Part shown: one piece after another, positions 1-64,000 of the stretch | Numbering within the stretch: position 1 is the stretch's first letter | Layout: each line of letters opens with the position of its first letter | From: Diadema antillarum | Lineage: Eukaryota | Direction of reading: 5' to 3' | Assembly: GCF_040938485.1 (NCBI RefSeq) | Contig: NW_027272210.1 | Span: forward strand, 310,001 to 374,000 | Length of the DNA: 64,000 nucleotides | Notes under the pieces: generated by a model | Database searches by the model: none | Told to the model about the DNA's origin: nothing | The model's input: only the letters and a program-made list of their open reading frames with translations | Position numbers and translations under genes: made by a program

Positions 1-12900: not shown

Positions 12901-15900
12901 TTATGAATATTCTTCATCATGCAAAGTCCAAAACATGTGAGACAAGTCCATATCTGTGACATACATCATCATAAAAGGATAGATCAATACATGCTTTAAA
13001 AAAAATAGAATAGCTGATGTATGTCCCTACCTCTTTAACCTACATATGGTAGATGGATGGAAAGAAAAAAAAAACAATCACAAACTTCAATATAGACCAG
13101 GAAGCAAAACTGGCTGAATATAGCTGTGAGAGTTTGCTTTCACATAGGAAGAGAGAGTGTGGTCTGAAAGATGTCACATGCCCCAACGCATTTTTATTGA
13201 GGTTTCTAATTCTGGAGCGAAAAGCGAAAAAAGCTCACTCTCAGGAGGTTCCTCAATGTTGTCAGGTCTCTGAAGGCAGTAGTGATCAATGTCCCACACA
13301 GAAATGAAACCTGCAATTACAACAACAAAAAAAAAATAATAATAATATGAAGAAAAAGTGTACAACAATGTGAAAACCAAGTGACTCTCAAGGTCTTACA
13401 TCACATTCTTTTTCAATCTGGCATTCTGGCATTTAAGATACATGTGCAGAGAAATAAGCTCCATTCTAAATATTCATATTTTGTTAGGACACTTTTACAA
13501 TTTGAAAACCTCCCCATGGAATTATTGAAAGGTATTTATTGGATAACATCCATTGCAGCCCGCCGGCTGAATTGCAGATATTTTACATGAATCAACATGA
13601 ATACATTAAAATATCTACAAACATACATTAAAAATATTAGCTATTGCACAATAAAATTAACCTTTACCATTAACATAACAAAAACAAATATGCATGCATT
13701 TCCTTGACTTGCACCTCACATCACAGTGTGTTATACATATTTTCCCTCTAATGCAACTATCAAAGCCCTTTTATTCGCTGATGCTACTAATTGTGCATGT
13801 GAGGTAATTGTGTCAGCACTTTTTTCTTCTTCTTCTTCCTTTTTTTTTTTTTTTTCTTTTTAAAGATTTCAGCCATGGGGAGGGATGGGGGATACTATTT
13901 ATACCGAAACAGAAGTGCTATCCATGCCGAAACATTTCAATTTCTATCAGATGTGAGCCTGTCGCATCTTTTTTTCATCAGACAATGTGTGTTGTCTCAT
14001 TCTGTGAGTGTCAAGTAACTCTTACCCATGGAGTCTCCAACAAAGAGAGTCAGATCATCTGTGGAAAGCTGAAGGCAGTTGATGGATGTGCCTGGCTTCT
14101 TCACCTGAATACGAGAATGAGTAAAATGAAATCTTGAATCCAAATGCCAAAAAAAAAAATTGAAAAGAAAAATGAAACACTTGCACCATCTACAACAGAC
14201 AATTGTAATGTTGCAAAAAGAGTGTGATTTGTAAATGGAGAGTGGACATATGTACATGCAATATCTTTCAAAGTGGCTTTATTTTCCTCAAGTCTACTCA
14301 TCCTAACACAACATGCAAAAATAATTCTTCCTGTAACACAAATGCAATGCATTTATTATTTCATGAAAAATCTTTAACTCTGCTTCCTAAAAAGAGATAA
14401 GACTTACTTCAACAGTGGTTCTATTGTGGTTCTTAATCAAGAATGTAACCACCCACAAATTTACCAAACTGTCTAACAAGTGTGCAATATCAAACTACCT
14501 TTTCACAAGCAAAGCCTCATGGATTCTGATAGAAATTTCTTGTAAGTAATCATGTTGCACTTCATAGTAATGTCTTTTTCCACCTAGAGAGCACATAGGT
14601 TGACAAGGTCAGGAAGAAAGAGCTATATTCATCAAATTTTTGGCTTGATATAGCCAGTTCAGTGACCTTGTGTGATGATTAGAGGCCACTAAGGTATCAA
14701 TACGCAAAGTAGGTTGACCAGTGCTCCAAATATGTGAATTAATAAGCCAGTTCGTACTTAGCTCATGGACACGTTGGTACAAATAACCTTTCTTTTTTCT
14801 CAGTTGGTTAGGCACTTTAATCATTTTCAAAGAGACATTATGCGTACCGGTAAGCTTGCCCGACCTAACAATTCATGGAATTCGAGTTCAAACAATGCAT
14901 GAACTTGCATAGACCTGCAGTGACCGGAATGGTTCGTCAATCATCCGTCGGGAAGCATCCATTTCATTGTTTTGCGATGAATGCATTCACAAAAACTGTT
15001 TTAAATTCATATTGCCAAATACCAGGCTTGCTGTCAGGTGGATGTGCTGGCAAGCAACATTTACAATGATTGCATGAATAATCATTATATGACAGATGCT
15101 TATCTCAGTGAATTTAAAAACAAACGTGCCTCTTGGTACAAATGATCTTTTTCTGCTCATGCGCAAAGTGGAACTACGAACTGGCTTATTATGTGGGTGT
15201 GTCTGCGTGTCTCTGTGTGTGTGTGTGTGTGTCTTTCTAAATTACTGCAGCATATTCACAACTACTACCATTGTATTATGAGATATGGACACTTCAAAAT
15301 GACAAAGGCTGCGAATGGAATCTTTGTTACTTACGCAGGTGAATTTTCCATACAGCTGGCCATTGTTGTATACATTCCAGAAGTGAACGCAACCTGGAAT
15401 AGACGAGAGATGGAAGTGTAATGAAAATATTGAGTATGGTAAGTCTGGTTAGTCACAGATTTTCACACTTTCGAAACCTTTAGCATTTTTTTTTTAAAAC
15501 CCTAATTAAATCACAGCTTCATATCTATACAATATCAGAGACTCTGGTAGCATGTAGGATCATTTAGCTCAGATACTTATGACTGGAAATATTGCTAAAA
15601 AGTGTCTTTGAGCATGCACAATCTAGGTAGGAATAAAAATCCTGGTACTGACCTCTTGGCCCACTGGCAATGAGTTGTGCTGCCTCCTTGTTGGTTCGCC
15701 TCGAAGGAATGAAGATAACTCTGGAGATGCTGTTGTCGCCATCGACTAACAAATTCACAATATCAATTCAAAAGATGAGACAAAATTATAAAGTTGGTGC
15801 TTCTTTCATATGTTTGTGATAATCATTTTGACACATTCTTGTGTGTGTATGTGTTTCTTTCTTAGGTATTTCAATTCACTGTCGTTTGAAGCAGGATGTG

Positions 15901-16018
15901 TGCACACTAAGGTCAAAATGTAATGGAGAATCATTTTGATTTTGTAACCAATGACCCAACCACCATATACAGACATAATACAGTGTGATAAATATTTTGA
16001 TGCAGTGATCTATCACTG

Positions 16019-16053
<35 letters not shown>

Positions 16054-19000
16054 TGATGTGAAATATTTTGTATAAGGAAATTTTTGAGCACTTTTGTTCG
16101 CTCAGAACTTTTGCAAATATAACAGCATGAAAATATGTCTATATACATCAAACTATGTACAAAAACTGCTCTCATCCACAGGACAAGACTAGTTCCTTAA
16201 CATTAGCTTACCATGGGGAAAAAAAATGTGCAATATTTACTATTAAGATAACAGTAAGGACAGAAAACATAAATAGCAAAGATAAGCAGAAATCAAAAAT
16301 AGTTGTGTTTTGCAACTTTGGTTCTACTTACCTTCACCTTTTTCTTCCTCATAGAACTTGGTGCTCTGGATGTGTGAGTAGGCGTAGCCAGACACCAGGT
16401 TCCACACGATGATCTCTCCGTCATAACTGGATGTTGCCAGGAGTGACGGTGGGCAGGCAGCCACTGACAGAATGTCCTCTTTGTGACCATTTTTCTGCTC
16501 ATTCACAAAGAAAATTGGACAAAATATCATGAGATTTCAATTTGAAACACCTGTTTTCAACACAGGAGTTTCTGGAAAGGTTTGCCAATTATGAATCAAA
16601 TGGCAGACATAAATTTACTTTTAATCCGATTGATAAGTACTGAGGTTATTAGAAAAAAACAACAACAATGTATATCAGGACTCTCTGAAATTACAGTTTG
16701 GATCAAGCCTTTAATGGTATAGCAAACTTCACCTAACTGTATATCAAAGGCAATATCAATTTATAAGGCATCATACATCTCAGCAAGAAAGATATAGAGA
16801 GAGCAAGAAAGGTTGTGAAAACAAACAGATAGACAGACACACAGACAGATACATACAGAGAGAGATATGAAAGTGAATGAGGGCATGGGACAAGTGTGCA
16901 AATATGAACACAGAGTGTGAAACTAAAAATGGCACAGAATGATGAGGAAGGAAAGAGCAAGCGGCAAACAAATAGACAGGACTTTAAAATATATCAAGTA
17001 GATGCTAATGGCAATTTAAGTGGGAGGACTCCAGGGGAAAGGTATGGGGGAGAGATTGAGAGGGCATGGTGCCAACTTGACATCATATGCTCACATGATT
17101 CCTACAGCTTTCAGTTTCAACCATAATAATTTGCTGCACGACATGCATCCACAATTCATATTTCCTCAAACTCTCTTCCACAAAAGACATACATGTATTT
17201 TGGCTGTGGTTTGCTTTTTTCTGAAGAAACCAAATTACTATTCCTTCATTCTGGGTTAAATGGTTGTGAATAGTTTGAATGTAATAGAGTGAAATAAGAT
17301 TGTAGTAATCAGATAACTGTAGTCTGTTGGCTTTCTATCGATCAAAATTTCATCATTGTCATCCTCATCATCATTATCATTTATCACCAACAGCATAATC
17401 ATGAATATTACATCATTAACATTATTTTACTTGGCACTTTATTGTGACACTGCACGTTGCCATGTAATCATGGCACACATAAATGGCATGTTTGTGCATT
17501 TTCATTCGTATCAGTCTGAGTTGCTAACATACAGAAACATTTCAATCAATAGCGTTACTATATTCTGTCCTCCCCATCCCCCCCCCCCCCACCCTTACTG
17601 CATGATGCAGATGTGGCTATGTAATCAGGAAATAACAAACAGGGAGATGAATTTACAACCTGGTACCATGTTGCCACACAAAAAACAAACATTACATTTC
17701 TAGAGTACTGTATACGCCGAATATTTGGCGAGGTTTTTACTTTTGCGAATTTCACGAGTCAAGTGCTATTCGTGAATTTAAAGACACACGAAAACACACA
17801 CATTTCTTTGTTCAGTACTTGGGAAATCATTGGGAAGTCCCAATTCGCGAAAATTTAGACACGCTAAATATATGACGTATTCAGTGGTTGCACATTGTGT
17901 AATCGGTTCTTACCTCATCATCAGGCCATCTGGGCATGGGTCGCTGTATGTGTCTGAAGTCCTCACTGGAGTCTGTGTACACATTGATGCATCGGTCCCA
18001 GCCAACCGAGATCACGTAGCGGTTCTTGTTCATCTCAATGTACACCACATCTGTCACTTCGTCACTGCCTTCAGCTTCATGTGGGAATATTAAATAACGG
18101 ACACATGATCGAGTCATGTCAATACAGCTGTCTCCTTGATAAATTTGTTCCTCTTAGATACTTTATCATTTCTTTGCTTTCTTCCTTTTTTGTTTGGTGC
18201 GAGTCCCGTAAAATTTGCCTGACGTGATACATGTCAGATATCCACACTAAATAAAAAAAAGAATTGGCAAAAGAACCCATGACATTGTCCAATCTTGTTG
18301 TATTTTGAGGAAAAATAAATTGTTTTTGTTTCCTTTATCCATAATATCAACAATGATGCATGAATGTAAATACCCCACAAGTCTTACCTATTTATATATT
18401 GCATGGCGAGTGACTACATATTGCATCTTAAAAGCATCTTCTTAACCACCCAACAGAACTCTTTGTTTTTTACACATGATATACAAATTAAGATGATTCA
18501 CAGCCACGGTTTCATATGAGCAATGCAAGTGAATATGTGAGCAAAGTTAAAGAAGCACTACATACCAACACCCACAGAAATCAAGACATATGTCTATAAT
18601 GCATCCCCATGCAATCCACACAGATTTAAGATGTTAATGATTTTGCCCAGACTAATCTGTTTTGTGCATACTGAACACAAAACTTTTTGAAGTCACACTC
18701 TATTCAAATATATGAACATCAAGAAGAATTCCTGTACCTTTTTCTAATTTTTTCAGACAGTGGCCATTGTTGTAGTTCCATATCTTCAGCTTGCCGTCCC
18801 TTGACCCTGTGATTAACCTCCGACCAGTGTTGTCAAAGGTCAGGGTGGTGATGGCATTGTTGTTGTGTGCCTGGGAAAACTCAAAGACCAGGTGACCAGT
18901 CTCAAAGTCCCAGAGTTTAACGACCTGGCATGGGGTAAAAAAAAAAGTGGATCTTGCTCATCAAGACAGTGTAACTGACTAGTTTTCCTTGGTGGGTAAC

Positions 19001-20226
19001 TTGCATTTATAAAAATGAATGAATGAAATGATACAACACTGACAAGAGTAGAGTGCTACTTATCAACGAGTCACATGATATCGTTTGTCATGTGATCACG
19101 AAAGAAAGGCCGAGCTAAACAACAGTCTTGTTTGCAAGTTCGTGTTCCGATATCATGAATGTCTATTGACCAAAAAGAATGATAGTGTCAAATGACCAAC
19201 ACATGTTTATTTGTTCACTTAGCTACAAAAACATTAATATCCTACACAGCTGTATCACTGCTAGGATCTAGATTGTGGTCTTTTGCAACTATTTATAACT
19301 TTATATTCAACACATCCCAGGATATAAAGGGATTTGCTAATAGGACAGAATTCAGGAGATATCTTTCTCTCCCTTTGAATGAAATTCTATAATCAGAACT
19401 TAATTTGCAGGCAGAGTTTCAAAATGTGTGATCAACAGACTACAAGAAGAGTCCTAGAAGCTGTGCATAAGAGTAAACCAATGTAAGTCAAAGTGTCTAC
19501 GTCAAAAACGGCTGGAGGAGCAATATCATGTATTCACTTACCGAAGCATCCGAGGTTGTGACTACATTCTTGAACTCGCTGTTGTACTTTGCACATAGAA
19601 TGGGTGTCCGGTGGGTGATGGGGATTTCTCGTAGTTCATGAGATCTAAGAAAAGAAGTTAAGATATTACTTTTTACTGATAGATATCCATATCATTAGTG
19701 TTAGCAATGTTAAGCAAAATGTACATTTGTTGTTTAACTGAATTTGTTTGTACATGTATTTGGCACAGCAATGACTTCTTATGAGAAGGCCAGTAGTGTG
19801 TGTACTGATCAATGTACAGACTGCCATATGTTGCACACCTATTAAAGTATCATGTGATCCTTTCATTTAACCATGAATGGTCAAGAGTATTTAATAAAAT
19901 ACCAATCTAATACAGCACTTTTGGAGTGTGTAAGTAAAGTATGTACAATGTTTTTCACATAAGAGGCTGCGACAATGAATAAAAGCTAGGCTGACTGAAA
20001 TTGTCCATGTCATACAAATGAATCAGTAGCAATGAAAGCGTGCAAGTAAGAAATGATCTGTGACTTGAGCTCACTTGACCCTGTGCGTCAGAACGGCCAT
20101 CTGGTCAGTTGCCACGACGACCACCCTAGAGTGGGTGTTATAGTGGGCTGCCTGCAAGTCTCCACGGATCTTGTGGGTCTTGGGTCGAATGGTTAGCATG
20201 CACACCTGGTCCTTGGTGTCCCACAC
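8789..20226 (-). CDS. WD40-repeat protein of the WDR49 (CFAP337)/WDR95/WDY family, C-terminal about 570 aa, 14 exons; the 5' exons are not in the window
   Basis: Exons in transcript order: 20075-20226, 19542-19644, 18738-18924, 17914-18074, 16332-16494, 15653-15745, 15335-15393, 14026-14104, 13239-13310, 12528-12567, 11771-11859, 10965-11218, 10088-10194, 8789-8942 (TAG at 8789-8791). All introns are GT-AG with matching phases, total 1713 nt. WD repeats include VVKLWDFETG, RRLITGSRDGKLKIWNYNNGHCL, GHKEDILSVAACPPSLLATSSYDGEIIVWN, WRGHIQSITSMSLVEEHSILITSSLDCTVRVWTTEGHYVGTFGQ. Family assignment is from recalled similarity; exact orthology is not determined. Confidence 0.88.
9508..9648. other. 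Assembly gap (141 N)
   Basis: Run of N. Confidence 1.
9649..9880. mobile_element. TIR element (MITE) abutting a (TA)n microsatellite; left end lost in the gap
   Basis: gacctcgtatctcaaaaatgtcaa (9649-9672) is the reverse complement of ttgacatttttgagatacgaggtc (about 9839-9862), which continues ttgtcaccccagcgacga straight into (TA)n. Confidence 0.65.
9881..9962. repeat. (TA)41 microsatellite
   Basis: Direct reading. Confidence 0.98.
17708..17884. mobile_element. Short MITE (CTGTATACG...CGTATTCAG, Tc1/mariner-like termini)
   Basis: Imperfect TIRs ctgtatacgccgaatattt / aaatatatgacgtattcag; CpG-rich relative to the surrounding intron. Confidence 0.55.
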
Positions 20227-20240
20227 CTGGAGGGAGACAA

Positions 20241-20600
20241 TAGATAGATAGATAGATAAATAAATAAATAGATAGAAAGATAGATACATGGATGGATAAA
20301 TGGAGAGATAGATGGATGGATGGATTGATGGATGGATGAATAGATAAAAAATAGATAGATAGATAGATAGAGATAGATAGATAGAAACATATAGATAGAT
20401 ACAGTGTAGGTGAATGTACAGATGGATGGATGGAAGGAAGGATAGATAGACAGATAGAAAGATACTGTAGATACATAGATATATTGATACTTGCAGATGT
20501 AGACAGATTGATACTTGCAGATGTAGACAGAAAGATAGATAGATGTATGGATGGACAGACAAAGAAAGACAGAGATGGAAAGACAGATAACAGGTAAATA
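20241..20600. repeat. Compound (GATA)n/(GGAT)n microsatellite
   Basis: Direct reading. It explains the spurious Y/L/S/I-rich ORFs at 20071-20624. Confidence 0.95.
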
Positions 20601-23600
20601 GGATACCGACAGATTATGGCACACTATGAATACATGGATTTCTTTTTTGTATGTGTAATGTAGATACTTACTGCATTTTGGGATAATTTAAGAACAATTA
20701 GAGTATGGCAAAGGTTACAATCAGTGTTAGAATATCTGGTCAAAATCATTCATCTGGAATGCATCAATACCATATAAGTACCAGAACAGGCAACTAGTGA
20801 TACAGAAAGAAAAAAAAAATAGAGGCACTGGAAATACCCTGAAGTTGAAACATGGTAACATAGCCTTGATAAAATCTAAAAGCATGTATGCACAAACATT
20901 CAGATAAAAAACAACACCTGTGAATCAGAAAGCACATGTGTCATATGGTGTCATACTAATGTCAAATACATACAAATGGCTTCAAAATGTGTAATCAAGT
21001 ACAAGGGGATATGGAATACTCCCACTCTATATCTAAATCTTCTATTTATACATCCAATCATATCAACTGACATTTTTTAGTGTAATGCTCAAAATAAATG
21101 CAAAAAAACAACAACAACAAAACCAAGTGCTCCAGAAGGAAAAGAAGAGAGAGACAAAGAGAGAGCAAGATCACACCCTGGAGTTTCAGTACAAAATCAA
21201 AGGATGACAAAATTTTCCACAAAACTTACAGATAACACCATCTGCCTCCCGCGGCTACACGCAGGTAACTGCAAAATTATATACCAGTGCACTCAAATGT
21301 TTGGCCCAGGTGTCACTAGGGCTCTGTTGTCCCCGCCTGCTCCTGAAATGTGGAAGTAGATTCACAATCGATACCCTATTCCCTAGGGGGAAGTGCATAC
21401 ATACGTTACACAATCACATTCCTTGAGGAGCAAACACCTGGAAAGTTATAAAGTGACACCTAGCCAAGGAGCTGAAAGCCTTCCATCCTAACCACAAGGA
21501 GATATAAGGTGACACTTGAGAATTGACGTCACATCTTCCAGCAGACAAAGCAGCACATCACAATGTGAAGTGACCTGATCAATGCAGGAAAGGACAAAAA
21601 GAAATATATTGCAGCCAATTTTCTCCCTTCTTGTTCAATCAGGGAGTTACCCCATTGCCTGTTGTCACTTCTGGAGCCCTTTTGTACCGAAAATATATGT
21701 CTGGGTAGGTGATGAGCCAATTTTGGTTGAATCAATCAATACTTCTTCTTGAGTCCTTCTTGTTTTGTTGCATTTACCCCTAAGTCTCTTTCAAATCACT
21801 AAATAAGGATGTCTGAATACATGTTTATGAGATCTGAGTTTGTGACAGCTACTTTGTGGCTTGGAACAAGAGTCCATCCAATTCAAAAAGTGTGGGGATC
21901 TAGTCTCACTTAAAGTCAGAGGTCTCTGTTAGTGAGTATTACACTAGTGTACGTTAATATATGCTTCTGTATATTGACACTTTGTTTCAAAATCCACAGC
22001 ATCTTTTTCATCACTTGGAGCAATGCAGTCAAGACTAGTCCTCAAGATGCCCTCCCTAAATTCAAACAGTAAACGGTAAACTTCTTTCTCAACTGACTCG
22101 CAAAAACAATTTTGTCATGTACATGACAAGCACACAGTGACAAATTTGTCTGCTTGTAATATAACAAGACGTATAGTAATCCCAATCCAAAGTGACACTG
22201 CCCATGAGTCCTCTTGAATACCGTAACGACAAGTGTTCAACGCAGAGGGCGACACACGCATGACAATGAATCGTGTATTCATGAAAATTCAGCTGAAGGG
22301 GGCAGAATCGTTTTCTACTCCTCAGTTATCACACACCGTGCTGCTGTTCATAAGGAGACAGTCAGGCGGTGAGTTCTAACATTTAGTGTCGCTTGCCTCC
22401 AGAAATTTGAATGCATTTTGCCTCAAACTGTCCGGCATCATTGTTTTACACCATCGCAGAAAAAAAAATCTGCAGTCATAGTGTCTACGATGCAATTTCT
22501 TGTGGCGGGTGATCAAAGCTATGAAATAAACAATCTAAAGAACTTTTACATCAAAGTCTACACTGGGAGAATGTTATTCTGACAACAAGAGGAACAATGC
22601 TAATGCATTAAACATGCAAGCCATCATTTAGCTAATGATGACCTACTATTTTGCGAGCACAACATCGATTGTTATCAGAGGCAGGGAGAAGAGAATCGAA
22701 CTCTTAAAAGATAATTGTGACCGACATGATAAAAGAGCCTCCAGAGGTCACAACTTAATATATATCCAATGCAGAAGGACGTATCAGCACCAGGAACAAT
22801 GACGGAGAGGAGGAGTCCCATCCATGAATTGACTTCCAGAGAGCAATTTTCGGATTTAGATGCTTATCCATTATGTCAAATAAAAGATCATTTTCATCTG
22901 AAAGGGCATGTTGGATACAGAGAGGTGAAGAGGCATAGCACGGGGCCGTCCCTAGATGAGCAGGAAACAAGAAGGAAACAAGAAGGATATCGTGGTTCGA
23001 CTCAAATGGAATGATGATACAACAGTTCTTGTATCATGTACACTGTCACGTGGAAGAAAGTCATTGAATGAGGCAACAAAGGACAAAAGAAAAAAAGAGA
23101 TAAAAGGCAACAAGGGATATCTGCAAAGCAGATTAGGAGAGCTCTTCACCATGCTCTTGGTCAGATATGTTTAAACAAATTTACAAGAAGTATTAAAGGA
23201 AATACAAAAATACTGCAAAATATAAAGTCATAGACAACTGAGAAATTCATACACTAGGAGACTATATTCACAACAGAAGTAACTAGACAGGATGGTGAGA
23301 GCTTTGGACTAATGGTAAGTTGTAGTACTATCACACCTGTTGATGGAACACACAAACTTTACAACATAAACCAAAAGTTGCTTTGTCATCAAAATATTCT
23401 GGCTATGGGCCAGCTTAAAAATCTTTCTTCAGCTTCAGAGTAGCAGAATTCATGGTATTGTCATCATTCCTGAACATCCATGTTATGGGACTGGTTGGTT
23501 TGAAGGAAGCTACAGAGTTTTTTTGCAGAGACCACAAAGAGAGAGCGCAGTAAATCTACAATGTACCTGGTACATCTGTGCTTGAGCTTTTGCCATACTA

Positions 23601-24365
23601 TCTTGTCTTGAACACTGCTCAAAATAGCATTACCAAGTTCTTAATGCATGGTGGATAACATGGGATGAACATTGCCTATACGGGTACAATGAGCCTATTG
23701 ACATGCCTTTGTCAGGCCAAAGCTCTTTCTTTCTTTCCTTCCTTCACTCCCCTTTCACGACTATTGATCACGTTTTCACGCCTAGGGCCACAGCAGACAA
23801 ATCATAAAATGAGTTACAAATATAACTGGATCAATACAAGTTTGGCCTCTAAACTATGCTGCACTGTCAGCAAGAAAAATAGATATGTTCCTGCATTTGT
23901 GTTCAAAACATGTTTTAATGAACTCATTGTACAGCCTGGAATAAATGGGTTAAAACACAGTGTCTTTTCAGTAAATAATCCACAACAAAACTATGCAAGT
24001 AACTCATAAAGAGAACATTTATTCTATGGTCCTTTCCTTGATTAGTTTTGAGCTTTTCATATGTGGAAAATCTTACTGAGTTTTGTGGTATCCTCACTAT
24101 GAAAGAATCTTCAATGGACAGTTCTTTGTCTGTGAGTGGCCTCGACAAGCATAGCAATCAATTTTGACCAATATCTTTCATACAGAACACAGACATTTTT
24201 TTTTTCTTCCTTTAACATCACAGCAACAGTTCCGACTATAAAGTGTAGTGCCTTCATAGTTTTCACTTTTTGGTTGACCTCACTGTACTCACCTGCTGCC
24301 TGACAAAGCTTTCAGGGTTTACAGCAATATCAATTCTGAAACAATGTTATACAGTATAGTCTTAA

Positions 24366-25518
24366 CTCTTAACGTGCCATGGTCGCCGAACGGCGACCTT
24401 AGTCCTGACGTGCCATGGTCGCCGATCGGCGACTAAGAACAGCGAGTAAAGCATTGATCATTAAAGTTCTTGTGGTACCGTAATGTGTTACACCAAGCAA
24501 CTGCCAATGATATGCACTGGTAGCTGATTAGCATAGCCATCGTTTCCACTAAAAATATGAGCATGCTTACATTGGAAAATTTTGAGTAAATACACGATTT
24601 TTCAGCTAGATGTATTTTTCTTACATCGGGAAAATCCGCAGCGGGCGCAACCTCTGCGAGATGTGTATGGATCAAAAGTCTCATAGGTAAACCACGCGTG
24701 TGTATGCTATTGACTCTGCGTGTATTGTCTATGCGGTTCCACTCGCATTGTTCCGCTTGGACGCTGTCCTGCGGGAAGCTGCTTTGATTTTGTCCCTCAA
24801 AGAGAGTCAGCTTTCGTTCGTCGGTCAAGTCTTTCATCCTTTTGTTTTGGTGAACGTCACTAATCATCCCCACGCTAGCATAGGAATTGCGCGTGGACAA
24901 AGGCCTGCCGATTTCAATAGAGTACGCCCGCCCGCGGTCCGTGTAGACAAAAGGAGGATTAGCAGGTTCTTCCTTCTCAGGTGGACAAAAGACACTATTC
25001 CAGGGCCCGGGACAATTACTTTAGTTTCAAATACAGGATCTGGGACTAAAGGACTCAGATTTGGGAATGAATTACTTAGGCAGAAAGAGAAATTGCCAAG
25101 ACAAAATAAACTGCTAGTATCTTTGGAATCATACAATTCTAGAAGGCAATTTTGTTATCATTTGAAAGAGGAAATGTTGCTCTAAAACATTCTCACAGAG
25201 TCAAGGGAGCGTTCCATTGAAGAAAAAACAAGACTGACTCTTTTTTTCCATACTACACAAAAATTTCTAATGATGTTTTTGATGTATCAAATATTTCTGC
25301 AATATTTCAGATTCAGATAGATATTGTGGCAAACTGACTGCATGACAAGAAAGAGCAAACATTTCTTGATATATATTGTGTAGAACTCAATTCAAAACAG
25401 TCAATAGTTTCAGAGATATGGCGGTTTTAAATTTCACTGTCAGTCCAGTCTCGAAACCTTCTGGCGTTAGGTAAAAACCTCTGGCACGTTAGGGGTTTTG
25501 GGCCTGGCACATTAAGAG
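24366..25518. mobile_element. piggyBac-type non-autonomous element (1153 bp)
   Basis: TTAA at both ends (24362-24365, 25519-25522). TIRs ctcttaacgtgcca / tggcacattaagag (1 mismatch). Subterminal direct repeats on both sides. No transposase ORF recognised. Confidence 0.8.
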
Positions 25519-26309
25519 TTAATGTAGACAATGAAATTGATGTGAGAACAATGACTTTGATATTGAGCAATAAAAGTGTTATAATGAAATGCGAAGCTTT
25601 ACCTTGACAGTTTTGTCCTGTGAGATACTGTAGATCCTGTTCTCGTTTGGTGCTATGAAGAGGGAGAAGATTGGAGCGTTGTGTCCTCTCAGCATACCAG
25701 TCGGCTTGCTGTCGAGAGCAATTCAACAACAACAAAAAAGAAAACACTTTTAATCCCCATACTGTCTCTAATGATGAGAAATAAGAAATTGTTGACGCAT
25801 TTCATTTCAGAAAACAAGGGAAATATACAATTGAAATCAGTAAAAAACAAAAACAATCTTAAGGAATATAGGAGCAAAAGGGTTGTACATGTTTTAAAAA
25901 GTACAAGAGTTTTTTGCTTGCTTGAATTCATATGAAGAAGAGGAATATTTTTGAAATTAATTAAGAATATTTCTTAGTTTCAATACAAGTTTGTAATACT
26001 GCATCTAAGTACAATGTACAAGGAACTAAAGCTAAGACTTTATCATAGAGAAAGTCTACAACCTTTATAATTGGGAGTTACATTTAGGTAGTTTCTCTTT
26101 TTTGGATCAAGTGATGAAGAATGGTTTATTGTGTGATAATAGAAAGAAAAACACATTTGTACACACATATACACAAACACATTATACACACACATATGAA
26201 TTATAGATGGCAAGTTACATGTCTTTAGTTTACATGACCCTTCTTTGTATCTTGGCTAAGCCATATTACAAACCCTGGTAATAACGGCTGACTTCAAACA
26301 ACACACTCG

Positions 26310-26800
26310 GATGCTACAGTTTAGGACATTCTGTGTTGATGGAATGTCAATACCTATGGAGCATTCTTACCTTACTAACGAAGAATCTTCCCCTTCTCAC
26401 TACACACAAATTGGTGCTTGCCCTAGCACTCTTCCAAGATGTTACATAAAGCAAAGTGTGTGGCACAAAACTCAGAAGTACAACTGTACATGTGCCTACT
26501 CTGTCACTGACTTCGCAAGGGTATTTTGCAAAAGTGACACTTCAGTACAACTCACTGTGAGGCAAATATCAGGTGCGCTCGAGTAGATTAAAATGCACAA
26601 TCCTTTAATAACGGTAGGGGATAGGTTCTCTGTCTAATGAAAGCCTTTCAGGATTATCAGCGGTGTAATTCCATGTGGGTCTGCCCTTTTGAGGAGGCAT
26701 TTTATTGTCGCCACACAGATTACTAAGTCTCAAGGGCCTTTTGTAGATTAAACTGATTACTGATACCTCTACTCCTAACTTATATTGTTTGCCTTTATGT
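26310..26800 (+). mobile_element. Degenerate non-LTR retrotransposon RT-region fragment
   Basis: Frameshifted peptides GACPSTL..Y, KYNCTCAYS and RQISGA resemble the WGA..TLL.LYK...LDYG..YGS...LR.ATGA segment of I/Jockey-group LINE reverse transcriptases (recalled consensus). Confidence 0.4.
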
Positions 26801-27028
26801 GATAGTTGTGCTCAGATTCCAGGCACTAAGGAAGAGATACAATTGTCATATAGCAGCATGAAGACTATAGCCATCAGATGACTTACATCTAGGCAGACAT
26901 CTCCCATCACTGGTCTAAAAATATGACAGGTGCTTGAGACAGCAAAGTTCTCAACGATCACTTACTATGACTCACAATAAACTATATGATACTCATACTA
27001 TCTCTCTGGTTGTATCTGTATTTTAATA

Positions 27029-27480
27029 CAGTATGTCCCCCCCAAAAAAAAAAAAAATTACAACGGGACCCTCCGCAATGATATCTTTAAAAATAGTGAA
27101 TCAATCTAAATATAATTTCAGGATATAAAACTACAACTTATTGCCCACATCTTACAGAAAACCCCATTCGATTTGCTTCAGTGGTCAAAGAGAAATGAGG
27201 AATTTTGTAGAGGATGTCAGGAATCTCTTCCTTCCAAGTTCTGTCTATTGTATTCACACACACGAGCATCTAAGTGCTAAAATTGGAAGAATCAGACTCA
27301 TGACATGCTTTACAAGTAACTACATCTCTCTGTGACCGCTTAACCAAATTGAATGGGGTTTTCTGCAAAATAGAGCTAAGATGTTATATTTTATGACCCT
27401 GAAGTAGCATTTAGACAGGTCAATCACATTGGGTGTTATCAATTCGAAAATCTGATTGTAATTTTTTTTTTGACATACTG
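27029..27480. mobile_element. Tc1/mariner-type MITE
   Basis: TA|cagtatgtc ... gacatactg|TA. Absent at the paralogous position in unit B (about 36220). Confidence 0.75.
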
Positions 27481-27645
27481 TACACACATACGTACATTGT
27501 ATATAGGCAAGGCTGAACATTAGCTGTGGCCTCAGCCATTAAATTCATTGTCGGCTACCAAAAGAAAAAGTTTGTGTAGATCCTTGATATGGGTATATTG
27601 AAAAAACTTTATTTTCTGTTTCCTATAGGGATTCAGTTAACAATA

Positions 27646-27829
27646 CTGTAAAAGTGGAAATTTTCGCGGTGTTGAAATTTTCGCGCAACCCGAAACTAGC
27701 ACAAAAATAAAAACACGTGAATATTTTTGCTCGCCATATGTTCCAGTAGTTGATGTCTTGATTCCGCGGAATTAAAAACACGCGAAACTCTTCTTACCCC
27801 ACCGATCGCGAAAATATCCACTTGTACAG
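27646..27829. mobile_element. MITE with TA target duplication (CTGTAAAAGTGGA...TCCACTTGTACAG)
   Basis: TIRs flanked by TA. Empty site caacaatatgcaag in unit B at about 36927-36940. Confidence 0.8.
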
Positions 27830-29512
27830 TATGCAAAATACCCCCTCCCCCCCAAAAAAAAAAAACCAAACAGACAAACAAATGTATACAAAAAGCACTA
27901 CACAATCGTTTCATATCATTGCTGTTATTATTTAAAAATTAATGAATAAAGGAATACAGTCATTTTGAAGAGGAAATAAAAAACTAACATATCCTCATAT
28001 ATCACATTATTCTATTACCTGTGAGCACACAAAGTTCCTGATTATTTCTAGCTCTCACTGAGAGGAAACAGTTTCTTAGTCATCAAAGAGTGTGGAACAA
28101 GCAATACCACTAGACAACAGCGGTGGCATAGCCTTCTTTCACGTGGTAATTGTGTTGCAATCATGCACTTACAAAAGTGAAACCAATCAGAAGATGGCAC
28201 AACATTATTGCTCTGTACTGATGAACAAGATATGCGGGCATGACATATCTTTTAAAACATCCTCCTACAGAACCAATAAATCTTACAATTAAAATGCATC
28301 AACCAATGTTCAGATCTCTCTTTCTTTCTCTCTCTCTCTCTCAAAAAAAACAACAACAAGACACACACATGATGGATTGATGGACACATTGATGGATGGT
28401 ATCGAGCCTACAAAAGGCATGTATACCACTCACAGATATGCTAACTTCTTGCCATTAAAACAAAAACAAAAACAAAAAACAGATGGGATATCCTAAAAAA
28501 TAATCAAATTTTTGATACGAAAATCAAATTTTCATGAAATCTTGACACTACCACTAGCCCATCACTTGATGAGTAAATTGTAAAGCATCTGCATATTTCC
28601 TGCCCATTTACGTTCGTCATTCAACATTTTTGTAGGGGTTGCAGGAATTCAGTAGTTCATCTTTCTATGTGAAGAAACGGTTTTCTGCAATTTCATGCAG
28701 TTTATATTGGCTTCATTTTTTTTTTTTAATGATGAAAAGTCCTACTTTCAAGAGGCAATTATTGTATTATCAAATTTCACTCTGTTTATCATACTAAATA
28801 CTACGAAATCGTATTGTTTGGCAACTCTGCACTCATTACATCTCAGAAACAATCATTCCTATTGTCAGTAACATGTTCACAATGTATGCCTATACTGTGG
28901 AGAGGAAGCCTATAATGATCACACTGTAACAAAACTACCAGTGAAGCAATTAAAGTGCACGTACACACGTACACAAGTTCTCATAAAGTGATCAGATCAC
29001 ATGCAAGTTATTAAACAAAGGAAACAGTCTGCCCCTATTTCTCCACTCAATGATGTTTCTGTTTTAAAAGCAGACAGGCACACGGGGAGCATGCCACAGC
29101 AAGTCATTGCAGTCGCTACAGCCACCACAAGAGAGAAGTTGTTTGACTCTTTTCACATACTGTGTGCAAAGGATTTCTCTACTTGCTACATCAACTCTTT
29201 AGATAAAGAAGGACTCATCGGTTACCCTGAGATGCACTAATTCAAGATCAAAATCATGCTTGCCGAGATCAGCAAAATTGGTGCACCAACTATCCTGGTA
29301 AATCACAGAAGAGGAAGACAATTTACTTTCTCACATATATTCTTCCAAGTGCATCTTTTTAGTGTTTGTCACCACTTTGGGTAGTAACTCCCTTCAATGA
29401 CCAGTTCCATCTTTGTAAAGATAAAGTGTTTCACCGTTCATTCCGGGAGTACTGACACTTGCCAAGCTTTGAAGTGATCCTTTATGCGTTGATGACTGAA
29501 TAGGAGCCCACA

Positions 29513-32291
29513 ATGCATACCCTAGTTTGCGCTGCACTCTACCTCTTCACATTTCTATGGATAGGAGGCATATTTTCATCAGAACTGATCGGAACAAGAA
29601 AGCAACATGTGCTCAGCGAAGATCACTGTTGTCTCAGTAACAGTGGAGAAGGTATTTGTGCTGATTGCACAAGACGAAACTTGACAACAGTTCCTGGGGA
29701 CCTTCCAAATGACACTGTCATTTTGAATCTATCACACAACTGGATATCAGAACTTTTCCATAATTCCTTTCATGGTCATGGAAATCTTCTAAGGCTAAAT
29801 GTGGCATATAACCGGCTCATCCAAATTGAAAATGGCACATTCTCCTCTCTTGAACATCTTCAAGTACTGAATTTATCATACAACAGGTTAACTGAATTTC
29901 AAGGTGGATGGTTTCATGCAAAAATCAATCTTGAAACTCTTCCTCTCACAAAGACGAATTTGACTTCAACGCCCAGTGCAGCCTTTGCAGGGTCACCAAA
30001 GCTGACACAACTTACTCTTTCAGCGAACAGGATACAGTCTCTCCATTTTGATCCTTTATCTAGATGGGACAATATATCCATCGATTTGTCGCAAAACAAT
30101 CTGTCATCTATCCAACAGCATGACTTTCTACCTCTGAAGAATTGTTTATTGTCATCTTTAGTCCTGAGCAGAAACAAGCGGCTTCACCTTCTAGGACCTA
30201 TGGTATTCTCTGGACTTCCTTTTGTCAGCAGCATTTTGCTCCATGGGATTAACATTACAAAGCTTGAGGTCCTGGCATTCATGGGCAAAGCATATATCAC
30301 TGAGTTATCTCTACAAAACTCTTCAATTAAGGAAATAATCCCTGTTAATTCATCAGCATACAATTTCAGTTTTCCAAACATCGAGATCATAGATTTGACA
30401 GACAATTTTATTCAGAAAATTCCTGAGTTTGCATTTTGGGGACTGAATTGGACGCAAACTCTCATTATACAGAGAAAATAAAGTTTTCAGTATCCAAAAC
30501 ACATCTTTCTGTTCACTAGATGATTTGCAGGTTCTTGACCTATCACATAATCAAATCATATTTCTGCCAGATTTTGCCTTTCACTGCAATAAACATCTCC
30601 TTGAACTGCTGCTATCTTACAACAAGATAATGAGACTACATTCTACTTCTTTTAAGGGATTGAGTTCATTACTCCATCTGAACCTGTCTTACAACTCATT
30701 AGAAAACAGTCTAGACAAGTTCACTTTTATGCCATCCCTTGTCAATCTTGACCTTTGCTGCAACAAAATGACAAGACTAACAAAAAATCTATTCAGGAAA
30801 CTTTCTCATTTGCAGTATCTTAACATGTCTAACAATGATATTGAATCTGACATTAATTCAGCTTTTGCCAGCACACGGAAGATGAAAGAACTGATTCTTT
30901 CATATGAGAAAAATCTGCATCTACATGAAGACTTTTGCACCTTGGACAAACTGCAAAAACTGAATCTATCCCATTCACCTCTGACTATGAATTCAACAGA
31001 TCAATTTCGTGGTACTGCATCCCTCATAATGCTTGACATGAGCTTCACCAACCTGCAAAGTATGCATCTGTTTGACATTTCCAAACGATCTTCCTTGTTC
31101 TTGGGCCTGAAATCTTTGGAACGACTCTTCTTGCGAGGCAACAACTTCTTAAACAAATTGAAACCTGGTACATTTGATCCACTGACTAAACTCAAGGTAT
31201 TGGATATTTCTAATTCTAAAATTACAGTTGTCAGAGCAAAACTGTTCAACAGCCTGACTCTTCTATCAAGTTTACGTCTGCATGGCAACCAACTCATAGA
31301 ATTGAACACACAAACACTTTGTGGCCTGCAACAACTTCATTCTCTTTTTGTTCAAAGCAATTTCATACAGTCTATTCCAGTCACACTGTTCAACAGCACA
31401 CCTAATCTTTCAAAAATATTTATGTCACAGAATCATGTGAGTACTGTGCTTCCAGGCACAGTATTCCCCAGAAATGTGGAAATTGATTTGTCAAAAAATC
31501 CAATTATCTGCTCCTGTGAGTTGACATGGTTCAGAACTCTGCTGGACACAAATAACATTGCACTTATACATGCTAACAAGACTGTTTGTGAAAGGACATC
31601 CACGATGGGTACTGCCAACAAACCCCTTCTGCAGTTTCATCCTGAGGAGCTTTGCATTGTGAGTCCTGTCGTGACAATTGTGACATCTCTGGTACTCATA
31701 GCACTGTCACTCCTCTGTGTGCTTGTTTATCGCAAGCGATGGTGGCTGAGGAACAAGGTCTGCCTCATGAAAATGGCCATTCGCGGATATGAGGACCTTG
31801 AGGAGCACAATGCCGACAACTACCAATACCAGCTCAATGTCATGTTCAACGATGCTGATGCAGAATGGATCAATGGCACCATGAAGCCTGCTATGGAAGA
31901 GAGGTTTCCATACTTCACAAACATTCTGTGGGCTGACAACTATCTAAATGCTGGCATGCACTACGTGGATGCCCTATACAATGCCATGGAAATCAGCTAC
32001 AAGACCCTTCTCGTGCTAAGTAACCAATCAGTGGCAGACACATGGTTCATGTCCAAGGTGCGGATGGCTCTGGAACACCTTAATGAGACCAGATTGGACA
32101 GAGTCACACTGATTTTCCTTGAGGAAATCTCTGACGATCAACTCCCCTATCTGGTACGACTTCTCCTGAATGCCAACAGAGCTACCCTGATGTGGGCTAA
32201 GAATACAGACAGGCAAGATTTGTTCTGGGAGCAATTTCGGCACAGGCTTGTACGAGAGGAATTCAATTACATACCAATTGAATCATGCTAA
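29513..32291 (+). pseudogene. TLR: Toll-like receptor (TLR-A), single-cysteine-cluster LRR-TM-TIR type, disrupted by one 1-bp insertion at about 30470
   Basis: ORFs 29513-30481 and 30525-32291 join into a 925-aa TLR collinear with TLR-B if one C is removed (A: ATA C AGA GAA AAT AAA; B: ATA AGG GAA AAT AAA). Signal peptide, LRRNT, about 24 LRRs, LRRCT (NPIICSCEL), TM and TIR are all present. The lesion could be a base-calling error. Confidence 0.85.
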
Positions 32292-33070
32292 TTTCTGAGC
32301 TGGAAAGGAAATGTCTTTGCAAGGGAAAGCAAAGGACACACACTGATGTATGGCAGATACAATGCGAAATACATCATGAGATAATGAGGTACACTGCACT
32401 TACATGCAGTGATATTTCAAACTTTGTACAAAATGCACATAATTTGAGATACATGTGAGTGTGAATTATGTAATGTAATAGCACCAATTGTACAGCTCTC
32501 ATGTGACATATTCATTTGTGTCTTTTCCCACAGTAGAAATAGGCATGCGCAATGTTTATCAGGAATAGAAACATATTTCTTGAATGATAGGAGTACCAAA
32601 TGAATTACTGCAGTATTTTTTACCATTTTCTTTTTTTTTTGCCAACAAGATGAGTGCCAACAAATGACTGCGGTATGTAACACCAAGATAATTCTGCTGC
32701 AAATGCGCAATTAAGAAGGGATCTTCTTTAGAATCAGTAAACCAAGCCTGAACTCTGTTGTATGAAGTGTCTTGTTTTGAAATTACGGGGGAAAACACTA
32801 ATGTATAACTGGTCTTGAACGCTGAATTCTGATTGTCTGAAATTCATATCATTGCAAAGGTTCAATCTCAAATAATTGATTTCACCATAACCATTTTCTT
32901 TTTTCTGTTATGACCATCAGCTATTGAGCATGTATATTTGTACTTGTCCAACATGTACTTACAAGAAAATTCATGAGGAAGAGTGTATAGCAAGTAAATG
33001 GAACAGGTGTGGATAATATGTAATTAACAAGAGCATATCATCTACACATCACTCTGTATGAGAGCATGTA

Positions 33071-33256
33071 CAGTGCACTCCCATTATGACGAACACGGTT
33101 ATAACGAAATTCTGGTTACAACAAAGTAAAAATTCAGGCCGCAACATTATCCGCTCCATGTATTTCTATTGTTTAATTGTTCGGTTATAACGAAGTTTCG
33201 ATATAACAAAAGAAAACTGCTGGTACCAAGGACTTTGTTGGAATGGGAGTCCACTG
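33071..33256. mobile_element. Tc1/mariner-type MITE (CAGTGCACTCCCATT...AATGGGAGTCCACTG)
   Basis: TIRs with left TA. Absent from the paralogous B flank (about 42580). Confidence 0.75.
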
Positions 33257-34216
33257 TTTACTGTGCCAGTCAGGCAATCAATCATTTGCTTGACCAACAT
33301 TCCTGACACTGCATGCTGTCAATAAATTTTGTTGTTCTTTTTTAAATCTTTCTTCATATTCTTTAATTTCCATAGAATAGTGAAACTACTTTGCTCAGTG
33401 AAGTATTATGTTTTGATGCTGTATACTGCAACAAACTTGTTAAACAGAATGCATGCTGTGTCTGGCTACTTTGAAATTGTATCAAAATTGTGACTGCATG
33501 ACAAAGGATGGCCAAGGAAAAAGTTGTATCAAAGGAACTGCTAATACAGAAGATTTGACAGTTTCTATTTGAGAGATTTAGTTTGACATAGAGACCTATT
33601 AAAGTGATATCAACCAACATGAAATACAGATTTATTTTATTTGTGAATGCTTGCTGGTAATACTGAAAGTAATAATTTAAGATTTCTATCATTCAAAATA
33701 CGAAAAATTATTTTTTTCAAGCACCATTATTTCAAAGGGCAAAAATAGAACACATTTCTATATGATCAGCATATTTCTAGACCAGCATGTAAATACTTGT
33801 GGCCTGATGAATCATCAAAAAGAAAATAATTTAAAAAAAGCTACTCCATGAATATTTTGAACCAAGTAGTTTCAGTCATCCATGATAGAAAAAACATTGC
33901 TGTCAATTATGCACGCATACATTTGGAACAACTTATGCTTTATCACATTGTGTGTTCAGATGTAGTATGTCACATATATATATGTCATACGGTCATAATT
34001 GGTTCAATGTACTGCATGTCCGAATGTTAAGCACTTTGAAACATTCTGTATGTATACTATAATGTTTGATATCTATGGTAACGAGGAATCACCATTGTCA
34101 TAATTATTTCTACTATCATGCAAGATATTCACCTGTTAAATCATACCTGCAACATCTGATTTCATTTCAGCCAAGTCTCACAGACCAAATTAGCAAGGAT
34201 AATTTTGAAACTTTAA

Positions 34217-34599
34217 GAGGTGTGTAGAGTTCTGGTTGAGGTGAGGATTTAGCTTTTAACATTTTGTGAGATATTCAGAAACCACTATGTGAGATGTCAA
34301 AGAGCGCGCAATTCTAAGGGGTATCAAAAGTTTATTTGATGAAAATCGGTTTTGAAGTGGCCGGGATATCCAAAAACAAGGTGAAACAAAGAGATCCTAA
34401 TAAAGTTGTGGCCTGTAGTCTTTTATCATTATTACTTTTTTGGATATCTCAGCCATTTGAAAATCAATTTTCATCAAATGAATGTTGAATCCTTCTTAAA
34501 ATTACATGCTCTTTCAATTTTCATAAGAGGTTATTCATTATCTCACTGAGGAATGTAAAAAACATGAATCCCCACCTCAACCAGTACTGTACAGCCCCT
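34217..34599. mobile_element. TTAA-flanked MITE (Kolobok-like termini)
   Basis: TTAA at 34213-34216 and 34600-34603; imperfect TIR of about 30 bp. The empty site caactttaatctgtgag is present at about 43443 and about 55792. Confidence 0.8.
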
Positions 34600-35269
34600 T
34601 TAATCTGTGAGGCCTCAATACACAGTGTAATGTAAATGGGGCACTAGTTTTCTATTCTCATGAAACAATATAGATCTTGATGGAAATAGCTGTATAAAAT
34701 CAACGTGTGAGAGTATTTTTTCTCAATTTTTTTCTCTGCGAACCTTGGACTCATTATGACATTCGTCGATCTCAAACACTATCTGAATTGTAATATAGCA
34801 TTATGTGAGTACCTTCTCTAGTATAGAGGTTATGCTAGATTAGATAAAACTACTAATTCACCTGATGCCCACAAAAATTTATGCAAGACCTTCACTTTCA
34901 AGACTCTCTACATATTGTCAACAAAGAGCATGTTGACATAGACAATAATGATAAACGTCACCAAATATATTTATTCAAATAATATACATTGTATATCATG
35001 GTACACAAGTGCACCCTGATACATATCTGCTGCCTACAATTGTATACTATGTAGGCTTGAATCCAATTTACATGGGTACATATTGTAGAATACTATACTT
35101 TTTAAAATCTAAAATTATATGAATGGAAGCTGCAAAGATGTATCATTGGTTTTTTTTTGTTTTTTTTTTGTTCATTACACTTGAGCTGTGTCAATATCAG
35201 TTTTAAGAATAAACTTCAATATCAGTTTAAAGAATAAACTTATTTTACTGGGTCCTACTTATTACCAGA

Positions 35270-35897
35270 CATGCCGTCAAACCCCCGTTTGAGACGAGAC
35301 CCCATTGGCAAACGAAGCTGATGGGGTGCTATACCCCCCTAACGAGTCCTCATTTGAGAAGTGGGAGGATATGTATTTGCCCATTGCAAAATAACTTTCT
35401 ACTCAGGCGTAGCAAACCTGGAGGCCAAGCCAGGGTTTAATGACTGCAACAGCTGTCATATTACGTAAGAACATGATAAGGATATCTGCCTGTGGCAGAC
35501 CATTCAAAGTGAACTCAATTTTCTCTATTCTTTCTAAAGTTTTAAATTTTATATTCTACTGAGAAATTCTATGGTCATACGTTTTAAATTTCGAACGAAA
35601 AATTTGACCCATAAATAATGAAAATACAGGAATAAGAAGGAGAGCATTATAGGAGTTTGCCGACACACACACGCACCATGGAGCTACATAGCCCATGCTA
35701 AAACCAAAACAATCTCCTCCTCTCGCGGGTGCCCCCCCCCCCCCCCGCCCCCCCTGTGGCGGTGACTGATGTTTAGATTAGGCCAGGGTCAAGAAACAGG
35801 TGTTTTATATCTTTGGTTTTTAAGTCCTTGATTGCCAAGATATACACTGGCATTGTCTACATGGGTGTAGCTTCTTCAAACGAGAGATTTGTCTCAT
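35270..35897. mobile_element. About 630-bp insertion specific to the unit A 3' flank, probable TE
   Basis: It interrupts ttaccag|aaatgttctt, which is contiguous at about 44090 and about 56432. Terminal similarity is weak only. Confidence 0.5.
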
Positions 35898-36305
35898 GAA
35901 TGTTCTTTTTGGCATCAATGTGCTGAGTTTTGGGAACAGCATAAAAGACAAAAACATGGTCACTCAGTGTATTTCTTCTGATTTTATTTCTATTGATCCC
36001 AGGTACTATAAAGGAAGAGATACAATTGTAATACAGCAGCATGGAGACTGCAGCCATTAAGTGTCTTACATCTAGGCAGACATCTCCATCACTTGTCTAA
36101 AAATATACATCAGGTGGTTGAGACAGCAAAGTTCTCCATGAGCACTTACTATGACTCATCATAAACTAGGAAATATTATCTATATTGTTTTAATATCTCT
36201 CTAGTTTTATCTGTATTCTAATAAACATATTATACAACATCATGTACGCAATGCTGAACGTTAGCTATAGCCCTCAGGGATTAAATTTCATTGTCAGGCC
36301 ACTAA

Positions 36306-36845
36306 AGGGCTTTTTACACTTGTAAATTTTTGCTTAGTCCCGTACCAACGGTGGGGCTAAGGGGGGGCCTTAGCCCCACCGTTGGTACGGGACTATCCTT
36401 AGCCCACTTTCTGTTTACACTCGTTTTTGCCAAAGTGGGCTAGCCCCACCGACAGTCCGGTACTATCTGGCCCTGCAAAATAGCAGGGTTAGCACCGCAA
36501 TTGCGGTGCCAAGCAAGTGAGTGTAAACAGAACGAAAAAATAATCCTGGGCTAAGCGACGGAGACGAAGTCCGACCCTCACTGACCAATCAGAAACGAGG
36601 TAATCAAGTGCTGCCGGTGCGTGCATAATACAGTACACAGCATAATCATGAATATTCATGTGGTTTGGAAAGTCCGGGGCTAAGAAATACGAGTGTAAAA
36701 AGGTCAGTTTTCTCCTTAGCCCCGGACAAGAGATAGTACGGGACTAATTGGCCAGTGTAAAAAGCTGAAAAAATTGGTACGGGACTAACGATAGTCCTGG
36801 GTCAGAGAAAGTCCGGGGTTAAGAAACACAAGTGTAAAAAGGGCT
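36306..36845. mobile_element. PIF/Harbinger-type MITE with internal hairpin
   Basis: TAA duplication (36303-36305, 36846-36848); TIRs agggctttttacacttg / caagtgtaaaaagggct; absent from unit A (about 27560). Confidence 0.82.
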
Positions 36846-38615
36846 TAAAAGAAAAAGTTAATGTCAAAGCCTTGATATAGGTATCTTGCAGAAAACTTTA
36901 TTTTCTATTCATTATGGGAATTCAGTCAACAATATGCAAGATACGCCCCCCCAAAAAAAAAAATAAAGGATGCAAAAAGCACTACACCATCATTTTGCAT
37001 CACAACTCTTATTAAAAAACAACAACAAGGAATGCAGTGATTTTGAAGGGGAAATAAAAAACAAGCATATCCCAATATATATCAGATCATTTTATTACCT
37101 GTGAGCACAAAAAAAAAAATTCATGATAATTTCTAGCCCTCACTGAGAGGAAACAGAGTATTGAACACAGCAATATCACTATACGAGAGCTGTTGCATAG
37201 CCTTCTTTCATATGGTGATTGTGGTGCAACCATGCACTTATTAAAGTGAAACCAATCTCAAACGGCACAACATTATTGTTGCTGATCTGTACAGATGGAA
37301 CTAGATGAGAGGGCATAATATATCTTTTTAATATCTTTCCACAGAATTGATTAATCTTACAATTAAAATGTGTCAACCAATGTCTTTCCCTCTCCCTCTC
37401 TCTCTCTCTCAAAAAAAGTGATGGATGGTTTCGAGCCTACAAAATTTATGTTTTTAAACCACTCACAGAGATGCCAGCTTCTTGACATTAAAACAAAACA
37501 AAACAAAGAAACAAAACAAAACAGATGGGACATCCTTAAAAAAAAAATCAGATTTTTGAGAGGAAATCAGATTTTCATGAAATCTTGATACCACCACTAG
37601 CCCATTGGCTCTGGACCAGTAAAATGTCAGAAAAAAAAAATCCCTGGTACAAACAGGCAAGTAAATTGTACTACTTTATCATTAGATGAGAAAATTTTAA
37701 AGCATCCACATACCTCCCGCCCATCTAGGCTCATCGTTCAACATTTTTGTAGAGGTTGCAGGAAGTTAGTAGTACATATTTCTATGTGATAAGCAGTTTT
37801 CCGTGGTTTATATTGGCTTCATTTTCATCTCTTTTTTTGCATTCAAAAGATGAAAAGTTGTACTTTCAAGAATATCGTGTTATCATATTTCACTCTCTTT
37901 ATCGTACTTATACCACAGAATTGTATTGGATGGTGTCTCTGCACTCATCACATTTCATATACTCAGAAATAATCATTGCTACTGTTAGTAACATAATCAC
38001 AATGCAGGCCTAAACTGTGGAAAGGAAGCCTACATTGATCACAAATGAACAAAACTACTAGTAAAGTAAAAGTGCATGCATAACCACACACAATTCTCAT
38101 ATAACAGTCCAATCACATGCAAGATATAAAACACAGGAAGCAGCCCGTCCCCACTTTTTATATGATGTTTCTGTTTTCAAAGCTGACAGGCATATATGCA
38201 GAGCATGTCACAAATCACTGCAGTCACTACAGTCACCAGGAAGAGAATTTGTTAGACTCTTTTCACATACCACACACACAGGATATTCTCTACTTGCTAC
38301 GGCTCTTTCGACAAAGGACTTTTCGTTATCTCGATCGACATGCACTGATGTTGGTTCAAAATTTTGCTTGCCGAGATCACAAGAAATTGGTGCATCAACT
38401 ATCCTGGTCAATTATAGAAGAGGAAGACACTTAAATCTCTCACTTATTCTTCTCAGTGCATAGTGTCTGTCAACACTTTGGGCAGTAACTACCTTTGATG
38501 ACCAGTTCTATCTTTGTAAAGATTAAGTGTCTCACCACTCATTCTGGGAGTATAATGACACTCGCCAAGCTCTGAGGTGATTCTTAATGCGCTGATGACT
38601 ACATAGGAGCCCACA

Positions 38616-41390
38616 ATGCATACCCAGGCTTGCGCTGCCCTCTACCTCTTCACGTTTCTATGGATACGAGGCATATTTTCATCAGAACTGATCAGAACAA
38701 GAAAACTGGTGCTCAGCGAAGATCATTGTTGTCTCAGTGACAGTAGTGAAGGTACTCGTGCTGACTGCACAAAACAAAACTTGACAGAAGTTCCTGGGGA
38801 CCTTCCAAACGATACTTTCATTTTGAATCTATCACATAACTGGATATCAGAACTTCTCCACAATTCCTTTCATGGCCATGGAAATCTTCTCAAGCTAAAT
38901 GTGGCATATAACCGGCTCATCCGCATTGAAAATGGCACCTTCACCTGGCTTGAACATCTTCAAGTACTGATCTTATCGCACAACAAGTTAACTGGATTTC
39001 AAAATGGACTGTTTCATGCTAATATCAACCTTAAAACTCTGATTCTTATAAAGAACAATTTTACTTCAATGCCAAGTGCAGCCATTGCAGAGTTACCAAA
39101 GCTGACAACATTTACAATCTCAGCAAACTGGATACAGTCTCTCCACTTCGATCCATTGTCTAGATGGGATGATATATCTATTGATTTGTCAGGAAACAAC
39201 CTATCATCTATCCACAAGGAAGACTTTTTACCTCTCAAGAAATGTTCATTGTCACATTTAGTTTTGAGTGGGAACAAGTGGCTTCACCTAGAGCCAATGG
39301 TATTCTCTGAACTTCCTTTTGTCAGAAGCATTTTGCTCCGAGGAAACAGCATTAAAAGTCTTGAGGTATTGGCATTCATGGGCACAGCAAATATCACAGT
39401 GTTATCCTTGTATGGCTCTTCCATCAAGGAAATAATTCCTGTGAATGTGTCAGCACATGACTTCAACTTTCCCAACATCAAGATTGTAGATTTGGCATCC
39501 AATCTTATTCAGAAAATTCCTGAGTTTGCATTTTTGGGACTGAATTGGACGCAAACTCTCATTATAAGGGAAAATAAAGTTTTCAGTATCCAAAATACAT
39601 CTTTCTGTTCACTAGATGATTTGCAGGTTCTTGACCTATCACACAATCAAATCATATTTCTGCCAGATGGTGCCTTTCACTGCAATGAACATCTTCTTCG
39701 ACTCCTGCTATCTTACAACAAGATAATGAGACTACATTCTGCTTCTTTTGAGGGGTTGAGTTCATTACTCCATCTCAACCTGTCTTACAACTCATTAGAA
39801 AACAGTCGAGACAAGTTCACTTCTATGACATCACTTGTCAATCTTGACCTTTGCTCCAACAAAATGACACGAATAACAAAAAGTCTATTGGGGGGATTGT
39901 CCCATTTGCAATACCTTAATATTTCTTACAATGATATTAACTCTGAATTTACTTCAGCATTTGCCAGCACACGGCAGATGAAAGAACTGATTCTTACATA
40001 TGAGAAAAATCTACAAATACATGAAGATTTTCGTACCTTGGACAAACTGCAAAAACTGGATCTATCCCATTCACCTTTGCAAATGAATTCAACAGATCAA
40101 TTTAGTGGTACTGCATCCCTCACAATGCTTGACATGAGCTTCACCAACCTGCAAAGTACGCATCTGTTCAATAGTTCCAAACGATCTTCCCTGTTCTTGG
40201 GCCTAAAATCTTTGGAGCAACTCTTCTTGCAAGGAAACTATTTTCTAAACAAAATAGAGCCTGGTACATTTGATCCACTAACTAAACTCAAGATATTAGA
40301 TATTTCCAATTCTAGAATTACAGCTGTTGAAGCAAAACTGTTTGAGAGTCTGACTCTTCTATCAAGTTTGCGTTTGCATGGCAACCAACTCATAAAATTG
40401 CACACACAAACACTCAGTGGTTTGCAACGACTTAATTCTGTTTTTGTTCAAGACAATTTGATACAATCTATTCCAGTCACACTGTTCAACAGCACACCTA
40501 ATCTTTCAAAAATATTTATGTCACAGAATCATGTGAGTACTGTGCTTCCAGGCACAGTATTCCCCAGAAATGTGGAAATTGATCTGTCCAAAAATCCAAT
40601 TCTCTGCTCCTGTGAGTTGGCATGGTTCAGAACTCTGCTGGACACCGATAACATTGCACTTATGCATGCTAACAAGACTGTTTGTGAAAGGACATCCACG
40701 ATGGGTGCTGCCAACAAACCCCTCCTGCAGTTTCATCCTAAGGAGCTTTGCACTGTGAGTCTGGCCATGCCTATTGTGACAACATTTCTGGTACTCATAG
40801 TACTATCACTCCTCTGTGTGCTTGCTTATCGCAAGCGATGGTGGCTGAGGAACAAGGTCTGCCTCATGAAAATGGCCATTCGTGGATATGAGGACCTTGA
40901 GGAGCACAATGCCGACAACTACCAATACCAGCTCAATGTCATGTTCAATGATGCTGATGCGGAATGGATCAATGGCACCATGAAGCCTGCTATGGAAGAG
41001 AGGTTTCCATACTTCACAAACATTCTGTGGGCTGACAACTATCTGAATGCTGGCATGCACTACGTGGACGCCCTATACAATGCCATGGAAATCAGCTACA
41101 AGACCCTTCTCGTGCTAAGCAACGAGTCAGTGGCAGACACATGGTTCATGTCCAAGGTGCGTATGGCTCTGGAACACCTTAATGAGACCAGATTGGACAG
41201 AGTCACACTCATTTTCCTTGAGGAAATCTCCGACGATCAACTCCCCTATCTGGTACGGCTTCTCCTGAATGCCAACAGAGCTACCTTGATGTGGGCTAAG
41301 AATACAGACAGGCAAGATTTGTTCTGGGAGCAATTTCGACACAAGCTCATACGAGAGGAATTCAATTACATACCAATTGAATCATGCTGA
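38616..41390 (+). CDS. TLR: Toll-like receptor (TLR-B), 924 aa, uninterrupted coding exon
   Basis: Signal peptide; LRRNT (CCLSDSSEGTRADCTKQNLTEVP); about 24 LxxLxLxxN repeats; LRRCT (NPILCSCELAWF...CERTS...C); hydrophobic TM followed by YRKRWW; TIR domain (YQYQLNVMF...LFWEQF). Confidence 0.96.
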   Translation: MHTQACAALYLFTFLWIRGIFSSELIRTRKLVLSEDHCCLSDSSEGTRADCTKQNLTEVPGDLPNDTFILNLSHNWISELLHNSFHGHGNLLKLNVAYNRLIRIENGTFTWLEHLQVLILSHNKLTGFQNGLFHANINLKTLILIKNNFTSMPSAAIAELPKLTTFTISANWIQSLHFDPLSRWDDISIDLSGNNLSSIHKEDFLPLKKCSLSHLVLSGNKWLHLEPMVFSELPFVRSILLRGNSIKSLEVLAFMGTANITVLSLYGSSIKEIIPVNVSAHDFNFPNIKIVDLASNLIQKIPEFAFLGLNWTQTLIIRENKVFSIQNTSFCSLDDLQVLDLSHNQIIFLPDGAFHCNEHLLRLLLSYNKIMRLHSASFEGLSSLLHLNLSYNSLENSRDKFTSMTSLVNLDLCSNKMTRITKSLLGGLSHLQYLNISYNDINSEFTSAFASTRQMKELILTYEKNLQIHEDFRTLDKLQKLDLSHSPLQMNSTDQFSGTASLTMLDMSFTNLQSTHLFNSSKRSSLFLGLKSLEQLFLQGNYFLNKIEPGTFDPLTKLKILDISNSRITAVEAKLFESLTLLSSLRLHGNQLIKLHTQTLSGLQRLNSVFVQDNLIQSIPVTLFNSTPNLSKIFMSQNHVSTVLPGTVFPRNVEIDLSKNPILCSCELAWFRTLLDTDNIALMHANKTVCERTSTMGAANKPLLQFHPKELCTVSLAMPIVTTFLVLIVLSLLCVLAYRKRWWLRNKVCLMKMAIRGYEDLEEHNADNYQYQLNVMFNDADAEWINGTMKPAMEERFPYFTNILWADNYLNAGMHYVDALYNAMEISYKTLLVLSNESVADTWFMSKVRMALEHLNETRLDRVTLIFLEEISDDQLPYLVRLLLNANRATLMWAKNTDRQDLFWEQFRHKLIREEFNYIPIESC

Positions 41391-44300
41391 ATTCTGTGAG
41401 CTGAAAAGGAAATGTCTTTACAAGGGAAGGCTAAAAGACACAGATTGATGTATGGCAGGGTTGATGACATTAAGATAAGATTGCCTGATTTTCATGCATA
41501 GACCTCAAGCAACAGGCATGTGCTTTCACACTGATAAAGAAATACAGTGGTATTTCATTATGTGAATGCAGATACACAGTGAAATACATCATAATGTGGT
41601 ACTTAAGGTGATATTTCAAACATTGCACAAAATGCACATAATTTGAGATGTGAATGTGAATTATGTGATGTATTATCACCAATGTACAGCTCTCATGTGA
41701 ATTAGACTTTTTGTTTCTTTTCCCATGGTAGAAACGGTCATGCGCAGTGTTTATCAGGAATACCAAGGTGTTTCTGTTTGGGTGACCCGCACCTCGTCAC
41801 AGTTAATGTTTGTGATGCATGTTTCAACCCAGCTCTCCCATAGTCAAGCATGTAAAAGATATATGGGTGTGTGTGATGATACTGATCACACATATTCCTT
41901 ATGTAAATGTAAGATTTTCAAGAAAAACTGTTTGGTTTCCACCTCAGTTTGCTTGGCTGTGGTAACCCTGCAAAGTTTTAAGCCTACTGAACACAGTCCC
42001 AGGTGTAAATTTTTGTTCAGTGCACCAATTGTAGCAATTTTATGCAGGGTGACGATATTTGGAACCCTGACGAGGTGCGGGTACCTCACTCTACCAAGTG
42101 AATTAACTGCAGTATCATTTACCATGGTTCTCTACCAACAACAAAAGTGCAAACAAATTCTGCAGTATGTAACACCAAGATAATTCTGATGCAAATGCAC
42201 AATTAAGAAGATATCTTTCTTTAGAACTGTTCAATCAAGCCAAAACTCTGTTGTATGAAGTGTCTTATTTTGAAATTAAGGGGAAAACACTTATGTATAA
42301 GTCTTGAAAGCTGAATTCTGATTGTGTGAAATATATATCATTGCAAAGGTTCAGTCTTAAATAATTGTTTGTACCATCACCATATTTTTTTTTCTGTCTT
42401 GACCATCAGTTATTGAGCATGGATAGTACTTGTCCACCATGTGCTTTTAAGAAAATTTGTGAGGAAGATTGTATAGTGAATAAACAGAACAGGTAAGGCT
42501 CCAATGAAATCTAATTATCAAGATCAAATGGAACAGGTAAGGGTACAATGAAATCTAATCAACAAGATCATTTCATCAACGCATACTGTGCAAGTCAGGT
42601 AAACAATCATGTGCTTGACCAACATTCCTGACACTGCAGTCAATACGTTTTCTTGTGTTTTATCTTTCTTTCTTGCTCAGTTAAGTATATATTTTGATCT
42701 TGTAGACTGCATGCTATGTCTAGCTACTTTGTGATTGTGTCAAAATTTGTAACTGCATGACGAAGGATGTATCAAAGAAACTGCCAATACAGAAGATTTG
42801 ACAGTTTCTACTTGAGAGATTTAGTTTGACATAGAGACCTCAGTGATATCAATCAGTAAGAAATACAGATTAATTTTATTTTTGAATGCTTGCTGGTACT
42901 ACGAAGTAATAATTTCAGATTTCTATCATTCAAAATTTTTTCTTTAGCAATATTATTTCAAAGGGTAAAAATAGAACACATATTTATATGAGCATATTTC
43001 TAGAGCAGCATGTAAATACTCTGTGGCCGATGGATCATCAAAAAAAAAAAAACATTAAAAAAAGGTTACTTCATAAATTTTTTCATCCAAGTAGTTTCAG
43101 TCATCTGTACTAGAAAAAAACATTGGTATCAATTATGCATACGTACATTTGAAACAACTTACTTGATCACATTAGATGTGTATATGTATGTAAGATGTAG
43201 TATGCCACATATAGTATGCATATGTCATACGGTAATAATTGGTTCAATGTACTGCATGTTTGAATGTTAAGTACTTTGAAACATTCTGTATATATAATGT
43301 TTGATAAATAGTAATGAGGAATCGTCATTGTCATAATTATTTCTACTATCATGCAAGACGTTCACCTGTTCAATCATACCTGCAACATTTCTAATTTCAT
43401 GGCAGCCAAGTCTCATAGACCAAATTAGCAGGGATGATTATGCAACTTTAATCTGTGAGACCTGAATACATGGTGTAATGTGAAATGGGCACTAGTACTC
43501 TATTCTCATGATACATTATAGATCTTGATGAAAATAACTCTATAATACCAACATGTGAGAGGGTTTTTTTCTCAATTTTTTTTTCTCTGCAAACCTTGAA
43601 GTCATTATGACATTCATCATACAAACGTTATCTGAATTGTAATAGAGCATTATGTGAGTACCTACTCTAGTATATATGCGAGGTTACGCTGGATAAGTTA
43701 ATACTACTAATTTACCTGATGCCCACAAAAATCTACGCAAGACCTTCACTTTCACATCCCACTACGCATTTTGTCAGCAAAGAGCATGCTGATGTAGACA
43801 ATAATGGTAAACGTCACCAAATATATTTCAAAAGCTGCAGTACACGAGTGCACCATGATATATACCTGCTGCCTATAATTGTATGTACGTAGGCTTGAAT
43901 CAAATTTGCATGTGAACATATTATAGAATGTACCCTTTTTAAAAATCTCAAATTATACGAATGGAAGCTGCTAAGATGTATCATTGGCTTTCTAGATTAA
44001 ACTAGAACTGTGTCAATATCAGTTTGAAGAATAAACTTCAATATCGGTTTAAAGAATAAACTTATTTTACTGGTTCCTACTTGTTACCAGAAATGTTCTT
44101 TTTGGCATCAATGTGCTAAGATTTCGGAGTAACGAATAACGTTACAAAAATATGGTCACTCCTTGTATTTCCTCTATTTAGACCTTGCATGTATGACAAA
44201 AATTAGGGACCCCATTTCACATAATGCAAACCCTTGAGAGGCCACTTCTACCCCATTTATACACAAAGCTAGGCCGAGGAGTGCTCCTGAAGCGCTTTGA

Positions 44301-44572
44301 CTTTAATAGGACCCTCCTAATCTGTTCACAGACAGAGAATCACCACTTGCCCAGACCACATGCGAATCGGCTGAGAGGGGCACACCATAAATGTCATGCA
44401 TGGTGACCTTCAGGTGCACCAAATACCACTTCCAGAGTGCTCTGAATGTTGGTGACCATTTATCCAGAGGTTCTCAGGGCACATCAGGAGCGCTCCTGAG
44501 CCTAAAGGCTAGAGAGGGGGGGGGGGGGGGGGAGGGGGCGTAATTTTAGAGCACCCCCGGTCGTGACTGACT

Positions 44573-45004
44573 AGGTGGGTCTTCATCAGCTCGAGCTTGA
44601 AGAATAGCCCACTATTTCTGATCCAAAGAATTAGCCTGATCAGAAAATAGCCCGCTAATTTTGCACCAAATAGTGAGCTATTCCGATCGGAAAATAAGCC
44701 AAAGAAATCTTGGATTTATTTGCAGAACAGCCAGCTGATTTGCAAAATAGCATGCTAATCTTAACGCGTCTTCATCAGCTCGAGCTTAAACATCGGCACT
44801 GCATGCGTTGCGCACCACGCTGGAATGTAGGCAGTCAGGTCAGAGTGTGTTCGCGCCAGCATTGAGCTTATAAACCCGACCGTGCCATGCCTGAAGCTCA
44901 AGCTGGTAAAGACGCGATTGCACATTTCAGCTGACTTCAGGCTTATTTCTCTGATCCCCCATAAGTGCGCTATTCTTCAAGCTTGAGCTCATGAAGACCC
45001 ACCT
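44573..45004. mobile_element. MITE with about 35-bp TIRs and 3-bp TSD (Harbinger-like)
   Basis: ACT|aggtgggtcttcatcagctcgagcttgaagaatagc ... gctattcttcaagcttgagctcatgaagacccacct|ACT. Empty site at about 57040. Confidence 0.8.
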
Positions 45005-47820
45005 ACTGTTCATACAGAGCTCAGAGGGGATCAGGAGTGCCCCTAGAGGGCTCTTGATGCCCTGAATAAATGGGATGTGACAGACCTAAAGTGGCAAGAT
45101 CCCTCAACAGTTTCCGAGACTACAACTGGAATGGTTCTAAAAACCCTCAGAAGACTATTGAAGGACCAAAAATTTGCCAGCAAATTTCTAAGAGATCCAT
45201 GTAGGACCTTAAAGATTGCTGAAAGTTCACTGAGAGACCAATAAGACTAATGAGAGATTGTTGAAAGATTATCTGGCATACTCCCTGAGATCTTCAAGAG
45301 ATCATTCAAGATCTCTGAGAGATTAGTAATGGTACCTCCATGATCTCTCAATAATCTTAAGTGACCTCCGAAAATGTGGCTATTCTTGTAAGACTGTCAG
45401 AAGATAATTATAAGACTAGCTAAACCCTTGAGTGCTCATTGACAGATCACAGAAAATCTGTGGAAAGACCTCTCAAGACCACTTTTCTTAAGAGACTGCT
45501 AATGACTCTCTTGAATTATGTCATTTTTTTTTTTTACCATAGTTTGCATTATACCATGTGCATGGTTGGCAATGCCCATGAATTTTAAAGATTACAGTAA
45601 AGCATGGCTTATGATTCCTCAAAATTAAATATTAAATCAAAAGCTTAAGACGTGCTTTTTTGTTTGTTTCTTTGTTGTTGGTTTGTTTGTTTTTGCGGGG
45701 TCATTTATGCAATTTAGGTGCATATATGTAATAAGTAATTAAGCATAATTATCCTGCTCCTCCCATAGCTGCATGGCTAACAATCTATTGTTCCTGATGC
45801 ATCTACACACTGTATATAAAGATTTATTTCACTTTTAACATAAATGCACTAAACATTTGGGTTTAAATAAACAACACGTAAGTAAACATGCATGTTTAAT
45901 TCTATGTAAATGTACACCTTGTACATACGGATGGTATAATTTTCATATTGTTCAATAGCAAAAATAACAACCCTTGATTCAGTCTTGTGATTGTATTTGG
46001 TTTCCAAGTCATTTGCTATTGACATCAATTGAATAGAATATTAATTTCACTCTGTACAAAGTGTCAGCTCCACTTGAAAATGTCTCAAGTTACGTACCTT
46101 CTTGGGTTGCATATTATATCAATGTCATATTAGTGAAATTGATATTGGGCTATGCACCCTGCTCTGTGTGATGAATGAAGTGAGATCTTTTACCTGCATG
46201 AGTAGTGACTCTCTTACACATTGGATCTCCAGTTTATTGTATGTCTTATCCGAGGGACAGAGTGTTTTGTCTCTTATTCTCAATACACAAAACACTGCTC
46301 AGTAAGACTAAGCAATCAAACATTTGGCTGTGGTGGCAGACATGCTATAAACTGAGCCAACTCACCGCCCTGGATTTCAGTTGGGTAATGACAAAAATGC
46401 AAATATTACCATAAAAGGTATGTCTGAAGTATTGCAATCTTGGATGATACCCAATGATGGTTGCTATGTGATTTATAAAAATCATTAGCATTGATTAATA
46501 AATGGCCACAGCATTATCCATCATGTGAGAGGGCATTGCATGCAGCCTGTTTGCTGCAGGCAATGCAATAAATTGTAGATGTACTACTGCTAGGGCATGA
46601 TTTACTCATTATGTACTAGTAACAGTTGATACCTAGCCACTATTGAACTGGAAAGGCACTTCAGTAATAAAGTTGTGTGCTATGATTGAGATTATTCCAC
46701 ACTTTTGATTTCAAAACAATCAAAATGATTGATTATCTTGGCAATCTATCAAAGCTTTCTTGGTATAGGTACTAGGTAGAAATTTTTGCAAGCATATTCA
46801 AAGTTTAAAATATGAATTTTGAGCCTGAAAATGCACTTGGTGGAGTCAAGTGATCTGCACATCCCTTCTTTAAATCATGTAGAACTACAAGACTTTCCTC
46901 CTGATGGTATTCATGAAATTATACATCTCCATCAATAAAGCACAGGATTCGCAAAGTAATCTTCATTGAATACATACCGGGTATTAGATATCAAAGCAAC
47001 AGTTTACAGCCCTGCCTCTACCAAAAACTGAAAGTCCCATAAATCATTTATATGGCTATGAATCTGCTCTGACTGCCCAATTACATTTCTGTGTTAGAGA
47101 ACACATTCTAGAATTACACCTATGATTATTTCATACAATGACTACCTCCCCAGAGGAGACATAATAGTGAGACATGCAGTGTAACTTGTAGTCATGACAA
47201 CGGACCATCAATCACGGACCTTACAAAAATATTACTGTCACTGTCAATTCCTGTGCGAGATCATCGCAACTCGTGGCCTACAATTTGTTCCTGCATGCAC
47301 AGCTACTTAGAGCTTTTCATTTTGCATCTGGTAACTGGAACGAGCTTGAAGACATAAAGACAAACATGGTCCTATGCACTCATTCCTGTGGCACATTGTG
47401 TGAAGAATTTATACCATTTGCTGGCCATTGCTGATCGCCTGCGGGTGTGATGAATTACAAGGGGTCTGGAACATCAGTCGTCAGTATGTGAGGAGGAGTG
47501 TGCATCCTACTCCTTGCGAAGAGAACTGTGGTGGGATCTTCGATCTGCATGCGTGAGTCATTATTTTCTCTGAAATTAGACCTCCATTTCACATCTGGTC
47601 CAATTTAAGGACAGTGTTTCTGCCTCTCGCTGGACAGAAGGGAGCAGCATGATGGCAAACAAAACTGCTCATACCAGTTCGACTCACATAGCGCAAAAAC
47701 CTAAAGCTTCAATCTTTAGTGCAAGACAGACTGGGATACAGTGAACGAGAAAGCCACCTCTTACTGCCCTTATGCATGGTGTCACAGGAGAGCCATCTGA
47801 TCAACTTAAGTGAACTTTCT

Positions 47821-48315
47821 GTGAGTACAACACTTGTACACTTATTCTTTCAAGACTGAGATAAGGACATTTCAACCATTTGGACAGCATGTGATTGTTG
47901 GACTAGCTTGGTAATACTGGATACTGACAGTTGAGATATGAATATCACAACTTGATACTGTTCAAGAACTAGATGGCACTTTTGTACCTCACAACCAGCA
48001 ATCTGAGCATATTACATAGGCCTAGATACTATCTGCAAATATATTCCAGTCTTCTGGAGCAATATTTCCTCACTAATGAATATGCAAATGTGCTAATAAC
48101 TGCAAGAGGTCATTGCAAAATATGTTGCTGGGACTATATACTCATTGACATTTGAAATATATATGCACTCTAGAACTGGAAGCAGCTACATAGTGCTATT
48201 TGCAGTTCTGTGAATTCCTGCAGCAGCAATCTGATGATATTCCTGTAGACTGCATACATTCAACAGCTTGCTTTAATACCCTGCAGAGTTTGATAGTGCT
48301 GCCATATTTTTGCAG
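47821..48315 (+). other. Predicted 5'UTR intron of TLR-C (paralogous intron about 61342-61842 for TLR-D)
   Basis: Donor ttct|gtgagta and acceptor atatttttgcag|GAAGC, 31 nt before the ATG, are both conserved in C and D. Prediction only. Confidence 0.4.
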
Positions 48316-48346
48316 GAAGCTAAAGTAATACCATTTTGAGGGCACC

Positions 48347-51142
48347 ATGACTGCCGTAAGGATGCACTCCTCAATGTGTGCTCTGTGCTGCATTCTACTG
48401 ATGCTGTGGGTGGTATTCCTACTGTCGATGTCAGCTGCCTCCCCACCAAACCAGACGATGTCTCTACAATGCAACTGCTGCTCCTATAATGAGACCAGCC
48501 GAGGCATCAAGGTCTACTGCAATCATTGCCATCTGAAGTCAGTTCCCCAAGACCTCCCGAACAGGACTATCACTTTAGATTTATCATACAACCTTATAAC
48601 ACAACTTCAAAATTACTCCTTTGCATCCCTCTGGAATCTAATCACCTTAAATTTGAGGAAGAATGCAATCTTTCATATTGAAAATGCTGCTTTCACACCT
48701 CTCATTCATCTCAAGATATTATCTCTTTCAGGAAATAAGTTGGCACAAGTTCATCCTGGGCTTTTACGTTCTAATAAGAATCTCTATCGTGTAGATTTAG
48801 GCGGTAATTTGTTTACTTCTGTGCCTTTAACTGCAATTAAAGACTTATCAAAGCTAAAGGCTATAATCTTAATGAAAAATTCAATACAATCATTTGACTT
48901 TCAGTCAGTCTCAGGGTGGAAGAGAATATCTGAAATAAACTTGTCAAGGAATGATATCAAATCCATTCCTCATCATGCTTTTTTTCCACTACAAAACAAC
49001 TCCATGCACGCTTTAGACCTCAGTCATAACAAAATCACTGCAGTGACAACTGGTGTATTCTCAGACCTTGCGACTGTTAATCTTGTTTCCTTTGATGTTA
49101 ATCATATTAACAAATTTGAGGTGCTCGCATTTATGGGTAACTTAAAGATTAAGAAACTGTCACTATATGGCACTTTGCTGCAGGAAATAATTCCACTTAA
49201 CAGGTCTGTACGTGATGAAGTTGCCATTCCTCACATACTGAAAATTGAGTTGAGTGGCAACAGAATCGTTGATGTCCCTCATTATGCATTTTGGGGTTTC
49301 TATCACACAGTAAGTCTTAGCATACAGAAGAACAGGATCACAAATATTGCAAACACATCTTTTTGTGGGCTCCATTCATTGCAGAGCCTGGAAATATCTG
49401 AAAATCACATTTCTTCTCTCCCACTGGGTGCATTTCACTGCAATGAAAACCTCCTCAATTTGAACATTTCCCACAATGAGATCATCATGTTGGATCCTGG
49501 CTCCTTCATGCAGCTGCCTAAGATACAACACCTTGATCTCTCCAATAACCTGATTCTCTCCTTCACATACAAAACCTGGACCACGGAAACTCTGCTCACT
49601 CTAGACATTTCTTTCAACAGTCTAGATAAACTTCCTAATGGTGTGTTATGGGGACTAAAAAATCTCAAAGTTCTAAATGTGTCTCACAACAAAATTGGAG
49701 GATATTCTCCATTTGCATTTGCACGAACACCTCATCTGCAGGAGCTGTATCTGACCTCAGAAGTCGCCTCTCTGTTAAGTGAAGTTTTCCGTGATATGAC
49801 AAATCTAAAAATACTGGATCTGTCATACACAAAACTTACACTGAATTCAACTTATCAGTTTACTGGAGCTGTATCACTGCAAGAACTAAGCTTAAGTTTT
49901 AACAATTTGGATAGCAAAAGTTTGTTTAATTACAAAACAAACCATTCTTTGTTTGCTGGTCAAGCAGTGCTTCAGGGGCTTTACCTGCAGGGAAATTCCT
50001 TGAACAACTTGGAACCTGGCACCTTCAGTTCACTGGGAAACCTATCATCATTGGATCTCTCTGACTCTGAGATCAATATACTGAAACCAGGACTGTTTCA
50101 AAATTTGACTTCCCTTACAACATTGTATCTCAGGGGAAACCAAATTCAAGAGCCATCTGCGGATGCCCTGTATGGTCTCCACAGTCTCAAAACTCTTTTC
50201 TTCGAAAAGAGTTCAGTCAGGTCTTTGCCACTCACACTGTTCAATGACACACCTCATCTTATCAGACTATTTCTGTCTGAGAATCACCTCAGCACCATAT
50301 TTCCTGGTACATTATTTCCTACCACTATACACTTAGATTTATCACAAAACCCACTCTCATGCACATGCGATTTAGCATGGTTCAGAAAGTGGGTTGAGCT
50401 AAGCAATGTTGTCCTAGTGCAACAGAATAACACGATTTGCTCAAGATCATCCTTTGAAACTTTAGTCAATCATCCTTTTTTACTCTTTAATTCAGAAGAA
50501 TTCTGCAGCTTAAATGTGACTCTTATAGTATCAGTTTCCTTGGTCCTTGTCATTGTGGGATATGTGGCTATAGCTGTATACTACAGACGTTGGTGGTTTC
50601 GCTACCGGCTCTATCTCCTGAAGCTAGCCATCTTGGGATATGAGGAAGTGGAAGACAATCAACAACCAGAGGACTATAGGCACCAGCTTAACATCATGTT
50701 CTCTGATGGGGATGAAGAGTGGGTCAACAATGTCATGAGACCAGCCATGGAAGAAAGATTTCCTCGGTTTGAAAGCATTCTCTGGGGTGACGACTATCTT
50801 CACATTGGTATGTACTTAGTAGACGCTATCCATCATGCCCTGGAAAACAGCTTCAAGACTGCTCTAGTGATCAGCAACGAGTCGGTGGAGGAGCAATGGT
50901 TTATGACCAAGATTCGCTTGGCCTTAGAACATATCAATGAAACCAAATTGGACAAAGTTATTCTGATTTTCAAGGAGCATGTTGAAGACGACCAACTTCC
51001 CTATCTTGTACGGCTCTTCCTGAGCTCTAACAGACCGTACTTGGAATGGGAAGAAGATGAATACAGACAGGATTTGTTTTGGGCCAAGCTCGAGAAGAAC
51101 TTCAGATCAAATAAGGTGATAAATAATGCAATTCCTGTATAG
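48347..51142 (+). CDS. TLR: Toll-like receptor (TLR-C), 931 aa, uninterrupted coding exon
   Basis: Signal peptide; LRRNT (CNCCSYNETSRGIKVYCNHCHLKSVP); LRR array; LRRCT (NPLSCTCDLAWF); TM followed by YYRRWW; TIR domain (YRHQLNIMFSDGDEEWV...LFWAKL). Confidence 0.96.
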   Translation: MTAVRMHSSMCALCCILLMLWVVFLLSMSAASPPNQTMSLQCNCCSYNETSRGIKVYCNHCHLKSVPQDLPNRTITLDLSYNLITQLQNYSFASLWNLITLNLRKNAIFHIENAAFTPLIHLKILSLSGNKLAQVHPGLLRSNKNLYRVDLGGNLFTSVPLTAIKDLSKLKAIILMKNSIQSFDFQSVSGWKRISEINLSRNDIKSIPHHAFFPLQNNSMHALDLSHNKITAVTTGVFSDLATVNLVSFDVNHINKFEVLAFMGNLKIKKLSLYGTLLQEIIPLNRSVRDEVAIPHILKIELSGNRIVDVPHYAFWGFYHTVSLSIQKNRITNIANTSFCGLHSLQSLEISENHISSLPLGAFHCNENLLNLNISHNEIIMLDPGSFMQLPKIQHLDLSNNLILSFTYKTWTTETLLTLDISFNSLDKLPNGVLWGLKNLKVLNVSHNKIGGYSPFAFARTPHLQELYLTSEVASLLSEVFRDMTNLKILDLSYTKLTLNSTYQFTGAVSLQELSLSFNNLDSKSLFNYKTNHSLFAGQAVLQGLYLQGNSLNNLEPGTFSSLGNLSSLDLSDSEINILKPGLFQNLTSLTTLYLRGNQIQEPSADALYGLHSLKTLFFEKSSVRSLPLTLFNDTPHLIRLFLSENHLSTIFPGTLFPTTIHLDLSQNPLSCTCDLAWFRKWVELSNVVLVQQNNTICSRSSFETLVNHPFLLFNSEEFCSLNVTLIVSVSLVLVIVGYVAIAVYYRRWWFRYRLYLLKLAILGYEEVEDNQQPEDYRHQLNIMFSDGDEEWVNNVMRPAMEERFPRFESILWGDDYLHIGMYLVDAIHHALENSFKTALVISNESVEEQWFMTKIRLALEHINETKLDKVILIFKEHVEDDQLPYLVRLFLSSNRPYLEWEEDEYRQDLFWAKLEKNFRSNKVINNAIPV

Positions 51143-52549
51143 ATAATACAGCTCCATTAATTTGCAGTATCTCTGGAGTTAGAAATAGACAAATAGGGTT
51201 ATGTACAATAGGTGAAAAACCTGGAAAATTCCTATTAAATTGAAGGGACATAATCTTCACCACACAGCAACTTCACTGACTTACTCTGACTAATGTAATA
51301 AAAAATGGAAACTACACATGAATGAATACAGCATGTCTTTTGCTACATTGAATAAACTGAGTAGATTACATGAACAGATCTAGAGAAAGCACACACTCAA
51401 TGAAGTGACAAACCATGTCAAAATTGGCAACACCCTGGAAGTCCACACTTTCTACTTTAGAGATTTAGTTTGACATAGAGACCTCAGTGACATCAATCAG
51501 CAAGAAATACAAATTCATTTTATTTCTGAATGCTTGCTGGTACTACTGATAGTAATAATTTCAGATTTCTATCATTCAAAATATGAAAAATTATTTCTTT
51601 TAAGCAACATTATTTCAAAGGGTAAAAATAGAACACATATTTATATCAGCATATTTCTAGACCAGCATGTGAATACTCTGTGGCCTGATGGATCATTAAA
51701 AAAAAAAAAATCATTTAAAAAAAGTTACTTCACAAATATTTTCATCCAAGTAGTTTCAGTCATCTGTACTGGAAAAAAAAACAAACATTGGTGTTGATTA
51801 TGCATACATACATTTGGAACAACTTACTTTAGTGGGGTGGCTTAGTGAAATTATCGTGACACGGCGGACAAAAGCATGATTTTTTCACCAAAGGTACTTC
51901 ATGATGTACCTTCTCAAAAAATAGGGTGCTCCAAGAAAATTGATGCTGGGAAGGAGGTTAGAGGTCAAAGGTCAATGACCTTTATTTGTGAAATAGGTTT
52001 TTTGGCTATTTCTCAGGTCAGGAATATCCAATCTGGATAAAACTTGGCAGGAAGAATATTGAGAACAAGTAAAATATTTTGATTGAATTTGGGGTGAAAT
52101 TTCCAAAGGTCAAAGGTCAAAGGTCAATGAACTTTTTCTAAAAATCATGTTTTTGTTTATTTCTCCAGGTAGGAAGATTCAATTTTCACAAAATTTGATA
52201 TGAACGTTGTATAGAAGGTACCAAGAGTATAAACCAGGGGTCAAATATAATTGTTGATTTGTGCGTTGCCATGGCAACCCAAAACTAGGGTTTTTAATTG
52301 AAGTTAGTTACAGGAGGCTATTTTCCAGTTTGGAAGAGATTCCATTTGAATAGGTACAACTGATCAACGGGATGTATAGAGGTTTGAAATACTTTTCATT
52401 AGTGTTAAGTGGTATGTTGCCATGGCAACTACATATATAGATTTTGGTTAAACTTAAAGGAGACTTCAGAACTTATGAATTTGAAGAGATTTCCATCAGG
52501 GTTGGTATTATTGATCAACAAAAAAGTCGCCAGACAAAGATTTGTCACC

Positions 52550-53090
52550 TTTATAGCATGTGGGTTGAGTGAATGCAGCAACAATAGTAGAACACATCAG
52601 TGAGAGTTTGAGGAAAATTGGACAATCCGTTCTAAAGTTATGAATTTTTGAAGTTTCTGCTCATGCAGTGGAGGCTGGATGAGAAGACTACTATACCTTG
52701 TAATATCACATGTGTACAACGATATAAAGAATGAATAAAGAAAATTCAACATAAATTATTTTCGCTTACAAAAGGATACTCGACTTCTCTTTCAGAAGGC
52801 AGGGGGAATAATATTACCCTTGACATACGTCACTAGCAAGTCAAAGAAACTATGTGAACTTTATTCAAAAAGTATGGTTTTGTGAAATTCTCATTTCATT
52901 TTCCTTAGAATGTGCGCATGTGACATCATACACTGTGGTAGTCTTTTCATTCAGCCGCGACTGTGCAGATACCTTAAAAAATCATAACTTTTGAACGGAT
53001 TGTACGATTTTTTCCAAGCTTTCTGTGATGTGTCCTACTAATATTGTTGTATTCACTGAATCCACGTGCGCATGAAGGTGGACTTGTCCT
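52550..53090. mobile_element. Kolobok-like MITE nested in the 3.7-kb element, left terminus eroded
   Basis: Right end gtggacttgtcct|TTAA. The internal halves are imperfect inverted repeats (ccgttctaaagttatgaatttt / aaaatcataacttttgaacgg). Confidence 0.55.
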
Positions 53091-53780
53091 TTAAGGACAG
53101 ATTCTGAAAGAGCAGACTGTAAGCTTTAAAATGATGTATCACACAATTCAAAGGGACTCCCCTAACCTATCTAAATAATAATACCGGTACTGGAAAGAAA
53201 GCACACACTCTGGATAAGTATGAACTGAGAAAAGAGGCTGCATTGTCTATTTTAGCGTTTAATCTTTACCAAGCTGTCTCATGTCATTATGTTCATCTTT
53301 TCTTCCCCCCTCCAATTTTCATTTGAGTTTGTCATTATTAATTTTTGATGATAAGAACGATGCCACAAGGCATTGTTTCTTAAAAATGCTTCAACTGCTC
53401 CTTCAGGTCCAAAATCTACATCAATATATATTATTTTCCTGATCTCCTCAACATTTTCCAAAAATAAAGCATACACCTTTTATGCATTGAGTCCTCCTTT
53501 TTGTGGATAATTAAAGGCAAAAACCCAAAATTAGTGCTTGAAAATTATTCTTAAGTGTGAGTTACGGATAGAAAGAACCTCTGTAAAAAAAAAAATGAAT
53601 CTGTATAATCAATGTTAAGTATTGTTAATAACACAAAATGTGAACAATATTTCTATGATAACATGTTTCCAGACTAAACCGTCCGCATTTATGCTTTAAT
53701 GAGAAAAATACTGATATCTCTTTATATGTTTGCTTTGATTGCAAAAACTGTATATGGTAGGATGTCTTGTGATACAACAG

Positions 53781-53917
53781 GGGGGCATTTCATGAAGCAG
53801 TTTGGTCAGATATTTTTCTGACAAACTGTTACAAACTACAGAAATCCTTGCATCTGATTGGCAGAGAGCAAATTTGTCCGACAACTTGTCGGACAAAATG
53901 CTTCATGAAATGCCCCC
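53781..53917. mobile_element. Short Harbinger-like MITE (GGGGCATTTCATGAAG TIR)
   Basis: TIRs gggggcatttcatgaagca / tgcttcatgaaatgccccc. Empty site acaacagacct in the related sequence at about 57945. Confidence 0.75.
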
Positions 53918-56747
53918 AGACCTACACATATTATGCATAAAATGTGATATCCTGAACATTTTTTTCAAGTCACTCTCCCAAAAGTGTATATATAGGACCT
54001 TTAAGTTTTTCTTGTGTTTGTTCCTGGCAGATTACTAGTACACAAATGCTCCAATCCATGATGACCTAACGGAAATTAAGGAAATTAAAATGAATATACT
54101 GAAAACCAAAACTACAGATACTAATAACTTACTTCATTCTTCTCTCCCCACCCCACCCCTTCTTTTTGGTTTCTTGATATACTAGTAGATCTACCTGACT
54201 TTGATAATTGTCATTATGTAACATCATCTTCAATTGACAAGGCGATAAAACTTAACAATCATTTCATTATGCTGCTGGACTAATGGGGTTAGTTGAACTA
54301 TATTGTTTTTAATGTGCTATACTTTTTCCTCCTATCAATCACATGTATTTTTGGGTGGAATGTATTTTGACATAAAGCATCATAGAATCAACCGCCTTTG
54401 GGGTCGGGAATTTTGTCATATCATATTGTGATTTAGATTCTGCTCTATGCCGATTTTGTTTTATTTCTATCAACTTTTTAAACTTCCCCATAGACTTTGT
54501 TCACCAGCCAACTACATCCCACCCTCTTTGGATAATGTGAACCAATCAAACATTGCTTTTACTTTTTAATAACATGTCTATACATAGCTATCAGACCAAA
54601 AATATTCAAACCGCTTTAAGTCTTTATGAGTGAAATTACAAATATCAATATATCTTTAAAAATATTCAAATTGTCTAAATTCAACTTTATCTATGAAAGC
54701 AGACTTTTAACTTTTTTAAACATTTGAATAACCCCCATAAGAAATAAGAAACATATAAAGAGGGGAGGTGCGGACTATAAAAATTGCTTACGGGAACCAG
54801 GTAATCCCTGCGCTAAACCTATGGAATTCACACAATCTTGGAGGAAACGGGTTAAATTTGTTAGGAAATATGTAGGGCAATACCCAAAACCTTAAGTTCT
54901 CAATGGAATATGCAGCTCTTCTACTGGTAAACTAGTAGTTCTGGGAGAAAAAATGAACTGTGACATAGTCCTACACCTGGCTCAGTCATTGCCCAAGATT
55001 TAAAGTATCTGAGCCAGAGTCACATGTCACTCTTTGCCATTTCTCTACAGGAGGTAGACAGTACTAAAAAAATCCTTTACAAGAAATTATATGAAATTAT
55101 TCAATGAAAAGGTGCTTAAGAAAACTGGACTATTCCAACACACCTCCCTCAGGTCTGCAACACAGACTAACCACCTGTTACCATAGGAAAACCAGTAAAA
55201 ATGGTGTATTACTGTAAACATGCACATAATATGTCGTATTATGGGTCTGAATTTTAAGACTAGCAACCATGTACATTGCATTGCATTGTACAGAAACCTG
55301 GCGAATGCCCTGTGTATAGTCTTTGAATTCAGACATTATTGTTATGTACAAATTAAGGGCATTTTCTCATTTTTTCTGTAGCGGATTTCTTGGAGCACCC
55401 CCTAATTTTGATCCTCATATATATACCAATGTCTGAGGAAAAAATGACACTTTTGTCCGGCGTGTCACGATTATCAGTATATTTGTCACTAAGCCACCCC
55501 ACTACTTGATTACATTAAGATGTGTATATTTGTAAGACGTAGTATGCCACATACAGTATGTATACAGTATGTCATACGGTAATAAGTGGTTCAATGTACT
55601 GCATGCTGTGGAATGTTAAGTACTTTGAAACATTCTGTATGTATAATGTTTGATAAATGGTGACGAGTAATCGTCCTCGTCATACTCATTTCTACTATCA
55701 TGCAAGCCATTCACCTGTTCAATCATACCTGCAAAATATCTAATTTCATTGCAGCCAAGTCTCACAGACCAAATTAGCAGGGCTAATTGTGCAACTTTAA
55801 TCTGTGAGACCTGAATACAGGGTGTAATGTGAAATGGGCACTAGTACTCTATTCTCATGTTACAATACATGTATAGATCTTGATGGGAATAGCTCTACAA
55901 TACCAACACGTGAGAGGGTATGTTTTTTTCTCGATTTGTTTTTTCTCTGCAAACCTTGAAATCATTCTGACATTCATCATCTTAAACGTTATCTGAATTG
56001 TAATAGAGCATTATGTGAGTATCTACTTTAGTATATGTGAGGTTATGATGGATCAGTTACTATGCTGGATTAGTTAATAAACTACTACCTGATGCCCACA
56101 AAAATCAATGCAAGATCTTCACTTTCACAACTCACTATGCATTTTGTCAGCAAAGAGCATGTTGATGTAAACAATAATGGTAAACGTCGCCAAATATATT
56201 TCAAAAGCTGCAGTACACGAGTGCACCATGATATATACCTGCTGCCTATAATTGTATGTAGGCTTGAATCAAATTTGCATGGGTACATATTGTAGAATGT
56301 ACCCTTTTTAAAAATCTAAAATCATATGAATGGAAGCTGTAAGATGTATCATTGGTTTTGTTCATTAAACTTGAACTGTGTCAATATCAGTTGAAAGAAT
56401 AAATTTATTTTACTGGTTCCTACTTGTTACCAGAAATGTTCTTTTTGGCATCAATGTGCTGAGTTTTGGGAATAGCGTGAAAGACAAAAATATGATCACT
56501 TTATGTATTTCCTCTATTTCGCCCTTGTGTGACATAAATGAGGGACCCTATTCTGCATAAAGCAAACCCTTGAGAGGCCACTTATACCCCATTTATACAC
56601 AAAGCTGGGCCGAGGAGTGCTCCTGAAACGCTTTGACTTTAATAGGCCCCTCTAAATCTGTTCATAGATGGAGAATCACCACTTGCTCAGACCACATGCA
56701 AATCGGCTGAGAGGGGCACACTTCTGGTGCACCAAATACCACTTCCA

Positions 56748-56916
56748 GGGGGGCATTTCATGAAGGAACTTGTCAGATAAAATGTCCGACAAGTCAATCA
56801 TATTCGACAAGTTCAGAGAAACCAGCCAATCTGACTAAAGAATTTCTCAAAACTTGTCGGATATAATTGACTTGTCAGATATTTTATCTGACATGTTCCT
56901 TCATGAAAGACCCCCC
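56748..56916. mobile_element. Harbinger-like MITE with related termini
   Basis: ggggggcatttcatgaaggaac ... gttccttcatgaaagacccccc. Absent at the paralogous site about 44435. Confidence 0.72.
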
Positions 56917-57697
56917 TGATCAAGTGCTCTAAATGTTGCTGACCATTTGTCAAGAGGTTAGGGCACATCAGGAGCACTCTTGAGCCTAAAGGCTGGAGAG
57001 GGGAGGGGGTCATAATTTTAGAGCACCCCAGGTCATGACTGACAGTTCGTACAGAGCTCAGAGGGGATCAGGAGTGCCCCTGGAGGGCTCTTGATGCCCT
57101 GTATAAATGGGATGTGAGAGACCCAAAGTGGCAAGATCCCTCAACCTGTTTCCGAGACCAGATAAAAAAGTGTCTATGTGGAATGGTTCTAAGAACCCTC
57201 AAAAGATTATTGAAGAATCAAAAATTAATTTGCCAGCAAATTTTTCAGAGATCTACTTGGGACCTTGAAAATTGCTGAAAGTTCACTGAGAGACCACTAA
57301 GACTACTGTGAGAGATCACTGAAAGATCATCTGACATACTCCCTGAGATCTTCTAGAGATTATGATTTATTCAAGATCTCTGAGAGATTAGTCTTTCAAT
57401 GGTTCCTCAATGATCTCTCAATAATATTTAGTGACCTCCAAAAGTGCGGCTTCTTGCAAGACTGACAGAAGATAAATATAAGACTAGCAAAACCCTTGAG
57501 TGCTCATTGAGAGATCGCAGAAAGACTGTGGAAAGACCACAGAAGACCATTTTTTTGAAGAGACCGCTGAAGACATTCTTGAATTACGTCATTTTTTTTA
57601 ATACCATGTGCATGGTTGGCAATGCCCATGAGTTTTAAAGATTACAGCAAAGCATGGCTTATGACCCCTGAAATTAAATTTAAATCAAAAGCTTTAA

Positions 57698-58022
57698 GGC
57701 ATAATTTACCATTTGTATCATAGATGACACACAAATCCAGCATTAGTGCTTTAGATAGTTCTAAAATGTGAGTTAGAAACAGAAACTACTGTAAAAAAAA
57801 AAAAAAAAATGAATTCGTATAATCGATGTTAAGTATTGTTAAGTGCACCAAATGTGAAAAATAGATTTAACAAAAATGTTTCCAGATCTCCTCATATTTT
57901 AGGCCTTATTGTAAAAATTTTATATGGTAGAATGTTATGTGATACAACAGACCTGCACATATGCATCAAATGTGAAATCATGAACATTTTTGAAATCACT
58001 GTTCCCAGAGGTAAACAGGACT
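57698..58022. mobile_element. TTAA-associated MITE; a related copy is nested at about 53511-54030
   Basis: Inserted into aaagcttaagacgtg (contiguous at about 45640). 57750-58000 is homologous to 53530-53990. Confidence 0.6.
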
Positions 58023-58435
58023 TATAAGACGTGCTGTTTTGTTGTTTTGTTTGTTTTGTTTTTTCGCGGGGTCATTTATGCAATTTAGGTGCATATGAAA
58101 TTAGTAATTATGCAAAAGTATTCTGCTCTTCCTATAGCTGCATGGCTAACAACCTATTGTTCCTGAAGCATCTACCACACTGTATGCAAAGGTTTATTTC
58201 ATTTTTGATAATGCACTACTGTAAAGCATGATATTTTCACGGCACGAAATTTTCGCAAATTGAAGCCTTCTTCGCGGCACTAAATATTCATGAGTTGCCT
58301 CTAACATTCAATATGTAAAGTGTAGACAAGAACTTTCATGTGCATTTTCACTCTGTACAAAGTGTCAGCTCCACTTGAAAATGTCTCAAGTTATGTACCT
58401 TCTTGGGTTGCATATTACATCAATGTCATATTAGT

Positions 58436-59639
58436 CAAGGATGCCAGTGGCAAATTGCTCTTGGGCCGGAAATTTTTTTTGTGAACGAAACTGATGTGCG
58501 CGAAGCGCACATCACGAGCGCGAAGCGCGAAGTCCCTTCGGCCGGGGTCCAGGGCCCGCTCAAGGGCCCTGGAAGCTCTGGGGTTCTTAGATGCTCTCTG
58601 GTGCAATCTGAGCATTTCTGAGGGCTCTTCTTTCCTCAAATCTAATCCAGAGAAATGAATTTGTAGCAAAAATAAAGAAGTCCTAGTGCCGTAAACTCCG
58701 TAGTTTTGCTTCGTTCAGCTGACTCGATCGACTCACCATACTCTCTCAGCGCTGTAGCTACAGCGAGAGGGCAGCATGATCCATGCACTGCAGTATACAT
58801 CGCCTAGAATTAGAAACACCACACGTTGTTCGATCGCGATCGCACGTGCTGGTATAACGCTTTCCAGACAATAATGTGGTCGTATTCTAGAAAAAAAAAA
58901 TTTGTAGCAAAAATAAAGAAGTCCTAGTGCCGTAAACTCCGTAGTTTTGCTTCGTTCAGCTGACTCGATCGACTCACCATACTCTCTCAGCGCTGTAGCT
59001 ACAGCGAGAGCGCAGCATGATCCATGCACTGCAGTATACATCGCCTAGAATTAGAAACACCACACGTTGTTCGATCGCGATCGCACGTGCTGGTATAACG
59101 CTTTCCAGACAATAATGTGGTCGTATTCTAGAAAAAAAAAATTTGTAGCAAAAATAAAGAAGTCCTAGTGCCGTAAAATCCATAGTTTTGCTTCGTTCAG
59201 CCGACTCAATCGACTCACCACACCGTCTCAGCGCTGTTGCTATAGCGAGAGCGCAGTATGATTCATGCACCGCGACCGCACATACTAGTAGTACATCGCA
59301 TAGAAACACCACACACTGTTCGATCGCTATCATCGCACGTGTTGCATGTCCCATGGCCCAGCTAGCAGCAGCAACATCGCGCTAGTTTTGCATGACAGTC
59401 GTTTTGTGATATTCTCATGCCCAAGTATATGTGAAACATACTACGGAAATCGTGAAAGTGAATGTCCCGTAAGTTTAGATGATCATATTTTTTCGTTTTT
59501 CTTTCTTTCTTTCTTTGTTTCTTTCTCGTGTTTTCCGGCTTTCCCACACAGACGGAAATAATATCATGAAGCCGGAAATTGGACACCAAAATATGAAAAA
59601 GCCGGAATTCCGGCTATTGCCAGAAAACTGGCATCCCTG
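58436..59639. mobile_element. 1.2-kb hAT-like non-autonomous element with an internal 241-bp tandem repeat
   Basis: TIRs caaggatgccag / ctggcatccctg; ATTAGT duplicated at 58430-58435 and 59640-59645; empty site at about 46125-46135 in unit C; repeat units start at 58660, 58901 and 59142. Confidence 0.78.
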
Positions 59640-61873
59640 ATTAGTGAAATTGATATTGGGCTATGCACCCTGCTCTGTGTGATGAATGAAGTGAGATCTT
59701 TTACCTGCATGAGTAGTGACTCTCTTACACATTGGATCTCCAGTTTATTGCATGTCTTATCCGAGGGACAGAGTGTTTTGTCTCTTATTCTCAATACACA
59801 AAACACTGCTCAGTAAGACTAAGCAATCAAACATTTGGCTGTGGTGGCAGACATGCTATAAACTGAGCCAACTCACCGCCCTGGATTTCAGTTGGGTAAT
59901 GACAAAAATGCAAATATTACCATAAAAGGTATGTCTGAAGTATTGCAATCTTGGATGACACCCAATGATGGTTGCTATGTGATTTATAAAAATCATTAGC
60001 ATTGATTAATAAATGGCCACAGCATAATCCATCATGCGAGAGGGTATTGCATGCTGCCTGTTTGCTGCAGGCAATGCAATACATTGTAGATGTACTACTG
60101 CTAGGGCATGATTCAATCATTATGTACTAGTAACAGTTGATACCTAGCCACTATTGAACTGGAAAGGCACTTCAGTAATAAAGTCATGTGCTACGATTGA
60201 AATTATTCCACACTTTTGATTTCAAAACGATCAAAATGATTGATTATCTTGGCAATCTATCACAGCTTTCTTGGTAGGTACTAGGTAGAAATTTTTGCAA
60301 GCATATTCAAAGTTTAAAATATGAATTTTGAGCCTGAAAATGCACTTGGTGGAGTCAAGTGATCTGCACATCCCTTCTTTAAATCATGTAGAACTATGAG
60401 ACTTTCCTCCTGATGGTATTCATGAAATTAAATCTCCATCAATAAAGCACAGGATTCGCAAAGTAATCTTTATTGAATACACATACCGGGTATTAGATAT
60501 CAAAGCTACAGTTTACAGCCCTGCCTCTACCAAAAACTGAAAGTCTCATAAATGATTTATTTGGCGAATGAATCTGCTCTGACTGCGCAATAACATTTCT
60601 GTGTTAGAGAACACATTCTAGAATTACACCTATGATTATTTCATACAATGACTACCTCCCCAGAGGAGACATAATAGTGAGACATGCAGTGTAACTTGTA
60701 GTCATGACAACGGACCATCAATCACGGACCTTACAAAAATATTATTGTCACTGTCAATTCCTGTGCGAGGTCATTGCAACTCGTGGCTTAATACCTGTTC
60801 CTGCACGCACAGCTACTTAACTTTAGAGCTTTCCATTTTGCATCTGGTAACTGGAACAAGCTTAAAGACATAAAAACAAACATGGTCCTATGCACTCATT
60901 CCTGTGGCACATTGTGTGAAGAATTTATACCATTTGCTGGCCATTGCTGATCACCTGCGGGTGTGATGAATTACAAGGGGTCTGGAACATCAGTCGTCTG
61001 TGTGTAGGGAGGGACCATTTTGAGTGTGCATCCTACTCCTTGCGAAGAGGAATGTGGTGGGATCTTCTGCATACATGAGTCAAGACTTCTTCTTGAATCA
61101 GACCTCCATTTCACATCTGGTCCAATTTAAGGACAGTGTTTTTGCCTCTCGCTAGACGGAAGGGTGCAGCGTGATGGCAGACAAAACTGCTCATACCAGT
61201 TCGACTCACATAGCGCAAAAACCTAAAGCTTCAATCTTTAGTGCAAGACAGACTGGGATACAGTGAACGAGAAAGCCACCTCATATTGCCCTTATGCATG
61301 GTGTCACAAGAGTGCAATCTGATCGACTTAAGCGAACTTTCTGTGAGTACAACACTTGTACACTTATTCTTTCAAGACTGAGATAAGGACATTTCAACCA
61401 TTGGGTCAGCATGTGATTGTTGGACTAGCTTAGTAATACTGGATACTGACAGTTAAGATATGAATATATCACAACATGATACTGTTCAAGAACTAGATGA
61501 CATTTTTGTACCTCACAACCAGCAATCTGAGCATATTACATAGGCCTAGATACTCTCTGCAAACATATTCCAGTCTTCTATCAGAGCAATCTTTCCTCAC
61601 TAATGAATATGCAGGTGTGCCAATAACTGCAAGAGGTCATTGCAAAATATGCTGCTGGGACTATATACTCATTGACATTTGAAATATATATGCACTCTAG
61701 AACTGGAAGCAGCTACATAGTGCTATTTGCAGTTCTGTGAATTCCTGCAGCAGCAATCTGATGATATTCCTGTAGACTGCATACATTCAACAGCTTGCTT
61801 TAATACCCAGCAGAGTTTGATAGTGCTGCCATATTTTTGCAGGAAGCTAAAGTAATACCATTTTGAGGGCACC

Positions 61874-64000
61874 ATGACTGCCGTAAGGATGCACTCCTCA
61901 ATATGTGCTCTGTGCTGCATTCTACTGATGCTGTGGGTGGTGTTCCTACTGTCGATGTCAGCTGCCTCCCCACCAAACCAGATGATGTCTCTCCAACGCA
62001 ACTGCTGCTCCTATGAAGAGACCAGCCGAGTCATCAAGGTCTACTGCAATCATTGCCATCTGAAGTCAGTTCCCCAAGACCTCCCAAACAGGACGATCAC
62101 TTTAGATTTATCATACAACCTTATAACGCAATTACAAAATTACTCCTTTGCACCCGTCTGGAATCTAGTCACCTTAAATTTGAAGAAAAATGCAATCTTT
62201 CATATTGAAAATGCTGCTTTCACACCTCTCATTCATCTCAAAATATTATCTCTTTCAGGAAATAAGTTGACACAAATTCAGCCTGGGTTACTATGTTCTA
62301 ATAAGAATCTCGGTCTCTTAGATTTAGGAAATAACTTGTTTACGTTTGTACCTGTAACTGCAATAAAAAACTTATCAAACTTAGAGACATTGATTCTAAT
62401 GAAAAATTCAATACAATCCTTTGATTTTCAGTCAGTTTCACGGTGGAAGAAAATATCTGAAATAAACTTGTCATTGAATAATATTATATCCATTCCTCAT
62501 CATGCTTTTCTGCCATTACAAAATAACTCCCTGCGCATTTTAGACCTCAAGTATAACAAAATAAATGAAGTGACACCTGGGGTATTCTCGGACCTCACAA
62601 CCGTTAATTCTCTTTTACTTGATGTTAATCATATTAACAAATTTGAAGTGCTAGCATTCATGGGCAGCTTAAAGATTAAGAAACTGACCCTAATTGGCAC
62701 TTTGCTAAAGGAGATAATTCCACTGAACAAGTCTACATGTGATACAGTTCCCATACCTCACATAATGAAAATTGAGTTGACTGGCAATGAAATAGTTGAA
62801 ATCCCTCACTATGCATTTTGTGGTTTTTATCACACTGTAAGTCTTTTGATACAGAAGAACAGGATCACAAATATTGCAAACACATCTTTTTGTGGACTTC
62901 ATTCATTGCAAATCCTGGACATATCTGAAAATCATATTTCTTCTCTGCCACTGGGTGCATTTCACTGCAATGAAAACCTCCTCCAGTTGAACATTTCCCA
63001 TAATAAAATTCTCATATTGCATCCTGGCTCCTTCATACAGCTGTCTATGATACAACACCTTGATCTATCTAATAACATGATTTTCTCCTGCAATTACAGA
63101 CTTTGGACCACTAAAACTCTGCTCACTTTAGACATCTCTTTCAATAGTTTAGATAAAATTCCTCACAGCATGTTAAGGGGACTCACAAATCTCAAAGTTC
63201 TAACTGTGTCTCACAACAAGATTAGAGGATATTCTCCTTTTTTATTTGCACACACACCAAATTTGCAAGAGTTGTATCTGATCTCAGAAGAAGCGTCTTA
63301 CCTGTGTGAAAATTTCCGTGACATGACTTACTTACAAATACTGGATCTGTCATATACAAAACTTGCATTGAATTCCACACATCAGTTTACTGGAGCCGAG
63401 TCACTGCAAAAACTTCATTTGCGTTTCAACAATTTAGGAAGTGAAAGTTTGTTTGATACCCAAACAAACCATTCCTTGTTTGCTGGTCAAGCAGTACTCC
63501 AGGGGCTGTACCTGCAGGGAAATTCCTTGAACAACATGGAACCTGGAACCTTCAGTTCACTGACAAGCCTGAAATCCTTGGATATCTCTGACTCTGAGAT
63601 CAAAGTACTGAAACCAGGACTATTTAACAATTTGACTTCCTTGACAACATTGTATCTAAGGGGTAACCCAATTAAAGAGCCATCTGCAAATACCCTGTAT
63701 GGTCTCCACAGTCTCAGAACTCTTTTCTTTGAAAAGAGTTCAGTTAGGTCTTTGCCAATCACACTGTTCAATGACACACCTCATCTTTTTAAACTATTTC
63801 TATCTGAGAATCACCTCAGCACCATATTTCCTGGTACATTATTTCCTACCACTATACACTTAGATTTATCACAAAACCCACTCTCATGCACATGCGATTT
63901 AGCATGGTTCAGAAAGTGGGTTGAGCTAAGCAATGTTGTCCTTATGCAATCAAATAAGACTGTTTGCTCAAGATCCTCTTTTGAAACTTTAGTCAATCAT
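61874..64000 (+). CDS. TLR: Toll-like receptor (TLR-D), 5' 709 codons, runs off the right edge
   Basis: It is missing from the ORF track because there is no stop inside the window. Manual translation from the ATG at 61874 is open through 64000 and collinear without indels with TLR-C codons 1-709 (offset 13527 bp), ending FETLVNH in the LRRCT. Confidence 0.93.
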   Translation, partial: MTAVRMHSSICALCCILLMLWVVFLLSMSAASPPNQMMSLQRNCCSYEETSRVIKVYCNHCHLKSVPQDLPNRTITLDLSYNLITQLQNYSFAPVWNLVTLNLKKNAIFHIENAAFTPLIHLKILSLSGNKLTQIQPGLLCSNKNLGLLDLGNNLFTFVPVTAIKNLSNLETLILMKNSIQSFDFQSVSRWKKISEINLSLNNIISIPHHAFLPLQNNSLRILDLKYNKINEVTPGVFSDLTTVNSLLLDVNHINKFEVLAFMGSLKIKKLTLIGTLLKEIIPLNKSTCDTVPIPHIMKIELTGNEIVEIPHYAFCGFYHTVSLLIQKNRITNIANTSFCGLHSLQILDISENHISSLPLGAFHCNENLLQLNISHNKILILHPGSFIQLSMIQHLDLSNNMIFSCNYRLWTTKTLLTLDISFNSLDKIPHSMLRGLTNLKVLTVSHNKIRGYSPFLFAHTPNLQELYLISEEASYLCENFRDMTYLQILDLSYTKLALNSTHQFTGAESLQKLHLRFNNLGSESLFDTQTNHSLFAGQAVLQGLYLQGNSLNNMEPGTFSSLTSLKSLDISDSEIKVLKPGLFNNLTSLTTLYLRGNPIKEPSANTLYGLHSLRTLFFEKSSVRSLPITLFNDTPHLFKLFLSENHLSTIFPGTLFPTTIHLDLSQNPLSCTCDLAWFRKWVELSNVVLMQSNKTVCSRSSFETLVNH

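Follow-up and report, generated by a model that had tools for sequence, protein, structure and literature searches.

Genes that reside within the introns of other genes account for ~6% of the genes of D. melanogaster, and one described example is 2mit, located within intron 11 of Drosophila timeless2 (PMC3786989). Toll-like receptors (TLRs) of sea urchins belong to multigene families that are described by Buckley and Rast (2012, PMC3367398) as tandem arrays with rapid birth and death and 26% pseudogenes. CFAP337 of Tetrahymena is an axonemal WD40 protein found near the N-DRC, and the CFAP337/WDR49/WDY family is characterised by an axonemal location and by dependence on CFAP57/CCDC96 (bioRxiv 10.1101/2023.05.31.543107).

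The window analysed here is a stretch of 64,000 nucleotides from Diadema antillarum (NCBI RefSeq assembly GCF_040938485.1, contig NW_027272210.1, here C1322, positions 310,001 to 374,000 of the forward strand). Unless prefixed with a contig name, coordinates are those of the window, and they are continued past its end as window-equivalent positions. The locus is a real and tidy instance of what is already known as a "gene within a gene": in the reading that we favour (probability of about 0.88), a tandem array of antisense TLR genes is nested wholly in intron 11 of one functional CFAP337/WDR49-like gene. As for 2mit and timeless2, the guests occupy one intron of a host gene to which they are unrelated, are encoded on the other strand and leave the host coding sequence intact. 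Unlike the single guest of timeless2, the guests here are nine or ten tandem paralogues that are still changing in number, and the intron has been inflated to 87,305 nt, from an orthologous intron of identical position and phase that measures 392 nt in the crinoid Anneissia and 76 nt in Trichoplax. The TLRs resemble those of PMC3367398 in being single-exon, vertebrate-like genes (LRR, one transmembrane segment and TIR) found in tandem clusters with frameshifted members. They differ from the families described there because two subfamilies (43% identity) share one intron and because turnover is visible between two copies of the locus. The word 'nested' is absent from that paper, and the passages with 'intron' considered here refer to no host gene. 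Searches of the literature returned no previous description of TLR arrays that lie within the introns of echinoderm genes.

The host gene is encoded on the minus strand, spans ~121 kb and comprises 26 coding exons, all open and bordered by canonical splice sites. Exon lengths total 3,351 nt, which is exactly 1,117 codons (homologue family range: 1,100-1,221 aa). The 24 introns other than intron 11 measure 259-5,519 nt, as computed from the exon coordinates. Exons were searched singly, and translations of two-exon junctions were scored only to place splice sites. The 15 exons of the window (exons 12 to 26, or E1 to E15) are, in transcriptional order: exon 12 (25603-25708, 106 nt, the first 35 residues of a WD40 repeat), exon 13 (20075-20226), exon 14 (19542-19644), exon 15 (18738-18924, canonical WD40 repeats), exon 16 (17914-18074, an atypical, family-specific blade), exon 17 (16332-16494), exon 18 (15653-15745), exon 19 (15335-15393), exon 20 (14026-14104), exon 21 (13239-13310), exon 22 (12528-12567), exon 23 (11771-11859), exon 24 (10965-11218, a conserved non-WD segment of the C-terminus, then an acidic tail), exon 25 (10088-10194) and exon 26 (8789-8942, with the stop codon at 8791-8789). 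A run of N is present in the window at 9508-9648.

A previous, sequence-only reading of the window had described a minus-strand WD40 gene of 14 in-phase exons, from 20226 to an intact stop, and this structure was recovered with AG/GT borders and matching phases throughout. That reading took exon 13 as the most upstream exon; its good acceptor and its mid-repeat start (VWDTKDQV) were found as described, but exon 12, which had been overlooked, precedes it and contradicts the statement that the next 44 kb contain no further WD-coding exon. Exon 12 has an acceptor AG at 25710-25709 and a donor GT at 25602-25601, and it matches six homologues by tblastn (best match: 94% identity over 36 residues, E 2.7e-16). 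By itself it is recognised by Pfam WD40 (E 2e-4), and its end, ...SQDKTVK, forms a complete canonical WD40 repeat with the VWD... of exon 13. An ordinary intron of 5.4 kb occupies 20227-25602. The remaining upstream exons had been predicted to lie beyond 64000, where a search with full-length homologues was suggested. Tblastn to the right of the window placed 11 of the 12 missing exons there, at C1322:423014-439566 (window-equivalent 113014-129566), on the same contig and strand as the 3' exons; the twelfth is exon 12, a trivial departure from the expectation that 20.3-29.5 kb would hold no coding exon. These 11 N-terminal exons, which include the EF-hand exons, are situated 49-66 kb past the window end.

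Homologues were retrieved by an exhaustive search of representative proteins with exon 16 as query. Exon-by-exon tblastn matches were ordered along residues 12-1137 of P0053, and also along P0024, P0062, P0017 and P0008; the source names of the collinear homologues are CFAP337-like, WDR49, WDR95 and WD repeat protein on Y chromosome. The WDR49/CFAP337 assignment already proposed for the gene is borne out by these names and by an upstream EF-hand exon, host exon N3 (Pfam EF-hand_1, 27.3 bits, cut-off 25.4). A second EF-hand loop across exons N4/N5 was recognised by eye only; P0053 carries an EF-hand_7 domain at residues 122-186. In this family the WD40 repeats form two beta-propellers; the Pfam WD40 matches in the host gene come from single exons, and a sequence search of three host exons against solved structures returned generic WD40 proteins or nothing, with no family name. 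Judged from sequence, the host is a CFAP337/WDR49-like, putative axonemal protein, in which WD40 repeats follow an EF-hand region at the N-terminus. It is collinear over its full length with CFAP337/WDR49/WDY proteins and shares this domain order, and intron 11 alone sets it apart from ordinary CFAP337/WDR49 genes, the protein itself having nothing unusual.

Intron 11 extends from 25709 to window-equivalent 113013 (C1322:335709-423013), is in phase 2 and contains no N; its part inside the window is 25709-64000, on the minus strand. It begins at 25709 rather than at 20227 because exon 12 occupies 25603-25708. The donor reads ...GTTCCGAG/GTATAG (at L013:9014) and the acceptor ...CGACAG/C (at 25709/25708). 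The donor side leaves two nucleotides and the acceptor side supplies one, so that the junction encodes ...NPYVPS-KPTGMLRGH..., as in all homologues, whose residues are contiguous at this point (P0053 504/505, P0017 269/270). Phase, conservation and constraint suggest that exon 11 (C1322:423014) is spliced to exon 12 (25708) over the TLR array. The intron itself is ancient, with counterparts in Anneissia and Trichoplax; the Styela orthologue was of no help for intron comparison because it is one uninterrupted open frame of 3,528 nt.

Intra-intron repeats make up 66% of intron 11 and span 28561-110297. As had been proposed, the duplications copied no host exon: none was found duplicated inside the intron. 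Tblastn with five full-length homologues detected no further host exon in 25709-64000, and a crude scan for WD motifs in the minus-strand frames of 25.7-64 kb returned the 25.6-kb exon only. Pfam domains were absent from the other long open frames in or near the intron (24436-25182, 38065-38460, 41701-42180, 58977-59381 and window-equivalent 79235-79774).

On C1322, intron 11 carries nine intronless TLR genes (29513-110251), all on the plus strand and thus antisense to the host. They lie wholly between exon 12 (25708) and exon 11 (113014), and no TLR was found outside the intron in the 154 kb examined. The four plus-strand TLRs of the sequence-only reading are the four that fall in the window, and they do share one antisense intron, which that reading had put at 44 kb or more; the intron starts at 25709, measures 87.3 kb and holds nine such genes on C1322 and ten on a second contig, C93. 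In TLR-A (29513-32291, single exon) an additional base at 30470 breaks the frame, as a comparison with the intact, 99.5% identical copy on C93 shows. TLR-B (38616-41390, single exon) is intact, encodes 924 aa and belongs to the same subfamily (89% nucleotide identity to TLR-A). TLR-C (48347-51142) is intact, encodes 931 aa and represents the second subfamily (43% amino acid identity to TLR-B). TLR-D (61874-64000) is cut by the window end and continues, intact, to window-equivalent 64669 (931 aa). TLR-A and TLR-B make up the first subfamily, and the genes C to I the second. Altogether, two of the nine genes are frame-broken in the C1322 copy, the second frameshift falling at window-equivalent 100789-100790. 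Each duplicon is 7-13 kb long and contains one TLR, with 84-100% identity between duplicons.

The LRR ectodomain was detected on all five TLR frames of the window (Pfam LRR_8, E 5e-39 to 2e-84). By hydropathy only, each of the seven intact genes has a hydrophobic N-terminal stretch and a transmembrane segment (21-residue window of 2.7-3.1 at residues ~716-745). The C-terminus scored 23-25 bits with Pfam TIR_2 and TIR, under the curated cut-off of 28, but with E values of 1e-14 to 1e-8 the last 200 residues align across the whole TIR domain in the solved structures of TLR2, TLR1, TLR6 and TLR10. Such features identify the predicted guest products as Toll-like receptors of the single-cysteine-cluster, vertebrate-like type, which would be predicted to signal through TIR adaptors in response to ligand.

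Contig C93, which was assembled separately, has the same layout, with an intron 11 of 90.7 kb and ten intact TLRs, and is most likely the other haplotype of the same animal. The two copies differ at 1-5% of sites. They also differ in TLR number and contain hybrid genes, a pattern suggesting that unequal exchange is still under way. In the host exons on both sides of intron 11, 38 codon changes are synonymous and 2 non-synonymous; divergence is 1.3-1.5% in host exons and 4.1-4.5% in flanking intron, again on both sides. By these comparisons the host gene is under purifying selection and remains functional.

In the mechanism that we propose, each TLR duplicon would carry its own promoter, and the duplicons would exchange sequence, through unequal crossing-over and gene conversion, so that the array grows and is reshuffled. 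TLR turnover would leave the host coding sequence untouched because all breakpoints are inside intron 11, and it is the nine antisense TLR genes, resident in the intron and still duplicating, that would have expanded it from a few hundred bases to 87 kb. Production of the host mRNA would need RNA polymerase to read through the entire antisense array, and the spliceosome would have to bring together the donor of exon 11 (C1322:423014) and the acceptor of exon 12 (25708).

Such an intron, 87 kb long and full of antisense genes, is a plausible obstacle to transcription, and the array could instead have split an ancestral CFAP337 gene into two transcribed units, one with the EF-hands and first propeller, ending at ~113 kb, the other with the second propeller, starting just upstream of 25708. 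P0001, an echinoid RefSeq-type model and the nearest echinoid protein model compared, begins exactly at the equivalent of exon 12, the exon downstream of intron 11, and an in-frame ATG is present inside exon 12; the P0001 start could thus represent a separate transcription start. However, the source of P0001 marks the model as LOW QUALITY, seven of its exons are duplicated in tandem within it, and its start may be a model artefact since its first residues coincide in position with what our acceptor region encodes when read in frame. A pattern search of the window's minus strand, allowing up to two mismatches, found no exon that resembles this start. A split at this point would also separate adjacent WD40 blades of one propeller region, exon 12 opens with a split codon that requires two bases from an upstream exon, and both halves have kept exact phase compatibility under equally strong purifying selection. 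We therefore regard gene fission as improbable.

An error of assembly, by which a TLR array that belongs elsewhere was wrongly placed between the gene halves or the array length was distorted by mis-assembled, near-identical duplicons, deserves consideration because the high identity between duplicons makes such arrays hard to assemble, and because the frameshifts in two TLRs occur on C1322 only. The order of 5' exons, TLR array and 3' exons is nevertheless the same on C1322 and C93, two contigs assembled separately that diverge in TLR number and at 1-5% of sites, and no run of N interrupts intron 11 anywhere; a slight error in copy number is possible but would not affect the nesting, and a spurious locus is very improbable. 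The extreme intron is the sole reason to consider that the host exons are a decaying relic, merely surviving around an array that took over the locus. Against this, every one of the 26 exons has an open frame and canonical splice sites, their lengths add up to a whole number of codons, the codon changes between copies are overwhelmingly synonymous (38 against 2), and exon divergence is ~1/3 of that of the flank; this is the least probable of the explanations weighed here. A single functional host gene with a nested array thus remains the reading that we prefer.

A broader proposal is that the intronic siting of TLR arrays is non-random: long introns of unrelated genes active in other tissues would be preferred nurseries, with antisense orientation selected for, where unequal crossing-over could alter the number of TLRs and generate hybrid receptors without harm to coding sequences, and where host read-through transcription might repress or adjust the TLRs in cells that are ciliated or belong to the germ line. 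We consider this doubtful.

Annotation programs will probably cut the host gene in two at intron 11, and the 1,117-codon model repairs that split. For evolution, the locus offers a dated example of intron growth through the duplication of resident genes, from 76 nt (placozoan) and 392 nt (crinoid) to 87-91 kb here. Its two copies, most likely haplotypes of one animal, display the birth and loss of TLRs, together with frameshift alleles and hybrid genes, inside a tightly constrained cilia gene. The locus is instructive for the turnover of immune multigene families, and it would amount to a new principle only if a bias towards intronic antisense TLR arrays proved to be genome-wide.

The window (G000:C1322:310001-374000, plus strand) lies on a 512 kb contig of a 1.75 Gb assembly and was examined together with the 90 kb to its right (154 kb in total). 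Positions above 64000 are window-equivalent coordinates (C1322 coordinate minus 310000). The sequence-only reading had described a minus-strand WD40 gene with 14 in-phase exons, and this was borne out: reading down from 20226, the exons have AG/GT borders and matching phases as far as the stop that follows 8792, and exon 20075-20226 (minus strand) starts with VWDTKDQV behind a clean acceptor. The claim that no further WD-coding exon lay in the 44 kb beyond 20226 was wrong. When the minus-strand open frames upstream of 20226 were listed, a WD40-like frame was present at 25.6-25.7 kb; it is a 106-nt exon, host exon 12, at 25603-25708 (minus strand; acceptor AG 25710-25709, donor GT 25602-25601). 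This exon ends in ...SQDKTVK, completes a WD40 repeat by a phase-0 join to the VWD... of exon 20075-20226, and was matched by six homologues (top match 94% over 36 residues, E 2.7e-16). The giant intron therefore starts at 25709, and 20227-25602 holds a separate intron of unremarkable size (5.4 kb).

Next to the acceptor of exon 20075-20226, on its upstream side, lies a (TCTA/TCCA)n-rich simple repeat (20227-20620) that accounts for three long but spurious open frames; the genome has similar repeats at dozens of sites (94 matches). The final host intron, which separates exon 10088-10194 from exon 8792-8942, contains a 141-base N run at 9508-9648. No exon seems to be hidden there, because the homologues continue across the run without missing residues. 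Downstream of the host gene, two minus-strand open frames resemble dCMP/cytidine deaminase exons: 141-413 (Pfam dCMP_cyt_deam_1, 19.6 bits, under the cut-off of 25) and 738-1004, which by eye reads like the conserved N-terminal part.

A canonical WD exon used as query retrieved generic WD40 proteins only, and homologues were obtained by exhaustive search with the atypical exon 17914-18074. The full-length relatives retrieved bear the names CFAP337-like, WDR49, WDR95 and WD repeat protein on Y chromosome, in agreement with the WDR49/CFAP337 assignment made earlier. The N-terminal 270-505 residues of the homologues gave collinear matches at two places only in the whole assembly: C1322:423013-433021 (minus strand) and C93:987436-1001155 (plus strand). 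A more distant EF-hand and WD40 paralogue, with 40-56% identity on two exons, was located on another contig pair (G000:C967:685631-691377 and C460:1676397-1682150). By tblastn of the 90 kb right of the window, eleven N-terminal exons were placed at 129566-113014, one of them encoding an EF-hand (Pfam EF-hand_1, 27.3 bits, over the cut-off). The missing exons had been predicted beyond 64000, which holds for these eleven, on the same contig and strand; exon 12 is inside the window.

Exons were treated singly and two-exon junction translations were scored for splice-site choice. The resulting host model has 26 exons and 3,351 nt (exactly 1,117 codons), with the ATG at 129566 and the stop at 8791-8789. 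Intron 11 spans 87,305 nt without N, and the remaining 24 introns are 259-5,519 nt long. Exon 11 ends ...GTT CCG AG, followed by GTATAG, and exon 12 starts C AAG CCG ACT; the intron is thus in phase 2 and the junction reads ...NPYVPS-KPTGMLRGH..., matching every homologue. Homologue residues run on across the giant intron (504|505 and 269|270 in the homologous proteins P0053 and P0017).

The four plus-strand TLR frames of the window are real: TLR-A (29513-32288, two overlapping frames), TLR-B (38616-41390), TLR-C (48347-51142) and TLR-D (61874 to the window end), the last three as open frames. All carry many LRR_8 repeats (Pfam) and, by hydropathy, a hydrophobic leader and a single transmembrane segment at about residues 716-745. 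Over the last 200 residues, the alignment to solved structures of TLR1, TLR2, TLR6 and TLR10 covers the entire TIR domain (E down to 1e-14); Pfam TIR models scored slightly below cut-offs. They had been placed antisense in one host intron of at least 44 kb starting at 20227, and the nesting stands, with the start corrected and the extent enlarged: between 29513 and 110251, intron 11 contains exactly nine TLR loci (A to I), every one of them plus-strand, and none was found outside it in the 154 kb. Intra-intron repeats, spread over 28561-110297, make up 66% of intron 11. As proposed earlier, the local duplications copied no host exon: none was detected inside intron 11 by tblastn or blastn, and the other long open frames there had no Pfam domain. 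Between TLR-C and TLR-D, a direct repeat (58658-59029 and 58899-59270, 96.8%, offset 241 nt) underlies, across 58658-59270, an unannotated 135-aa frame.

The TLRs form two subfamilies, A and B (89% nucleotide identity) and C to I (82-96%), with 43% protein identity between them. Seven of the nine are intact (924-945 aa). Compared with a second copy of the locus, the TLR-A frame is broken by one inserted base at 30470 and that of TLR-H by two at 100789-100790; both frameshifts are specific to C1322, neither is in a homopolymer run, and they could be genuine null alleles or mistakes in the assembly.

This second copy, on contig C93, has the same gene and layout, with ten intact antisense TLRs in an intron 11 of 90.7 kb. 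Seven TLR pairs are 97.8-100% identical, the A/B-type gene b2 is found on C93 only, and each copy has a private C-I-type gene (TLR-E on C1322, g1 on C93). The last TLRs of the arrays (107456-110251 and C93 reverse complement 103794-106559) are just 84% identical, and the array seems to end in a different paralogue on each copy. By sliding-window identity, TLR-E is a hybrid (100% to TLR-F over the first 1.6 kb, thereafter 83-96%), as is g1 (first 1.2 kb 98-100% to a G-type gene, last kilobase 99-100% to an F-type gene). Such hybrids and copy-number differences are what would be expected if duplicons exchanged sequence by unequal crossing-over or gene conversion. The 4-5% non-coding divergence suggests that C93 and C1322 are the two haplotypes, as do the occurrence of matches in pairs across the whole assembly and a total assembly length apparently about double that of a sea-urchin genome.

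The same phase-2 intron, at the same residues, was found in Trichoplax (76 nt) and in the crinoid Anneissia japonica (392 nt, without N), and intron 11 is therefore ancient. The next intron, after ...DKT(V/I)(K/R), is common to urchin and Trichoplax. On this sequence comparison, the enlargement from 392 nt (crinoid) to 87,305 nt took place in the lineage of Diadema antillarum. The orthologue of the tunicate Styela clava (OZ123524.1; 2001-5528 of the extracted segment) is an intronless, single 3,528-nt open frame, uninformative on intron age; with at least 25 introns in the Trichoplax and urchin host genes, its structure points to a retrogene or to the loss of all introns.

Nesting of the TLR array in a CFAP337/WDR49-like intron is well supported, and the array is larger than first read. 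Fission of the host into two transcription units is unlikely: a codon is split at the exon 11/12 junction, a break there would separate adjacent WD40 blades, and no first exon like that of P0001 was found on the minus strand of the window. P0001 (XP_054754584.1), the closest echinoid model, is flagged LOW QUALITY; it has no N-terminal half at all and starts exactly at exon 12. Its first residues match in position what the acceptor region here gives when read in frame, which is indirect evidence for a gene model broken at a very long intron. The part corresponding to host exons 12-18 appears in P0001 as two tandem copies, and the model has the look of an artefact, of annotation or of assembly, at this same locus in the other echinoid.

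Mis-assembly is a more improbable explanation still, the two contigs being concordant. Decay of the host gene to a pseudogene is all but excluded by the constraint on its exons: over 24 exons compared, the host codons of C1322 and C93 differ by 38 synonymous and 2 non-synonymous changes (20:0 upstream of the giant intron, 18:2 downstream), and the exons diverge by 1.3-1.5%, their 150-nt flanks by 4.1-4.5%. Both host halves are therefore under purifying selection.

Beside the observed layout, phases, intron-position conservation, host constraint and array turnover, a mode of expression can be proposed. Host transcription would run through the antisense array, with splicing across 87 kb; each duplicon would have its own TLR promoter, and host and TLRs would probably be active in different cells, making collisions rare. 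CFAP337 is an axonemal interaction partner of CCDC96 and also touches the stem of inner-arm dynein d (bioRxiv 10.1101/2023.05.31.543107), and PMC3367398 places urchin TLR expression in immune tissues including phagocytes. Tandem, intronless TLR arrays rich in pseudogenes are a sea-urchin hallmark (PMC3367398). Antisense genes nested in others occur commonly in animal genomes (PMC3786989); an echinoderm intron housing a TLR array was not among the cases that the literature search returned. The locus is mainly valuable as a clean natural example of nesting and as an annotation fix.

What the first reader, a model, noticed from the sequence alone, without database searches (positions are those of the whole stretch)
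46122..50473. TLR-C/TLR-D identity mosaic: near-identical promoter and LRRCT around a much older LRR core
Seen (by-eye counts): 46122-46446 vs 59640-59965 differ at about 1 base in 320. The last roughly 190 bp before the ATG are almost identical, and the signal peptide to LRR2 region is about 95% identical. Over LRR3-LRR11 (48721-49337 vs 62248-62864) there are about 30-35 synonymous differences in about 200 codons plus many replacements. A 140-bp identical tract then follows (50276-50415). Silent sites in the core are therefore more diverged than the adjacent non-coding DNA, which selection on protein alone cannot explain. Inference: the ligand-binding core was swapped in from a more distant paralog or allele, or the flanks were homogenised by gene conversion, which would be a cassette-like route to germline receptor diversity.
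Basis: partly seen in the sequence, partly recalled or inferred. Interest (0 to 1): 0.72.

Follow-up and report, generated by a model that had tools for sequence, protein, structure and literature searches.

The report
Mosaic sea-urchin TLR gene pair
Two neighbouring Toll-like receptor genes of the sea urchin Diadema antillarum have recently exchanged their promoters and signalling ends but kept very old, distinct ligand-binding cores, a clean new example of a known way that tandem immune genes evolve.

Summary
The window is Diadema antillarum, in a tandem array of intronless TLR genes. TLR-C (48347-51142) and TLR-D (61874 onward) differ at 1 of 319 bases in 46129-46447. The 2.2-kb 5' flank has K 0.04 and the N-terminus is 94.8% identical. 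The LRR core (48750-50150) is 83% identical (dS 0.415, 4-fold K 0.31). Positions 50276-50415 are identical.

The mosaic is real. It recurs on the second haplotype contig of this assembly and in the D. setosum array. Both cores are ancient lineages with orthologues in D. setosum (97.5-98%). Most of the flank similarity also predates the species split.

At least three later short C-to-D gene-conversion tracts can be polarised: 46129-46514, about 47083-47234 and about 48126-48375. The last two are on one haplotype only. Orthologue and allele comparisons show no raised mutation rate in the core.

No recent donor for either core exists in the genome. I therefore favour flank homogenisation around protected cores over a core swap, but this is not settled.

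Unequal-crossover chimeras are common in both species. The process is known from mammalian TLR1/TLR6 but had not been analysed in the echinoderm TLR papers I could read.

The parts
46129..46514 (+). Start of C/D homology and recent C-to-D conversion tract (partner 59640-60025). It mostly overlaps copies of a dispersed repeat (46146-46725).
   Evidence: There are 2 mismatches in 386 bases (K 0.005). The D. setosum paralogs differ here by K 0.051, D vs its orthologue s1 by 0.065, and D vs sC1 by 0.024. The AU test rejects a (D,D',s1) clade at p 0.025. The repeat has more than 1000 first-look candidates in the genome at 70-83% identity.
46515..48346 (+). 5' flank / putative promoter of TLR-C, homologous to 60026-61873 upstream of TLR-D. 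The similarity is older than the species split.
   Evidence: K is 0.047 for C-D and 0.060 for sC1-s1, against 0.026 and 0.031 for the orthologue pairs. The tree splits C-type from D-type at 100/100, and a species clade is rejected at p-AU 1.5e-5. The flank is not alignable to the flanks of the other paralogs (56-68%).
47083..47234 (+). Identical run marking a C-to-D conversion tract found only on the C1322 haplotype (partner 60593-60744).
   Evidence: At 47138, 47153 and 47162, D equals C and C', while the other allele D' carries the state seen in D. setosum D-type genes.
48126..48375 (+). Conversion tract across the proximal promoter and start codon, C to D, on the C1322 haplotype only (partner 61653-61902).
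   Evidence: At six sites (48221-48302), C, C' and D share derived states. D' and all four D. setosum genes keep the ancestral state. There is 1 mismatch in 250 bp.
48347..51142 (+). TLR-C, an intact intronless gene of 931 aa with signal peptide, LRR ectodomain, LRRCT, TM (50522-50584) and TIR.
   Evidence: The ORF was found. Pfam gives LRR_8 at 2.4e-84. Both TIR models score just below their curated cut-offs (TIR_2 3.1e-5, 24.9 vs 28 bits; TIR 20.0 vs 21.3 bits). The C-terminal 222 aa match the TLR2 TIR structure 1fyx at 1.3e-14. The closest named relatives are Diadema and Strongylocentrotus TLRs.
48347..48749 (+). Young N-terminal block (signal peptide to about LRR2).
   Evidence: It is 94.8% identical to D. 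C and D are sisters at 99/98 among all paralogs. Fixed differences number 1-5 per 50 bp up to 48749.
48750..50150 (+). Old LRR core. C-type and D-type are separate ancient lineages.
   Evidence: It is 83% identical to D, with dS 0.415 and dN/dS 0.32. Four-fold K is 0.31 between paralogs in both species, against 0.033 and 0.062 between orthologues. There are 211 fixed paralog differences and 14 allelic ones in 48751-50060. Fixed differences jump to 10 or more per 50 bp at 48750.
50232..50415 (+). Old shared tract inside the LRRCT, including the exact 140-bp run 50276-50415.
   Evidence: No C-type/D-type fixed difference occurs here in either species. It holds 51 family-polymorphic sites without a mismatch (p<0.0005). 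Third positions here are not unusually conserved across the family (0.77-0.80).
50416..50540 (+). Small island of old divergence between the shared tract and the TM-TIR block.
   Evidence: There are 11 fixed differences in 50400-50500. The sites are listed.
50541..51400 (+). Young TM-TIR block and 3' flank.
   Evidence: TM-TIR is 95.2% identical (C' vs D 97.5%), with 4-fold K 0.106. C and D are sisters at 96/92, and the D. antillarum copies group to the exclusion of s1 at 94/90. The 3' flank has K 0.078.
59640..61873 (+). 5' flank of TLR-D, partner of 46129-48346.
61874..64000 (+). TLR-D, cut by the window end. The full 931-aa ORF is in L015.
58658..59270 (.). A 241-bp tandem repeat (2.5 copies) in a D-specific insertion that ends the C/D homology on the left.
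   Evidence: C 45646-45851 matches D 58025-58218, and homology then resumes at 46129/59640.
42801..45851 (+). Far intergenic sequence upstream of C, collinear with 51445-58218 upstream of D at intermediate divergence.
   Evidence: K is 0.08-0.14 in four blocks. The element is confined to this array, apart from a 140-bp dispersed repeat at its end.

Best explanation
TLR-C and TLR-D are two old members of a tandem array of intronless sea-urchin TLR genes. Their ligand-binding LRR cores belong to separate lineages that were already distinct before D. antillarum and D. setosum split. Everything around the cores has been repeatedly homogenised between the two genes by non-allelic homologous recombination: the 2.2-kb 5' flank, the N-terminus, a 185-bp LRRCT tract, TM-TIR and the 3' flank. 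An older round of exchange, before the species split, left about 5% divergence. Later short gene-conversion tracts of 150-390 bp, donor C and acceptor D, made parts of the promoter nearly identical. Two of these tracts still segregate on one haplotype only. The cores escape exchange, by inference, for two reasons: 17% divergence leaves too little uninterrupted identity to start heteroduplex formation, and selection keeps distinct binding specificities. Shown: the mosaic ages, the trans-species cores, and the direction and recency of three tracts. Also shown are the lack of a raised mutation rate in the core and the presence of unequal-crossover chimeras in both species. Inferred: that the first event homogenised the flanks rather than replaced a core, and why the core is protected.
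For: The neutral-site age mosaic and the permutation tests come. The same mosaic is present on the second haplotype contig C93. The 1.75-Gb assembly retains both haplotypes (PMC13511894). The mosaic is also present in D. setosum. Cores are orthologous across species: C-sC1 97.5% and D-s1 98.0%, against 83% between types. The flank tree groups by gene type, not by species (100/100, AU p 1.5e-5). Three C-to-D tracts are polarised with D. setosum as outgroup. Two sites carry a haplotype-specific state shared by both paralogs. No donor was found: a genome search with the core returns only the 14 array genes, and the best non-allelic match is 84%. The core tree is star-like with terminal branches of about 0.1. 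The rate is not elevated in the core: orthologue 4-fold K is 0.033/0.062 against flank 0.026/0.031, and allelic divergence is 0.9% and 0.2%. Recombination is active in the array, as shown by C93_3, C93_4, E, sC2, sC3 and the patchwork core of s2.
Against: The old block is internal, with two boundaries, so flank homogenisation needs at least two events where a core replacement needs one. Far intergenic DNA upstream of the two genes has K 0.08-0.14, much younger than the core. That could mean a recent whole-unit duplication followed by a core replacement. The AU test on the core does not reject a C+D clade (p 0.09). The allele-specific patches in LRRCT-TM are partly shared with D. setosum paralogs, so their timing is ambiguous.
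Confidence: 0.62

Rival explanations
1. Core replacement. C and D arose from a fairly recent tandem duplication of a whole unit (K about 0.05-0.1). Before the species split, a single conversion tract of about 1.5-1.7 kb then pasted the LRR core of a distant paralog or divergent allele into one copy. The donor has since been lost.
For: One event explains an internal old block bounded on both sides. Far intergenic DNA is also much younger than the core (K 0.08-0.14). Conversion tracts inside cores do occur in this array, as in the s2 patchwork. Two different cores (80% identical) occupy the same array position on the two haplotypes, I versus C93_7.
Against: No donor exists in either haplotype or in the D. 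setosum genes held. The nearest core to D has 4-fold K 0.18 (s2) and the nearest to C has K 0.30. The intergenic element is also 80-85% identical next to the unrelated A/B genes, so intergenic similarity does not date unit duplication.
Confidence: 0.3
2. Same age throughout. The core merely evolves faster because of local hypermutation or diversifying selection, which inflates silent and replacement differences.
For: Replacements are many in the core (dN 0.134). LRR cores of sea-urchin TLRs are reported to be the most variable part and to contain positively selected sites (PMC3367398).
Against: dN/dS in the core is 0.32. Orthologue silent divergence in the core is at most twice that of the flank, while paralog divergence is 6-7 times higher. 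Allelic divergence in the core is 0.2-0.9%, no higher than in the flank. Both core types exist as orthologues in D. setosum.
Confidence: 0.04
3. Assembly artefact. The near-identical tracts come from collapse or consensus mixing of the two paralogs.
For: The assembly is an uncollapsed diploid HiFi assembly of a repeat-rich, 2.5% heterozygous genome.
Against: The mosaic is reproduced on the other haplotype contig and in an independent assembly of another species. The haplotype-specific tracts are 150-250 bp patches inside long unique context. They carry derived C-lineage states, not random mixtures.
Confidence: 0.04

Closest known systems
Gene conversion between mammalian TLR1 and TLR6 (Kruithof et al. 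2007, PMC2077338; vertebrate TLR1 family, PMC3125219)
   Same: In both cases tandem TLR paralogs have the C-terminal LRRs, LRRCT, TM and TIR homogenised by conversion, while the ligand-binding N-terminal or central LRRs stay divergent. In TM-TIR the D. antillarum C and D copies group together before the D. setosum orthologue (94/90). In 46129-46514 paralogs are closer than orthologues.
   Different: Here the homogenised part also covers 2.2 kb of 5' flank and the N-terminus, so the old block is internal. Most of the similarity predates the species split rather than being renewed independently in each species. Conversion tracts are caught as polymorphisms between two haplotypes. The array has seven or more genes with copy-number and chimera variation.
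Expanded sea-urchin TLR multigene families (Buckley and Rast 2012, PMC3367398)
   Same: Both concern intronless TLR genes in tandem arrays, with diversity concentrated in the LRRs and frequent pseudogenes. Gene A and gene H are broken here.
   Different: That paper's text contains no mention of gene conversion, recombination, unequal crossing-over or chimeras. The segment-wise ages, trans-species cores and polarised tracts shown here were not part of it.
Birth-and-death plus sequence exchange in plant R-gene (NLR/RLP) clusters and in vertebrate MHC/KIR clusters (from general knowledge, not tested here)
   Same: Both involve tandem immune receptors, unequal crossing-over that produces chimeras, homogenised non-recognition parts and old recognition-domain lineages.
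   Different: The protein family and phylum differ.
Cassette-based receptor assembly (lamprey VLR copy choice; chicken Ig pseudogene conversion)
   Same: The only shared theme is patching LRR or variable segments by conversion-like copying.
   Different: Those systems are somatic. They use incomplete donor cassettes around one incomplete or single expressed gene and depend on deaminases. Here every unit is a complete gene with its own flank, and all events seen are germline.

Membership tests
Toll-like receptor (sea-urchin expanded, intronless type) | Extracellular LRR solenoid with an LRRCT cap | tested here: met
   LRR_8 scores 2.4e-84 with 10 stretches, and LRR_4, LRR_5 and LRR_1 also match. 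The CTCDLAWF cysteine motif lies at residues 672 onward.
Toll-like receptor (sea-urchin expanded, intronless type) | Single transmembrane helix followed by a cytoplasmic TIR domain | tested here: met
   A hydrophobic stretch spans residues 726-746. The Pfam TIR models score just below their gathering cut-offs (TIR_2 24.9 vs 28 bits; TIR 20.0 vs 21.3 bits). The C-terminal 222 aa match the TIR structures of TLR2, TLR10, TLR6 and TLR1 at E 1e-14 to 1e-9.
Toll-like receptor (sea-urchin expanded, intronless type) | Single-exon gene in a tandem array with close echinoid TLR homologues | tested here: met
   There are uninterrupted ORFs of 924-945 aa at 7-13 kb spacing. The homologues are named TLRs of Diadema, Strongylocentrotus and Lytechinus.
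Interlocus gene conversion / concerted evolution (TLR1/TLR6 type) | Paralogs within a species more similar than orthologues between species in the tract | tested here: met
   The feature is met for 46129-46514 (C-D 0.005 vs D-s1 0.065). It is met for TM-TIR, where the D. antillarum copies form a clade at 94/90. It is not met for the main 5' flank 46515-48346 (paralogs 0.047, orthologues 0.026-0.031), which was therefore exchanged before the split.
Interlocus gene conversion / concerted evolution (TLR1/TLR6 type) | Significant runs of identity at family-polymorphic sites, and heterogeneity of silent divergence along the gene | tested here: met
   The Sawyer-type permutation gives 0 of 2000. The max-chi-square test gives 0 of 200.
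Interlocus gene conversion / concerted evolution (TLR1/TLR6 type) | Incongruent trees for different segments | tested here: inconclusive
   C and D are sisters in the flank, N-terminus and TM-TIR (96-100% support). In the core they are separated (98/97), but the AU test does not reject a C+D clade (p 0.09). The age difference is decisive; the topology is not.
Interlocus gene conversion / concerted evolution (TLR1/TLR6 type) | Donor and acceptor identifiable with an outgroup | tested here: met
   Derived C-lineage states are found in D on one haplotype, while D' and all D. setosum genes keep the ancestral states.
Unequal crossing-over chimera | A single breakpoint with a change in copy number or order | tested here: not met
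   The C/D pair has an internal old block with two boundaries. The feature is met by other array members: C93_3, C93_4, E, sC2 and sC3.
Dedicated cassette diversification system (VLR-like or Ig-pseudogene-like) | Incomplete donor cassettes flanking an expressed acceptor gene | tested here: not met
   All units are complete genes with their own flanks. No core fragments were found elsewhere in the genome.
Dedicated cassette diversification system (VLR-like or Ig-pseudogene-like) | Somatic variation | not testable with these tools

The most novel reading that the evidence does not exclude
The array may work as a germline module-shuffling system. Conserved anchors (signal peptide to LRR2 on one side, LRRCT-TM-TIR on the other) flank old LRR cores. 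Recombination at these anchors repeatedly re-assorts promoters, cores and signalling tails. Examples are the reciprocal D-promoter/C-core gene sC3 in D. setosum, E, C93_4, and I versus C93_7 at one position. Short tracts also patch cores, as in s2. Populations would then carry many segregating receptor combinations kept by selection, possibly relevant to disease resistance in a species hit by mass die-offs.
Probability: 0.25. Interest if true: 0.6.

Novelty: new member of a known kind. Interest (0 to 1): 0.4.

Why it matters
Sea urchins carry hundreds of TLR genes, and how that repertoire diversifies is poorly documented at the level of individual events. This locus gives a dated, polarised record with four parts. 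Ligand-binding cores persist as trans-species lineages. Promoters and signalling ends are exchanged. Conversion tracts of 150-390 bp are still polymorphic. Whole-gene chimeras differ between the two haplotypes of one animal and between sister species. It also gives a practical warning. Gene trees of echinoderm TLRs built from TIR domains or full lengths will mix histories. Diploid assemblies of D. antillarum contain structurally different TLR haplotypes. The mechanism itself is textbook non-allelic recombination, so the result extends a known principle to a new clade and does not change it.

Tried and rejected
1. A donor for either core. The genome-wide DNA search with 48700-50100 found only the 14 array genes, and the best non-allelic match was 84%. 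The sliding nearest-paralog scan shows no relative above 93% in any 150-bp window of the core.

2. Hypermutation of the core. This was rejected by the orthologue and allele comparisons.

3. Family-wide constraint as the explanation for the 140-bp identical tract. Third-position identity there is ordinary (0.77-0.80), yet 51 family-polymorphic sites agree between C and D. It is therefore an exchange tract. It is shared with D. setosum and so is old.

4. Far intergenic similarity as a clock for unit duplication. I abandoned this because the same element is 80-85% identical next to the unrelated A/B genes.

5. Reading the clustered C-private sites in TM-TIR as a recent D-to-C' conversion. I weakened this reading because several of those states are shared between C and D. 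setosum sC3, and between C' and sC1.

7. D. setosum gene s4. It was not retrieved because it is not in the 90% clusters of E/F and lies in the 2.4-kb gap between the held loci.

8. AU test for core incongruence. It was not significant (p 0.09).
Full report
**What is in the window.**
The window is G000:C1322:310001-374000 of a 1.75-Gb, 2963-contig assembly. Protein names from public sources identify the organism as the sea urchin Diadema antillarum. The window holds four intronless TLR genes:
- A (29513-32291), broken at 30479.
- B (38616-41390).
- C (48347-51142, 931 aa).
- D (61874 onward), cut by the window end.

C has LRR_8 at 2.4e-84, a transmembrane stretch at residues 726-746 and a TIR domain. 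The Pfam TIR models score just under their cut-offs, but the TIR matches the TLR2 TIR structure at 1.3e-14. A/B and C/D are two separate pairs. Between the pairs, only the TIR region aligns, at 72%.

The array continues downstream with E, F, G, H (frameshifted) and I. A second contig, C93, carries a matching array of seven genes at 99-99.8% identity to C and D. Two papers on this assembly report a 703-Mb haploid estimate, 2.52% heterozygosity and 84% duplicated BUSCOs. The later paper states that the 1.75-Gb assembly retains both haplotypes. C93 and C1322 are therefore the two haplotypes of one animal.

**The observation.**

| Region | Result |
|---|---|
| 46129-46447 vs 59640-59958 | 1 mismatch in 319 |
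| 221 bp before the ATG | 1 mismatch |
| N-terminal 404 bp | 94.8% identical |
| 48722-49336 (205 codons) | 35 differences in synonymous codon pairs, 50 replaced codons |
| 50276-50415 | exact 140-bp run |

Homology starts abruptly at 46129/59640. A D-specific insertion containing a 241-bp tandem repeat (58658-59270) interrupts the otherwise collinear intergenic DNA there.

Silent-site divergence is strongly uneven along the pair.

| Segment | NG dS | 4-fold or non-coding K |
|---|---|---|
| 5' flank 46129-46514 | n/a | 0.005 |
| 5' flank 46515-48346 | n/a | 0.047 |
| N-terminus | 0.093 | 0.10 |
| LRR core | 0.415 | 0.31 |
| LRRCT | 0.162 | 0.20 |
| TM-TIR | 0.166 | 0.106 |
| 3' flank | n/a | 0.078 |

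A two-breakpoint max-chi-square test on non-coding plus 4-fold sites isolates 48547-50452 (49/220 vs 113/2571 mismatches), and no permutation of 200 comes near it. The density of fixed differences places the 5' boundary at about 48750 and the 3' boundary at about 50150. A further small old island lies at 50416-50540.

**The mosaic is neither an artefact nor a rate effect.**
It recurs on the other haplotype contig. It also recurs in the independently assembled D. setosum array, fetched through the protein clusters. Core dN/dS is 0.32. Orthologue 4-fold divergence in the core is 0.033 (C-sC1) and 0.062 (D-s1), against 0.026 and 0.031 in the flank. Paralog divergence is 0.31 in the core against 0.047 in the flank. 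Allelic divergence in the core is 0.9% for C and 0.2% for D. A higher mutation rate therefore cannot account for the core. The segments have different ages.

**Dating with the sister species.**
D. setosum has four genes of this type: sC1, sC2, sC3 and s1.
- In the core, C groups with sC1 and sC3 (97.5%).
- D groups with s1 and sC2 (98%).
- The two types are 83% identical in both species.

Both cores are therefore trans-species lineages. The 5' flank 46901-48346 also groups by gene type (100/100), and a species clade is rejected at p-AU 1.5e-5. Most of the flank similarity (K about 0.05) thus arose before the species split, at roughly twice the orthologue divergence. The core split is six to seven times the orthologue divergence.

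**Recent conversion tracts.**
Three tracts can be polarised, each with C as donor and D as acceptor.
- **46129-46514.** C-D K is 0.005, yet sC1-s1 is 0.051, D-s1 is 0.065 and D-sC1 is 0.024. The orthologue clade (D,D',s1) is rejected at p 0.025. D was overwritten by C after the split, on both haplotypes.
- **About 47083-47234.** D on C1322 carries C states, while D' on C93 carries the states of the D. setosum D-type genes.
- **About 48126-48375, across the start codon.** At six sites, C, C' and D share derived states. D' and all four D. setosum genes keep the ancestral state.

The last two tracts are polymorphic, so they are recent. Two further sites carry a haplotype-specific base shared by both paralogs.

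The 185-bp interval 50232-50415 has no type-specific difference in either species. It contains 51 family-polymorphic sites that agree between C and D (0 of 2000 permutations). It is not unusually conserved across the family. I read it as an old exchange tract.

**Which event came first.**

In favour of flank homogenisation:
- Neither core has a donor. The genome search finds only the 14 array genes, and the best non-allelic match is 84%.
- The nearest core has 4-fold K 0.18 for D and 0.30 for C.
- The core tree is star-like.
- Conversion in the flanks is directly observed.
- The intergenic element next to these genes is 80-85% identical even beside the unrelated A/B genes. Non-core DNA is therefore exchanged independently of gene type.

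In favour of a core replacement:
- The old block is internal, so one conversion of 1.5-1.7 kb would suffice.
- Far intergenic DNA is younger than the core (K 0.08-0.14).
- Conversion inside cores does occur in this array.

I put about 0.6 on flank homogenisation and 0.3 on core replacement. The AU test on the core does not reject a C+D clade (p 0.09), so the case rests on ages, not topology.

**The wider array.**
Recombination products are common.
- On C93, gene 3 joins the far-upstream sequence of E to the body of F.
- Gene 4 on C93 joins a G-type 5' half to an F-type LRRCT-TIR and 3' flank.
- E is identical to F through the core but D-like from the LRRCT onward.
- In D. setosum, sC3 has a D-type promoter on a C-type core, the reciprocal of the arrangement under study.
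- Also in D. setosum, sC2 has a D-type body with the 3' flank of sC1.
- The D. setosum gene s2 matches F in the N-terminus, LRRCT and TIR (K 0-0.03). Its core is a patchwork: about 95% like D/s1 over codons 368-445 and 95-99% like G/s3 over codons 460-525.
- I and C93_7 occupy the same array position but have cores only 80% identical.

**Comparison with what is known.**
The closest precedent is gene conversion between mammalian TLR1 and TLR6. There the C-terminal LRRs, TM and TIR are homogenised while the ligand-binding LRRs diverge (PMC2077338; see also PMC3125219). The main paper on echinoderm TLR family evolution does not mention gene conversion, recombination or chimeras (PMC3367398). Neither D. 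antillarum genome paper analyses TLRs.

The finding is therefore a new, well-resolved member of a known kind, not a new mechanism. Nothing supports a dedicated cassette system. All units are complete genes, no fragment donors exist, and somatic variation could not be examined.

**Limits.**
- D. setosum gene s4 was not retrieved.
- Four-fold site counts are small in the N-terminus and LRRCT (50-60 sites).
- Permutation tests on other gene pairs were not corrected for multiple testing.

Noticed in passing
L020 (gene I, C1322) and L027 (gene C93_7): The genes at the last sampled array position on the two haplotypes share 3' flanks (92-93%) but have LRR cores only 80% identical (4-fold K 0.25). 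D. setosum s5 is orthologous to C93_7 in the core (K 0.03) but to I in TM-TIR (K 0.03). This may be a segregating core alternative or a gene-content polymorphism.
   Followed up: partly
L028:10001-12784 (D. setosum s2) vs L017 (F): s2 is the positional orthologue of F (N-terminus, LRRCT and TIR K 0-0.03), but its core is a patchwork. Codons about 368-445 are 92-95% like D/s1 and codons about 460-525 are 95-99% like G/s3. F is 72-80% identical to everything in that stretch. These are conversion tracts inside the ligand-binding core.
   Followed up: partly
window 50161-50590 (C) vs L021 (C' on C93): The two alleles of C differ at clustered sites. C shares its states with D. setosum sC3, and C' shares its states with sC1. 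This is either trans-species polymorphism or sorting of two ancestral C copies.
   Followed up: partly
L021-L027 vs L015-L020: The two haplotypes each carry seven genes of this subfamily but in different structures. C93_3 is an E/F fusion and C93_4 is a G-5'/F-3' chimera. C-D spacing is 13.5 kb on C1322 and 9.6 kb on C93. C93 may also hold one more copy of the intergenic element, and so possibly one more A/B-type unit.
   Followed up: partly
window 33525-35273, 42768-44385, 51445-51829 and 55503-56721: An intergenic element is found only in this array (eight hits across both haplotypes). It is 80-90% identical between copies although it lies next to very different gene types (A/B versus C/D). 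Its last 140 bp belong to a dispersed repeat with many genomic copies.
   Followed up: partly
window 28561-32356 vs 37678-41458: The A/B pair shows its own identity mosaic. Identity is 74-82% in the 5' flank, 80-90% in the N-terminal LRRs and 95-98.5% in the TIR region. Gene A is broken by a stop at 30479.
   Followed up: partly
L028-L033 (D. setosum OZ188196.1, 22.49-22.58 Mb): The whole TLR array lies within the span of one large minus-strand gene model (EF-hand and WD40 domains, 1117 aa). The TLR genes appear to be nested in an intron of it.
   Followed up: no
window 46146-46725: The most identical part of the C/D flank consists of two dispersed repeat copies. There are more than 1000 first-look candidates in the genome, at 70-83% identity. 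The element type was not determined.
   Followed up: no
L033:10001-12797 and L033:16612-19407 (D. setosum sC1, sC2): Both reading frames are interrupted, at about codon 351 in sC1 and codon 464 in sC2. NCBI flags sC1 as a low-quality protein. These are either pseudogenes or assembly errors.
   Followed up: no
window 9508-9648: A run of 141 N (assembly gap or masked stretch).
   Followed up: no
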